A stretch of DNA of 64,000 bases from an uncultured beta proteobacterium (GCA_963725755.1 CAVRZW010000014.1:26799-90798); one strand, 5' to 3'. Positions 1 through 64,000 are shown, counted from the stretch's first letter. The notes: a model not told the origin generated them from the sequence alone. Translations and numbers: made by a program.

Positions 1-46
1 TCGCAGCGAGGTGCGGCGAATAATAGCCGGCACATCGGGAGTCAAG

Positions 47-1226
47 GTGACGAAGACAGCATGGCGGATCGCGGTGGTGGGCGCCGGCCCGGTGGGGCTG
101 GCGCTGGCGTTGCATGCGGCGCGTCTGCTGCCGCATGCGCAGATCACCTTGTTCGACGCCCGGCCCGCCGACCGCGATGTCGGCGCCGACCCGCGAACGC
201 TGGCGCTGGCGCTGGGCAGCGTGCAGTTCCTGCAGCGCCTGGGCGCCTGGCCGGCGGCAGCGGCCGAGCCGATCACCGAGGTGCATGTCTCGCAGCAGCC
301 GCCGAGCCTGGCCGGCGCCGAGCTTCGCCTGCGCGCCGCCGACCTGGCCGTGCCGCAGCTCGGCGCGGTGCTGGCCTACGGCGCGCTGGTGGCGCCGCTG
401 CAGCGCGCCTGGGAGGCCGAGGCCGCGCTGCAGCCGCAGCGCCTGCACACGCGCTTCGGCACGCCCGTGAAGGCCCTGAAGCGCGTGGCCGACGGCGTCG
501 AGGTCGATGCCGGCATCGCCGAGCAGTTCGACCTCGCGGTGGTCGCCGAGGGCGGCGTCTTCGCCGACCAGGCGCGGCGGGCGGTCGCCCGCGACTATGG
601 GCAGACGGCCTGGGTCGGCACCGTGACACTGGCAGGTGCGACCCGCGGTCGCGCGCTTCGAGCGCTTCACGCGCGAAGGGCCCGCGGCGCTGTTGCCGCT
701 GCCGGCGGCCGCCGACGGCCAGCCGCGCGCCTCGCTGGTGTGGTGCGTGAAGAGCAGCAACGACCCGGTGCGCGAGCTGGACGACGCGCAGCGGCTGGCG
801 GTGCTGAACCAGGTCTTCCCGTCGGAAGCCGGGCGACTGGTGGCGATCTCGCCGCTGAAGTCCTTCGCGCTCGGGCTGAACGCCGAGCGCACGCTGGTCG
901 AGGGCCGCGTCGTGCGTATCGGCAACGCCGCGCAGACCCTGCACCCGGTCGCCGGCCAGGGCCTCAACCTCGGACTGCGCGACGCCCACGAGCTGGTCTC
1001 GGTGCTGCGCTGGACCGACGATCTCGACGCCGCGCTGCGGCGTGCCGAATGGGCGCGCGCGCCCGACCGCTGGGCGATGATCGCGGCCACCGATTTCCTC
1101 GCCCGCAGCTTCACCTGGCGACTGCCCGGCGCGGCCGCCGCGCGCGGGCTGGGCCTGGCCGCGCTGCAGGCGCTGCCGCCGGTGCGCGACTGGCTGGCGC
1201 GGCGGATGATGTTCGGCTCGCGCTGA
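47..1226 (+). pseudogene. UbiH/UbiF/VisC/COQ6-family FAD-dependent hydroxylase; reading frame broken near 640
   Basis: The N-terminal half lies in ORF 11..1483 and has the Rossmann motif IAVVGAGPVGLALAL. The C-terminal half lies in ORF 636..1226 and has FERFTREGPAALLPLP and GNAAQTLHPVAGQGLNLGLRDA, which are family fingerprints. After about 640 the first frame becomes Arg/Ala/Pro-rich nonsense. GTG 47 is preceded by GGGA; GTG 11 is an alternative start. The joined length of about 393 aa fits the family. Confidence 0.8.
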
Positions 1227-1314
1227 GCCGGCGCATGAGCCTGGCGCAAGGAGACGAACGGCTGGCGAAGGACCCATCGCGATTCCACGCGATGGGGCCG
1301 AGCTCCCGGGCCGC

Positions 1315-2133
1315 CTACAGCCGCCGGTGGGCCAGCGCGGGCAGCTGCGTGCGCACCTGCAGGAGGCGTTCGGGGTCGGCCTCGGCGATCACGAAGCCCT
1401 CGCCTTCGTCGAGCATGTCGAGCACCTCGCCCCAGGGATCGACGACCATGCTGTGGCCCCAGGTGCGGCGGCCATTGGGATGAGTGCCGCCCTGCGCCGC
1501 GGCCAGCACGTAGCACTGGTTCTCGACCGCGCGGGCGCGCAGCAGCAGCTCCCAGTGCGCGCTGCCGGTCGTGTGGGTGAACGCCGCGGGCACCACGAGC
1601 AAGTCGCAGGGCGGCGTCATCAGGGCCCGGTACAGCTCCGGGAAGCGCAGGTCGTAGCAGATCGACAGGCCGACGCGCAGCCTTTCACCGGACGGCAGCG
1701 GCCCCGCCTGCAGCGCCACCGGCTCGCTGCCGGCGCGCAAGGTGCGGCCTTCGTCGTAGCTCTCGCGGCCGCTGTCGAAGGCGAACAGGTGGATCTTGTC
1801 GTAATGCGCCGCCTCGCCGCCGTCGGGGGCGAAGACGGCCGAGCGGTTGAGCACGCGGTCGGGCTGCCCGGTCTTCACCGGCAAGGTACCGCCGACCAGC
1901 CACAGCGAATGCTCGCGCGCGAGGTCGGACAGGAAGCGCTGGATCGGCCCGTCGCCGGCGGCTTCGGCCAGGGCCAGCTTGTCGCTGTCGCGCGAGCCCA
2001 TCAGGCAGAAGTACTCGGGCAGGGCCACCAGCCGGGCACCCGCCGCTGCGGCCTCGGCCACCAAGTGCGCGGCGGTGTCGCGATTCGCCGGCCAGTCGGG
2101 GCCCGACACCATCTGCACGGCGGCAATCTTCAT
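1315..2133 (-). CDS. carbon-nitrogen hydrolase (nitrilase superfamily) protein
   Basis: The sequence MKIAAVQM..., LVALPEYF, the active-site Cys context [16 protein letters not shown], and [13 protein letters not shown] mark a typical CN_hydrolase Glu-Lys-Cys family member. The start is taken at the internal ATG (M15 of the ORF). Confidence 0.85.
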
Positions 2134-2339
2134 CGACGCATTGTGCAGCGCCGGCCCGGGCCGCGCGGGCGGCATATCCCCCTGCCGCAGTGGGCCATGC
2201 GTTCACGACTACCCTTGATCCCACAAGCCGACCGCAGACCTGTCGCAGACTGGCGATGAGCGGCGCCCAGACATGATGAGCTCGGAGGGTTCGAACATGC
2301 CAGCCAAACGCCGCCGCACTTCGGTGGCCGGCGCCGCGT

Positions 2340-5129
2340 TTGCCGACGCTCGCTGCTGACATGGGCCCGGCCGATGCCCTTCCGGTGGCGGCGTCGGACC
2401 TGGCGCCGGCCGCCGCCGACCACAGCCGCTTCGTCCAGCGCATCCGCCGCCGCTATGCCGCCGAGCTCGCGCTGCTGCCGCCCGGCGCACCCGACTTCGA
2501 GGCGATCACGGCGCTGATCTCGCAGCTGCAGGCCGGCGGGCGCGACCTGCCCGGCGCGCTGCGCGTGGCGCGCCATCTCGTCATCGAGCGGCTGGCGGTG
2601 CTCGACATCGAGCAGGGCGCGGCGCTCGAGGTCGTCACCGGGACGATGACCGCGCTGGCCGAGGCCACGCTCGAGTTGGCGCTCGCCCAGGCCCAGGCCG
2701 AGGCCGACGCGCGCCACGGCCCGCCGCTGGACCCGCAGGGGCAGCGACTGGACCTGTGGATCGTCGGCATGGGCAAGCTCGGCGCGCGCGAGCTCAACGT
2801 GTCGTCCGACATCGATCTCATCTACGTCTACGAGGACGAGGGCCAGACCGCAGGCGCCCGGCCGGTGTCGTTCCATGAGTACTTCGCCCATGTCGCACGG
2901 CGGCTGTTTGCGCTGATCGGCGAGACGACCGACGACGGCCTGGTGTTTCGCGTCGATCTGGCGCTGCGCCCCAACGGCAATTCGGGCCCGCCCGTGGTGA
3001 GCCTGGGAATGCTCGAGGAATACCTCCAGGTCCAGGGCCGCGAGTGGGAGCGCTTCGCCTGGCTCAAGAGCCGCGTCGTCGCACCGCGCGCCGCGACGGC
3101 CAGCGGCCGTGCGCTGGCCTTGCGCGCACTGGTCACGCCCTTCGTCTACCGGCGCTACCTCGACTACGGCATCTTCGAGGGCCTGCGCCAGCTGCACCGC
3201 AAGATCCGCGACGAGGCACAGCGCCGCGCCGCCGGCCGGCCCGAGCGTGCCAACGACGTGAAGCTGTCGCGTGGCGGCATCCGCGAGATCGAGTTCATCG
3301 TCCAGTTGCTGCTGGTGGTGCGCGGCGGCCAGTTCCCCGAGATCCGCACCCGCAGCACGCTGCGCGCCCTGCAGCGTCTGGCCGACCGCGGCTTGATGAA
3401 GGTCGAGACCGCTGCCGGCCTGGCCGCCGGCTACCGTTTCCTGCGCCAGGTCGAGCACCGCATCCAGTACCTCGACGACCAGCAGACGCACCTGCTGCCG
3501 GCAGCCGACGGCGACCTGTCGTGGATCGCGCGCAGCATGGGCCTGGTGTGCGCCAAGCCCCCCGCCTGCGAATTGCTCAACCGCCTGTGCGAAGTACGCG
3601 AACTGGTGGCGGCCGAATTCGACGCCCTGCTGCGCGAAGGCCAGGCCGGCACGCAAGACGCCACCCGCGGCGCTTGCCGCAACTGCGGCCCCGGCCCCTT
3701 GGCCGTCGACAGCGAGGCGCTGCTCGAGCGCCTGCCCGAGGCGCTGGCCGAACGCGTGCGGCCGTGGGCGCAGCAGCCGCGCGTGATGGCCTTGCGCGAC
3801 GACAGCCGGATGCGCCTGGGCCGGCTGATCGACAAGACCGCGATCGCGATGCGCGACGGCGACTGCACCACCGTCGGCGCCTTGCGCTTCGTCGACTGGC
3901 TGGAGCCACTGCTGCGCCGCGAGAGCTACCTGGCGCTGCTGGTCGAGCGGCCCGAGGTCCATCGCCGGCTGCTGCGTCTGCTCGGGATGGCGCGTTGGCC
4001 GATGCAGTACCTGATGCGCCACCCCGGGGTGATCGACGAGCTCGCCGACGAGCGGCTGCTGCACCTGCGCTTCGACCGCGCGGCGTTCATCGCCGATCTC
4101 GACGGCCGCCGCCTGGCCTGGCAACGCGCCGGCGAGGACGAAGAAGACAAGCTGCTCGACACGCTGCGCCGCGCCCACCATGCCGAGGTCTTCCGGACCC
4201 TGGTGCGCGACGTCGAAGGCGAGCTCACCGTCGAGGAGGTGGCCGACGACCTCTCGGCGCTGGCCGACGCCGTGCTCGACACCGCCGTGCGCTGGTGCTG
4301 GGCGCGGCTCAAGCAACGCCACCGCGAGGCGCCGGGCCTGGCGGTGATCGCCTACGGCAAGCTCGGCGGCAAGGAGCTGGGCTACGGCGGCGACCTCGAC
4401 GTCGTCTTCGTCTACGACGACGCCGCCGACGCGGACCCCGCAGCGCAGCAGCGCGCGCAGGAGGTCTACGCGATGTTCGTGCGCAAGCTGATTCCGTGGC
4501 TGACGCTGCGCACGGCCGCCGGCGAGCTGTTCGACATCGACACCGCCCTGCGCCCCAACGGCAACTCCGGACTCCTCGTGACGTCGATCGGCGCCTTCGA
4601 GCGCTACCAGGCCGGCCGCGGCAGCAACACGGCCTGGACCTGGGAACACCAGGCCCTCACCCGCGCCCGCTGTGCCGCCGGCACGCCGGCCGTGGCCGCG
4701 CGCTTCGAGGCGGCGAGGCGCGCCGTGCTGACCGCGCCGCGCGACGCCGCCGCGCTGCGCGACGAGGTGCGGGCGATGCGCGAGAAGGTGCGCGCCGCGC
4801 GCCCCGTGCCGGTCGGCCGCTTCGACGTCAAGCACAGCCCGGGCGGCATGATGGATGTCGAATTCGCCGTCCAGTACCTCGTGCTCGCCCACGCCGGCGC
4901 GCATCCGGCGCTGCTCGACAACGCCGGCAACATCGCCCTGCTGCAACGCGCCGAGGCTGCAGCGCTGCTGCCTGCCGGCGTCGGCAGCGCCGCCGCCGAT
5001 GCCTATCGCGAGCTGCGCCGTGCCCAGCACCGGGCGCGGCTCGACGAGCAGCCGACGCAGTTCGCGCCCGAGGTGCTGGCCGCCGAACGCGAGGCGGTGC
5101 TCGCCTTGTGGCAAGCGGTCTTCGGTTGA
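2340..5129 (+). CDS. glnE: bifunctional glutamine synthetase adenylyltransferase/adenylyl-removing enzyme
   Basis: This is a 929-aa ORF with two nucleotidyltransferase modules, MGKLGARELNVSSDIDLIYVY and YGKLGGKELGYGGDLDVVFVY. Each is followed by LRPNGNSG, which is diagnostic of GlnE. The start is TTG 2340 or ATG 2361. Confidence 0.95.
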   Translation: MPTLAADMGPADALPVAASDLAPAAADHSRFVQRIRRRYAAELALLPPGAPDFEAITALISQLQAGGRDLPGALRVARHLVIERLAVLDIEQGAALEVVTGTMTALAEATLELALAQAQAEADARHGPPLDPQGQRLDLWIVGMGKLGARELNVSSDIDLIYVYEDEGQTAGARPVSFHEYFAHVARRLFALIGETTDDGLVFRVDLALRPNGNSGPPVVSLGMLEEYLQVQGREWERFAWLKSRVVAPRAATASGRALALRALVTPFVYRRYLDYGIFEGLRQLHRKIRDEAQRRAAGRPERANDVKLSRGGIREIEFIVQLLLVVRGGQFPEIRTRSTLRALQRLADRGLMKVETAAGLAAGYRFLRQVEHRIQYLDDQQTHLLPAADGDLSWIARSMGLVCAKPPACELLNRLCEVRELVAAEFDALLREGQAGTQDATRGACRNCGPGPLAVDSEALLERLPEALAERVRPWAQQPRVMALRDDSRMRLGRLIDKTAIAMRDGDCTTVGALRFVDWLEPLLRRESYLALLVERPEVHRRLLRLLGMARWPMQYLMRHPGVIDELADERLLHLRFDRAAFIADLDGRRLAWQRAGEDEEDKLLDTLRRAHHAEVFRTLVRDVEGELTVEEVADDLSALADAVLDTAVRWCWARLKQRHREAPGLAVIAYGKLGGKELGYGGDLDVVFVYDDAADADPAAQQRAQEVYAMFVRKLIPWLTLRTAAGELFDIDTALRPNGNSGLLVTSIGAFERYQAGRGSNTAWTWEHQALTRARCAAGTPAVAARFEAARRAVLTAPRDAAALRDEVRAMREKVRAARPVPVGRFDVKHSPGGMMDVEFAVQYLVLAHAGAHPALLDNAGNIALLQRAEAAALLPAGVGSAAADAYRELRRAQHRARLDEQPTQFAPEVLAAEREAVLALWQAVFG

Positions 5130-5731
5130 CCGCGGCCCTGGACCGCGGCGGCCGCGCCTGGGTCGCCTTCGCCGCCCTGCTGATGCTGGGTTCGTTGCTG
5201 GCCTGGTGGCTGCCGGCGACCACGCTCGACTGGCAGCCGGCGCTCGCGGCAAGCCAGCCCTGGCGCGCCTGGACCGCGGTTTTCGTGCACTGGAGCGGGC
5301 TGCACCTGGGGGCCAATCTCGGGGCCGCGGCGGTGGTGGCCGCCTTCGGTGCCGCCGCCCGCGTGCCGGCGCGCCTGGCGCTGGCCTGGTGCGCGGCCTG
5401 GCCGCTGACCCATTGGGGGCTGCTGCTGCAGCCGGCGCTGGCGCATTACGGCGGCCTGTCGGGCGTACTCCATGCCGGGGTGGCGATCGTCGTGCTGTGG
5501 CTGCTCGTCGCCGAGCGGGGGTCGCGACGTGCGATCGGCGCCGCGGTGCTCGTCGGGCTGGTCGTCAAGATCGTGACCGAGCAGCCCTGGGGCGCGCCGC
5601 TGCGCGTGGGCGATGGCTGGGACATCGCGGTGGCGCCGCTGGCGCATCTCACCGGTGCATCGGCCGGCGCGCTTTGCGCGGCGCTGGCGCTCGGGCTTCG
5701 ATGGGCCGGGCGCAGAGAATCGGCTTCATGA
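5126..5731 (+). CDS. rhomboid-family intramembrane serine protease, rhombosortase-like
   Basis: The CDS is the tail of ORF 3044..5731. TTG 5126 overlaps the glnE TGA (TTGA). The protein is about 200 aa with about six hydrophobic helices. It carries rhomboid motifs FVHWSGLHLGANL and YGGLSGVLHAG (GxSG serine) and a downstream AHLTGA histidine. Size and motifs fit rhombosortases. Confidence 0.65.
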   Translation: MTAALDRGGRAWVAFAALLMLGSLLAWWLPATTLDWQPALAASQPWRAWTAVFVHWSGLHLGANLGAAAVVAAFGAAARVPARLALAWCAAWPLTHWGLLLQPALAHYGGLSGVLHAGVAIVVLWLLVAERGSRRAIGAAVLVGLVVKIVTEQPWGAPLRVGDGWDIAVAPLAHLTGASAGALCAALALGLRWAGRRESAS

Positions 5732-6636
5732 CCGACCATCGAAAGACCGAACTCGACGCACTCGCCGTCGCCCTGCTGCTGGGCTGCAGCGCTGTCTGGG
5801 GGCTGGGCCAGGTGGCGGCCAAGGTCGGCCTGCGCGACTTCCCGCCGCTGCTGCAGGGTGCGGCGCGGTCGCTGGGCGCGACGCTGTTGTTGCTGCTGTG
5901 GTCGCGCCTGCGCGGGCTGCCCGTGCTCAAGGCCGACGGCAGCGGCCGCGCGGGTCTGCTGGCCGGCGCACTGTTCGCCGCCGAGTTCGGCTTCATCTTC
6001 ATCGGACTGCAGTTCACCACCGCCTCGCGGATGGCAGTGTTCATCTATCTCGCGCCCTTCATCGTCGCCGCCGGCATGCCGCTGATCAGTCGCAGCGAGC
6101 GGCTCGATCTGGCGGGCGCCTGCGGCCTGGTGCTGGCTTTCGGTGGCGTGGTCTGGGCCTTTGCCGAAGCCTTCGTGAGCCCCGCCGCCGGCCCGCGTCA
6201 ATGGCTGGGCGACGCGCTGGGCATCGCCGCGGCGCTGATGTGGGGGCTGACGACGCTGACTGTCCGCGGCACGCGCCTGGCCATCGCGTTGCCCGAGAAG
6301 ACCTTGCTCTACCAGCTGGCGGTCTCGGGCATCGCGCTGGCGCTCGCCTCCATGTTCGAGGGCGAACGCTGGCCGCAGCACCCGGCTGCGCTGCCGCTGG
6401 CGGCGCTGGGGTTCCAGACGGTGGTCATCACCTTTGCCAGCTACCTGGCCTGGTTCTGGCTCGTGCGCCATTACCCGACGACGAAGATCTCGGTCTTCAC
6501 GCTGCTCACGCCGGTGTTCGGACTCATCGCCGGTGTGCTGCTGCTGGGCGAACCGTTGACCGTGAGGCTGGTGGTCGCGCTGCTGGCGGTGTGCGCGGGC
6601 ATCGCGCTCGTCAACCGCCCGCCCCGCCGCCCTTAG
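5728..6636 (+). CDS. DMT-superfamily (EamA-type) transporter
   Basis: ATG 5728 overlaps the upstream stop (ATGA). The protein is about 300 aa with about 10 hydrophobic segments arranged as two EamA-like repeats. Confidence 0.85.
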   Translation: MTDHRKTELDALAVALLLGCSAVWGLGQVAAKVGLRDFPPLLQGAARSLGATLLLLLWSRLRGLPVLKADGSGRAGLLAGALFAAEFGFIFIGLQFTTASRMAVFIYLAPFIVAAGMPLISRSERLDLAGACGLVLAFGGVVWAFAEAFVSPAAGPRQWLGDALGIAAALMWGLTTLTVRGTRLAIALPEKTLLYQLAVSGIALALASMFEGERWPQHPAALPLAALGFQTVVITFASYLAWFWLVRHYPTTKISVFTLLTPVFGLIAGVLLLGEPLTVRLVVALLAVCAGIALVNRPPRRP

Positions 6637-6667
6637 ACTCGACGCATCGAACCCTAGAGACCGGACC

Positions 6668-7309
6668 ATGACGATCACGCTGTGCGGGCGCCCGCTTTCG
6701 AACTACTACAACAAGGTCAAGCTGGTGTTGCTCGAAAAGGGCATCCCGTTCACCGAGAAGCGCGTCGGCACCGGCTCGACCGACGAGGCGGTGCTCGCCG
6801 CTTCGCCGCTGGGCAAGATCCCGTTCATCCTCGTCGACGGCCAGACGCTGTGCGAGAGCCAGGTCATCGTCGATTACCTCGAGGCGCGCCATCCGCAGCC
6901 GCCGCTGGTGCCGGCCGACCCGCTGGCTGCAGCCAAGGTGCGCGAGCTGTGCGCCTTCATCGACCTGCACCTGGAACTGGTGGCGCGCGAGCTGTACCCG
7001 CAGGCCTTCTTCGGCGGCACCGCCAGCGAGGGCACGAAGGACCGCGTGCGCAAGGCGCTGACGCGCAACATCGCCGGCTTCAAGCGGCTGGCCCGGTTTT
7101 CGCCGTATGTCGCCGGCGACAGCTTCACGCTGGCCGACTGCTCGGGTTGGTGCAACCTGCCGCTGGTCGCGCTGGCGACCAAGGCGGTGCTGGGCGAAGA
7201 CCTGCTGGCCGCCGCCGGCATCCCCTGGAAGGACTACGCCCGCCTGATCGGCGAGCGCGCGAGCGCCGTCCGCGTGAGTGCCGATCGCAAGGCCGACATG
7301 CCGACCTGA
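6668..7309 (+). CDS. glutathione S-transferase family protein
   Basis: The 213-aa protein has an N-terminal thioredoxin-like region (PLGKIPFILVDGQTLCESQVIVDYLE) and a helical C-terminal domain (FTLADCSGW). Confidence 0.9.
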   Translation: MTITLCGRPLSNYYNKVKLVLLEKGIPFTEKRVGTGSTDEAVLAASPLGKIPFILVDGQTLCESQVIVDYLEARHPQPPLVPADPLAAAKVRELCAFIDLHLELVARELYPQAFFGGTASEGTKDRVRKALTRNIAGFKRLARFSPYVAGDSFTLADCSGWCNLPLVALATKAVLGEDLLAAAGIPWKDYARLIGERASAVRVSADRKADMPT

Positions 7310-7325
7310 TGCGCGGGCTGCCGGG

Positions 7326-8183
7326 TCAGACGGCCCGCGGCAGCGGCTTGCCAGCGAGCGACGCCGTCAGCTCCTTGCGGTAGCGGTTGAGTTCCTGCAC
7401 GCTGGCGAAGCTGCGCTCCATCAGCAGGCTCAGGTTGTGCAGGATGCGCTCGACGACCTTGCTCTCCCACACGGCGTCGAACTGGATCTGCTTGTCCAGC
7501 CATTGCTCGAGCCACTCGGGGTTGGGCAGCCGGCTCTGGATCGTGTCGCGCGGGAACAGGTTGACGTTGACATGCAGGTTGGTCGGGTGCATGGCCTGCG
7601 CGGTGCGCCGCGCGCTGGCCATCAGCACGCCGATCTTGGCAAAGGCGGCGCGCGCCTCGTCGCCGAACTTGCCCATCGCCCGCTTCATGTAGCGCAGATA
7701 CGCGCCGCCATGGCGCGCCTCGTCGCGCGCCAGGACCTCGTAGATCGCCTTGATGACCGGCTCGGTGTGCCATTCGGCGGCGCGCCGGTACCAGTGATTG
7801 AGCCGGATCTCGCCGCAGAAATGCAGCATCAGGGTTTCCAGCGCCGGCGCGGGGTCGAACTCGAAGCGGATCGCGTGCAGTTCCTCCTCGGTCGGCACGA
7901 GATCGGGACGGAAGCGGCGCAGGTATTCCATCAGCACCAACGAATGTTTCTGCTCTTCGAAGAACCAGACGCTCATGAAGGCCGAGAAGTCGCTGTCCTC
8001 GCGGTTGTCGCGCAGGAACATCTCGGTCGCCGGGAGCGCCGCCCACTCGGTGATGGCGTTCATCTTGACGGTCTGGGCCTGCTCTTCGCTGAGCATGCCG
8101 GCCTCGAACTTGTCCCAGGGAATGTCCTGGTCCATGTTCCAGCGCACGGCCTCGAGTTGCCGGAACAATTCGGGATAGAGCAT
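7326..8183 (-). CDS. ferritin-like diiron-carboxylate protein (acyl-ACP-desaturase-like fold)
   Basis: There are two E...ExxH motifs, ITEW...FFEEQKH and CGEIRL...ARDEARH. The gene lies directly downstream of the MerR/B12 regulator on the same strand. The gap is 20 nt with start 8183, or there is a 7-nt overlap with the alternative ATG 8210. Confidence 0.7.
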   Translation of the reverse strand: MLYPELFRQLEAVRWNMDQDIPWDKFEAGMLSEEQAQTVKMNAITEWAALPATEMFLRDNREDSDFSAFMSVWFFEEQKHSLVLMEYLRRFRPDLVPTEEELHAIRFEFDPAPALETLMLHFCGEIRLNHWYRRAAEWHTEPVIKAIYEVLARDEARHGGAYLRYMKRAMGKFGDEARAAFAKIGVLMASARRTAQAMHPTNLHVNVNLFPRDTIQSRLPNPEWLEQWLDKQIQFDAVWESKVVERILHNLSLLMERSFASVQELNRYRKELTASLAGKPLPRAV

Positions 8184-8203
8184 GGTTCTTGCCGGATGCA
8201 TCG

Positions 8204-9181
8204 TCAGCATTCTAAGGATCTCGCGCCGCCGCCGTCATGCTTTGTCATGTTCGCCAGCCGCCAGCGCTGCAATTCGGCCGGCAGCGCCTCGAGCGACGCG
8301 AAGGGCGTGACGCCGCCTACCGGCCGACGGTGCAACACCGGGGCGCTGCCGCCGGCCCAGAGATCGACCGCCGGCGGCAGCTTGGAACGCAACTCGGCCA
8401 GCCCGTCGGCAATCTGGTTCGGATTCATGCAGCCGGTGAAACTCAAGCCCACGACGTCGGCCCGGTAGGCCTGGGCCGCCAGCACGATGTCCCACAGCGG
8501 CGTCTGCACGCCCAGCGGGACGCAGCTGCAACCCTCCAGCGCCAGCAGCGCCTCGGCCATCAGCAGACCCATGCCGTGCGGCTCGCCCGGAAAGGTGCTC
8601 AGCAAGACCCGCGGCCGGGCCGACTCCGCCCGCATCGGGACGGCGGCGATCGCCTGCCTGAGCACGGCCTGCATGGTTTCGGCGTACTGGTGCTCCTCGA
8701 AGATCTCCATCTGGCCGCGCAGCCAGGCGTCGCCGACAGCGGCATTCAGCGGCCCGACGACTTCGATCACGAAACGCGCCACGCCGACCCGCGCCAGCAG
8801 CCGGCCGAGCTGCGCGCGCAGCGCGGCCACGTCGTGGCTGCGGATCAGCGCCAGATGCGCGCGCAGGTCGCCCGACCCCAGGGCCGCCTCGACGCTGCGC
8901 AGCGGCTGGTCGACGGTCTTGCCTGCCAGCTGCTGCAGTTCGTCCAGCGCCAGTCGCACGATGCGGCCGGGCCGGTGCCCGGCGTCGAGAAGCCGCTTGA
9001 CGACACGCAGCTTCTCCACCTGCTCCAGCGTGTAGGCCCGCTCGCCGACGGCGTCTCGGGACGGCGAAGGAAACCCGTAGCGCCGTTCCCAGACGCGAAG
9101 GGTGTCCTTGCTCAGCCCGGTGTCTCGCTCCGCGGCGGCGATCGACAAGGTGATGGCGGCTATCGAAGAGCGGTCGTTCAC
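8204..9181 (-). CDS. MerR-family transcriptional regulator with C-terminal cobalamin-binding domain (CarH/LitR-like)
   Basis: The N-terminal MerR HTH is LSIAAAERDTGLSKDTLRVWERRYGFPSP...YTLEQVEKLRVVKRLL. The C-terminal B12-binding signature comprises FPGEPHGMGLLM (ExHxxG), VVGLSFTG and DLWAGGSA. The GTG at 9181 has GGAGG 6 nt upstream. The ORF extends to 9256 with weaker alternative starts. Confidence 0.8.
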   Translation of the reverse strand: MNDRSSIAAITLSIAAAERDTGLSKDTLRVWERRYGFPSPSRDAVGERAYTLEQVEKLRVVKRLLDAGHRPGRIVRLALDELQQLAGKTVDQPLRSVEAALGSGDLRAHLALIRSHDVAALRAQLGRLLARVGVARFVIEVVGPLNAAVGDAWLRGQMEIFEEHQYAETMQAVLRQAIAAVPMRAESARPRVLLSTFPGEPHGMGLLMAEALLALEGCSCVPLGVQTPLWDIVLAAQAYRADVVGLSFTGCMNPNQIADGLAELRSKLPPAVDLWAGGSAPVLHRRPVGGVTPFASLEALPAELQRWRLANMTKHDGGGARSLEC

Positions 9182-9674
9182 GCCAGTCCTCCGGACTCGG
9201 CTACTCGGAGTCGGCATTCTGATATGCCCTGGACAAATTGTCTCTGTTGCCGCCAATTCAGAATCAGTTCGCAGCTGCTCGCAAGTTTGATCAGGACAAA
9301 ATTGGTACGAGTGGTTGGCGCCGGGCGCGAGAACCTGTCGAGCGTATCGATCAATGGCCGCAACGCTCGCAGGGTATTACCGTCTGGTCTGATAATGACC
9401 GCACAGTTCATAATTCCTACTCAATAGTACGTATGACCGAGGTGACAGTGAAGACGACTCGCGACGGAGCGCATTGGGCAGTCGGCATCGGGGGCAGTGA
9501 GCACCGGGCACGCACGCGGCTCTCGGCAGGGCTTCTCCGTGATCCCGATCAGGCGGCGGAACTTTCGCAGGCGCGGCCTGCTCTGAGCTTCAAGACGGGC
9601 CCGAGCATGGGCTCGTCGATGAAGTTTTCCCTGTCGTGCGGACTCTCAGGTCCCCTGACTGCAAGCCCGGAGCG

Positions 9675-9701
9675 TCTCTCCTCCTCCTCCCTCCCTCCCT
9701 C
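9675..9701 (+). other. 27-nt pure polypyrimidine (CT) tract; G-rich GGGA repeats on the complementary strand
   Basis: The sequence TCTCTCCTCCTCCTCCCTCCCTCCCTC was read directly. It lies in the operon leader, 38 nt upstream of the terminator stem. Confidence 0.9.
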
Positions 9702-9738
9702 GTTCGCTCCGGGGCGCCGCACGACAGTCTTTAATGCC

Positions 9739-9775
9739 ACGGGCACCGCACAAAGCGGTGCCCGTTTGCTTTTCG
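9739..9775 (+). terminator. rho-independent terminator / attenuator hairpin immediately upstream of the operon start codon
   Basis: A perfect 11-bp stem pairs ACGGGCACCGC (9739-9749) with GCGGTGCCCGT (9755-9765), with loop ACAAA. It is followed by TTGCTTTTC. ATG 9789 lies about 14 nt after the U-tract. Confidence 0.7.
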
Positions 9776-9788
9776 CGGACGGCGCGCG

Positions 9789-11097
9789 ATGAAGCGCGTC
9801 GCGATCGTCGGCTCGGGCATCGCCGGCCTGGCAGCGGCGCAGGCACTCGCGGGGCAGGCGAAGGTCACGCTGTTCGAGGCCGGCGGGCATTTCGGCGGCC
9901 ACGCCAACACCGTCGACGTCACGCTCGACGGCGTCACGCATGGCGTCGATACCGGCTTCCTGGTCTTCAACCACCGCACCTATCCCGAGCTGGTGCGCCT
10001 GTTCGACCGCCTGCAGGTGACCACGGCGGCGTCCGACATGTCGTTCTCGGTCCAGTCGCATGAGGGGCTGGAGTGGAGCGGCAGCGACCTGAACGGCGTT
10101 TTCGCGCAGCGGCGCAACCTGCTGCGGCCGCGCTTCCTGCGGATGCTCGCCGACATCCTGCGCTTCAACCGCCTGGCGACGGCGATCGCCGAGCGCGGCG
10201 CGGACGCCGAGTTGGCCGAGCCGATCGGCGACTTCCTGGACCGCCACGGATTCGGTGGCGCCTTCCGCGACTGGTACTTTCTGCCGATGGTCGGCTGCAT
10301 CTGGTCCTGCCCGACCGACCGGATGCTGCGCTTCCCGATCGCCACGATGATCCGCTTCTGCCACAACCACGGCCTGATGCAGGTCAGCGGCCGGCCGCAG
10401 TGGTACACCGTGCGCGGCGGCTCGCGGGAATACGTGTCGCGGCTGCTGCGCGACATCCCCGACGCCCGGCTGCACACGCCCGTGCGCTCGGTGCGCCGCG
10501 TGCCTCCGGGCGATGGCAGCGCCGGCGTGATCGTCGCCACCGATGCCGGCGCCGAGCGCTTCGACGAGGTCGTGCTCGCCTGCCACAGCGACCAGAGTCT
10601 GGCCCTGCTGGCCGACGCGACGCCGGCCGAGCAGGGCGGTCCTCGGTGCCATCCGCTACCACGCCAACGAAGCGGTGCTGCATACCGACACCGCCGTCCT
10701 GCCGCGCCGGCGCCGTGCCTGGGCAGCCTGGAACTACGCGCGTGCCACCGAGGCCCGCAGCGAGCAGGCCGGCGTGTGCCTGCACTACCTCATCAACCGG
10801 CTGCAGCCGCTGCCCTGGCAGCAACCGGTGATCGTCTCGCTCAACCCCGACCCGGCGCGCCCGCCCGACCCGAGGCAGGTGATCGGCCGCTACGCTTACA
10901 GCCACCCGGTGTTCGATCTGGCCGCCATCGCCGCCCAGCGGCGACTGCCGGATCTGCAGGGCCTGGGGCGGGTCTGGTTCTGCGGCGCCTGGACCCGCTA
11001 CGGTTTCCATGAAGACGGCTTGCGCTCGGCGCTCGACGTGGTCGCGCAGCTGCGTCTGCGCTGGCAGGCAGAGGACGCCTTGCGCGCAGCGGCATGA
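9789..11097 (+). pseudogene. FAD-dependent oxidoreductase (amine-oxidase/desaturase-like, UfaD-like); frame broken at about 10635
   Basis: The N-terminus MKRVAIVGSGIAGLAAA is a dinucleotide-binding motif, followed by GFLVFNHRTYPELVRLF. The C-terminal half continues in ORF 10543..11097 (AVLGAIRYHANEAVLHTD...WFCGAWTRYGFHEDG). Removing one G from GGG 10634-10636 restores ...ATPAEQAVLGAIRY... Confidence 0.85.
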
Positions 11098-11852
11098 GCG
11101 GCACCGCGCAGGCGTTGCTGGGCACCGGCGTGGTCCGCCACCGCCGGCTGCGGCCGACGGTGCACGCCTTTGCGTACCCGACCTACTTCCTGCTGCTGCC
11201 GATGCGCGCGCTGCGGCACTCAGGTGCGCAGCAGCTGCCGCGCAACCGCTTCGGCCTGCTGAGCTTCCACGACCGCGACCACGGCGACGGCCGCCACGAC
11301 GCGCTGGCCTGGCTCGACGAGGTGCTGCACGGCGAAGGCATCGCCGACGCCGGCGGCGAGGTCTGGCTGCACACCTACCCGCGCGTGCTGGGCTACGTCT
11401 TCAAGCCGGTCAGCTTCTGGTACTGCCATCGCGGCGACGGCTCGCTGCGGGCGATCGTGGTCGAGGTCAACAACACCTTCGGCGAGCGCCATTGCTACCT
11501 GCTCGACGGCCCCGGCCTGGCCTGGGGCCGCGAGCTGCGCGCACGCAAGGTGTTCCACGTCTCGCCTTTCTGCGCCGTCCAGGGCGGCTACCGGTTCCGC
11601 TTCATGCGCACCGCCGAGCGCACCGTCGCCCGTGTGGACCATGACGACGAGCTCGGGCCGCTGCTGCAGACCAGCGTCGCGGGCGAGCTCGCGCCGCTGA
11701 CCCGGCGCGCACTGCGCGCAGCGTTCTTCGGCATGCCGCTGATGACGCTGGGCGTGATGCTGCGCATCCACTGGCAGGCGCTGCGGCTGTGGCTCAAGCG
11801 CGTGCCCTTCGTCTCCAAGCCTGCACCGCCGCAGTCCTTCATCACCCGTTGA
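11094..11852 (+). CDS. DUF1365 family protein (UfaO-like)
   Basis: The start overlaps the upstream gene by ATGA. Family-typical motifs are GVVRHRRLRPTVHAFAYPTYFLLL, GYVFKPVSFWYC and VVEVNNTFGERHCY. Confidence 0.85.
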   Translation: MSGTAQALLGTGVVRHRRLRPTVHAFAYPTYFLLLPMRALRHSGAQQLPRNRFGLLSFHDRDHGDGRHDALAWLDEVLHGEGIADAGGEVWLHTYPRVLGYVFKPVSFWYCHRGDGSLRAIVVEVNNTFGERHCYLLDGPGLAWGRELRARKVFHVSPFCAVQGGYRFRFMRTAERTVARVDHDDELGPLLQTSVAGELAPLTRRALRAAFFGMPLMTLGVMLRIHWQALRLWLKRVPFVSKPAPPQSFITR

Positions 11853-11872
11853 GAACCTTCGAGCCCCGCCAG

Positions 11873-13099
11873 ATGCCGGCCATGACGACCTCCACCGCCT
11901 CCGCGTTCGCCCTGCCCGAGACCGCCCCCGCAGCCGCGCGCGCCGTCTTCGGCCTGTTGCGCCAGCTGCGCGCCGGCTCGCTGGATCTCCAGTTGCCCGA
12001 CGGCTCGCAGCTCCACTTCGGCGCCCACGACGAGCCCCGCGCGGCACTCCGCCTGCACGACTGGAGCGCCTGCGGCGCGGCGCTCAGGAGCGGCGACATC
12101 GGGTTCGCCGAATCGTTCATCGCCGGCGGCTGGACCAGCCCCGACCTGGCCGCGTTGCTGCGTCTGTTCATCGTCAACCGCGAGGCGCTGGAAGCCGTGA
12201 TCTACGGCACTTGGTGGGGGTCGCTGGCGTACCGCCTGCGGCACCTGCTGAACCGCAACTCGCGCCGCGGCAGCCGCAAGAACGTCCACGCCCATTACGA
12301 CATCGGGAACCGCTTCTACCGCCTCTGGCTGGACGAGACGATGAACTACTCCAGCGCCCTGTTCGGCGGCGACTTCGCGCAGCCGATGGCGCAGGCACAG
12401 GCGGCCAAGGTGCGGCGCGCGATCGCCGAATGCGGCGTGCAGCCGGGCCAGCGCCTGCTCGAGATCGGCTGCGGCTGGGGCGCCCTGACCGAGACCGCGG
12501 CCGGGGCCGGCGTGCAGGTGACCGGCGTGACGCTCTCGAACGAGCAGCTCGCGTACGCGCGCGAACGCCTGCAGCGAGCGGGCCTGGCCGACCGCGCCGA
12601 GTTGCGGCTGCAGGACTACCGCGAGATCGGCGACGAACCCTTCGACGCGATCGCCTCGATCGAGATGTTCGAGGCCGTCGGCCGCGAATACTGGGCCGGC
12701 TTCTTCGCCACCCTGCGCGATCGGCTCAAGCCCGGCGGCCGCGCCTGCATCCAGTCGATCACGATCCGCGACGACCTGTTCGATCGTTACCTGCGCTCGG
12801 CCGACTTCATCCAGCAGTACATCTTCCCCGGCGGCCTGCTGCCCAGCCGCAGCGCCTTCCGCGCCGAGGCAACCAAGGCCGGGCTCGAGGTGGTGGGCGA
12901 GTTCACCTTCGGCGCCGACTACGCCGAGACCCTGCGCCGCTGGCGTGCAAGCTTCCTGAGCCGCGACAGCCAGCTGCGCCGGCTGGGCTTCGACACCCGC
13001 TTCATGCGCATCTGGGAGTTCTACCTGGCGTATTGCGAAGCGGCCTTCGACACCGGCAGCACCGACGTCGTCCAGTTCACGCTGCGTCGATCTGCATGA
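11873..13099 (+). CDS. cyclopropane-fatty-acyl-phospholipid synthase family SAM-dependent methyltransferase
   Basis: The sequence has NVHAHYDIGNRFYRLWLDETMNYSSALF, the SAM-binding motif LLEIGCGWGAL, and YIFPGGLLPS. The start is taken at ATG 11873, after the upstream stop at 11852. Confidence 0.9.
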   Translation: MPAMTTSTASAFALPETAPAAARAVFGLLRQLRAGSLDLQLPDGSQLHFGAHDEPRAALRLHDWSACGAALRSGDIGFAESFIAGGWTSPDLAALLRLFIVNREALEAVIYGTWWGSLAYRLRHLLNRNSRRGSRKNVHAHYDIGNRFYRLWLDETMNYSSALFGGDFAQPMAQAQAAKVRRAIAECGVQPGQRLLEIGCGWGALTETAAGAGVQVTGVTLSNEQLAYARERLQRAGLADRAELRLQDYREIGDEPFDAIASIEMFEAVGREYWAGFFATLRDRLKPGGRACIQSITIRDDLFDRYLRSADFIQQYIFPGGLLPSRSAFRAEATKAGLEVVGEFTFGADYAETLRRWRASFLSRDSQLRRLGFDTRFMRIWEFYLAYCEAAFDTGSTDVVQFTLRRSA

Positions 13100-13668
13100 A
13101 CGTGCAGCGCCGCCATGCCCTGTTCGCCGCCGCAACGCTGCTGCTGCAGGGCGGCGCGCCTGGCGTGGCGGCGGCACGGGCCGAAGGCGCCGCGGTGCCG
13201 ACCGAAGTCGCCGACGCGCTGCCTGGCGCCAAGCTCCAGGGCCAGGGCGGGTTGCGCTTCCTCGGCCTGCGCATCTACGACGCGCGACTGTGGTCCGGTG
13301 CGCAGCCGGTCGGTGCCGACTGGGCCGACGTGCCCTTTGCGCTGGAGCTGCAGTACGCGCGCGATCTGACGGGCAGCAAGATCGCCGAGCGCTCGCTGGT
13401 GGAAATGAAGCGCCAGGGCGAGTTCGACGCCGCCACCGCATCGCGCTGGCTGCAGCTGCTCGAGCGGCTGATCCCCGACGTCCGCGAGGGCGACCGCATC
13501 ACCGGCATCAACCTTCCCGGCCAGGGCGCACGCTTCTGCCTCAACGGCCAGTGGCGCGGCGACGCGCGCGCCCCTGTCTTCGCGCGCATGTTCTTCGGCA
13601 TCTGGCTGGCGCCGCAGACCTCCGAGCCCGACCTGCGCCGGGCCTTGCTCGGGCGCGGTGCATCGTGA
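13096..13668 (+). CDS. secreted chalcone-isomerase-like (fatty-acid-binding fold) family protein
   Basis: The start overlaps upstream by ATGA. A signal peptide MNVQRRHALFAAATLLLQGGAPGVAAARA is present. FLGLRIYDARLW and GIWLAP are typical of the bacterial CHI-like family. Confidence 0.7.
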   Translation: MNVQRRHALFAAATLLLQGGAPGVAAARAEGAAVPTEVADALPGAKLQGQGGLRFLGLRIYDARLWSGAQPVGADWADVPFALELQYARDLTGSKIAERSLVEMKRQGEFDAATASRWLQLLERLIPDVREGDRITGINLPGQGARFCLNGQWRGDARAPVFARMFFGIWLAPQTSEPDLRRALLGRGAS

Positions 13669-14951
13669 CGCCGGCGGCGCCCGCCCCCTGGCGAGGTGGC
13701 TGGTCGCAGGGCCTGCGCTACGGCGCGCTGGGCCTGCCGCTGGCCTTCGTCGCGCTGCCGCTGTACGTGGTGCTGCCCAACCATTACGCCAGCGAGTTCG
13801 GCATCCCGCTGGCCACGCTGGGCGCCTTGCTGCTTGGCGCCCGCTTGCTCGACGCCTTGGCCGACCCCTGGATCGGCCGCCGCGTCGATGGCTGGTTCAG
13901 GCATCCGACGCCCCGCGTGATGGGGCGCGCGGCCATCGCGGCGCTGGTCTGCGCGCTCGGCTTTCGCGGCCTGTTCTTCCCGCCGGTGCGAAGCGAGGCA
14001 CTGCTGATGGCCTGGTGCGCGGCGCTGCTGGCGGTGACCTACCTCAGCTACAGCGTGCTGTCGGTGCTGCACCAGGCCTGGGGCGCGCGGCTGGGCGGCG
14101 ACGAGGCCCAGCGCGCGCGCATCGTCTCCTGGCGCGAAGGGCAGGCCCTGGTCGGCGTGCTGTTGGCCAGCGTGCTGCCGGCGCTGGCCGGATTCTCGGT
14201 CGCCAGCGTGGTCTTCGCGCTCGCGCTGCTGGGCTCGCTGGCCCTGCTGCGCGGTGCGCCACGACCGGTCCGCGACCCGCCACCGAGCGCGCCCTCCCCG
14301 GCGTCGCCGGCGGGCTCGACCGGCCCGCTGGGCTCGAGCGCGTTCCGGCGGCTGCTCGCGATCTACCTCGTCAACGGCGTGGCCGGCGCGGTGCCGGCCA
14401 CGCTGGTGCTGTTCTTCATCCGCGACCGGCTGCAGGCGCAGGCCTGGGAGCCGCTGTTCCTGGCCAGCTACTTCGCTGCCGGCGCGTTGTCGATGCCCTT
14501 GTGGGTGCGCGCAGTCCGGCGCATCGGGCTGGCGCGGGCCTGGCTCGCCGGCATGGCGCTGGCCATCGTCACCTTCGGCTGGGCGCTGATGCTGGGCGCC
14601 GGCGACATCGCCGCCTTCACCGTCGTCTGTGTCGCCAGCGGCATCGCGCTCGGTGCCGACCTCAGCCTGCCCGGCGCCATGCTTACCGGCGTGATCCAGC
14701 GCGCCGGCCATGCGCAACGCCTGGAAGGCGCCTATTTCGGCTGGTGGAACTTCGCCACCAAACTCAACCTGGCGCTGGCCGCGGGCATCGCCCTGCCGCT
14801 GCTGGGCGCCTTCGGCTACACGCCGGGCAGCCGCAGCGAGGCCGGCCTGCGCTCGCTGGGAATCGCCTATTGCCTGCTGCCGTGCGGGCTCAAGCTCGCC
14901 GCGGCAGCGCTGCTCTGGACCCTCTGGCCTCGAAAGGAACCCCCACCATGA
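13665..14951 (+). CDS. MFS transporter (GPH/LplT-like)
   Basis: The start overlaps the upstream stop by GTGA. The protein is about 428 aa with about 12 hydrophobic helices and the motif LLDALADPWIGRRVD between TM2 and TM3. Confidence 0.8.
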   Translation: MTPAAPAPWRGGWSQGLRYGALGLPLAFVALPLYVVLPNHYASEFGIPLATLGALLLGARLLDALADPWIGRRVDGWFRHPTPRVMGRAAIAALVCALGFRGLFFPPVRSEALLMAWCAALLAVTYLSYSVLSVLHQAWGARLGGDEAQRARIVSWREGQALVGVLLASVLPALAGFSVASVVFALALLGSLALLRGAPRPVRDPPPSAPSPASPAGSTGPLGSSAFRRLLAIYLVNGVAGAVPATLVLFFIRDRLQAQAWEPLFLASYFAAGALSMPLWVRAVRRIGLARAWLAGMALAIVTFGWALMLGAGDIAAFTVVCVASGIALGADLSLPGAMLTGVIQRAGHAQRLEGAYFGWWNFATKLNLALAAGIALPLLGAFGYTPGSRSEAGLRSLGIAYCLLPCGLKLAAAALLWTLWPRKEPPP

Positions 14952-15487
14952 TCCACCGCTGCGTCCGCCTGGCCAGCGCACTGGCCGCCATCGTGCTGGC
15001 CGCCGGTTGCGCCTCGGCACCGAAGCCAGCCGACTACGCCGACCAGAAGCCGGTGCTCGACCTCAAGCAGTACTTCGACGGCGACCTCGTCGCGCATGGC
15101 GTGTTCACCGACCGCGCGGGCAAGGTGGTGCGCCGCTTCGTCGTCCAGATCACCGGCCGCTGGAACGGCAACCAGGGCACGCTCGACGAGCGCTTCACCT
15201 ACAGCGACGGCAAGAAGCAGCAGCGCGTGTGGCACCTGGTCGACGAAGGCAACGGCCGCTACAGCGGACGCGCCGGCGACATCGTCGGCGTGGCCCAGGG
15301 TGTCGCCGCAGGCAACGCGCTGAACTGGCACTACACGCTGAGCCTGCCCGTCGACGACAAGGTCTACGAGGTGCAGATGGACGACTGGATGTTCCTGGTC
15401 GACGACCGCGTGATGCTCAATCGGACCGCGATGAGCAAGTTCGGCTTCCACCTCGGCGACGTGACCCTGTCCTTCACCAGGCAATAG
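14948..15487 (+). CDS. DUF3833 family lipoprotein (lipocalin-like)
   Basis: The start overlaps upstream by ATGA. The signal peptide has the lipobox LAAGC. YFDGDLVAHGVFTDRAGKVVRRF is typical of DUF3833. Confidence 0.65.
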   Translation: MIHRCVRLASALAAIVLAAGCASAPKPADYADQKPVLDLKQYFDGDLVAHGVFTDRAGKVVRRFVVQITGRWNGNQGTLDERFTYSDGKKQQRVWHLVDEGNGRYSGRAGDIVGVAQGVAAGNALNWHYTLSLPVDDKVYEVQMDDWMFLVDDRVMLNRTAMSKFGFHLGDVTLSFTRQ

Positions 15488-15496
15488 GTCGATCCG

Positions 15497-16282
15497 ATGA
15501 CGCTGAACCCGCGGATGGCGAGCTGGGCCGGCAAGACCGCCTGGCTGGTCGGTGCCTCGACCGGCATCGGCCGCGCCACCGCCAGCGCCTTGCATGCCGC
15601 CGGCGCGCGCGTGATCGTCTCGGCCCGCAGCCGCGACGCGCTCGACGATTTCGTCGCCGGCCACCCGCGCAGCGACGCGATCGCGCTCGACGCCACCGAC
15701 CGCGACGCAATGCGCGACGCCGCGCGCCGCATCGTCGGTGTCCACGGCCGCATCGACCTGGCGATGTACTGCGCCGGCACCTACACCGCGATGCGCGCCA
15801 CCGCGTTCGACCTCGACACCGCACTGCGCCATCTGCAGGTCAACCAGGTCGGCGCGCTGCACCTGCTCGACGCCGTTCTGCCGCCTCTGCTCGCGCAGGC
15901 CAGGGCCGGGCAGGGCGGGCACATCAGCCTGGTCGGCAGCGTGGCCGGCTACCGCGGGCTGCCGCAATCGCTGGCCTACGGGCCGACCAAGGCGGCGCTG
16001 ATCAACCTCGCCGAAACCCTGCACCTGGACCTGGCGCCGCGGGGCCTGGGTGTCTCGCTGATCAACCCGGGCTTCGTCGAAACGCCGCTGACGGCACAGA
16101 ACGAGTTCCGCATGCCGGCACTGATCACGCCCGAGCAGGCCGCGCGCGAGATCCTGCGCGGCTGGCGCCATGGCGACTTCGAGATCCACTTCCCCAAGCG
16201 CTTCACGCTCTGGCTCAAGGCCCTGCGGCATCTGGGCTACGGCCCCTACTTCGCGGCCGTGCGCCGCTCGACGAGGCTGTGA
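15497..16282 (+). CDS. SDR-family oxidoreductase
   Basis: The cofactor motif AWLVGASTGIGRATA (TGxxxGxG) and the catalytic motif YGPTKAAL (YxxxK) are both present. Confidence 0.9.
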   Translation: MTLNPRMASWAGKTAWLVGASTGIGRATASALHAAGARVIVSARSRDALDDFVAGHPRSDAIALDATDRDAMRDAARRIVGVHGRIDLAMYCAGTYTAMRATAFDLDTALRHLQVNQVGALHLLDAVLPPLLAQARAGQGGHISLVGSVAGYRGLPQSLAYGPTKAALINLAETLHLDLAPRGLGVSLINPGFVETPLTAQNEFRMPALITPEQAAREILRGWRHGDFEIHFPKRFTLWLKALRHLGYGPYFAAVRRSTRL

Positions 16283-16707
16283 TGGACGAACGCTTCGCCC
16301 GCATCGTCACGTTGTTCGAGCAGTTCGCGCCGGCCGACCTGGCCAGGCTGGACACGATCTACGCCGACGACGCCCGCTTCAAGGACCCGTTCAACGAGGT
16401 CCGGGGTCTGGCTGCGATCCGCGCCGTCTTCGAGCACATGTTCGCCGCGCTCGACGCGCCGCGCTTCGTCATCCGCGACGTCATCGTGCAGGGTGACCAA
16501 TGCTTCATGAGCTGGGATTTCCACTTTCGCTTGCGGCGCTTCAGCCGCGCCGAACAGACCATCCACGGCGCCTCGCACCTGAGGCTGGCCACCGATGGGC
16601 GCATCGCTGTGCACCGCGACTACTGGGATGCGGCCGAGGAACTGTACGAGAAGCTGCCGGCGGTCGGCAGCCTGATGCGCTGGCTCAAGCGCCGGGCCAG
16701 CCGCTGA
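16282..16707 (+). CDS. NTF2-like / SnoaL-like family protein
   Basis: The start shows TGATG coupling to the SDR stop. The 141-aa protein has DTIYADDARFKDPFNEV and HRDYWD, typical of the NTF2-like fold family found at the end of this conserved cluster. Confidence 0.7.
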   Translation: MDERFARIVTLFEQFAPADLARLDTIYADDARFKDPFNEVRGLAAIRAVFEHMFAALDAPRFVIRDVIVQGDQCFMSWDFHFRLRRFSRAEQTIHGASHLRLATDGRIAVHRDYWDAAEELYEKLPAVGSLMRWLKRRASR

Positions 16708-16714
16708 ACGGTGG

Positions 16715-17197
16715 CTAACGGTCGCGCTGGCCCTCGGTCAGCGACAGCGCCTGGAACAGTCCCGACTTGTCGACGAAGAAGGTCTCGGTGAACTGCACTT
16801 GCTGGCCGGGCAGGTGGGCCGGCACCGGGAACGGCGCCGCGCGGCGGATCATCGCCACCACCCAGGGCCCGACCTCGTCGGCAGCGGGCTTGCGCACGAC
16901 GTGGACGTCGACGACCTGGCCCGCGGCGTCGATGTCGGTTTCGACCACCATCACGCCGTACAGCAGCGGCGGCACGCGGCCGCGGTAGACGCGCATCGGG
17001 TAGCAGGTGTAGAGGTGGTGGGCGGCTTCGATCCGGTAGGCCTCGACATCGGTCGTCATCGAGTCGCGCGGCAGCGCGCACAGCGGCGCCGGGACCATGC
17101 TGAATTGCGCCAGCGCCGGCTGCGCGGCGACCAGGCCGGCGCCAACGGCGACGCAGCGCAGGAGCGCCCGGGCCAAGCTGTCGATCTTTTGCTTCAT
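16715..17197 (-). CDS. secreted hypothetical protein with a TonB C-terminal-like domain
   Basis: The signal peptide ends ...GLVAAQPALA. YPMRVYRGRVPPLLYGVMVVETDIDAAGQVVDVHVV...AAPFPVP resembles TonB_C. There is no Pro-rich spacer or N-terminal anchor. Confidence 0.45.
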   Translation of the reverse strand: MKQKIDSLARALLRCVAVGAGLVAAQPALAQFSMVPAPLCALPRDSMTTDVEAYRIEAAHHLYTCYPMRVYRGRVPPLLYGVMVVETDIDAAGQVVDVHVVRKPAADEVGPWVVAMIRRAAPFPVPAHLPGQQVQFTETFFVDKSGLFQALSLTEGQRDR

Positions 17198-17591
17198 CGA
17201 AGTCCCTGCAAACCCGGCGTCAGCCGGCGGGGCGCATGCGTCGCGCCGACGTGTGGACCTCGGATCGTATCAACGCCCGTTCGGCCTGCGTCCCGATGCC
17301 TGCGAACGGTGCGCCGCGACCACGGACCCACCTCGGGCGGGCACCATGCCCGGCCCGTCAAGGCAGAGGCAAGCCATTCAGCGGAGAACGGACGGAAGAC
17401 AGCAGGAACGAGCCGGTTTCATCACGTTGCGAAAAGTGTACAGAGGGACAAGCCCTGATCGTGATTTGGGACCATCGGCCTGAGCATGCACCCGCTGGCG
17501 ACCGCTGCACCAAGAATGACCCCTGAAAGGGCATGAAGCTTGCTTGCAGGCATCGTCGATTACGGACTGATTACAACGACTGCGTGCTGAT

Positions 17592-17628
17592 CGATGCTGC
17601 GGTCCCGATCCCCGGGTCCGCAGCATCG
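17592..17628. other. perfect 11-bp inverted repeat with 15-nt spacer, upstream of the TonB-dependent receptor
   Basis: CGATGCTGCGG (17592-17602) pairs with CCGCAGCATCG (17618-17628). No U-tract follows. It lies about 100 nt upstream of ATG 17727. Confidence 0.6.
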
Positions 17629-17726
17629 TCGTGACGGGAGCGCGCGCGGCGTGGGTGCTGATTCAGGGCTGGTCGAAAAGACAACAAAGAGCTCATTCCT
17701 TCCACTCAACCGAAAGACTCATAGCG

Positions 17727-20517
17727 ATGACTTCATCCAGGAATCCGAAGAAGACCTCTGCGCTCGCCCTGGGCGGGGCGGTGGCTTCGACACTGCTGCT
17801 GGGATTGCCCGCGGTCGCGCAGACTGCAGCCCCGGCCGCGCAGAAGACCGATCGGGTCGAGGTGACCGGCTCGTCGATCAAGCGCATCGACGGCGAGACG
17901 GCGCTGCCGGTGCAGGTGCTCACCCAGGCCGACATCGCGCGGACCGGCGTGTCGAACGCCGAGCAGCTGCTGAAGACGCTTTCGGCCACCTCGACCTTGA
18001 ATGCCACCAGCGTCGCCAACGCCGGCCCCGGCGGCAACCAGGGTGGCGGCGGCTCGGTGTCGCTGGTGTCGCTGCGCGGCCTGGGCTCGGCGCGGACGCT
18101 GGTGTTGATCAATGGCCGCCGTGCGGCACCGGTCGGCGCGTCGTCGGCGGTCGACATCAGCACGATTCCCGTGGCTGCCATCGAACGGGTCGAGGTCCTG
18201 AAGGACGGCGCGTCCGCGATCTACGGCAGCGACGCGATCGCCGGCGTCGTCAACTTCATCCTGCGCAAGAGTTTCGAGGGCACCGAGGTACAGGCGACGC
18301 TGGGCTCGCCCACGCGATCCGGCGGCGGTCAGGAATCGCGCATCTCGGTGTTCTCCGGTTTCGGCGACTACGACGCCAAGGGCTTCACCGCGACCCTCTC
18401 GGCCAGCTACTCGCACACCAAGCCGATCTTCGGCGCGAGCCGCCCGTTCTCGAGCTTCCTCAATGTCGAGCACTATCTCGACAAGACGAGCAGCATCACC
18501 TACCCCGCCAACGTCTACGTGCCGGGCAAGGGCCTGTTCAGCAACAACTATCCCGACTGCGGCCCGTACTCGATCGTGTCGCCGTTCAACAAGTCGCTGT
18601 GCAAGTATGACTACTCGCAGGCGATCGCGTTGCAGGCCGACAGCAAGCTCGCCAACGTCGCGGGCAGTGTCAACTTCAACCTGGGTCCGAACACCGAAGC
18701 CTTCGTGCAGGCGATGTTCACGCACAACGTGACGCAGAACACGGTGCAACCCAACCTGGTCGCACCGACGGCACTGCCGGCGAACAGCCCTTACCGCGCC
18801 TCGATGACCGACTTCCTGGCCCAGTACCCGGGCGTGCAGGCCTCGTTCACGAAGAACTTCATGGGAACTGCCGAGGCCTTCCTGCCGCCGACCAGCCCGT
18901 ACTACCCGGCGGCCTTCGCGGCGTCGGTGGGCCTGGCCGGGGAGCCGCTGCCGCTGTACCTGCGCACCGTCGAGAACGGACCGCGCAAGAGCGAGGACGA
19001 CACCGACGCCGGACGCATCGTCGCCGGCCTGCGCGGCACGCTGGGCAACTGGGACTACGAGGTGGGCAGCCCTGTATGGCCAGGACAAGCTGACCGAAAA
19101 GCTCACCGGCGGCTGGGAGCTGATCGACCCCTACCTCAGCCTGATCAACAGCGGCGTCGTCAATCCCTTCGGCCCGTCCGACCCGAGTGCGGTGGCGCAG
19201 GCCCGCGCCACCGACTACAACGGCAACTGGTACACCGACAAGACCTCGATCGCCAGCGTCGACGCCAAGGTCTCGGGCGACCTCTACCGGCTGCCGGCCG
19301 GGATGGTCAAGCTGGCGCTGGGGGCCGAGACCCGGCGCGAGAAGATGGACCTCTCGCCTTCGGACGCGAACATGCAGGACCTGGTGCTGGGTTGGGGCGG
19401 CCTCGGCGGCGTGCCGGTCAGCGCCCAGCGCAACGTGTCCTCGACCTACGCCGAAGTCAACGTGCCGGTCCTCAAGTCGCTCGAGCTCGACGGCGCCGTG
19501 CGCTACGACCGGTACCAGCGCGTGGGCAGCACCGTGAATCCGAAGGGATCCTTCCGGTGGCGGCCCACGGCGCAGTTCCTCGTCCGCGGCTCCTGGGGCA
19601 GCGGTTTCCGCGCGCCGACGCTGTTCGACCTGTACTCGCCGCAGACGATCAGCGGCGTGACGACCAACGGCCAGCACGACAGCCAGCTGTGCCCCGATCC
19701 CTCGGCGCCTGGCGCGAGCTCGAATCCGGACTGCAACGCGCAGTACAACCTGCTGGCCGGCGGCAACCCCGACCTCAAGCCCGAGAGGTCCGACTCGATC
19801 ACGCTGGGCTTCATCATCGAGCCGACGAAGGACTACTCGCTGGGGCTGGACTTCTTCCACGTCACGGTGAAGGACACGATCGTCGCCGGCGCAGTCAGCT
19901 ACCAGGCGATCCTTGCCAACGAAGACAAGTACGCCGGCCTGATCTTCCGCGACCCGACCACCGGACGCATCTCGGCGATCAACCAGGGCAACACCAACCT
20001 GGGCAAGAGCATCGTCGGTGGCGTCGACGTGGACGCGAAGGCGCGGGTGCTGAACAGCGGCGGGCAGCGCGTGACGCTGCGGCTGAGCGGCACCTACATG
20101 TCGAAGTACGACCAGCAGATGCCGGACGGCACCTACCGCTCGGCAGTCAACACCCCTGGGGGGGCCGGCGCGATCGGCGTCGTGATGCGCTGGCGCCATG
20201 TCGCGAGCGCGACCTGGGAGATCGGCGACTGGACGTCGACCCTGGCGTGGAACTATCAGAACCCGTACCACGATACGCGCGGCACGTACCAGCCGACCGG
20301 CACGCCGACACGCGACGTGGCGTCGTACAGCACGATGGACGCGCAGATCGGCTACAGCGGGTTCAAGTCGACGCAACTGACGCTGGGCATCAAGAACCTG
20401 GCCGACAGCGATCCGCCGTACACCAACTACGGCGGAGGATTCGTCGGCAGCTACGACCTGAGCTACGCCGACGTGCGCGGCCGCTTCGTGTACCTGACGG
20501 CGGGCTACAAGTTCTGA
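17727..20517 (+). pseudogene. TonB-dependent outer-membrane receptor; frame broken at about 19065
   Basis: The signal peptide ends ...LPAVAQ. The plug region includes DRVEVTGSSIKR and VEVLKDGASAIYGSDAIAGVVNFILRK. The C-terminal barrel continues in ORF 19192..20517 and ends in YLTAGYKF. Removing one G from GGG 19064-19066 restores ...WDYEVAALYGQDKLTE... Confidence 0.9.
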
Positions 20518-20542
20518 GCCTCGCGACGACCCTCTGAACCTC

Positions 20543-20579
20543 GAAACCCGCGGCCTTGGCCGCGGGTTTCTTCATTTCC
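20543..20579. terminator. bidirectional intrinsic terminator between convergent genes
   Basis: GAAACCCGCGGCC-TT-GGCCGCGGGTTTC is a 13-bp perfect inverted repeat followed by TTCATTTCC. It lies between the receptor stop (20517) and the methyltransferase stop (20620). Confidence 0.7.
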
Positions 20580-20619
20580 GGGGCTGCGCCGCCGCGGGGT
20601 CCGCGGCGATGGCCGCGGG

Positions 20620-21852
20620 TCAGCCCACGGCCGCGACTGGCGCCTTGGCACCCGGCCCGGCGCCGCTGACCATGTCGAAGCGGAACAGCCGGCATTCGAT
20701 GCCGCCGTTCCACAGCGGTACGCGGCGACTTTCCTTCAGCCGCATCAGCGAGGGCAGCTTCATCTCCGGGCTCAGCAGCCAGGCCGTCCAGCCCGCGTAC
20801 TCGCGTTTCCAATGCGCGGCCAGCGCGCCGAAGAACTCGACCGGCGTGCCGCCGCCTTCGAAGCCCTGGCGCGCCGCAGCTTGTTCGCCCGCCGCGCCGC
20901 GGCCCTTGGGCGCGAGGCGCTCGCCGTACGGCGGATTGAGCATCAGCGTGCCGGTCGGCGCCGGCGGCGGGCGCTGCAGCGCGTCGGCGGTCTTGAACTC
21001 GATGGCCGCGCGCACGCCGGCGCGCTCGGCGTTGCGGGCCGCGAAATCGGTCATCCGGAAGCTCACGTCGCCGGCGAAGATCGGCACCAAGGGGGCATGC
21101 ACGCGGGCGCGTGCGGCCGACTGCAATTCACGCCATGCTGCGGCGAAAGGCCGGAACGGCTGCAGGCGCTCGAAGGCGAAGCGGCGCTGGCTGCCGGGCG
21201 CGATGCCGCAGGCGATCTGCGCCGCTTCGATGACGATGGTGCCGGCGCCGCAGCAGGGGTCGAACAGCGGGCCGTCTTCGGCGCGGCCCTGCCAGCCGGC
21301 GGCGGCGAGCATCGCCGCGGCCAGCGTCTCCTTCAGCGGCGCTTCGCCGGTGTCTTCGCGCCAGCCGCGCTTGAACAGCGCCTCGCCCGAGGTGTCGGCG
21401 TACAGCGTCGCGTGGTCGGGGCCGACGAAGAGGGCGATCGGCAGGTCCGGGTGGCGCGTGTCCACGCTGGGGCGCTCGCCGGTGCTCTCGCGCAGGGTGT
21501 CGCAGACGGCATCCTTGATGCGCAGGGCGGCGAAGTTCAGGCTCGTCAGCGGCGAGCGCACGGCGCTCACGTCGACGCGCAGGGTCTGCGCCGGCGTGAT
21601 CCAGCGGCCCCAGGGCACGCGGCGCGCCAGCGCATACAGATCGTGCTCGTCGCGGTAAGGGCCGTCGATCAGCGGCCACAGCACGCGCTGGGCCAGGCGG
21701 CTCTCCAGATTGAGCTGCATCGCGACGCGCTCGTCGCCGTCGACCCACACGCCGCCACGGGTGACCTCTGCCGCCACGCCGGTGATGCGTTCGACCTCGG
21801 CCGCGAGCAGCGGCTCCACGCCGCCGGCGCAGGGCAGAAAGAGGGCCGCCAT
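20620..21852 (-). CDS. THUMP-domain class I SAM-dependent RNA methyltransferase (RlmL-like)
   Basis: An N-terminal THUMP-like region is followed by PLFDPCCGAGTIVIEAA (SAM binding) and LMLNPPYGERL (the NPPY catalytic motif). Confidence 0.85.
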   Translation of the reverse strand: MAALFLPCAGGVEPLLAAEVERITGVAAEVTRGGVWVDGDERVAMQLNLESRLAQRVLWPLIDGPYRDEHDLYALARRVPWGRWITPAQTLRVDVSAVRSPLTSLNFAALRIKDAVCDTLRESTGERPSVDTRHPDLPIALFVGPDHATLYADTSGEALFKRGWREDTGEAPLKETLAAAMLAAAGWQGRAEDGPLFDPCCGAGTIVIEAAQIACGIAPGSQRRFAFERLQPFRPFAAAWRELQSAARARVHAPLVPIFAGDVSFRMTDFAARNAERAGVRAAIEFKTADALQRPPPAPTGTLMLNPPYGERLAPKGRGAAGEQAAARQGFEGGGTPVEFFGALAAHWKREYAGWTAWLLSPEMKLPSLMRLKESRRVPLWNGGIECRLFRFDMVSGAGPGAKAPVAAVG

Positions 21853-21907
21853 CGTCAGTCCGCCACCGGACTGCGAAGGCGCACGGCGCCAAGCCTGGGG
21901 GCCGGCA

Positions 21908-23440
21908 TCAGATCGCCTTGCGCAGGCTCGCCGGCGCGATCTTCAGCGCCTCGCGGTACTTGGCCACCGTGCGGCGCGCGACCTGGATGCCCTGCTCATC
22001 GAGCATCTCGCTGATCTGGTTGTCCGACAGCGGCTTGGCCGCGTCCTCGGCGCTGACGAACTGCTGGATCAGCGCCCGCACCGCGGTGCTCGACGCGTTG
22101 CCGCCGGCCTCGGTGTTGAGCGAACTGCCGAAGAAGTACTTCAGCTCGAAGGTGCCCTGCGGCGTGGCCATGTACTTGGCGGTGGTGACGCGCGAGATCG
22201 TCGACTCGTGCAGCCCGAGCTCGTCGGCGATCTCGCGCAGCACCAGCGGCTTCATCGCGATCGCGCCGTGGGTGAAGAAAGCCTTCTGGCGCTCGACGAT
22301 GGCCTTGCTGACGCGCAGGATGGTGTCGAAGCGCTGCTGGATGTTCTTGACGAACCAGCGCGCCTCCTGCAGCCGCGAGGACATGCCGGCGTGGCCGTTC
22401 GCGCCGCGCTGGCCGCGGACGGCCTGGGCGTAGAGGTCGTTGATGCGCAGCTTGGGCATCACGTCGGGATTGAGCGCCACGCTCAATCCGCGGCCGGTCT
22501 TGCGCACGATCACGTCGGGCACGACGACGTTGGCCTCGGCGGGCGAGAACGGCCGCCCCGGCTTGGGCTCGCAGGCGACGATCAGCGCCTGTGCCTGGCG
22601 CACCTGGGTCTCGTCGGCGCCGGTCAGCGCGGTCAGGCGCTTCATGTCGCGCTTGGCCAGCAGCTCCAGGTGCTGCTCGCAGATGCGCAGCGCCAGTTGG
22701 CGCGCCGGGCAGCGCGGCGTGGTCCTGAGTTGCAGCGCCAGGCATTCGCCGAGCGAGCGGGCGCCCACGCCTGTCGGCTCCAGGCTCTGCAACCAGCGCA
22801 GCGCGCATTGCAGCCGTTCGAGCAGTTCGGCGCGCGCCTCGGCGCTGTCGGCGCCGAGCATCTCGGCCAGCCGGGCCGCGATGTCCTCGAGTTCGTCGGC
22901 GAGGTAGCCGTCGCCGTCCAGCGACTCGATCAGCACCTGCAGTGCGGCCTTGTCCTCTTCCGAAAGCCGCATGCCCGGCACCTGGCTGCGCAGGTGGTCC
23001 TGCAGCGAACCCGCGGCCGCCCGCCTGTCCTGCGGCTCCATCTCGTCGCCTTCGCCGCTGCCGTTGCCGTTGCCGGAAGGCGAAGGCGTCTCGCGGATGC
23101 CGTCGAAGTCGTCGCCCTCGGTGCCGTTTTCCCAGTCCTCGCGCTCGGTGGTGCCGAAGTCGTCGGCGCGCATCTCGGTGGCGGCATCGCCGGCATCGGG
23201 GGCGTCGGCGGGCGCCTCGACCTCGGCCACCCGGTCCACCGCCTGGCGCTCGGGCGGGGTCTCGAAGGGGTTGACCGGCAGCTCGTCGTCGGCTTCGAGG
23301 AACGGGTTCTGCTCGAGCATCTGCCCGACTTCCTGGTGCAGTTCCAGCGTCGAGAGCTGGAGCAGCCGGATCGACTGCTGCAGCTGCGGCGTCAACGCCA
23401 GGTGCTGCGACAGGCGGACCTGCAGCGAGGGCTTCATCAT
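21908..23440 (-). CDS. rpoN: RNA polymerase sigma-54 factor
   Basis: Region I is [33 protein letters not shown], followed by an acidic region II. The C-terminal HTH and RpoN box are [23 protein letters not shown] and [12 protein letters not shown]. In the ORF track this gene is fused to out-of-frame lptB sequence. Confidence 0.95.
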
Positions 23441-23451
23441 GGTCGCCGGCC

Positions 23452-24216
<765 letters not shown>

Positions 24217-24217
<1 letters not shown>

Positions 24218-24837
24218 CAGCGCTGGTCCCCGATGGCCCGGCTGGGCACCAGCGGGGCGGCACGTGGGGTGCTGGCCGGCGGCGTCTCGGCCCTCGGGCT
24301 GAGCACCGCCCGCACGCGGCCGCTCGGGTTGGTGGCGGTTGCCGCCCCGCCCGCGACCTTGAAGGTCTCGGCGGCGTTGTCCCAGACGATGGTGTCGCCG
24401 GTGATCTCGTCGGCGACCACGCCGCCGCGCAGCCGCCGCACCGCGCTGTTGCCGATCAGGCGCAGGGTGTCGCTGCGGCCATCGAATTCGATCCGGTCGG
24501 CGCTGCCTTCGACGATCTCGTCGACGCCGTCGCGACGCTGGCGCCAGGTGGCCGGGTGGCCCGCGCTGCCGATCGCGACGGCGGCGCGGTAGCCGTCGGG
24601 CAATTCACGGGTCTCGACGCGATCGGCGCGCAGCACCATGCTGCCCTGCGAGATCACGACGTTGCCATTGAACACCACGACCTGGCGCTGCAGATCGACG
24701 GTGCCGGGCTGGTCGGCCTCGACCACCATCGGCTTGTTGCGATCGGCGCGGTCGGCGTGGGCCACGCCGGTGGCCCCAAGCAGGACCAGTGCCAGGCTGA
24801 CGAGCGCCAGAGGGAAATTGCGGACGAGCAGGTTCAT
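24217..24837 (-). CDS. lptA: LPS transport periplasmic protein LptA (OstA-like)
   Basis: The signal peptide is [28 protein letters not shown]. The OstA-type repeats are [21 protein letters not shown] and ITGDTIVWD. The stop overlaps the lptB start. Confidence 0.85.
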
Positions 24838-24955
24838 CGATGCGGCACGAAACTTGCAGGCCATTCTAGCCACAAGTTGGGTATCGCACCGCAGCCGATA
24901 GCGTGAATTCGCTCCTGCTTTCAGCGTCGGCCCGACAACCGGAAACGCCGCCGGA

Positions 24956-25603
24956 TCAGGCGCCCTGGCGCGATCGCGCGATCAGGTAGTTGGCTACCTC
25001 GAGCGCCCGCTCGTGGGTGCCGGCCTGCGCGGCCGAAGTGTAGTAGTGGCCCTGGATGCCCAGCGTCGGCACCCCATCGATGCCCCAGGCGCCGGAGATC
25101 TGCTTGCCGCGGCTGACCTTGGTCGACACATCGAAGGATCGGAACGCAGACGTGAACCTGGCGCGGTCGACGCCGTTGGCGGCGACGAAGTCGGTGATCT
25201 CGGCCTCGGTGTTCAGGCGCCGGTTCTGCACATGGATGGCATTGAAGATCTTGTCGTGCAAGGCCTCGCGCTGGCCGAGGTCCTCCAGGGCATAGAACAG
25301 CTTCTGGTGCTCGACCGGGCCGATGTAGGCGAAGGGCATGGGGTGGAAATAGACGTCGGCGGCCAGGGTCTTGACCCAGCTTTCCAGCACCGGCTCGAAC
25401 GCGAAGCAATGCGGGCAGCCATACCAGAAGAACTCGATCACCTCGACCTTCTTCTGCGCCGACGGCAGCGTCGGCGGCAGCGGTTCGCGCAGCGTCGTGT
25501 ACTGCTTGCCGTCGACCGGCGCACCCTGCGCGCGGGCCCCGCCCACCATCGCGAGCCCGACACCCGCGGCGGCCAGTTGCTTGGAGAAATCGCGCCGTTT
25601 CAT
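24956..25603 (-). CDS. dsbA: thiol:disulfide interchange protein DsbA with a twin-arginine-type signal peptide
   Basis: The active site is FFWYGCPHCF (CPHC). The N-terminus is MKRRDFSKQLAAAGVGLAMVGGARA, with an RRxFxK Tat-like motif. Confidence 0.9.
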   Translation of the reverse strand: MKRRDFSKQLAAAGVGLAMVGGARAQGAPVDGKQYTTLREPLPPTLPSAQKKVEVIEFFWYGCPHCFAFEPVLESWVKTLAADVYFHPMPFAYIGPVEHQKLFYALEDLGQREALHDKIFNAIHVQNRRLNTEAEITDFVAANGVDRARFTSAFRSFDVSTKVSRGKQISGAWGIDGVPTLGIQGHYYTSAAQAGTHERALEVANYLIARSRQGA

Positions 25604-25766
25604 GGCGATCCTTTCAGAAGAGCTTCCAGGGAGACGGGACGTCGCCGGTGGACTCCGGCCCTGAGACGGAAGTTCCAAGCCCCGCCGCCCAGCGCGAGCG
25701 GCAGCATTTCAACGCCGCAGGCACGACAGTTGTTGACGTTCGCCGGCGCCTTCGGCGCGGCGATCG

Positions 25767-26390
25767 CTAGGGCCTCTCGACGCGAACGATCTGCGCGTCG
25801 ACCTTTTCGCCCTGCATGCGGGCCTGCAAGGCATCGGCCTCTTCCCGCGTGTCGAACGGGCCCATGCGCACCCGATAGACGGTGCGCCCGGCCTGGTCGC
25901 GCGCCGTGACCTTGGCCATCTGACCGAGAAGACCGAGCCGCGCCCGCTGTTGTTCGGCATCCTCGCTGCGCGTGTACGCGCCGGCCTGGACGAAATAGAC
26001 GAACGGATCGCTTGCCACTGCCGATGCAGCGGCCCCGCCCGGGATCGGCGCCGGGTTCGCCGGCGCGGGCTTGGGCGCCGCGACCGGAGCCGGACCAGCG
26101 GCCGATGGCGGCAGACCCGGCGGGCCGGGCGGGCTCGACGCCGAAGTCACCACGCCCGAGGCGGCGCCAGCCCCGCCCGCGGTGATCTTGTTGCTCAGCG
26201 CTGCGTTGGGGTCCCAGTTGCGGTTGCGCTCGGCCTCGGCGCTGTCCTGCTCGGGTGTGTGCGGCGGCACCTTGTCGATGAAAGGCACCGGCGTCTTCGT
26301 GATGTACAGCGCCACGCCGAGCGCCACCGCCAGGCCGATCAACAGGCCCATCACGAGGCCGAGCACGAAGCCGCCGCGCTGCTGCTTCAT
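25767..26390 (-). CDS. SPOR-domain cell-division protein
   Basis: The protein has an N-terminal TM anchor, a Pro/Ala-rich linker and a C-terminal SPOR fold ([20 protein letters not shown]...[17 protein letters not shown]). The ATGA overlaps the argS stop. Confidence 0.8.
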
Positions 26391-28099
26391 GCCACGACCT
26401 CGGCGCCTGGTGCGGCCTGGCGCGTCATGGCCTCGGGCGCCGAGACGCCGAGCAAGGCCAGCGCATTGCGCAGCACCTGCACGGTCGCCGCCAGCAACGC
26501 GATGCGCGACTGCGCGAGCGCGGCGTCGGCGACGAGGAAGCGCTCGGCGCCGTAGTAGGCATGGAACAGCGCCGCGAGGTCGCGCAGGTAGAACGCGACA
26601 TCGTGCGGTGCATGTTCGGTGGCGGCGCGGGTGAGCATGTCGGGGTATTCGGCGAGTTTGAGCATCAAGGCATCTTCGGTGGCGGCGGTGAGCAATGTCA
26701 GGTCGGCGCCGGCGAGGTCGCGGTCGCCGGCGTACTGGGCCAGCACCGAGCAGATGCGGGCATGCGCGTACTGAACGTAGAAGACCGGGTTCTCGTCGTT
26801 GGCCTTGAGCGCAAGATCGACGTCGAAGGTGAATTCGGTGTCCGACTTGCGGCTGATGAGGAAGAAGCGCACCGCGTCGCGGCTGGTCCATTCGATGAGG
26901 TCGCGCAGCGTCACGTAGCTGCCGGCGCGCTTGGAAATCTTGACCTCCTGCCCGCCCTTCATCACCGTGATCATCTTGTAGAGCACGTAGTCGGGGTAGC
27001 CCGCCGGGATGCCGACTGCCGCGGCCTGCAGGCCGGCGCGCACCCGCGCCACCGTGCCGTGGTGGTCGGTGCCCTGGACATTGATGACCTCGCGGTAGCC
27101 GCGCTCGAACTTGGCGATGTGGTAGGCGACGTCGGGCACGAAATAGGTGTACGTGCCATCGGACTTGCGCATCACACGGTCCTTGTCGTCGCCGTAGTCG
27201 GTGGTGCGCAGCCAGAGTGCGCCGCCTTCCTCGAAGGTCTTGCCCGCGGCGACCAGGCGCTCGACGGTCTGCTCGACACGGCCGCTGCTGTACAGGCTCG
27301 ACTCGAGGAAGTAGTTGTCGAAGCGCACGCCGAAGGCCTGCAGATCCAGATCCTGCTCGTGGCGCAGGTAGGCGACCGCGAACTGGCGGATGCCTTCGAC
27401 GTCGTCGGGGTCGCCCGAGGCAGTGAACTCGCGGTCGTCGGCGCGCACCGTCTTGCCGGCCGCGAAATCGGCCGCGATGTCGGCGATGTACTCGCCGTTG
27501 TAGGCCTGCTCGGGCCAGCCCTCGTCGCCGGGCACCAGGCCCTGGAGCCGGCATCGCACCGACAGGCCCAGGGTGGCGATCTGCACCCCGGCGTCGTTGT
27601 AATAGAACTCGCGCAACACCTCCGCACCCTGGCTCTGCAACAGGTGCGACAGGCTGTCGCCCAGCGCCGCGTTGCGGCCATGCCCCACGTGCAGCGGCCC
27701 GGTGGGGTTGGCGGAGACGAACTCGACCATCACCCGCTGGCCGCTGGCCGGCCGGCGGCCGTAGCCCTCGCCCGCGACCAGTACCTCGCGCACGACGGCC
27801 TGCTTGGCCGCTGCCGACAGGCGCAGGTTGATGAAGCCGGGGCCGGCGATCTCCAGCGCCCGGACCCAGCGCTGCACCGCGGGCTGCTCCTGCAGCGCCG
27901 ACACCAGCGCCTGGGCCAGTTCGCGCGGGTTCTTCTTCAACGCGCGCGCCAGCGGCATCGCGGCGGTGATCGCGAGGTCGCCATGCGAGGCCTGCTTGGG
28001 CGATTCGAAGGTCGCTGCCGGCGCGCCGGCAGCGTCGCCGACGAGCGACGCCAACGCCGTCTGCAGCGCCGCACGCAACTCCTGCTTGGCTTGGATCAT
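26387..28099 (-). CDS. argS: arginine--tRNA ligase
   Basis: This is a full-length 570-aa class I aaRS with [15 protein letters not shown] (HIGH region) and the KISKR-type (KMSKS-like) motif. Confidence 0.97.
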
Positions 28100-28257
28100 C
28101 GGGCGATTCTACTTTTCGACCCTCGGACGATCCGCTTGCCGCCCGCCGCAGCGGCCCGAATAGCGCCGCCTTTGCGCCGATCATCACCGCATCGCCGAGC
28201 CCGGTCCGGGGCGACGATGCCTGCACTCCGGGCCAACCGGCCCCGCGCGCCGCCACC

Positions 28258-29619
28258 ATGCCACCGTCCCGTCTTGCCGCCACCGACACGCTCGACAGCG
28301 GCTCCGCGCTGCCGGCGCAGATCGGCAAGTACCGCATCCGGTCCAAGGTCGGCGAAGGTGCGACGAGCGAGGTCTTCCTCGCCCACGACCCGTTCCGCGG
28401 CCGCGACGTCGCGATCAAGCGCGTGCGCCCCGGGCTCATCCCCGATTCGCGCGAGTCGCATTTCCAGCAGCGCTTCTTCGCCGCCGAGGCCGCGCTGGTG
28501 GGGCGGCTGAACCACCCGAACGTGGTCCAGATCCTCGACGCGGTGGCCGACGACGAGGCGTCCTACCTGGTGATGGAGTACGTCAGCGGCATCACGCTGC
28601 GCCGCTACTGCCGCGCCGACAGCCTGCTGCCGCTGGCGCAGATCGTCGAGATCGGCTTCAAGTGCGCGATGGCCCTGGGCTACTGCTTCCGCCAGGGCCT
28701 GATCCATCGCGACGTCAAGCCGGCCAACCTGCTCGTGGTGCAGGACGGTGACCGCATCGTCGATGTCAAGGTCACCGACTTCGGCAGCGTCTTCAACCTC
28801 GGCGCCGACCACACCCAGATCTACCGCGTCGGCTCGCTGGCCTACATGTCGCCCGAGCAGCTCGACGGCGACGCGCTCGACTGCCGCGCCGACATCTACT
28901 CGCTGGCCGCCGTGCTCTACCACCTGATCGCCGGGCGGCCGCCGTTCGACGCCGTGCAGCAGCCGGCGATCATGAACCAGATCTACAACAGCACGCCACC
29001 GCCGCTGGCCGAGCTGCGCGAAGGCGTCTCGCCGGCGCTGCAGTCGCTGATCGAGCGCAGCCTGGCCAAGCAGCGCGAACAGCGACCGGCCGACTGGGAG
29101 GCGTTCGCGCAGGCGCTGTCGGGACTGATCGCCGATCGCCAGGTGCCGCGTGGAGCGCTGCAGGAGGTACTCGACTCGGAGCGCTTCACGCTGCTGCGAT
29201 CGCTGGAGTTCTTCGCCGGCTTCGGCGACGTCGAGTTGTGGGAAGTCGTGCATCGCGCGCGCTGGCAACGCCACACCTACGGCCAGGCGCTGTACCGCAA
29301 GGGCGAGGAAGGCAACACCTTCCACATCGTCACCCAAGGCCAGGTCGAGATCTATCGCGACGGCCGCGCCGTGGCCTCGCTGGGTCCGGGCAGCTCGGTC
29401 GGCGAGATGGCGTACCTGGCGCCCAACCCCGAACTGCGGATGCACACGGTGGACGTCCTGGTCTCGCAGCCGGCGACCACGGTGTCGTTCTCGCCCGATT
29501 CGATCGGGCAGCTCTCGCTGGCCACGCGGCATCTCTTCGACAAGGCCTTCATCGGCGTGCTGGTGCGCCGCCTGCATGCAGCGCACGAGGCGCTGGCGCA
29601 TCCGCGGCGCATCCTGTAG
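28258..29619 (+). CDS. Hanks-type Ser/Thr protein kinase fused to a C-terminal cyclic-nucleotide-binding domain
   Basis: Kinase motifs are GEGATSEV (Gly loop), VAIK, HRDVKPANLL, VTDFGS and YMSPEQ. The C-terminal cNMP fold has FFAGFGDVELWEV..., GNTFHIVTQGQVEIY and GSSVGEMAYL. Confidence 0.85.
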   Translation: MPPSRLAATDTLDSGSALPAQIGKYRIRSKVGEGATSEVFLAHDPFRGRDVAIKRVRPGLIPDSRESHFQQRFFAAEAALVGRLNHPNVVQILDAVADDEASYLVMEYVSGITLRRYCRADSLLPLAQIVEIGFKCAMALGYCFRQGLIHRDVKPANLLVVQDGDRIVDVKVTDFGSVFNLGADHTQIYRVGSLAYMSPEQLDGDALDCRADIYSLAAVLYHLIAGRPPFDAVQQPAIMNQIYNSTPPPLAELREGVSPALQSLIERSLAKQREQRPADWEAFAQALSGLIADRQVPRGALQEVLDSERFTLLRSLEFFAGFGDVELWEVVHRARWQRHTYGQALYRKGEEGNTFHIVTQGQVEIYRDGRAVASLGPGSSVGEMAYLAPNPELRMHTVDVLVSQPATTVSFSPDSIGQLSLATRHLFDKAFIGVLVRRLHAAHEALAHPRRIL

Positions 29620-29657
29620 CAGCGATTGACAGAGCCGGCCGCTCGCGGCTAGAGTGA

Positions 29658-29671
29658 TGTAAACGTTTCCA
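29658..29671. promoter_or_regulatory. candidate LacI-family operator upstream of the GH1 gene
   Basis: TGTAAACGTTTCCA has a perfect AAACGTTT core, and 12 of 14 positions are palindromic. It lies 64 nt upstream of ATG 29735. Confidence 0.5.
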
Positions 29672-29734
29672 CACCGACCGATCGGCGGCGTGGATCCGGC
29701 CGCCCCGGCCTCACCCTCCGCTTCCGGACCCTCC

Positions 29735-31093
29735 ATGAACAACGGCTTCCCCGACCGCTTCCTCTGGGGTTGCGCGACCTCGGCCTACCAGATCGAGGGC
29801 TCGCCGCTGGCCGACGGCGCGGGGCCGAGCATCTGGCAGCGATTCGCCCACACCCCGGGTCGGATCAGCGGCGGCGACACCGGCGACATCGCCTGCGACC
29901 ACTACCGCCGCTGGCGCGAGGACATCGCTCTGATGCGCGACCTGGGGCTGACCGCCTACCGCTTCAGCATCGCCTGGTCCCGCGTGCTGCCCGAGGGCCG
30001 CGGCCGCCCGAACCGCGCGGGCCTGGACTTCTACGAGCGGCTGGTCGACGAGCTGCTGCGCGCCGGCATCACCCCGATGGCCACGCTGTATCACTGGGAC
30101 CTGCCGGCAGCGCTCGACGACCGCGGCGGCTGGCTGAATCCGGACATCGCCGGCTGGTTCGCCGACTATGCGAGCCTCGTCTTCGAGGCCCTCGACGACC
30201 GCGTGCCGCTGTGGGCCACGATCAACGAGCCCTGGGTCGTCGCCGACGGCGGCTACATGCACGGCGTGCTCGCGCCCGGCCATCGCAGCGCCTTCGAAGC
30301 CGCGATCGCCGCCCACCAGATGCTGCGCGCGCATGCGGCCGCAGTGCAGGCCTACCGCGCCATCGGCCGCCACCAGGTGGGGTTGGTCGTCAACATCGAA
30401 CCCAAGCACCTCGGCGTCCAGGCCAGCGATGCCGACCGCCGCGCCCGCGATCTGGCCGATGCCTACATGAACCGCCAGTACCTCGACCCGGCGCTGCTCG
30501 GCCGCTACCCCGAGGAACTGGCGGCGGTGTTCGGTGCGGCCTGGCCGGCTTGGCCCGAGGCCGAGGTGCAGGCACTGAAGGCGCCGATCGACTTCATCGG
30601 CCTGAACTACTACACGCGCAGCGTGGTGCGCCACGACCCGGCGGCCTGGCCGGTCCCGGCCAGCGCGGTGCGCCAGCCACAGCACGCCTACACCGAGACC
30701 GGCTGGGAGCTCTACCCGGAAGGCCTGACCGAGACGCTGCTGTGGCTGCACCGCCGCTATGGGGGTGTGCCGCTGTACGTGACCGAGAACGGCGCCGCCT
30801 TCTACGACCCGCCGAGCGCGATCGAAGGCCGCATCGCCGACCCGCTGCGCGAGCATTACCTGCGCACCCACCTGTGCGCCGTGCGCGACGCGCGCGCGCA
30901 GGGGGCCGACGTGCGCGGCTACTTCGCCTGGTCGCTGCTCGACAACCTGGAGTGGGCGCACGGCTACTCGAAGCGATTCGGCCTCGTCCACGTCGACTTC
31001 GCGACCCAGCAGCGCACGCCGAAGGCGAGCGCGCGCTGGTACGCGCGGCTGATCGCCAGCGGCGGCGCCGCCCTGGAAGCAGCCACCGGCTGA
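29735..31093 (+). CDS. GH1 beta-glucosidase
   Basis: FLWGCATSAYQIEG is followed by TINEPW (acid/base NEP) and YVTENGAA (nucleophile ENG). The start is taken at MNNGFPDRF; the ORF opens at GTG 29690. Confidence 0.95.
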   Translation: MNNGFPDRFLWGCATSAYQIEGSPLADGAGPSIWQRFAHTPGRISGGDTGDIACDHYRRWREDIALMRDLGLTAYRFSIAWSRVLPEGRGRPNRAGLDFYERLVDELLRAGITPMATLYHWDLPAALDDRGGWLNPDIAGWFADYASLVFEALDDRVPLWATINEPWVVADGGYMHGVLAPGHRSAFEAAIAAHQMLRAHAAAVQAYRAIGRHQVGLVVNIEPKHLGVQASDADRRARDLADAYMNRQYLDPALLGRYPEELAAVFGAAWPAWPEAEVQALKAPIDFIGLNYYTRSVVRHDPAAWPVPASAVRQPQHAYTETGWELYPEGLTETLLWLHRRYGGVPLYVTENGAAFYDPPSAIEGRIADPLREHYLRTHLCAVRDARAQGADVRGYFAWSLLDNLEWAHGYSKRFGLVHVDFATQQRTPKASARWYARLIASGGAALEAATG

Positions 31094-31124
31094 TCCCCGG
31101 CGCCGGCCCTTGCGGCAGGCTTGG

Positions 31125-31182
31125 TGAAAACGATTACATGCAACCAGCGGCGAAACCTGTCCAATCGATGTAAACCTTTTCA
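31125..31182. promoter_or_regulatory. two further LacI-type operator-like half-palindromes upstream of the lacI-family gene
   Basis: TGAAAACGATTACA (31125-31138) and TGTAAACCTTTTCA (31169-31182) are each 10 of 14 palindromic. Both are related to the 29658 site. Confidence 0.45.
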
Positions 31183-31186
31183 TGCG

Positions 31187-32200
31187 ATGAGCGCCCCGAG
31201 CACGCCCACCACGCCCAGCACCATCCGCGATGTCGCCAAGGCCGCGGGCGTGTCCGTCGCCACCGTGTCGCGCGCGTTGAACGACACCGGCAAGGTGCTG
31301 CCCGACACGAAGGCGCGCATCCTGCAGGCCGCCGCCGCGCTGCGCTTCACGCCCTCGGGGGCCGCGCGCAGCCTGATCATGCGGCGCACCGAGACCATCG
31401 GCGCGCTGCTGCCCGACCTCTACGGCGAGTACTTCTCCGAGCTGATCCGCGGCATCGACCAGGCCGCACGTGGGCGCCGCCTGCATCTGCTCGTCTCCAG
31501 TTCGCACGGCGACGCCGAGGAGGCCGCCGCTGCGTTGCGCGCGATGAGCGGCCGGGTCGACGGGCTGATCGTGATGTCGCCCCATGCCGATGCCGAGTTC
31601 CTGGCCCGCAACCTGCCCGCGGGCGTGCCGGCCCTGCTCGTCAACACCGGCGTCGGGCTGGCCGGCCATTCGACCATTGCGGTGGACAACTTCGGCGGCG
31701 CCAAGGCGATGACGCAGCACCTGGTGGCGCGCGGCTACAAGCGCATCGCCTTCGTCGGCGGCCCGGCCGGCAACCACGAAGCGCGCGAGCGCCTGCGCGG
31801 CTACCGCGCCGGCCTGCCCAACGGCGCGGCGGCAATCCTGCTCGACGGCGATTTCACCGAGGAATCGGGCCGCGCCGCCGGGCGCGCGATCGCGCGCATG
31901 AAGCCGCGCCCGCAGGCGGTCTTCGCCGCCAACGACATGATGGCCATCGGCTGCCTGGCTGCGCTGGGCGACGCCGGCCTCACGGTGCCGCGGGACATCG
32001 CGCTGGCGGGCTTCGACGACATCCCGATCGCGCGCTACCTGACCCCCGCGCTGAGCACCGTGCGCGTGGGCATCGCCGAGCTCGGCCGGCGCGCGCTCGA
32101 AGGCCTGGTCACGTCGATCGACGCTGCCGGCCGCGAGGCCGACGTGCACGAGACCGTGCCGACCGAGCTCGTCGTGCGCGAGTCCTGCGGCTTCGGCTGA
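31187..32200 (+). CDS. LacI-family transcriptional regulator
   Basis: The HTH is TIRDVAKAAGVSVATVSRALN. The periplasmic-binding-protein-like effector domain includes AVFAANDMMAIG and PALSTVR. Confidence 0.9.
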   Translation: MSAPSTPTTPSTIRDVAKAAGVSVATVSRALNDTGKVLPDTKARILQAAAALRFTPSGAARSLIMRRTETIGALLPDLYGEYFSELIRGIDQAARGRRLHLLVSSSHGDAEEAAAALRAMSGRVDGLIVMSPHADAEFLARNLPAGVPALLVNTGVGLAGHSTIAVDNFGGAKAMTQHLVARGYKRIAFVGGPAGNHEARERLRGYRAGLPNGAAAILLDGDFTEESGRAAGRAIARMKPRPQAVFAANDMMAIGCLAALGDAGLTVPRDIALAGFDDIPIARYLTPALSTVRVGIAELGRRALEGLVTSIDAAGREADVHETVPTELVVRESCGFG

Positions 32201-32258
32201 GACGCGCGCTGCCGCCGCCCCCAACGATTCCACCCAGAACCGACAACCGGAGACAACC

Positions 32259-35195
32259 ATGAGCCCCCATGCAAGCAAGATCCGCCGCCACGCCCTCGCG
32301 GTGGCCGCCGCCCTGGCACTGGCCGGCGCCGCACACGCCCAGCTCGCCTCGTCCACGATCAAGGGTCAGATCACCGTCGGCGGCGGCGTCGCGGCGCAGC
32401 CCGGCACCGTGATTACCGCGGTCAACCAGGCCACCGGCAACACCTGGCGCACGACCGCCCGCGCCGACGGCAGCTACGTGCTGACCGGCCTGGCGCCGGG
32501 CTCGTACGAGATCCGGGTCGTCGGCCCCGGCGGCACGGTGCAGACCCAGGTCGTCACGGTCCAGGTCGGCGAGACGGCATCGATCGACCTCGCGCTCGAA
32601 GGCTCGCAACAGGTCACCATCGTCGGCTCGCTGCAACGCAAGGAGGTGCGCAACTCCGAGCTCGGCACCTCGGTCTCGCGCAAGCTGATCGACAGCCTGC
32701 CGCAGGCCACGCACAACTTCCTCAGCGCCGCCGACCTCGCGCCCGGCGTGGCCTTCGAGACCGACGGCAGCGGCAACGCCCGGCTCCAAGCCGGGGCGCA
32801 GAACTTCGACCACGTCAACGTCTACATCGACGGCGTCGGGATGAAGAACAACATCCTGCGCGGCGGGCTGACCGGGCAGGACAGCTCGCGCGGCAACCCG
32901 TTCCCGCAGTCGGCGATCGCCGAGTACCGCGTCATCTCGCAGAACTACAAGGCCGAGTACGAGCAGGTCTCCAGCGCCGCGATCACCGCCGTGACCAAGT
33001 CGGGCGGCAACGAGTTCCACGGCGACGCCTATGTCGACCGCACCGGCACCAACTGGCGTGCGCTGTCACCGTTCGAGAAGCAGAAGGAGGCGCAGGGCGT
33101 GGCGCTGCCGCCCTCGTCGAAGAACGAGTACGGCTTCAGCTTCGGCGGCCCGATCAAGAAGGACGAGGCGCATTTCTTCTTCGCCTACGACGGCAAGCGG
33201 ATCGAGGATTCGCGCCAGGTCGTGCCGCAGAACCTGGGCCTGCTGCCCGCCGGCCTGGGCATCGTGCCCTCGCTGGTGGCGGCCCAGGGCAGCCAGGTGG
33301 ACAAGTTCACCGAGCACCTGCTGTTCGGCAAGGTCGATCTCGAGCTCGGCGACGAGCAGCACCTGGCTGCCAGCGTGCGCGTGCGCCGCGAGTCCGACCA
33401 CGTGCCCGAGAACAGCAATCTCAGCGCGCCGGGCAACGACAAGAACCGCAGCAACGACGAGACCGCGTTCGACCTGTCGCACGAGTGGACGCACGGCGAC
33501 TGGTACAACGAGCTGCGCGCCGGCTACGAGAGCGCGGTCTGGAACCCGCATTCTTCGGCCACCACGCCCTTCGTCCGCTACAAGGTCTCGACGGCCGACC
33601 CGCAGCAGCTCGGGCAGTCGCAGGACGTCCTCTACACCGGCGGCTCGCCCGACGCGCAGAAGCGCGGCCAGAAGGGCCCCTACCTGGCCGAGAACCTGAC
33701 TTTCACCGGCCTGTCCGGGCATGTGTTCAAGGGCGGCCTGGGCATCAAGGCGATGCGCTACGACCTGTCGGGCACGGCCAACAGCGTGGACACCGTCGAC
33801 GCCCTGATCGACACCACCACCGGCCTGCCCTACTACGACGGCAGCCATTGCACCGGCACCAACTTCAGCAGCACCGGCCCGACCGAGACCACCGACCAGT
33901 GCCGGATCTCGCGCGCGATCCCGGGCACCGACGTCAACTACAGCAACAGCCAGATCGGCCTGTACATCCAGGACGACTGGTCGGTCACGAGGCAGCTCGA
34001 GTTCAACCTCGGCGTGCGCTACGACTTCGAGACCAACATGCTCAACAACGGCTACGTCACGCCGGCCGACCGGGTGGCGGCGCTGTATGCGCTGGACGTG
34101 CCGCGCTACGGCATCACGCCGACGGACGGGCAGACCTACGCCCAATCGCTGGCCAAGGGCGGCGTCAACATCGGCGACTACATTGCCGACGGCCACTCGC
34201 GCAAGACCTTCAGGGGCGGGATCGCGCCGCGGCTGGGCGCGTCGTACGACCTGCGCGGCGACCGCAACACGGTGCTGTTCGCCGGCTGGGGCCGCGCCTA
34301 CGACCGCACGATGGCCAACCATGCGCTCGACGAGCTGCAGAAGAACGCGCAGCCCAACGGCGAGATCTGGCTGATCCGCAACGACTTCAAGATGCCCTAC
34401 GCCGACCAGTTCACGCTCGGCCTGCGCCAGGCCGTGGGCCAGTGGAACGCCGAGGTGGCCGTCAGCCAGGTCCAGGCCAAGAACCAGTTCTTCTGGTTCA
34501 GCGGCAACCGTGACGCGAACGGCGGCTACGCCGACCAGAGCCCGATCGACCCGCTGTGGGGCGGGCCCAACGGCTACGGCTCGCTCATCCTGGGCGACTT
34601 CGTCGGCCAGACCAAGACCAACTCGCTGCTGGTGAAGGTCGAGAAGCCCTACACCCAGGCTTCGGGCTGGGCCGTCAACGTGGCCTACACGCACAGCGAC
34701 GCGAAGACGACCAACCGCGACTGGAACAACGACATCTTCGACTGGACCGCCGGCAAGCCCGGCGCGCATGGCTGGAACCCGTCGACCCTGGTCGACAAGG
34801 ACCGCGTCGTCGTCGCCGGCCTGGCCGACAAGCTGCTGCCCTGGGGGTTGGCGGTCTCGGGCAAGCTCACCTGGGCCAGCGGGATGCCGCGCCGGATCAT
34901 CAGCTGCGCGGCGGGCTGGGACAAGTGCATCGCCGTCGAAGGCGATGCGACGAGCTTCCGCCAGCTCGATGCCGGGATCAGCAAGGCCATCAAGTTCGGG
35001 GCCGCCAGCTTCACCTTGCGCGCCGACGTGCTGAACCTCTTCAACACCGTCAACTACGGCGGCTTCGACGACTGGGGTGGCGGCCCGGGCAACCCGCAGA
35101 ACGCGGTCGGCGGCGACAACCCCAACCTCGGCACGCCCAATTCGATCCGTGGCGACACGCGCACGCTGCGCCTGGCACTCAGCGCCAGTTTCTGA
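32259..35195 (+). CDS. TonB-dependent receptor with an N-terminal carboxypeptidase-regulatory-like domain (oligosaccharide type)
   Basis: The signal peptide ends ...AGAAHA. The CarbopepD_reg-like region is GQITVGG...DGSYVLTGLAPGSYEIRV. The plug includes NVYIDGVGMKN. The 978-aa barrel ends ...LRLALSASF with a terminal Phe. Confidence 0.9.
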   Translation: MSPHASKIRRHALAVAAALALAGAAHAQLASSTIKGQITVGGGVAAQPGTVITAVNQATGNTWRTTARADGSYVLTGLAPGSYEIRVVGPGGTVQTQVVTVQVGETASIDLALEGSQQVTIVGSLQRKEVRNSELGTSVSRKLIDSLPQATHNFLSAADLAPGVAFETDGSGNARLQAGAQNFDHVNVYIDGVGMKNNILRGGLTGQDSSRGNPFPQSAIAEYRVISQNYKAEYEQVSSAAITAVTKSGGNEFHGDAYVDRTGTNWRALSPFEKQKEAQGVALPPSSKNEYGFSFGGPIKKDEAHFFFAYDGKRIEDSRQVVPQNLGLLPAGLGIVPSLVAAQGSQVDKFTEHLLFGKVDLELGDEQHLAASVRVRRESDHVPENSNLSAPGNDKNRSNDETAFDLSHEWTHGDWYNELRAGYESAVWNPHSSATTPFVRYKVSTADPQQLGQSQDVLYTGGSPDAQKRGQKGPYLAENLTFTGLSGHVFKGGLGIKAMRYDLSGTANSVDTVDALIDTTTGLPYYDGSHCTGTNFSSTGPTETTDQCRISRAIPGTDVNYSNSQIGLYIQDDWSVTRQLEFNLGVRYDFETNMLNNGYVTPADRVAALYALDVPRYGITPTDGQTYAQSLAKGGVNIGDYIADGHSRKTFRGGIAPRLGASYDLRGDRNTVLFAGWGRAYDRTMANHALDELQKNAQPNGEIWLIRNDFKMPYADQFTLGLRQAVGQWNAEVAVSQVQAKNQFFWFSGNRDANGGYADQSPIDPLWGGPNGYGSLILGDFVGQTKTNSLLVKVEKPYTQASGWAVNVAYTHSDAKTTNRDWNNDIFDWTAGKPGAHGWNPSTLVDKDRVVVAGLADKLLPWGLAVSGKLTWASGMPRRIISCAAGWDKCIAVEGDATSFRQLDAGISKAIKFGAASFTLRADVLNLFNTVNYGGFDDWGGGPGNPQNAVGGDNPNLGTPNSIRGDTRTLRLALSASF

Positions 35196-35198
35196 GCC

Positions 35199-36614
<1,416 letters not shown>

Positions 36615-36628
36615 GCGCCTGTGAAGAC

Positions 36629-37906
36629 ATGCCGCTGACGCGCCGTCACTGCCTGGCCGGTGCGGCCGCGCTCGGCGCTGCGGCCTGCACGCGCGGCGAC
36701 GGGCGCACGATCCGCTTCTGGGCCATGGGCCGCGAAGGCGAGGTCGCGGTCGAGCTCGTGGCGGGCTTCGAGCGCGAGAACCCCGGCGTGCGGGTGCAGG
36801 TCGAGCAGCTGCCGTGGACCGCCGCCCACGAGAAGCTGCTCACCGCCTTCGCCGGCGACGCCACGCCCGACCTCGCGCAGATGGGCAACACCTGGCTGCC
36901 CGAGATGGCGGCGCTGGGCGCGATCGAGCCGCTGGCCGGCCGGCTCGCCGCCACGCCGTCGATCGTGCCCGCCGACCACTTCGCCGGCATCTGGCAGACC
37001 AACCAGGTCGACGGCGTGCGCGTCGGCGTGCCCTGGTACGTCGACACGCGGCTGCTGTTCCTGCGCAGCGACCTGCTGGCCGCGGCCGGCTTCAGGTCGC
37101 CGCCCACCGACTGGGCCGACTGGGTGCGCTGCATGGCCGCGCTGCAGCGCCGCGGCACGGCCACGCCGATCCTGCTGCCGACCAACGAATTCGAACCGCT
37201 GCTGGCACTCGGTCTGCAGACCGGCGGCGGGCTGCTGCGCGACGGCGGCCGCTATGGCAACTTCTCGGGCCCGGACTTTCGCCGCGCGCTGCAGTTCTAT
37301 CTGCAGCTCTTCGAGCGCGGCTTCGCGCCCGGCGTCAGCAACAACCAGATCGCCAACGTCTGGCAGGAGTTCGCGCGCGGCAGCTTCGCCTTCTACATCA
37401 CCGGCCCCTGGCAGATCGGCGAGTTCAAGCGCCGGCTGCCGGCTTCGTTGCAGTCGAGCTGGGCTACCGCACCACTGCCCGGCCCCGACGGCCCCGGGGC
37501 GTCGATCGCAGGCGGCTCGAGCCTGGTGCTGTTCCGTCGTTCGCGCGTGCAGGCGCTGGCCTGGAAGCTGGTCGAGTACCTCGCGCGGCCGGCGGTGCAG
37601 CTGGAGTTCTACCGCCTCACCGGCAATCTGCCGCCGCGGCGCAGCACCTGGGCGCTGCCACTCGACGGTGGCCCGCCGCTGACCGAGAACGTCCACGCAC
37701 GTGCCTTCGCCGAGCAGCTCGAGCGCGTGCGCCCGACGCCGGCGGTGCCCGAGTGGGAGCGCATCGCGCAGGAGATGCAGCTCGCCGCAGCGCGTGCGAT
37801 CGCCGGCCGCGCGGGCGTCGACGCCACGCTGCACGCGCTCGACGCGCGCGTCGATGCGATCCTCGAGAAGCGGCGCTGGATGCTGGCCCGTGCCGCGGTG
37901 GCCTGA
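36629..37906 (+). CDS. ABC transporter sugar-binding lipoprotein (CUT1 / family 1 SBP)
   Basis: The signal and lipobox are ...LGAAAC. WAMGREGE, PDLAQMGNTWLPE and GVPWYVDTRLLF are typical of extracellular solute-binding protein family 1. Confidence 0.85.
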   Translation: MPLTRRHCLAGAAALGAAACTRGDGRTIRFWAMGREGEVAVELVAGFERENPGVRVQVEQLPWTAAHEKLLTAFAGDATPDLAQMGNTWLPEMAALGAIEPLAGRLAATPSIVPADHFAGIWQTNQVDGVRVGVPWYVDTRLLFLRSDLLAAAGFRSPPTDWADWVRCMAALQRRGTATPILLPTNEFEPLLALGLQTGGGLLRDGGRYGNFSGPDFRRALQFYLQLFERGFAPGVSNNQIANVWQEFARGSFAFYITGPWQIGEFKRRLPASLQSSWATAPLPGPDGPGASIAGGSSLVLFRRSRVQALAWKLVEYLARPAVQLEFYRLTGNLPPRRSTWALPLDGGPPLTENVHARAFAEQLERVRPTPAVPEWERIAQEMQLAAARAIAGRAGVDATLHALDARVDAILEKRRWMLARAAVA

Positions 37907-37913
37907 GCGCGCG

Positions 37914-38810
37914 ATGAGCAGCCGCCGTTCGTCGCTCGCCGCCTGGGGCTTCGCCGCGCCGGCGCTGGCCGTGATCGCGCTGTTCTTCGTGCTGCCGGTG
38001 ATCGCGGGCCTGGCCCTGAGCCTGACCGACTTCGACATCTACGCCCTGGCCAGCCTGCGCAACCTGCGCTTCGTCGGCCTGGACAACTACGTCCAGATGC
38101 TGCAGCGGCCGCTGTTCTGGACCGCGCTGGCCAACACCGCGTATTTCGTGGTCGTCGGCGTACCGCTGTCGATCGGCGTCTCGCTGGCGACGGCGCTGCT
38201 GCTGCAGTCGAAGCTGGCGCGTTTCAAGCCGCTGTTCCGTACCGCGCTGTTCGCGCCGGTGGTGACCACGCTGGTTGCGGTGGCGGTGATCTGGCGCTAC
38301 CTGCTGCATGTGCGCTACGGCCTCGTCAACCAGGCCCTGCAGGCGCTGGGCTTGTCGCCGATCGACTGGCTGGGCGATCCGCACTGGGCGATGCCGGCGA
38401 TCATCGTCTTCGCGGCCTGGAAGAACTTCGGCGGCAACATGATCATCTTCGTCGCCGCGCTGCAGGCGATCCCCGAGGACCTGTACGAGGCCGCGCGGCT
38501 GGACGGCGCGCGCACCTGGGCACAGATCCGCCACATCACGCTGCCCTCGCTGGCGCCGACGCTGCTGATGGTCAGCATCCTCACCACCGCCGGCTACTTC
38601 CAGCTCTTCGCCGAGCCCTACGTGATGACCCAGGGTGGCCCGCTGCAGAGCACGGTCAGCGTGCTCTACCTGATGTACGACGAAGGCTTCAAGTGGTGGA
38701 ACCTGGGTGCCGCGTCCGCTGTCGCCTTCCTCCTGTTCCTGATCATCATCGCGGTCACCAAGGGCCTGCTGTGGCTGGCCGCGCGCTGGACGCCGGGGGC
38801 CGCCGCATGA
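37914..38810 (+). CDS. carbohydrate ABC transporter permease
   Basis: The protein has six TM segments and the EAA loop YEAARLDGARTWAQIRHITLP. Confidence 0.9.
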   Translation: MSSRRSSLAAWGFAAPALAVIALFFVLPVIAGLALSLTDFDIYALASLRNLRFVGLDNYVQMLQRPLFWTALANTAYFVVVGVPLSIGVSLATALLLQSKLARFKPLFRTALFAPVVTTLVAVAVIWRYLLHVRYGLVNQALQALGLSPIDWLGDPHWAMPAIIVFAAWKNFGGNMIIFVAALQAIPEDLYEAARLDGARTWAQIRHITLPSLAPTLLMVSILTTAGYFQLFAEPYVMTQGGPLQSTVSVLYLMYDEGFKWWNLGAASAVAFLLFLIIIAVTKGLLWLAARWTPGAAA

Positions 38811-39628
38811 AGCGCCCGCTGGCCACGCTGGCGGTCAACGGCGCGCTGCTGCTGGCCGCCGCGGCGGCGCTGTTCCCGCTGGCCTGGATGGTCGCCGTCT
38901 CGTTCATGCCGACCGGCGCGGCGAGCACCTACCCGCCGCCGATCTGGCCGCGCCAGCCGACGCTGGCGCATTACCGGCAGCTGCTCGCGCAAGGCGGCCT
39001 GGGCCGCGCCTTCGCCAACAGCCTGGGCCTGGCGATCGCCGCCACCGCGGTCTCGACCTTCCTCAACGCACTCGCCGGCTACTCCTTCGCGAAGCTGCGC
39101 TTTTCCGGCCGCGACCGGCTGTTCGCGCTGCTCATCGCCGCGCTCGTGATCCCGGGCCAGGTGGCGATGCTGCCGCTGTTCCTGATGCTCAAGAGCCTGG
39201 GCCTGGTCAACAGCTACGCCGGCGTGCTCGTGCCGTCGCTCGCCGGCATCTTCGGCATCTTCCTCGTGCGTCAGTACGCGCGCGGCATCCCCGACGAGCT
39301 GATCGAGGCCGCGCGCATCGACGGCGCCGGCGAGTTCAGGCTCTTCTTCGCCGTCGTGCTGCCGCTGCTCAAGCCGGTGCTGGTGACGCTGGCGGTGTTC
39401 GCCTTCCTCGGCAGCTGGAACGACTTCATGTGGCCGCTGATCGTGCTCACCGACACCGGGCTGCAGACGCTGCCGGTGGCGCTGGCCTCGCTGTCGCGCG
39501 AGCATGTGCAGGACAGCGAGCTGATGATGGCCGGCGCGGTGATCACGGTGCTGCCGGTGCTGCTGCTGTTCGTCGCGCTGCAGCGCTACTACATGCAGGG
39601 GCTGCTGATGGGCAGCGTGAAGGGATGA
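38807..39628 (+). CDS. carbohydrate ABC transporter permease
   Basis: The start overlaps upstream by ATGA. The EAA loop is IEAARIDGAGEFRLFFAVVLP. Confidence 0.9.
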   Translation: MKRPLATLAVNGALLLAAAAALFPLAWMVAVSFMPTGAASTYPPPIWPRQPTLAHYRQLLAQGGLGRAFANSLGLAIAATAVSTFLNALAGYSFAKLRFSGRDRLFALLIAALVIPGQVAMLPLFLMLKSLGLVNSYAGVLVPSLAGIFGIFLVRQYARGIPDELIEAARIDGAGEFRLFFAVVLPLLKPVLVTLAVFAFLGSWNDFMWPLIVLTDTGLQTLPVALASLSREHVQDSELMMAGAVITVLPVLLLFVALQRYYMQGLLMGSVKG

Positions 39629-42600
39629 AGAACGCCCGCGCCCTCGCGCTGCGCGTTGTCGCGTTGCTGCTCGCCGTCGCGCCGCTGGGGCCCGCAGCGC
39701 GTGCCGCGGGGCTGCGCCACGAGACGCTGGACGACTTCCGCGACGCCGAGGCCTGGACCGCGAGCGCCTCCGACCAGGTCCATGCCGCGTTGCGCCGCGA
39801 CCGCGACGGTGGCCTGTGCCTGGACGCCGACTTCGCCGGTGTCTCCGGCTATGCGGTGATGCGGCGCCAGCTGCCGGTGGACTGGCCGGCGCAGTTCGAC
39901 CTCGTCGCGCGCCTCAAGGGCGGCGGCGCGGCCAACGACCTGCAGCTCAAGCTCGTCGATGCCGGTGGCGACAACGTCTGGTGGGTGAACCGGCCGCACG
40001 CGGTGCTGCCGCGCGCGCTGGCCGATTGGAAGTTCAAGCGCCGCCATTTCGACTTCGCCTGGGGCCCGGCAGCCGATCACGCGTTGCGGCGCACGCAGGC
40101 GATCGAGTTCGTGCTCGCCGCCGGGCGCGCCGGTGGCCGCAGTTCGCTGTGCGTCGCGAAGCTGACGCTGGTCGAGCGCGCGCCCGACCCGGCGGTCTGG
40201 CCGACGCCCGTCGTTCGCCGCGGCGCGCGGCAGCTCGACATCGACTGGGGCCTGGTGCGCGAGTTCAACGGCGTCGCGCTGCACTGGCCGGCCGGCGCCA
40301 GCGGCCTGGACTACGAACTGCTCGCGTCCGACGATGCCCGGCAATGGCGCTGCTGCGCCGCGTCCGCGGCAGCGACGGCGGACTCGATGCGCTGTTCCTG
40401 CCCGAGCAGGAGGCGCGCCACCTGCGCGTGAAGCTGCTGCGCGGCAAGACGTTGCCGAGCCTGGCCTTGCGCAGCGCCAAGGACTGGCCCGACTTCAACG
40501 CCGTGCTCGAGGCACTCGCCGCCGAGCTGCCACGCGGGCAGCTGCCGCGGGCCTTCGCCGGCGAGCAGAACTACTGGACGCTGGTCGGCGTCGACGGCGG
40601 CGGCGAGCGATCCGGGCTGATCGGTGAAGACGGCGCGCTCGAAGTCGGCCGCGGCGGCTACAGCGTCGAGCCGGCGGTGCGGATGGACGACGGCCGCATC
40701 GCGACCTGGGCCGACGTCAGGATCGGCCACGGCCTGCGCGACGGCTACCTGCCGCAGCCGCGCGTGAGCTGGCAGGGCGACGGCTTCACGCTGGACATCG
40801 ACGCCACCGCCGACGGTCCGCGCGACGCGCCCGAACTGCTGGCGCGCTACACGCTGCGCAACACCGGCACGCGCACGCGCCGCTTCACGCTCTTGCTCGC
40901 GCTGCGGCCATGGCAGGTCAACCCGCCGCAGCAGTTCCTGAACACGCCCGGCGGCGCGAGCCCGATCGCATCGCTGCGCTGGGGCCCGCGGGGCCTGGCC
41001 GTCGATGGCCGGCCGCCGCTGCGCCCCAGCCCCGAGCCGCAGCACGTCACGGCGCTGCCCTTCGACGGCGGCCTGGGCCTGGCATCGCTGCTGGCCGCGC
41101 CGGCACTCGGCACGCTGCACGACGGCCAGGCGCATGCGTCGGCGGCAATGCAGTTCCGCCTCACGCTGGCGCCCGGCGCCGCGCAGACGCTGGGCTGGGT
41201 GGCGCCGCTGGGGGAGCATGCCACCTCCACGCGACTGACCTCGACGGCCGACCTCGACGCCCGCTTCGATGCCGCCGCTGCCGCCTGGCGCGCACGGCTG
41301 GACCGCGTGCGGCTGCGCGCCGGGCCCGCCGTGCAGCCGATCGCCGACACCCTGCGCAGCGCGCTGGCGCAGATCCTGATGTCGCGCGACGGCCCGGCGC
41401 TGCAGCCGGGCACGCGCTCGTACGCGCGGACCTGGGTGCGCGACGGCGCGATGATGGTCGCCGGCCTCGTGCGGCTGGGCGAAGTCGAGGTCGCGCGCGA
41501 GTTCGTCGACTGGTACGCGACGCATGTGTTCGCGTCGGGCAAGGTGCCCTGCTGCGTCGATGCGCGCGGCGCCGACCCGGTGGTCGAGAACGACAGCGCG
41601 GGCGAGTTCCTCTACGCGGTGGCCGAGGTCTGGCGCCACACCCGCGACGACGCCTGGCTCGCGCGCCACTGGGCCTTGATCCAGCGTGTCGTCGACCATC
41701 TCGAAAGCCTGCGCCAGAGCGAGCGCGGCGCGGACAACCGCAGCCCCGAACGCGCCAACCTGTTCGGGCTGCTGCCGCCTTCGATCAGCCACGAAGGCTA
41801 TTCGGCCAAGCCGGCCTATTCGTACTGGGACGACTTCTGGGGCCTGCGCGGCTACAAGGATGCGGTGGTCGTCGCGCGCGCGCTCGGCCACGCAGACGAG
41901 GCCACGCGCTGGGCCGGCTGGCGCGACGAGTTCGGGCGCGAACTGGCGCAGTCGGTCGCGGCCACCGCCCTGCGCGACCATCTCGACTACGTTGCCGGCG
42001 CCGCCGACCGCGGCGACTTCGACGCCACCTCGACCACCGTGGCGCTGAACCCGGCGCAGGCCGAACTGCCCGCGGGCCTGCTGCGAGGCACGTTCGAGCG
42101 CTACTGGCAGCAATCGCTGGCGCGCGCCGAAGGCCGCCGCGCCTGGAAGGACTACACGCCTTACGAGCTGCGCACGGTCGGCGCGTTGGCGCGTCTGGGC
42201 TGGCCCGAGCGCGCCCACGCGATGCTGCGTTTCTTCTTCGCCGACCAGCGGCCGGCGGGCTGGAACCAATGGGCCGAGGTCGTGCGCGCCGATCCGCGCG
42301 AGCGCGGCTTCCTCGGCGACATGCCGCATGCCTGGGTCGCGTCGGACTTCATCCGCTCGGCACTCGACCTCTTCGCCTACGAGCGCGAGCGCGACGACGC
42401 GATCGTCATCGGCGCCGGCTGGACCGACGCCTGGCGCGCCAGCGGCATCGAGATCAGCGGCCTGCAGACCGCGTGGGGCCGGCTCGACTACCGGCTGGCG
42501 CCGACGCCGCAGGGCTGGCTGCTGCAGCTGCCGCGCGCGCTCAGCGGCGGCCGGCTGCGCCTGGTCTGGCCCGGAAGCGGGCCGCTGCCCCATGCCAGCC

Positions 42601-42713
42601 ATCGAGGGCTGCCGCTGGCCTGGGACGGGCGCGAACTCGCGCTGCCGGCGGCGCCGGCCACCGTCCTGCTCGAACGTCCCGCCCCCGCAAACCCCGCCCC
42701 CGACAAGCCATGA
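39625..42713 (+). pseudogene. secreted multidomain glycoside-hydrolase-like protein of unknown family (beta-sandwich/discoidin-like modules plus an (alpha/alpha)6-like domain); frame broken near 40345
   Basis: The start overlaps upstream by ATGA. The signal peptide is MKNARALALRVVALLLAVAPLGPAARA. A discoidin-like signature, LDYELLASDDARQW, is followed in the other frame by LLRRVRGSDGGLDALFLPEQEARHLRVKLL. The C-terminal region has TRSYARTWVRDGAMM, VENDSAGEF and YSYWDDFWGLRGY, reminiscent of clan GH-L (GH15-like) barrels. The two halves are ORF 39430..40431 and ORF 39816..42713. Confidence 0.5.
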
Positions 42714-43441
42714 TCACCCGCCGAACCGCCCTGCTGGCCCCCGCCTTCGCCCCCGCGCTGATGACCGCCTGTTCCACCGTCCCCGCGCCGGCCGAAGGCC
42801 AGCACCCGCTGCAGCTCGACGTCCCCGGCACCGACACCCCGGTGCGCCTGCTGCTGGCGCTGCCGCGCGGCTACGCCGCATCGACCCGGCCCTGGCCGCT
42901 GGTCGTCTTCCTGCACGGCTCGGGCGAGCGCGGCAGCGACGTCGAGCGGGTCAAGGTCAACGGCCCGCCCAAGCTCGTCGGTGCGGGCGTCGAATACCCG
43001 TTCGTGCTCGTCTCACCGCAGCTCGACGAGGGCCGGCATTGGGAGCCCGGGTCCCTGAACGCCCTGCTGCAGGCACTGCGCTCGCGCCTGCGCATCGACC
43101 CCGACCGCGTCTGTGCCACCGGCCTGAGCCTGGGCGGCATCGGCGTGTGGGATTGGGCCACCGCCTACCCGGACGACCTCGCCGCCATCGCCCCGGTGTG
43201 CGGCTACGGCGACACCGACGACGCCTGCCGCGCGCGCCGGGTGCCGGTGCGCGCATACCACGGCGCCGACGATCCGGTGGTGCCGATCGCGCTCGAACAG
43301 GCCTCTGTCGATGCCCTGCGCGGCTGCGGCGGCAAGGTGGACTTCATCGTCTATCCGGGCGTCGGCCACAACGCCTGGGAGCGCGCCTATGCCGACCCCG
43401 CGCTCGTGCCCTGGCTGATGGCACAGCGGCGCCGGGCCTGA
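42710..43441 (+). CDS. alpha/beta-hydrolase esterase lipoprotein (phospholipase/carboxylesterase or PHB-depolymerase-like)
   Basis: The start overlaps upstream by ATGA. The lipobox is LMTAC. The sequence also has VVFLHGSGERG, the nucleophile elbow GLSLGG, HGADDPVV and GVGHNAW. Confidence 0.75.
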   Translation: MITRRTALLAPAFAPALMTACSTVPAPAEGQHPLQLDVPGTDTPVRLLLALPRGYAASTRPWPLVVFLHGSGERGSDVERVKVNGPPKLVGAGVEYPFVLVSPQLDEGRHWEPGSLNALLQALRSRLRIDPDRVCATGLSLGGIGVWDWATAYPDDLAAIAPVCGYGDTDDACRARRVPVRAYHGADDPVVPIALEQASVDALRGCGGKVDFIVYPGVGHNAWERAYADPALVPWLMAQRRRA

Positions 43442-43457
43442 GGACGCGGCGGGCCAG

Positions 43458-46400
43458 ATGCACATCCTGCGCGGCCGCTCGGGCCTGTGGTTCGAGATCC
43501 TCTCGCACGGCGGCGTGCGCCGCTGCGGCCGCGGCGACGACGTGCTGGGCCTGTTCGTCGGCAGCGAGGTCGAGGCCGCGCCGGCCAACCTGTGGCTGCG
43601 CCGGCAGCGCGCCGATGGCGTCGACCTTCTGCCGCTGCTCGGCCCGGCGAGCGCGTCGCGCCTGCACTTCAGCGCCGATCGCTTCGGCGCGGCCGGCGCG
43701 GCCGCGGGCCTGCAGTGGCAGATCGAGCTGGTGCTGGCGCAGGACGCGCCGGCCTGGTTCTGGCGCGTCGAGGTCTGCAACACCGGTGACGCGGTGCAGA
43801 CGCTGGAACTGGTGTGGGTCCAGGACGTCGCCCTCGCGCCCTATGGCGCACTGCGGTTGAACGAGCATTACGTCAGCCATTACATCGACCTCGCGCCACT
43901 GGCCCACCGCGAGCGCGGCTGGGTCGTCGCCGCGCGCCAGAACCTCGCCGTCGGCGGCCGCCACCCCTGGGCCCTGTTCGGCTCGCTGCAGCGCGCGGCC
44001 TCGTTCGCCACCGATGCCCTGCAGGTCCAGGGCCGGGGTGCGCGCAGCGGCGCGCAGCCGGCCGGACTGGTGCAGGGACTGCCAGCCCGGCGGTTGCAGC
44101 ACGAGCACTCGACGGTGGCGCTGCAGGACGCTCCCGTCGTGCTGGCGCCCGGCGAGAGCGCGGCGCTGGGCTTCTTCGGCCATTGCCTGCCCGACCACCC
44201 GGCGGCCACCAGCGAGGCCGACCTCGCGCTCGTCGAGGCGACGCTGGCACTGCCCGAAGCCACGCGGCCGCTGGCACCGCCCGCCGGGCCCGGCCAGGCG
44301 CCGGCCGCGACGCTGTTCAGTCAGCGACCGATGCTCGATGCGCTCGACCTCGGCGACGGCGAACTCGCCGCCCGGTACGCAGCGCCGCGGCGCCACGAAG
44401 AGCGCGACGGCGACACGCTGCTCGCGTTCTTCTGCGGCGACGCGTGCCACGTCGTGCTGCGCGCCAAGGAAGCGCAGGTGCTGCGGCCGCACGGCCACAT
44501 CCTGCGCACCGGCGCGCAGCTCGTGCCCGACGAGAGCGCGCTGACCTCGACCACCTGGATGGCCGGTGTGTTCCATTCGATGGTCACGCAGGGCCATGTC
44601 AGCATCAACCGCTTCCTGTCCACCGTGCACGGCTACCTGGGGCAGTTCCGCTCGCATGGCCTGCGCCTGTTCGTCGATCTCGGCGACGGCTGGCAGCAAC
44701 TCGGCGTGCCCTCGGCCTTCGAGATCGAGCCCGAAGGCTGCCGCTGGGTCTATCGCCATCGCGACGGGCTGTTCACGGTGCGCAGCCGCGCGCTCGACGC
44801 ACCGCAGCGGCTGGCGCTCGACATCGACGTCGCGCAAGGCGCGCCGCTGCGCTGGCTCGTCAGCCAACACCTCGCGCTGGCCGGTGACGACGGCAGCGCC
44901 GGCGGCCCGGCGCAGATCGGCCGCCTCGACGGCGGCGGCCTGTTCGTCGCGCCGCCACCGGGCAGCGATCTCGCGCGGCGCTTCCCTGGCGGCGGCTTCG
45001 TCGTCGAGCCGGCGCCGGACACGCGCTTCGAGCGTGTCGGCGGCGACGAGCTGCTGTACATCGACGGCCGCTCGCGCGCGCAGCCCTTCCTGTGCATCGA
45101 GATCGGCGCCGCGCCGCACTTCGGGCTGAGCCTGAACGGTCGCTTCGTCGAGCCTTCCCCGGCTGCCGACGCGGCGCCGCTGCCGCGGCTGCGCCTGCGC
45201 GCGCCGCCGGACGGCGCGCTGGCCGGCGGCATCGCGCAGCTCGACGAGATCGTTCCCTGGTTCGTCCACAACGCCCTCGTGCATTACCTGGCGCCGCGCG
45301 GGCTGGAGCAGTACTCGGGCGGCGGCTGGGGCACGCGCGACGTCTGCCAGGGTCCGCTGGAGATGCTGCTGGCCCTGGGCCGCACGGCGCCGGCGCGCGA
45401 CCTGCTGCTGCGCACCTACGCGGCGCAGAACGCCGACGGCGACTGGCCGCAGTGGTTCATGTTCTTCGAGCGCGACCGCGCGAACCGCGCCGGCGACTCG
45501 CATGGCGACATCGTCTTCTGGCCGCTGCTCGGCCTGGCCCGTTACCTGGCCACCAGCGGCGACGCGGCACTGCTCGACGAGGTGCTGCCGTTCCACGACG
45601 CCGAGCCGGCCCCGCTGTGGCAGCACGTGCAGCGCGCGCTGGCGCTGATCGACTCGCGCCGCATCGCCGGCACGAGGCTCGTGGCCTACGGGCACGGCGA
45701 CTGGAACGACGCCCTGCAACCCGCCGACCCGGCGCTGCGCGAACACCTGTGCAGCGCCTGGACGGTGACGCTGCACCACCAGATGCTGGTCGCCCTGGCG
45801 CAGGCGCTGCGCGGCATCGGGCGCGACGCCGACGCCGCGCCGCTCGACGCCGAAGCCGGGCGCGTGCAGGCCGACTTCAGGCGCTGGCTGCTCGTCGATG
45901 GCGTCGTCACCGGCTACGCGCTGTTCGCCGAAGAGGGCACGCCGCCCGGCCTGCTGCTGCATCCGAGCGACCGCAAGACCGGGCTGCGCTACAGCCTGCT
46001 GCCGATGATGCACGCGGTGCTGGAGAACCTGCTCTCGCCGGCCGAGGCGCGGCAGCAGCTGGCGCTGATCGGCGAGCACCTGCTGGGCCCCGACGGCGCG
46101 CGCCTGTTCGACGCGCCGCTGGCCTACCGCGGCGGGCCCGAGCGCATCTTTCAGCGCGCCGAGAGCAGCGCCTACTTCGGGCGCGAGATCGGCCTCATGT
46201 ACACCCACGCCCACCTGCGCTACGCCCAGGCGCTGGCCCATGTGGGCGACGCCGAGGGCTTCTTCGCGGCGCTGCTGCGCGCCCAGCCGCTGGGCCTGGG
46301 CGAACGCGTGGCGGCTGCGACGCCGCGCCAGGCCAACTGCTACTACTCGAGCTCGGACGCCGCCTTCGCCGACCGCTACGAGGCCTCGCGCGAGTACGCC

Positions 46401-46778
46401 CGCGTGCGCGCTGGCACGGTGGCGCTTGAAGGCGGCTGGCGCGTCTATTCCAGCGGCCCGGGCATCGCACTGGGCGTGCTGTGGCGGCAGCTCGTCGGCA
46501 TGAGCTGCGAGCACGACGAGCTGGCGCTCGACCCGGTGCTCCCGAGTGCCCTCGACGGCCTGCGCGCCGAGCTCGTCGTCGGCGATCGTGAGTTCGATGT
46601 CCTCTACCGCGTCGGCCGCGCCGGCTGCGGGCCGCTGGCCGTCACGCTCAACGGGCAGGCGCTCGCGTTCGCGCGCCGGGCCAATCCGTACCGCCTCGGC
46701 GCAGCGGCGGTGCCGCGGGCACTCTTCGAGTCGGCGTGCCGCGCCGGCCGCAATGCGCTGGTGATCGAGATCGCATGA
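43458..46778 (+). CDS. GH94-type glycoside phosphorylase, long form (candidate 1,2-beta-oligoglucan phosphorylase)
   Basis: The protein is 1106 aa. The catalytic-region signature is LVAYGHGDWNDAL. GGGWGTRDVCQG and YFGREIGLMYTHAHLRY are typical of the cellobiose-phosphorylase superfamily. No signal peptide is present. Confidence 0.75.
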   Translation: MHILRGRSGLWFEILSHGGVRRCGRGDDVLGLFVGSEVEAAPANLWLRRQRADGVDLLPLLGPASASRLHFSADRFGAAGAAAGLQWQIELVLAQDAPAWFWRVEVCNTGDAVQTLELVWVQDVALAPYGALRLNEHYVSHYIDLAPLAHRERGWVVAARQNLAVGGRHPWALFGSLQRAASFATDALQVQGRGARSGAQPAGLVQGLPARRLQHEHSTVALQDAPVVLAPGESAALGFFGHCLPDHPAATSEADLALVEATLALPEATRPLAPPAGPGQAPAATLFSQRPMLDALDLGDGELAARYAAPRRHEERDGDTLLAFFCGDACHVVLRAKEAQVLRPHGHILRTGAQLVPDESALTSTTWMAGVFHSMVTQGHVSINRFLSTVHGYLGQFRSHGLRLFVDLGDGWQQLGVPSAFEIEPEGCRWVYRHRDGLFTVRSRALDAPQRLALDIDVAQGAPLRWLVSQHLALAGDDGSAGGPAQIGRLDGGGLFVAPPPGSDLARRFPGGGFVVEPAPDTRFERVGGDELLYIDGRSRAQPFLCIEIGAAPHFGLSLNGRFVEPSPAADAAPLPRLRLRAPPDGALAGGIAQLDEIVPWFVHNALVHYLAPRGLEQYSGGGWGTRDVCQGPLEMLLALGRTAPARDLLLRTYAAQNADGDWPQWFMFFERDRANRAGDSHGDIVFWPLLGLARYLATSGDAALLDEVLPFHDAEPAPLWQHVQRALALIDSRRIAGTRLVAYGHGDWNDALQPADPALREHLCSAWTVTLHHQMLVALAQALRGIGRDADAAPLDAEAGRVQADFRRWLLVDGVVTGYALFAEEGTPPGLLLHPSDRKTGLRYSLLPMMHAVLENLLSPAEARQQLALIGEHLLGPDGARLFDAPLAYRGGPERIFQRAESSAYFGREIGLMYTHAHLRYAQALAHVGDAEGFFAALLRAQPLGLGERVAAATPRQANCYYSSSDAAFADRYEASREYARVRAGTVALEGGWRVYSSGPGIALGVLWRQLVGMSCEHDELALDPVLPSALDGLRAELVVGDREFDVLYRVGRAGCGPLAVTLNGQALAFARRANPYRLGAAAVPRALFESACRAGRNALVIEIA

Positions 46779-46929
46779 AGCGCGCCGCCGGCAGTGAGGC
46801 AGCCGCGGATCCTCGGTCGCCTCAGTCGGCGCAAAACGACATCCGCGCGTTCATGGATGGCCGGGCGTCGCGGATGGTGCTGGAATCGACGACGGCAAGT
46901 TGCCAACCCATCACGAGACGAGGAACCCC

Positions 46930-47205
46930 ATGAAGAAGACCCTGCTGACCGCGGCCATCACCGCGCTTGCCCTGATGACCGGTCAGGCTTTCGCGGCCGA
47001 CGCCGATTGCGCGGCCCAGGCCGCCGCGAAGAAGCTTTCAGGCGCCGCCAAGACCAGCTTCATCAAGAAATGCGAGAAGGACGCCGCCCCCGCCATGAGT
47101 GCCAGCTGCGAGAAGACGGCTGCCGAGAAGAAGCTGGCCGGCGCGGCCAAGGCGAGCTTCGTCAAGAAGTGCACGGCCGACGAGGCCGCCGGCAAGAAGA
47201 AGTAG
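46930..47205 (+). CDS. PsiF-repeat small periplasmic protein
   Basis: GAGG lies 6 nt upstream of the ATG. The signal peptide is MKKTLLTAAITALALMTGQAFA. There are two repeats, C..AAAKKLSGAAKTSFIKKC and C..AAEKKLAGAAKASFVKKC. Confidence 0.7.
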   Translation: MKKTLLTAAITALALMTGQAFAADADCAAQAAAKKLSGAAKTSFIKKCEKDAAPAMSASCEKTAAEKKLAGAAKASFVKKCTADEAAGKKK

Positions 47206-47217
47206 GAACGGGCGCCG

Positions 47218-48147
47218 TCACGGCGGCGGCGCAGCCCGGTGGCCGGCGGTCCAGTAGCCCGGATCGCCGTAGCTGTGCTTGATGAAGTCGATCCACAGCC
47301 GCACCCGCAAGGGCAGGTGCTTGCGCTGCGGAAAGACGGCGAAGATGCCGTTGACCGGCGCCGCGAAGTCCTGCAGCACCGCCTGCAATTTGCCGCTCGC
47401 CAGGTCTTCCTCGACCTCCCAGGTGCTGCGCCAGGCGATGCCCAGACCCTGCACGCACCAGTCGTGCAGGACCTGCCCGTCGCTGCAGTCCAGCGGCCCG
47501 CTGGGTCGCAGATGGGTCAACTCGCCATCGATCGTGAAGGCCCAGCCGCGGGTCTGGCTGGCGTCCGAACTCAGTGTCAGGCAGGCATGGCGCATGAGGT
47601 CGGCCGGCGTGGCCGGAATGCCGGCGCGCGCCAGGTAGGCGGGGGCGGCCACGCACAGCCTGCGGTTGTCGGCCAGCCGCACGCTGACCAGGCTGGAGTC
47701 GGGCAGGTCGCCGACGCGCACGGCGCAATCGAAGCCCTCGTTGACGATGTCGACCACGCGGTCGCTCAGGTTCAGCGACAGGCTGACCTCGGGGTGCGTG
47801 GCGATGAATGCCGGCACCAGCGGCGCGACATGGCGGCGGCCGAAACCGGCCGGCGCGGTGACGCGCAGATGCCCGCTGGCCTTGACGCCGCCGGCGCTGA
47901 CGCTGGCCTCGGCGCTGGCGAGGTCGGCCAGCAGGCGCTGGCAATCCTCCAGGAAAGCGCTGCCCTCGTGGGTCAGCGTGATGCGCCGCGTGGTGCGCAA
48001 CAGCAGCTTCACGCCCAGCCGCTCTTCCAGCCCGTCGATGCGCCGTCCGATCACCGCCGGCGCCACGCCCGCGGCCTGCGCCGCAGCAGTCAGGCTGCCC
48101 TTGGTCGACACGGCAACGAAGGATTCGATCTGCTTGAGCCGGTCCAT
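47218..48147 (-). CDS. LysR-family transcriptional regulator
   Basis: The N-terminal HTH is FVAVSTKGSLTAAAQAAGVAPAVIGRRIDGLEERLGVKLLLR, followed by a LysR substrate-binding domain. Confidence 0.9.
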   Translation of the reverse strand: MDRLKQIESFVAVSTKGSLTAAAQAAGVAPAVIGRRIDGLEERLGVKLLLRTTRRITLTHEGSAFLEDCQRLLADLASAEASVSAGGVKASGHLRVTAPAGFGRRHVAPLVPAFIATHPEVSLSLNLSDRVVDIVNEGFDCAVRVGDLPDSSLVSVRLADNRRLCVAAPAYLARAGIPATPADLMRHACLTLSSDASQTRGWAFTIDGELTHLRPSGPLDCSDGQVLHDWCVQGLGIAWRSTWEVEEDLASGKLQAVLQDFAAPVNGIFAVFPQRKHLPLRVRLWIDFIKHSYGDPGYWTAGHRAAPPP

Positions 48148-48150
48148 GGA

Positions 48151-48173
48151 GATCGATTATGCCTATTCCGATC
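48151..48173. promoter_or_regulatory. candidate LysR-type binding site in a divergent promoter region
   Basis: GATCG-N13-CGATC is an inverted repeat immediately upstream of the LysR start. It sits in an AT-richer 85-bp divergent intergenic region. Confidence 0.3.
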
Positions 48174-48232
48174 ACCAATCCCTGACAACGAAGGCACTTA
48201 ATGCCCGCACCCATATCGAATAGAGTGCCCGG

Positions 48233-48943
48233 ATGAAATTGCGAGCAGTCATCTTCGACGCCTACGGCACGCTGTTCGACGTGCACAGCGTGGCCCTGCT
48301 CGCCGAGCAGCTCTTTGCGGGCCATGGCGAGCGGCTGTCGATGCTGTGGCGCGACAAGCAGATCGAGTATTCGCGCCTGGTCACGATGAGCGGGCGCCCG
48401 GGCGGGCAGGGCAGCGAGCATTACCGCCCGTTCTGGGAACTCACGCGTGCCGGCCTGCGCTATGCCGCCGAGCGGCTGGGCCTGGATCTGGGCGAGAGCG
48501 CCGAAGAGCGGCTGATGAACGAGTACCGGCACCTCAGCGCGTTTCCCGAGAACCGCGAGGTGCTGGCCGAACTCAAGCGCCGGCGCGTGCCGACCGCGAT
48601 CCTGAGCAACGGCGACCCCGAGATGCTCGACGTGGCGGTCAAGAGCGCGGGCTTCGGCGATCTGCTGCAGCACGTGATCAGCGTCCACCCCGTGCGCCGC
48701 TTCAAGACCGACCCCGCCGCCTACGCCCTCGGCCCGACCACGCTCGAGCTGCCGGCGCGCGAGATCCTGTTCGTCAGCAGCAACTGCTGGGACGCCATCG
48801 GCGCCACCTGGTACGGCTACACCACGCTGTGGGTCAACCGGGCCGGCCTGCCGCTGGACAAGCTCGACACCGAGCCCAGCCACACCGGCCGCAGCCTGCG
48901 CGACGTGCTGCCCCTGTTCCCGCAGCGATCCACCCCCGACTGA
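48233..48943 (+). CDS. haloacid dehalogenase type II (HAD superfamily)
   Basis: HAD motif I is VIFDAYGTLFD. The sequence also has WRDKQIEYS, ILSNGD and FVSSNCWD. Confidence 0.85.
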   Translation: MKLRAVIFDAYGTLFDVHSVALLAEQLFAGHGERLSMLWRDKQIEYSRLVTMSGRPGGQGSEHYRPFWELTRAGLRYAAERLGLDLGESAEERLMNEYRHLSAFPENREVLAELKRRRVPTAILSNGDPEMLDVAVKSAGFGDLLQHVISVHPVRRFKTDPAAYALGPTTLELPAREILFVSSNCWDAIGATWYGYTTLWVNRAGLPLDKLDTEPSHTGRSLRDVLPLFPQRSTPD

Positions 48944-48961
48944 CCACCGACCGAGCTCACC

Positions 48962-51169
48962 ATGCGCACCACCGTCCACAGCCTGCAAGTCGCCAGCGTC
49001 CTCCACCGCTTCATCGAAGACGAGGTGCTGCCCGGCACCGGCGTCGCAGCGGCCGCGTTCTGGGCCGGCTTCGACGCCATCGTGCGCGACCTGGCGCCGC
49101 GCAACGCCGCGCTGCTCGCCGAGCGCGACCGCCTGCAGGCCGAACTCGACGCCTGGCATGGCGCCCATCCGGGGCCGATCACCGACATGCCGGCCTACCG
49201 TGGCTTCCTCGAGCGCATCGGCTACCTGCAGCCGCAGCCGGCGCGCTCGCAGGCGACCACCGCCAACGTGGATGCCGAGCTGGCCACGCAGGCCGGCCCG
49301 CAGCTCGTCGTGCCCATCCTCAACGCCCGCTACGCGCTCAACGCCGCCAACGCGCGCTGGGGCTCGCTGTACGACGCGCTGTACGGCACCGACGCGATCG
49401 CCGAGGACGGCGGCGCCGAGCGCGGCGGCGCCTACAACCCGGTGCGCGGGGCACGGGTGATCGAGTTCGCGCGCCGCTTCCTCGACCAGGCGGCGCCGCT
49501 GGCCGAGGGCAGCCACCGCGACAGCATCGGCTACCGCATCGAACGCAGCGCCACCGGCGGCAGCCTGCAGGTGACGCTGGCCTCGGGCCGCGTCGTCGCC
49601 CTCGCCGACCCGTCGGCACTGGCGGGCTTCCAGGGCGACGCCGCCGCGCCTTCTTCGGTGCTGCTGTGTCACCACGGCCTGCACATCGACATCCGGATCG
49701 ACCGCACCACGGCAATCGGCAAGGCCGACCCGGCGGGGGTCAGCGACATCGTTCTCGAAGCCGCGCTGTCGACGATCCTCGACCTCGAGGACTCGGTCGC
49801 CGCGGTCGATGCCGACGACAAGGTGCTGGGCTACCGCAACTGGCTGGGCATCCTCCGCGGCACGCTGACCGAGGAGGTCAGCAAGGGCGGCAAGACCTTC
49901 ACCCGCGGCCTCAATCCCGATCGCCGCTACCACGCGCCCAGCGGCAGCGGCGAGGTGGTGCTGCACGGCCGCTCGCTGATGTTCCTGCGCAATGTCGGCC
50001 ACCTGATGACCAACCCCGCCGTGCTGTGGGACGGCGGCCGCCAGGAGATCCCCGAAGGCATCCTCGACGCCGTCGTCACGACCGCGATCGCGATGCACGA
50101 CCTGCAGCGCCACGGCGAGCATGGCATCGTCAACTCGCGCGCCGGCTCGGTCTACATCGTCAAGCCCAAGATGCACGGCCCGGCCGAGGTCGCCTTCGCC
50201 AGCGAGCTGTTCGGCCGCGTCGAGCAGCTGCTCGGCCTGCCCGACAGCACGGTCAAGCTCGGCATCATGGACGAGGAGCGCCGCACCAGCGTCAACCTGG
50301 CGGCCTGCATCGCCGCCGCCGCCAGCCGCGTGGCCTTCATCAACACCGGCTTCCTCGACCGCACCGGCGACGAGATGCACAGCGCGATGCGCGCCGGGGC
50401 CATGCGCCGCAAGGGCGACATGAAGAGCAGCGAATGGATCGCCGCCTACGAGCGCAACAACGTGCTGGTGGGCCTGGCCTGCGGCCTGCGCGGCAAGGCG
50501 CAGATCGGCAAGGGCATGTGGGCGATGCCCGACCTGATGGCGGCGATGCTCGAGCAGAAGATCGCCCACCCGCGCGCCGGCGCCAACACCGCCTGGGTGC
50601 CCAGCCCGACGGCGGCCACGCTGCACGCGCTGCATTACCACCAGGTCGACGTCGCCGCGGTCCAGGCCGAGATGGAGAAGACCGATATCGCCGGCCAGCG
50701 CGATGCACTGCTCACCGGCCTGCTGACGGTGCCGGTGGTGGCCCTGGCGAGCTGGACCGCGGCCGAGCGCCAGGAGGAGCTGGACAACAACGCGCAGGGC
50801 ATCCTCGGCTATGTCGTGCGCTGGATCGACCAGGGCGTGGGCTGCTCCAAGGTGCCCGACATCCACAACGTCGGCCTGATGGAAGACCGCGCGACGCTGC
50901 GCATCAGCAGCCAGCACATCGCCAACTGGCTGCTGCACGGCGTGGTGACGGCCGAGCAGGTGCACGCGACGTTCCGGCGCATGGCGGCCATCGTCGACCG
51001 GCAGAACGCGGGCGATCCGCTGTACAAGCCGATGGCGGGGAACTGGGAGACCAGTTTCGCCTACCGCGCGGCGCTCGACCTCGTGTTCAAGGGCATCGAG
51101 CAACCCAGCGGCTACACCGAGCCGCTGCTGCACGCGTGGCGGCTCAGGGTCAAGGCGGCCCGGGGCTGA
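48962..51169 (+). CDS. glcB: malate synthase G
   Basis: The 735-aa protein has [30 protein letters not shown] and [15 protein letters not shown], characteristic of GlcB. Confidence 0.95.
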
Positions 51170-51187
51170 TGACGTGGGGGCCGACCG

Positions 51188-51685
51188 ATGACGAGCCCCG
51201 ATCGCTGGCACCCCAGCGTCACCGTCGCCGCCATCGTCGAGCAAGGCGGGCGCTACCTGCTGGTCGAGGAGCACACGCCGGAAGGCCTGAAGTTCAACAA
51301 CCCGGCCGGTCACCTCGACCCCGGCGAGTCGCTGCTGCAGGCCGTCGTGCGCGAGACGCTGGAAGAGACCGCCCGCGATTTCACGCCGACGGCGCTGGTC
51401 GGTGCGTACCTGTCGCGTTTCGTCCGTCCGCACGGCGGTGAGGACGTGACCTACCTGCGCTTCGCGTTCTGCGGCACGGTGGGCGAGCCATTGGCGGGTC
51501 GGCGGCTCGACGACGGCATCGTGCGCACGCTCTGGCTGACCCCCGACGAGATGCGCGCCAGCGCCGCACGCCACCGCAGCCCACTGGTGCTGCGCTGCCT
51601 GGAAGATCACCTGGCCGGGCGCCGGTTTCCGCTCGAGCTGCTGACCGCGGACGCCAGCATCTTCGCGCCCGACAGCGGGCGCTGA
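51188..51685 (+). CDS. NUDIX hydrolase
   Basis: The Nudix box is GHLDPGESLLQAVVRETLEETA. Confidence 0.8.
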   Translation: MTSPDRWHPSVTVAAIVEQGGRYLLVEEHTPEGLKFNNPAGHLDPGESLLQAVVRETLEETARDFTPTALVGAYLSRFVRPHGGEDVTYLRFAFCGTVGEPLAGRRLDDGIVRTLWLTPDEMRASAARHRSPLVLRCLEDHLAGRRFPLELLTADASIFAPDSGR

Positions 51686-51763
51686 AACCGGGTCGCAGCG
51701 GCCGCGCCTGCCCGCGCCCCGACACGGTGCTGCAACCCTCCTCGGGGTATCCTCGGCGGCACC

Positions 51764-52192
51764 ATGAGCAACACCGCCATCGCCCCTTTCCACCTCGCGT
51801 TCCCGGTCACCGACCTGGCGCGCACACGCGAGTTCTACGGCAACGTGCTGGGCTGCCCCGAGGGCCGCAGCAGCAGCGAATGGATCGATTTCGACCTCTT
51901 CGGCCACCAGATCGTGGCCCACCTCGCGCCGCCCAGCACCGCCAGCGACCACCACAACGAGGTCGACGGCCACGAAGTGCCGGTGCCGCATTTCGGCGTC
52001 GTCCTCGACTGGGACGACTTCCAGGCCCTCGCCGCGCGCCTGCGCGAGCACGGATTGAAGTTCGTGATCGAGCCCTACATCCGCTTCGCGGGCCTGGTGG
52101 GCGAGCAGGCGACGATGTTCTTCCGCGACCCGTCGGGCAACGCGCTGGAGTTCAAGTCGTTCCGCGACCGCTCGCAGCTCTTCGCCAAGTGA
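51764..52192 (+). CDS. VOC (glyoxalase/bleomycin-resistance/dioxygenase) family protein
   Basis: The 142-aa protein has [22 protein letters not shown] and [12 protein letters not shown]. Confidence 0.8.
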
Positions 52193-52228
52193 TCTTCGCC
52201 CAGTGACCTCGCCAGGCAGGGCCGCCGC

Positions 52229-52852
52229 GTGACCGAACTGCTCTTCATCCGCCACGGCCAGACCGACTGGAACCTGCAGCAGCGCTTCCAGGGCCATATC
52301 GACGTGCCGCTCAACGCCGCCGGCGTGATGCAGGCCGAGCGCCTGGCCGCGCGTCTGGCGACCGAGCCGGCGCAGGCCTTCTTCTGCAGCGACCTGCTGC
52401 GCGCAAGACAGACCGCGGCGCCGCTGGCGGCCAGCTGGGGCATCGCACCGGTGGCGATGGCCGGGTTGCGCGAGCAGAACTTCGGCGTCCTCGAAGGGCT
52501 GGATGCCGCCGGCGTGCAGTCGCGCCACCCCGAGTTGTGGCTGCGCTGGCAGGAACAGCAGGCCGACTACGCGCTGCCCGGCGGCGAGAGCGTGCGCCAG
52601 TTCCACGCCCGCGTGGTCGCCGCCGTCAACGAACTGGCCGCCGCGCATGTCGGCCAGCGGGTGGTGGTGGTCACCCACGGCGGCGTGCTCGACATGCTCT
52701 GGCGCACCGCGCAGGGCCTGCCGCTGGAGGGTCAGCGGGCCTGCGCGATCCCCAACACCGGCATCAACCGCCTGCGCTGGGCCGGCGGGGCGCTGAAGGT
52801 CGAGGTCTGGGCCGACGACGCCCACACGGCCGACCTCGCGCCGCGCGTCTGA
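52229..52852 (+). CDS. histidine phosphatase family protein (phosphoglycerate-mutase-like)
   Basis: The start is GTG. The catalytic motif is LLFIRHGQTDWN, with a downstream VVVVTHGGVL. Confidence 0.85.
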   Translation: MTELLFIRHGQTDWNLQQRFQGHIDVPLNAAGVMQAERLAARLATEPAQAFFCSDLLRARQTAAPLAASWGIAPVAMAGLREQNFGVLEGLDAAGVQSRHPELWLRWQEQQADYALPGGESVRQFHARVVAAVNELAAAHVGQRVVVVTHGGVLDMLWRTAQGLPLEGQRACAIPNTGINRLRWAGGALKVEVWADDAHTADLAPRV

Positions 52853-52882
52853 CTTCGGGCCCGGCGCCGCGGCGGCGGCGGC

Positions 52883-54382
52883 TCAGTGCCAGCGCAGCGC
52901 CGCCAGGTCGTTGACGAACAGCGGCATGTCCCTCCACAAGCCCGTGAGCCTGGCGTTGGCCACCGTGATCCAGGTCGGCTGGTAGAGGAAGACGGCCACC
53001 GCGTCGTGCGCCACCAGTCGCTGCGCCTCGGCCAGCAGCTTGTTGCGCTCGGCGGGCTGGATCGTGGCCTGGATGCGCGCCCACAGCGCGTCGAACTCGG
53101 CCGACCGGTAGCCCCAGTAATAGTCGGGGCGCGCGAAGTTGCCGAAGTCCAGCGGCTCGACATGCGAGACCATGGTCAGGTCGTAGGCCTTCTGCGCATA
53201 GACGCCGCTGAGCCATTGCGCCCATTCGACGTTTTCGATCTTCGCCTCGATGCCCACCTTGGCCAGCATGGCGGCGATGACCTCGCCGCCCTGGCGCGCA
53301 TAGGGCGTCGGCGGCAGCTTCATCGTCAGTACCAGCGGCAGCGTCACGCCGGCTTCGTGCAGCAGCGCCCGCGCCTTGGCCGGGTCATAGGGGTTGATCG
53401 CGGTCGTGTCGACATAGCCCGGCGCGCCGGGAACGTAGAAGCTGCCGATGGGCACCCCGAAACCGTCGGCCGCGGCTTCGATCACCGCCTTGCGGTCGAT
53501 CGCCGCGGCGATTGCCCGGCGCACGCGCACGTCGTCCAGCGGCTTGCGCTGGTTGTTGATCGCCAGGATGGTCTTCGCGCGCGATCCGCCCACCAGCACC
53601 TGGAAGCGCGGGTTGCCCTGGAACTGCTTGAGGCTGCGCGCCACCGCGGCGCGCGGGAAGGCATCGACGTCACCCGCGAGCAGCGCCGCGACCTGCGCCG
53701 ACGGATCGCCGATGAAGCGGATCGTCACCCGGTGCAACGCGACCTTCCTGGCGTCGCGCCAGCCGTCCCAGCGCGCCAGCGTGATCGAGGCCCCGCGGGC
53801 CCAGCTCTCCAGCCGGTAGGGGCCGGTGCCCACCGGCTGCGTGGCATCGGTCGGTGCACTCTTGGGCTCCAGGATCACCGCCGTGGCCTGGCCGAGCTGG
53901 AACAGCAGGTCGGGGTTGCCGTTCTTCAGGTGCAGCACCACGGTGTCGGCATCGGGCGTCTCGATGCGCTCGATGTTGGCGAACACCGCCTTGTCCTTGT
54001 TGACGCTGTCCTTGGCCGCGGCGCGCTCGAAGCTGAACCTGACATCGGCCGACGAGAACGGCTCGCCGTTCTGGAACCGCACGCCGCGCCTCAGGTGGAA
54101 GGTCCATTCGCGCAGGTCGGGCGAAACGCTCCAGCGCTCGGCCAGCAGCGGCGAGGTACCGCCGTCGCTGCCGACCTTGGTCAGCGTCTCGTAGATGTTG
54201 TACAGCGTGACCTCGGCGATCGCCGAGGCGGCGTTGGTCGTGGGGTCGAGCACCGTCGGCTCCAGGGTCATCCCGAGCACGGCGCTGTCCTTGCGTGGCT
54301 GGGCATGGGCCCATGGCGCGGCGACCGTCAGGACGGCGGCCAAGCAGGCCGCCGCTGCGGCGGTGAAACGAGAACGGTTCAT
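52883..54382 (-). CDS. ABC transporter substrate-binding protein, family 5 (peptide/nickel type)
   Basis: The signal peptide is MNRSRFTAAAAACLAAVLTVAAPWAHA. LAERWSVSPDLREWTFHLRRGVRFQNGEPF is typical of SBP_bac_5. No cognate permease or ATPase genes are adjacent. Confidence 0.85.
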   Translation of the reverse strand: MNRSRFTAAAAACLAAVLTVAAPWAHAQPRKDSAVLGMTLEPTVLDPTTNAASAIAEVTLYNIYETLTKVGSDGGTSPLLAERWSVSPDLREWTFHLRRGVRFQNGEPFSSADVRFSFERAAAKDSVNKDKAVFANIERIETPDADTVVLHLKNGNPDLLFQLGQATAVILEPKSAPTDATQPVGTGPYRLESWARGASITLARWDGWRDARKVALHRVTIRFIGDPSAQVAALLAGDVDAFPRAAVARSLKQFQGNPRFQVLVGGSRAKTILAINNQRKPLDDVRVRRAIAAAIDRKAVIEAAADGFGVPIGSFYVPGAPGYVDTTAINPYDPAKARALLHEAGVTLPLVLTMKLPPTPYARQGGEVIAAMLAKVGIEAKIENVEWAQWLSGVYAQKAYDLTMVSHVEPLDFGNFARPDYYWGYRSAEFDALWARIQATIQPAERNKLLAEAQRLVAHDAVAVFLYQPTWITVANARLTGLWRDMPLFVNDLAALRWH

Positions 54383-54475
54383 GAGCAAGCCTCCATCGGA
54401 GGCCGGCATGGTAGGGCAAGCCGCGGCACGCGAGGCCTCGGCGACGGTTTCAACCCCGCGGCGCGGCAGCCGCCG

Positions 54476-54916
54476 TCACTTCAGGCGCGCGCCCAGGCTG
54501 TCGAACACCTGCACCTCCACCGCGATCGCCGGCGCCACGCTCTGGGTGACGGTGCAATAGGCCTCGAAGCCCCCGAGCACGCGGTCCAGATGGGCCAGCG
54601 ACGCGGCCGGCGCGCCCAGCGTCAGCACGACCTTCAACGACAGCACGCGCAGCCGCCCCTCGGCGTTGCGCCCGACCTCGGGCTCGACCGTGGTCTGCAG
54701 CGGCTCGGCCGCCAGCTTGAACTTGCGCAGCGCGAACACCAGCGAAGCCGACAGGCAGTTGCCCACCGCGGCGCCCAGCAGCTGCACCGGCGTCGGCCCC
54801 GCACCCTGCCCCAGCGGTGGACCTTCGTCGGTCTGCAGCGCGGGCAGCCCGGCGCCGAAGCCGACCTCGAACCGATAGTCCTGTTGTTGCTGCAGTGAGA
54901 TGGGGTGCTCGCTCAT
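54476..54916 (-). CDS. OsmC/Ohr family peroxiredoxin-like protein
   Basis: The 146-aa protein has the two conserved Cys contexts VGNCLSAS and FEAYCTVT. Confidence 0.85.
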   Translation of the reverse strand: MSEHPISLQQQQDYRFEVGFGAGLPALQTDEGPPLGQGAGPTPVQLLGAAVGNCLSASLVFALRKFKLAAEPLQTTVEPEVGRNAEGRLRVLSLKVVLTLGAPAASLAHLDRVLGGFEAYCTVTQSVAPAIAVEVQVFDSLGARLK

Positions 54917-55060
54917 CGTGTGTCCTTCAGGTGCGCGGACGATGCCTGCCCGCGATTGCCGATCGCCGAGGTGCGCCTCGAATGGACGCCGGTCGGCTGC
55001 GCCCAGGCCACGGCAAGCACCGAGTCAGCCGATGCGGGGCCGCGCCTGCGCTGCTGCAAG

Positions 55061-55540
55061 CTAAAAGGGGATGTCGTCGTCCATGTCGTCGAAGCCGGTG
55101 CTCGACTTGGCGGCCGGCTTGGGCGCCGCGGCCGTACGTGCCGGCGGCGCGCTGCGCGGGGCCGGGGCGGCGCCCATGTCGTCACCGGCGCTGCCGCCGC
55201 CGCCGTCGCGGCTGCCGAGCAGTTGCATGTCGGTGGCGACGATCTCGGTCGTGTACTTCTCGACGCCGTCCTTGTCGGTCCATTTGCGCGTCTTCAGCCG
55301 ACCTTCGACATAGACCGGGCGGCCCTTCTTGAGGTACTCGCCGGCGATCTCGGCCATGCGGTCGAAGAAGACGACGCGGTGCCACTCGGTCTCTTCCTGG
55401 CGCTCGCCGCTGGTCTTGTCCTTCCATTGCCGGCTGGTGGCGATGGTGACGTTGCAGATCGCCGAGCCACTGGGCATGTAGCGCACCTCGGGATCCTTGC
55501 CGAGATTGCCGACGATGATGACTTTGTTGACTGAGGCCAT
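55061..55540 (-). CDS. ssb: single-stranded DNA-binding protein
   Basis: [25 protein letters not shown] forms the OB fold. It is followed by a Gly/Pro-rich linker and the acidic tail DDDIPF. Confidence 0.97.
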
Positions 55541-55717
55541 GGGCTGCTCCGACAGGGCGTGGGTGAGGCTGGGTTCGGTTCATTATCGCGCCGCGTTCCG
55601 CGATCGCCATCGCTCTGCGGTGTCACCCGGACGGGGTCGCCCGCGGGCAGGCACCCGCCGATGCGCCCCGCGGCAGCCGCCCCGGCGTGACCGGCTCGCG
55701 TAGGATCGACACCGCCC

Positions 55718-57682
<1,965 letters not shown>

Positions 57683-57755
57683 GGCGCCCGGGCAGGCCGC
57701 AGGTGGCGCGCCGGGGGCGCGTCGTTATGATGTCCGGTTGCCCACCGAAGCCATC

Positions 57756-60719
<2,964 letters not shown>

Positions 60720-60769
60720 ACGGCTGCGCCCGGCGGCACCTGACCTAGCACCGGCGCGGCCGGGCCATC

Positions 60770-60793
60770 GAAAAGGGGCCCCGCGGGGCCCCT
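60770..60793 (-). terminator. intrinsic terminator downstream of the SWIB gene (also after uvrA)
   Basis: The stem-loop is AGGGGCC-CCGCGG-GGCCCCT. On the minus strand it is followed by TTTTC. It lies between the uvrA stop (60719) and the SWIB stop (60817). Confidence 0.6.
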
Positions 60794-60816
60794 GTCAATT
60801 CACAGCGCGCGACGCC

Positions 60817-61215
60817 TCACTTGAGGTGCTTGCTGATTTCCTTGGTCATGCCGAACATGCTGATCGGGCTGATGCCGACCACCGCCTTGAGCTTGGCGTC
60901 GGCGTTGATCATCGTCCGCTTCAGCTTGTCCTGCAGGCTGTTCTTCTTGATGTACTCCCAGACCTTCTTCGTCACCTCGGTGCGCGGCAGCGGCTTGTCG
61001 CCGATGATCGCGGCCAGGGCGGCGCTCGGGGTCAGCGGCTTCATGAACGCCGCGCTCGGGGTGCGCTTCTTGGCCGGGGCCTTCTTCGCCGCCGCCTTCT
61101 TGGCCGGGGCTGCCTTCTTCGCGGGGGCCGCCTTCTTGGCCGGGGCCGCCTTTTTCGCGGCCGCCTTCTTGGCCGGAGCGGCCTTCTTCGCAGGTGCCTT
61201 CTTCGCAGTTGCCAT
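60817..61215 (-). CDS. SWIB/MDM2-domain protein with a histone-H1-like AKKA-repeat N-terminus
   Basis: The N-terminus is MATAKKAPAKKAAPAKKAAAKKAAPAKKAAPAKKAAPAKKAAAKKAPAKK. The SWIB core follows: LPRTEVTKKVWEYIKKNSLQD...MFGMTKEISKHL. Confidence 0.8.
   Translation of the reverse strand: MATAKKAPAKKAAPAKKAAAKKAAPAKKAAPAKKAAPAKKAAAKKAPAKKRTPSAAFMKPLTPSAALAAIIGDKPLPRTEVTKKVWEYIKKNSLQDKLKRTMINADAKLKAVVGISPISMFGMTKEISKHLK
61066..61206. repeat. imperfect 15/18-nt tandem repeats encoding (P)AKKAA units
   Basis: CTTCTTGGCCGGGGC / CTTCTTCGCCGCCGC-type units are repeated about 8 times within the SWIB gene's 5' region. Confidence 0.8.
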
Positions 61216-61384
61216 GTGGATGTTCTCCGTCAGTTGATGAGGGATGCCGTTGCCCTCGCAAGCCTCGTCGAGCGGGCCTGTCTTTCCCAGGTAACGAGCA
61301 GGGCGGATGGTAATCCTTGGTCGCTGCACTGAGAAGCGATTTTCATAGGTGGAAGCAGCTTCCGCGCCACGTTATGCTCACGCC

Positions 61385-61744
61385 ATGAAGATCATCGTGC
61401 GCTGGATACTGCTCGCCGCCGCCCTTCTGCTGGTGGCGCAGCTCTACTCCGGGGTCAGCGTGGCCAGCTTCGGCTCGGCCCTGATCGCGGCCCTCGTGCT
61501 CGGCCTGTTGAACACCCTCGTCAGGCCCTTGCTGGTGCTGCTGACGCTGCCGGTGACGCTGATCACGCTGGGCTTGTTCCTGTTCGTGATCAACGCGCTG
61601 ATGTTCTGGACCGCGGGGTCGGTGCTGGCCGGGTTCCACGTCGCCGGCTTCGGCGCAGCGCTGATCGGCTCGCTGCTGTACAGCCTGTGCGGCATGGTGA
61701 TCGACATCGCGGTCGAGCGCGTCTTCAGCGGCGGCGCGGCCTGA
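61385..61744 (+). CDS. DUF360 / phage-holin-4_2 family small membrane protein
   Basis: The 119-aa protein has four hydrophobic helices and the family-typical LNTLVRPLLVLLTLPVTLITLGLFLFVINAL. Confidence 0.7.
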   Translation: MKIIVRWILLAAALLLVAQLYSGVSVASFGSALIAALVLGLLNTLVRPLLVLLTLPVTLITLGLFLFVINALMFWTAGSVLAGFHVAGFGAALIGSLLYSLCGMVIDIAVERVFSGGAA

Positions 61745-61804
61745 GCAGCGCGGCTCCGGAACCCTCTGCGGTCCGGGCTGAAGCCGCGCCACGGCGGCGC
61801 GGCA

Positions 61805-63508
61805 TTACCGCAGGGGTTGCTCCTGGTCGCGGCCTTCGGCGCGCGCTTCCAGTGCGAGCTGTCGACGCTGGGCCATGAGCTGGCGCATGCGGGCGTCGAT
61901 GATCGAGGCCTCGATGAAATCCTGCCCCGCCGCCGTGCGCGACGCGGCCTGGGCAGCGCGCAGGCGGTCCACGGCACCGAGCAGGTCGCCGACGGCGGCG
62001 CGCGCTTCGGCCGCGGCGCGCATCGAGCGCAGCTTGAGCCCCAGCGCGTCGCTGGTGCGGGCGAGCAGGTCCCAGGCCAGCGGGTCCTGCGGCCGTTCGG
62101 CGACCCAGGTCTGCAAGGCTTCGGTGCTCGCGCGCAACGCTGGCGTGCCGGCATCGGGGTCGTGCCGCCATGTGTCCAGCGTCGCCTGCGCGCGCAGCAG
62201 CAGAGCCGGCCGCTCGCTGTCGCCCTTGACCAGCGGCGGCAGCGCGTCCAGGGCCTGCAGGGCGGCCGCCGGCTTGCCGCCGGCCAGCCGCACCTCGGCC
62301 AGCAGCAGGCCCAGGGTGCGCTCGGCGCGCGGCTCGCGGTGCGGCAGCGCAAGGGCCAGCTGCAGCGCCTGCGTGGCCTTCTGGTCGGCCCGGGCATGGT
62401 CGTCGAGCTTGGACGCCGCCAGCGCCTCGCTGTAGAGCAAGGCGATGCCTTCGGTGCCCGGCGGCGCAGCGGGGTCGGCGCGCAGCGGCGCGGTGCTGGC
62501 GCCGCTCAGGCGCTGCAACGCCTGCGAGCCGGTGGCCATCAGCACGCGGGAGCGCGCGGCCATCAGCGCATGCTCCAGGGTCGGAAGGTCCGGCGCGCGG
62601 TCGCTCAGCATCGTGCGGTTGCGCGCCTCGGCGATGCGTTCGGTGGTCACCGGGTGGTCGCGCAGGTAGGGGAAGCTGCTGTCGTCGCTCAGGCGCATCG
62701 ACAGCTGCAGCTTCTCGAACATCTCGGCCATGCTTGCAGGCGCATAGCCGGCAGCCACCAGCACGCCGAAGCCGACGCGGTCGGCTTCCTGCTCGAAGCC
62801 GCGCGTGTAGTTGATGCCGCTCTGGATCGCCATGCCCTGGCTGCCGGCGATCGCAGCGTTGGCCACGTCGACGTTGTTGGTGCGCGCGCCGACGAAGATG
62901 CCGAGCAGCATCGCGACGATGGCTTCCATCGAGGCCCGCCTCTGCGGCGCGATGCCGCGCGCGATGTGCCGCTGCGTCACGTGCGACAGCTCGTGCGCGA
63001 GCACCGAGGCGAGCTGGTCGGCGGTGGCGGTGATGGCGATCATCCCCAGGTGCACGCCGATGTAGCCGCCGGGCAGCGCAAAGGCATTGACGCTGGGGTC
63101 GCGCACCAGGAAGGGCTCCCAGGCGAAGGCATGGTCGGTGTCGGCATCGATGTTGCCGAGCCTGCGCGCCGCAGCCACCAGCGGCCGGAACACCGACTCC
63201 AGGTAGGCGGTGAGCACCGGGTCGTCGAGGTATTGGGGGTCGCGCCGGATGTCGCGCATGATCTCTTCGCCGACGCGGCGCTCGGTGCCGATGCTCAGGT
63301 CCTGCGATGCACTCTCGCCCAGGGATGGCAAGCGCACCTGCGCCTGCGCCGGCATCTGCCAACCCGTCAGCGTCATCAGGCACGCGAGCGTGGCGGCAAG
63401 CAGGCGGCGCAAGCGAGGCAGGGATAGAGGGTTCAAGGCAGGGCTCGGTCGGGCGGCGATTTCGAGATTGGAGTCGCGGCCGGCGGCCACGTTCCGCCTG
63501 GCTATCAT
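61805..63508 (-). CDS. M48-family zinc metalloprotease with C-terminal TPR-like domain (BepA/YfgC-like)
   Basis: The zinc motif is [13 protein letters not shown] (HExxH). The sequence also has [15 protein letters not shown] and EQEADRVG, followed by a helical-repeat C-terminus. ATG 63508 has AAGGCGG upstream. The alternative TTG 63436 would give a shorter signal peptide. Confidence 0.85.
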
Positions 63509-63541
63509 GACACCGCCTTGTTGCTGGATGTGAACCGCCCC

Positions 63542-64000
63542 ATGAAGCCCGAGACCGACCGCGACCGCGCCGCCTTGACCCATTTCGACGCCCAGGGCCA
63601 GGCGCACATGGTCGATGTCGCGGCCAAGGAAGTCACGCACCGCGTCGCGCGCGCCAGCGGCCTGATCCGCATGCAGCCGGCGACCTTCGCGCTGATCGCC
63701 AGCGGCCAGGCGAAGAAGGGCGACGTGCTCGGCGTGGCGCGCATCGCCGCGATCCAGGGCGCCAAGCGCACCGCCGACCTGGTGCCGCTGTGCCACCCGC
63801 TGCCGATCACCAGCGTGGCGGTCGAGTTCGCGCTCGACGCCGAACGCAGCGAAGTGCGCTGCACCGCGCAGGTCGAAACGCTGGGCCGCACCGGTGTCGA
63901 GATGGAGGCGCTGACCGCGGTGCAGGTCGGCCTGCTGACGGTCTACGACATGTGCAAGGCCGTCGATCGCGGGATGGTGATGGGCGACATCCGGGTGCTG
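63542..64000 (+). CDS. moaC: cyclic pyranopterin monophosphate synthase MoaC (3' end truncated by the window)
   Basis: This gene is not in the ORF track because it has no stop. My translation from ATG 63542 is [40 protein letters not shown]...[35 protein letters not shown]...[31 protein letters not shown], which is the canonical MoaC sequence. Confidence 0.9.

Follow-up and report, generated by a model that had tools for sequence, protein, structure and literature searches.

A probably LacI-controlled operon in a Rubrivivax/Roseateles-like betaproteobacterium most likely devoted to the import and digestion of beta-1,2-glucans

A Rubrivivax/Roseateles-like betaproteobacterium carries a conserved operon of ten genes that most likely serves the import and digestion of beta-1,2-glucans, that is, of periplasmic or cyclic glucans from other bacteria. 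With a probability of roughly 0.8, we read it as a LacI-controlled proteobacterial 'CUT locus' of the TonB-dependent transporter (TBDR) type, dedicated to beta-1,2-glucans and beta-1,2-gluco-oligosaccharides, the evidence for every gene being homology and synteny. The operon lies in the stretch of 64,000 nucleotides that we analyzed (the window). The original prediction had described a same-strand block with gaps of 3-58 bp or 4-nt overlaps, and all of its genes were found in place. All ten genes, from GH1 to GH94/SOGP, are on the plus strand; the gap between GH1 and LacI is 93 nt, and spacing from LacI onward is 58, 3, 14, 7, -4, -4, -4 and 16 nt, with three ATGA overlaps. GH1 is the first gene inside 29735-46778, and the gene directly upstream of the block (28258-29619) encodes a Ser/Thr kinase that also has a cNMP-binding domain. 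The features are as follows.

29626-29655, plus strand: sigma-70-like promoter, TTGACA-18-TAGAGT, before the GH1 gene (10/12 consensus matches; a consensus match only)
29657-29672, no strand: LacI-type operator O1, the palindrome ATGTAAACGTTTCCAC, directly adjoining the -10 element and differing from the pattern by 1 mismatch
29735-31093, plus strand: GH1 beta-glucosidase, cytoplasmic, 452 aa, without signal peptide (PF00232, E 1e-152)
31124-31139 and 31168-31183, no strand: two LacI-type operators, 44 nt apart, 5' of the LacI gene
31187-32200, plus strand: LacI-family repressor (LacI HTH and Peripla_BP_3) sharing 54% identity with its Xanthomonas orthologue XCC2209
32259-35195, plus strand: TonB-dependent transporter of the outer membrane, Oar-like, 978 aa, with signal peptide, N-terminal CarboxypepD_reg and C-terminal Phe
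35199-36614, plus strand: predicted GH144 endo-beta-1,2-glucanase, 471 aa (PF10091, E 3e-78)
36629-37906, plus strand: CUT1-type ABC solute-binding protein (SBP), predicted beta-1,2-gluco-oligosaccharide binder (Pfam and PDB matches)
37914-38810, plus strand: ABC permease 1 (BPD_transp_1), 69% identical to the Xanthomonas orthologue
38807-39628, plus strand: ABC permease 2 (Pfam), overlapping permease 1 by 4 nt and sharing 69% identity with its Xanthomonas orthologue
39625-42713, plus strand: large secreted protein as a whole, in two frames, with a 1-nt frameshift near 40351
39625-40350, plus strand: its N-part, with signal peptide, CBM11-like beta-sandwich and CBM32/discoidin domain (F5_F8_type_C in homologues)
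40351-40352, plus strand: frameshift site, a 1-nt deletion relative to intact homologues
40353-42713, plus strand: its C-part, with beta-supersandwich, (alpha/alpha)6 barrel and C-terminal beta-sandwich (AF2 model; uncharacterised family)
42710-43441, plus strand: lipoprotein alpha/beta-hydrolase carboxylesterase, 243 aa (Abhydrolase_2, DLH and Esterase models)
43458-46778, plus strand: GH94/SOGP, cytoplasmic, 1106 aa (SOGP Pfam domains and LpSOGP match)

The pathway would begin with the Oar-like TBDR, which may carry glucan or large oligosaccharides through the outer membrane. As the second step, the lipoprotein GH144 enzyme would cleave the glucan internally into short sophoro-oligosaccharides (Sop(n)), as its strong homology to the characterised XcSGL suggests. 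Third, and still in the periplasm, the lipoprotein esterase may, judging from its context, strip acyl groups from the glucans, while the large CBM32-(alpha/alpha)6 protein may hydrolyse something that GH144 leaves behind. By homology, the Lin1841-like SBP and the two permeases would then import Sop(n) with an ATPase encoded elsewhere; no ABC ATPase gene lies within the 64-kb window. Strong homology and full active-site conservation argue that SOGP would, as the fifth step, phosphorolyse Sop(n>=3) to glucose-1-phosphate and sophorose, which GH1 would finally split to glucose.

The glucanase scores 262.7 bits against the Pfam model PF10091 (Glycoamylase, GH144 family; cutoff 27), is 58% identical to XcSGL (XCC2207; PDB 8xul, E 4e-180) and matches CpSGL of Chitinophaga (5gzh) at E 1e-37. 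[quoted passage not shown] Inspection of the N-terminus by eye revealed a twin-arginine-like motif and a LAGC lipobox. The protein is thus a member of GH144, as the earlier label 'DUF3131 (GH144-like)' had anticipated in its second half, the Pfam match being to PF10091 and not to DUF3131. XcSGL is a characterised endo-beta-1,2-glucanase that is specific for beta-1,2-glucan and inactive on cellulose, laminarin, lichenan, barley glucan and the other polysaccharides listed with them (Nakajima et al. 2025, PMC12102758).

At the cytoplasmic end of the pathway, the 1106-aa protein has the SOGP-type architecture, in which a monomer-type chain of about 1100 aa comprises an additional N-terminal sandwich (Ndom1), another sandwich, the GH94 catalytic barrel and a C-terminal domain; its Pfam domains are SOGP_N (4e-59), SOGP_2nd (1e-38), Glyco_hydro_94 and SOGP_4th. 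It groups with 1,2-beta-oligoglucan phosphorylase and not with beta-1,4 or beta-1,3 enzymes, matching LpSOGP (5h3z) at E 4e-163 versus 3e-09 or worse for cellobiose and chitobiose phosphorylases; the LpSOGP alignment falls into two stretches that run lengthwise except for residues ~458-590 of the window protein. Taking the residue list of PMC5309861, in which the PDB chain numbering is the paper numbering plus 1, we found the catalytic acid D760, the -1 subsite residues R630, D631, W758 and E917 and the phosphate-site residues Y922, H924 and S1005 all identical, the corresponding motifs being GDWND, RaessayfgRE, Y.H and YSS. All residues of the +1 (Y141, R907, R916) and +2 (Q621, D631, Y1004) subsites are likewise kept, the aligned positions reading N135/Y138, R/R, Q618, D628 and Y; at the water-mediated positions G623 and A626, the window protein has S and G.

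These comparisons bear directly on whether the locus targets some other beta-glucan (cellodextrin, laminarin or mixed-linkage), with misleading GH94 and GH144 assignments. The GH1 enzyme and the CUT1 transporter are generic, and other GH94 enzymes use beta-1,4 or beta-1,3 substrates, but such a target is extremely unlikely given the SOGP-specific N-terminal domains, the gap of ~150 orders of magnitude in E value between LpSOGP and the cellobiose/chitobiose phosphorylases, the retention of the SOGP-specific +1/+2 residues Y141, R907, Q621 and Y1004, and the inactivity of XcSGL on the glucans named above. Beta-1,2-glucan utilisation, as originally predicted, is supported: it would have been undermined by a glucanase outside GH144 or by a GH94 protein clustering elsewhere, and neither comparison went against it.

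The transporter and the beta-glucosidase fit the same substrate. The best PDB match of the SBP is a Xanthomonas SBP (3uor, 8e-144), which we take to be the X. citri orthologue XAC2310; second, and closest among the characterised proteins, comes Lin1841 (5ysb, 5e-56), which binds sophoro-oligosaccharides, and the next matches are at 1e-33 or worse. The GH1 protein scores 585 bits against the BGL equivalog TIGR03356 (cutoff 478), and its best match among GH1 beta-glucosidases in the PDB has an E value of 4e-206. We propose that it hydrolyses sophorose, the end product of SOGP, because of its context and the 2025 precedent of SGR_2426, for which the +1 subsite residues Trp291, Gln229 and Met171 are reported.

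The substrates of TBDRs are not readable from sequence. The TBDR matches CarboxypepD_reg, OMP_b-brl_4 and TonB_dep_Rec_b-barrel in Pfam and aligns end to end with Xanthomonas XCC2208 at 35% identity; the Pfam Plug model gave no match, as has been reported for XCC2208 too. Inspection by eye shows a signal peptide and, as a candidate TonB box, VTIVGS; the last residue is Phe. Myxococcus Oar has been reported in the secretion of the protease PopC, and the Oar-like subclass with its CarboxypepD_reg N-domain, together with the size of cyclic glucans of 13-25 residues as TBDR cargo, would suit a transporter that works outward and secretes a locus enzyme across the outer membrane. We consider this very unlikely, since CUT loci for import are defined by just such a neighborhood, in which the TBDR gene lies next to those for degradation of the carbohydrate, for its transport across the inner membrane and for a sugar-type regulator, as established experimentally for sucrose, and since the lipoprotein and Sec signals on the enzymes suffice for a periplasmic location. 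When XCC2208 was assayed in 2007, none of the sugars tested induced it; beta-1,2-glucan was not among them (PMC1790865).

The TTGACA-18-TAGAGT element is the sole such promoter-like site in 29400-47400. The operator motif that the GH1 and LacI upstream regions had been said to share is indeed present, as TGTAAACGTTTACA-like palindromes at 29657-29672, 31124-31139 and 31168-31183; with sites counted on both strands, the search returned 8 matches versus 0.05 expected by chance in the window. In related loci an O1-type motif lies 32-68 nt upstream of GH1, and paired operators ~43 nt apart upstream of LacI are kept in most of them. The LacI repressor would bind all three palindromes, the one before GH1 and the two before its own gene, is probably autoregulated, and would presumably be released by a pathway intermediate.

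The gene order LacI-TBDR-GH144-SBP-permease-permease-unknown recurs in 53 of the 54 related loci with enough flank, which places the block far beyond chance. SOGP follows downstream in 48/62 related loci, GH1 is present in most, and the loci span Burkholderiales, Myxococcota and Xanthomonadales. The esterase gene occurs in 30/62 related loci; the protein matches the PDB esterase 3doh at E 1e-24, with PHB-depolymerase-type esterase models matching below cutoff.

An alternative is that the enzymes mainly recycle osmoregulated periplasmic beta-1,2-glucans that the cell has made itself, for example upon osmotic upshift, with a TBDR that is peripheral or recaptures leaked glucan. Predictions place the esterase, the large protein and the GH144 enzyme in the periplasm or among the lipoproteins, Xanthomonas keeps the core locus while making its own alpha-1,6-cyclised beta-1,2-glucan, co-regulation by PhoP and low osmostress was seen for two genes, of which the X. 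citri TBDR orthologue XAC2312 is one, and orphan copies of the large-protein gene sit among housekeeping genes in some Roseateles genomes. We nevertheless judge this unlikely as the main role: a dedicated TBDR kept in 53/54 loci points to uptake from outside, and no opgGH, ndvB or cgs gene lies within the 64-kb window. Recycling and the scavenging of foreign glucans, which we favor, are not mutually exclusive.

The large secreted protein was the '1029-aa secreted unknown' of the original prediction; the protein is there, but not as a continuous open reading frame, the frameshift near 40351 having been missed. One base is missing relative to intact homologues of 1005-1030 aa, placing the two parts in different frames, whereas in 74 of 75 related loci they form one uninterrupted frame across the junction (68 directly; six of the seven others were flagged only by an alignment running past the normal stop codon). 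One of the 75 loci, L007, has an internal stop in this gene. The frameshift is probably an assembly error because lptB (~23452-24200, minus strand) and another TBDR gene in the window (17571-20518) are likewise frameshifted. A real frameshift could interfere with translational coupling to the esterase and SOGP genes, and the locus might be decaying, with the large periplasmic protein lost and polarity on the downstream genes. The frameshift is present in the given sequence and lies outside any long homopolymer, yet decay is quite unlikely, as at least two other frameshifted genes in the same 64 kb, including the essential lptB, are the signature of assembly indel errors, and the remaining locus genes are full length compared with their homologues. 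A slippery site, which programmed frameshifting would call for, is absent.

Several known systems resemble parts of this operon. In Xanthomonas campestris, XCC2203-XCC2209 was listed in 2007 as a 'putative partial CUT locus' with its substrate unknown (Blanvillain et al. 2007, PMC1790865 Table S3). Its seven-gene core is orthologous and in identical order, from LacI through a ~1040-aa CBM32-(alpha/alpha)6 protein, with identities of 54, 35, 58, 53, 69, 69 and 36-47% for LacI, TBDR, GH144, SBP, the two permeases and the large protein. In contrast to the window, it has no SOGP, GH1 or esterase and ends in an Exo_endo_phos protein; in the literature searched, only its GH144 is biochemically characterised, not the locus as a system. 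The prototype sux sucrose CUT locus of Xanthomonas likewise combines a TBDR, an inner-membrane transporter, a cytoplasmic enzyme and a LacI-type regulator, with TBDR-dependent high-affinity uptake shown by experiment (PMC1790865), but differs in substrate, enzymes and transporter type, SuxC not being an ABC protein.

Outside the Proteobacteria, Ignavibacterium album IALB_1177-1187 (Kobayashi et al. 2022, PMC8861115) is also Gram-negative, and its cluster encodes GH144 enzymes and a GH94 homologue of SOGP along with a TonB-dependent transporter and an ABC system of the Sop(n) type. For this organism the authors speculated on the same course, in which a TonB-dependent transporter feeds periplasmic GH144 and an ABC importer then supplies SOGP (PMC8861115). 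The organism belongs to another phylum, and its cluster has a GH35 transglycosylase and a GH94 of the Cgs-C-terminal type; the Discussion of that paper states that a beta-glucosidase homologue is lacking, whereas its Introduction names a putative GH3 beta-glucosidase gene, and the paper makes no mention of a CBM32-(alpha/alpha)6 protein for the cluster. The SOGP clusters of Listeria innocua (lin1839-1841) and Lachnoclostridium phytofermentans (Nakajima 2014, PMC3960220; Nakajima 2017, PMC5309861) share the Sop(n)-binding CUT1 SBP, the permeases and SOGP (SOGP E 4e-163 and SBP E 5e-56 to the window), as well as a beta-glucosidase that clears sophorose at the cytoplasmic end, although the Listeria enzyme Lin1840 is GH3 and that of the window is GH1; these Gram-positive systems have no outer-membrane step and no GH144. 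Streptomyces griseus SGR_2422-2427 (PMC12369401, 2025) pairs a GH1 preferring sophorose and Sop(n) with a Lin1841-like ABC system and places a putative esterase together with an endo-beta-1,2-glucanase, but it is Gram-positive, its glucanase is GH193 instead of GH144, and it has neither SOGP nor TBDR. Bacteroidota Sus-like PULs (Chitinophaga CpSGL; the B. thetaiotaomicron BT_3567 cluster) share GH144 and TonB-dependent uptake of beta-1,2-glucan fragments; they use SusC/SusD pairs, whereas no protein of the window's block matched a SusD-like family in Pfam.

The combination of TBDR and enzymes had been put forward as uncharacterised in Betaproteobacteria. We found no characterised betaproteobacterial case in the literature searched, but the Xanthomonas core locus was catalogued in 2007 and the Ignavibacterium route proposed in 2022. 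The novelty of the locus is modest: it is a fuller version of one already catalogued in Xanthomonas.

The only part of the operon without a known function is the large periplasmic glycosidase-like protein. Its N-part has a family-profile match to CBM32 (E 1.6e-12) and a weaker one to CBM11 (0.014). The AF2 model of the C-part (pLDDT 82.6, pTM 0.86) aligns in Foldseek with dextran dextrinase, GH94, Cgs, GH65 and GH15 glucodextranase folds at TM ~0.5-0.57 and 10-14% identity, with probability 1.0 for dextran dextrinase, GH94, GH65, GH15 glucodextranase and others, and its beta-sandwich with (alpha/alpha)6 barrel is the fold of clan GH-L type. Membership in GH15 was rejected at the sequence level, TIGR01577 scoring 30 bits against a cutoff of 821; the GH15, GDE_C and Bac_rhamnosid6H Pfam models all fell below their cutoffs, no sequence relative of the catalytic C-part was found in the PDB, and no profile match links the protein to the window's GH94. 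At E<=1e-30, and with clustering at 50% identity, the family comprises 1261 clusters, and two glutamates, E481 and E642 as numbered in the C-part, do not vary among 109 diverse members; they are at positions where, we assume, the acid and base of GH15 lie, as in glucoamylase.

This protein may found a new glycoside-hydrolase family that finishes what GH144 cannot, an idea that we hold to be unlikely as it stands. In the most specific version of the idea, the protein would open or trim alpha-1,6-cyclised beta-1,2-glucans by attacking either the alpha-1,6 closure linkage or the SGL-/BGL-resistant limit pentasaccharide. Such glucans (CbetaGalpha) are made by Xanthomonas, Ralstonia and others, and their digestion with SGL and BGL is reported to leave a 'non-degradable glucopentaose'. 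The idea fits the strict linkage of the large protein to GH144 and a Sop(n) transporter in 53/54 loci, including Xanthomonas; it fits the leftover glucopentaose; the sole sequence echoes of the protein are of GH15, GDE and trehalase-type alpha-glucoside hydrolases; and the invariant E481 and E642 fall where the GH15 acid and base presumably lie. The large secreted protein is the part of the locus worth pursuing.

A single block of ten plus-strand genes emerged when gene calls were settled by family searches and codon-position G+C, the raw open reading frame (ORF) lists being noisy because the G+C content of the window is about 70%. Its members, each identified by family search, are as follows.

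Genes of the block
29735-31093, + strand, GH1 beta-glucosidase
31187-32200, + strand, LacI-family regulator
32259-35195, + strand, TonB-dependent receptor (TBDR) with a CarboxypepD_reg domain at the N-terminus
35199-36614, + strand, PF10091/GH144 protein
36629-37906, + strand, CUT1 solute-binding protein (SBP)
37914-38810, + strand, permease 1
38807-39628, + strand, permease 2
39625-42713, + strand, large secreted protein, frame broken near 40351
42710-43441, + strand, lipoprotein alpha/beta-hydrolase esterase
43458-46778, + strand, 1106-aa GH94 protein

From the LacI gene onward the genes are spaced by 58, 3, 14, 7, -4, -4, -4 and 16 nt, in exact agreement with the original prediction. On the 5' side, a gene for a Ser/Thr kinase with a cyclic-nucleotide-binding (cNMP) domain (28258-29619, plus strand) directly precedes the GH1 promoter and is outside the conserved locus; on the 3' side lies a divergent LysR gene outside the block (47218-48147, minus strand). 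An Arg-rich ORF of 162 aa that follows the GH94 gene (46794-47282, plus strand) was without a match in the family search and was taken as a spurious high-GC artefact.

The assignment of beta-1,2-glucan as the substrate is carried by two enzymes. The PF10091 protein matches the Xanthomonas campestris endo-beta-1,2-glucanase XcSGL (XCC2207, PDB 8xul) at E 4e-180 with 58% identity, and CpSGL and the sophorohydrolase BDI_3064 at E ~1e-38 to 1e-41, so the protein first described as DUF3131 does belong with GH144. In the portion of the XcSGL report available, beta-1,2-glucan is hydrolysed and the other polysaccharides named there are not (PMC12102758). The N-terminus of the window protein (…LTRRQALLLPAAAWLAGC…) resembles, by eye, a Tat-type lipoprotein signal, and its strong homology predicts endo-cleavage of beta-1,2-glucan in the periplasm. 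The GH94 protein bears the Pfam domains SOGP_N, SOGP_2nd and SOGP_4th, which are specific to 1,2-beta-oligoglucan phosphorylases (SOGP), and matches LpSOGP of Lachnoclostridium phytofermentans (5h3z) at E 4e-163, whereas cellobiose, lactose, chitobiose and cellobionic-acid phosphorylases score 3e-09 or worse; it thus sits with the SOGPs, as had been proposed, and not with beta-1,4 or beta-1,3 phosphorylases. When the alignment to LpSOGP was read against the residues of the structure paper (PMC5309861), the catalytic acid D760, the -1 subsite residues R630, D631, W758 and E917, the phosphate ligands Y922, H924 and S1005, and the SOGP-specific +1/+2 residues Y141, R907, R916, Q621 and Y1004 (LpSOGP numbering) all proved to be kept. 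The protein has no signal peptide, and phosphorolysis would take place in the cytoplasm, again on strong homology. A different beta-glucan as the substrate of the locus is effectively excluded by the combined SOGP and XcSGL evidence. Sophorose, the end product of the SOGP, would be hydrolysed by the GH1 enzyme, as gene context and precedent suggest: a Streptomyces cluster with an esterase gene encodes a sophorose-preferring GH1 enzyme, and in Listeria a GH3 enzyme performs the sophorose step (PMC12369401).

The solute-binding protein has as its best PDB match a Xanthomonas sugar-binding protein (3uor, E 8e-144) and as its second Lin1841 (5ysb, E 5e-56), the sophoro-oligosaccharide-binding protein of Listeria, with every other sugar SBP at 1e-33 or worse. 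This strong homology predicts capture of beta-1,2-gluco-oligosaccharides by the SBP and their import by the ABC system. The ATPase gene is commonly absent from the loci of CUT1 systems; no MalK/MsiK-type ABC ATPase gene was found in the 64-kb window or in the Xanthomonas locus as fetched, and the importer must draw on an ATPase from another locus. Copies of a 14-16-nt palindrome (consensus TGTAAACGTTTACA) lie at 29657-29672, 31124-31139 and 31168-31183, where chance would give 0.05 matches, and in most related loci from other genomes the motif likewise stands before GH1 and as a pair ~43 nt apart before LacI. Since the palindrome is shared by the upstream regions of both genes, the GH1 gene belongs to the same regulon as the rest of the block, which upholds the original prediction on this point. 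The region has only one consensus match to a sigma-70-like promoter (29626-29655), and the -10 element of this match adjoins the copy at 29657-29672; the LacI-family regulator may be relieved by a pathway intermediate, judging from context and precedent. A fourth, weaker operator-like match inside the TBDR gene (32812-32827) encodes the peptide VNVY. Conservation of this peptide explains why the sequence is found again at that position in Pelomonas and Roseateles orthologues, and the match is probably no binding site.

To find the counterpart in Xanthomonas, the XcSGL sequence was rebuilt from its PDB alignment and located in the protein collection, and the X. campestris neighbourhood was then fetched. 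The order there is LacI, TBDR (CarboxypepD_reg), XcSGL, SBP, permease, permease, a 1044-aa F5/8-type-C protein and an Exo_endo_phos protein, with all seven core genes orthologous to those of the window (35-69% identity by tblastn) and corresponding to XCC2203-XCC2209. To this core the window operon adds SOGP, GH1 and the esterase, and where the window has esterase and SOGP, Xanthomonas has a secreted protein of the endonuclease/exonuclease/phosphatase fold (Exo_endo_phos; 17926-18798 of L081, the X. campestris locus). The latter may be an alternative enzyme that "de-decorates" substituted glucans and would suit phosphodiester substituents, while the esterase of the window would, by context and precedent, strip acyl substituents. 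Blanvillain et al. (PMC1790865) noted the conservation of the XCC2203-2209 set in X. citri, Xylella and Sphingopyxis, saw no induction of the XCC2208 TBDR by the sugars tested, and classed XCC2208 as an Oar-like pseudo-TBDR without a canonical plug. We consider it most improbable that this Oar-like receptor serves export; TonB-dependent import of the glucan or its oligosaccharides is what gene context and precedent suggest. No substrate was known in 2007, and one can be inferred for the Xanthomonas locus only now because XcSGL was characterised in 2025. Our searches found no literature that links XcSGL to the XCC2203-2209 locus or discusses XCC2203, and nothing relevant on XCC2202-2205, XAC2307 or XC_1911. 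In X. citri, PhoP and low osmostress co-regulate just two genes, XAC2312, the orthologue of the window TBDR, and a beta-glucosidase (PMC9108719), a hint that the locus and osmoregulated glucans are connected. This co-regulation also fits a less likely but plausible reading in which the locus recycles the cell's own periplasmic glucans, one that is compatible with a route of beta-1,2-glucan uptake and breakdown.

The gene of the large secreted protein does not form the continuous 1029-aa frame originally reported, as 39625-40350 and 40353-42713 fall in different frames. Intact homologues of 1005-1030 aa (~70% identical) align across both frames, and by comparison with them one codon base is absent at the junction (…DARQWR/TG/LRRVRGS…). 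The two parts are joined in a single open frame across the junction in 74 of 75 related loci. Seven loci had been flagged as broken, six of them only since the alignment overran the normal stop; the seventh, a Rubrivivax MAG locus (L007:10004-12991), encodes a homologue with an internal stop at about residue 706, either an assembly error or a pseudogene. A slippery heptamer was sought at 40351 and none was found, which makes programmed frameshifting unlikely; the intact homologues and further broken genes in the window complete the case for ruling it out. [quoted passage not shown] With three genes disrupted in 64 kb, an essential one among them, indel errors in the assembly are a likelier cause than gene decay. 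Real pseudogenisation is disfavoured by these other frameshifts, from which we infer that the large-protein gene is probably intact in the organism itself.

The family of this protein comprises 1261 clusters at 50% identity (E<=1e-30), annotated at source only with "hypothetical" or "discoidin domain" names. Profile searches identify an N-terminal CBM32/discoidin module (E 1.6e-12) preceded by a weak CBM11-like module. A confident AlphaFold2 model of the C-terminal 786 residues (pLDDT 82.6, pTM 0.86) consists of a beta-supersandwich, an (alpha/alpha)6 barrel and a C-terminal beta-sandwich. Foldseek matches this catalytic part to dextran dextrinase, GH94 phosphorylases, the cyclic-glucan synthase Cgs, GH65, GH15 glucodextranase, GH78, GH95 and GH116, at TM ~0.41-0.57 and identities of only 9-14%. 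Its sequence matches lie far under family thresholds (TIGR01577 "oligosaccharide amylase", 2e-07; archaeal trehalase; GDE_C; Bac_rhamnosid6H). The PDB was searched with the single sequence, with a profile of close homologues and with a diverse profile of 109 members; these searches found relatives of the CBM32 and CBM11 modules only and none of the catalytic part, and hhalign gave no match between the large protein and the GH94 protein of the window. Acidic residues invariant among the 109 diverse members include D364 (W-x-R-D motif), E412, D414, E481 (SISHEGY), D493, D555, E605, E642 (WNQWAEVV) and D656, numbered on the product of 40353-42713. E481 and E642 stand at what we take, from glucoamylase, to be the positions of the GH15 acid and base, a correspondence that serves as a lead only, and we place the protein outside GH15, in an uncharacterised family whose fold is clan-L/Q-like. 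Its Sec signal peptide should place it in the periplasm, where a hydrolase or transglycosylase is more likely than a phosphorylase, and context and precedent suggest an accessory role. A concrete candidate job is offered by the "non-degradable glucopentaose" at which digestion of alpha-1,6-cyclised beta-1,2-glucans by CpSGL and beta-glucosidase stops (bioRxiv 10.1101/2025.04.21.649730).

An intact homologue of the large protein, used as query against a single genome for each GTDB species, returned at least 590 stretches that encode such a protein, and all ten proteins were mapped in the best 80 of these. In 53 of 54 loci with enough flank, the large protein is preceded, on the same strand and in unchanged order, by TBDR, GH144, SBP and both permeases, and LacI is present in 51 of 54; downstream of the large protein, SOGP is found in 48 of 62 loci and the esterase in 30 of 62. 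Most loci of Rubrivivax, Roseateles, Pelomonas and Ideonella have GH1 upstream of LacI, and those of Anaeromyxobacter-type Myxococcota and of Duganella have it downstream. Rubrivivax, Piscinibacter and Aquincola-type Burkholderiales come closest to the window, with protein identities of 65-85% and no near-identical relative among them. Orphan homologues of the large protein occur in Roseateles/Paucibacter (L011, L016, L017 and L019) among housekeeping genes (polA, H+-PPase) with no glucan locus nearby, and their gene context is uninformative.

Beta-1,2-glucans, both osmoregulated periplasmic and cyclic, are made by many proteobacteria and are symbiosis and virulence factors; to our knowledge, little is known of their consumers in soil and water or of the means these employ. 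TBDR-type carbohydrate-utilisation (CUT) loci were described in 2007 (PMC1790865), SOGP clusters in 2014-2018, GH144 in 2017 and 2025, and the GH1 Sop2-ase in 2025 (PMC12369401), and an Ignavibacterium route with a TonB transporter was proposed in 2022 (PMC8861115). Every step of the route thus has a characterised or proposed counterpart, which tempers the novelty originally claimed for a TBDR with this enzyme combination in Betaproteobacteria; the claim stands insofar as the searchable literature on 2-glucan, GH144 or oligoglucan phosphorylase with TonB yielded no described proteobacterial system. Among loci of this known kind, the betaproteobacterial operon is a fuller example. Together with its at least 590 relatives, it suggests a widespread route in Burkholderiales, Myxococcota and Xanthomonadales that combines TonB-dependent uptake, periplasmic GH144 cleavage and energy-saving cytoplasmic phosphorolysis. 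A probable substrate can now be assigned to the widespread Xanthomonas CUT locus, unassigned since 2007, and the large, abundant and completely uncharacterised family of periplasmic CBM32-(alpha/alpha)6 enzymes becomes the next target in beta-1,2-glucan enzymology.
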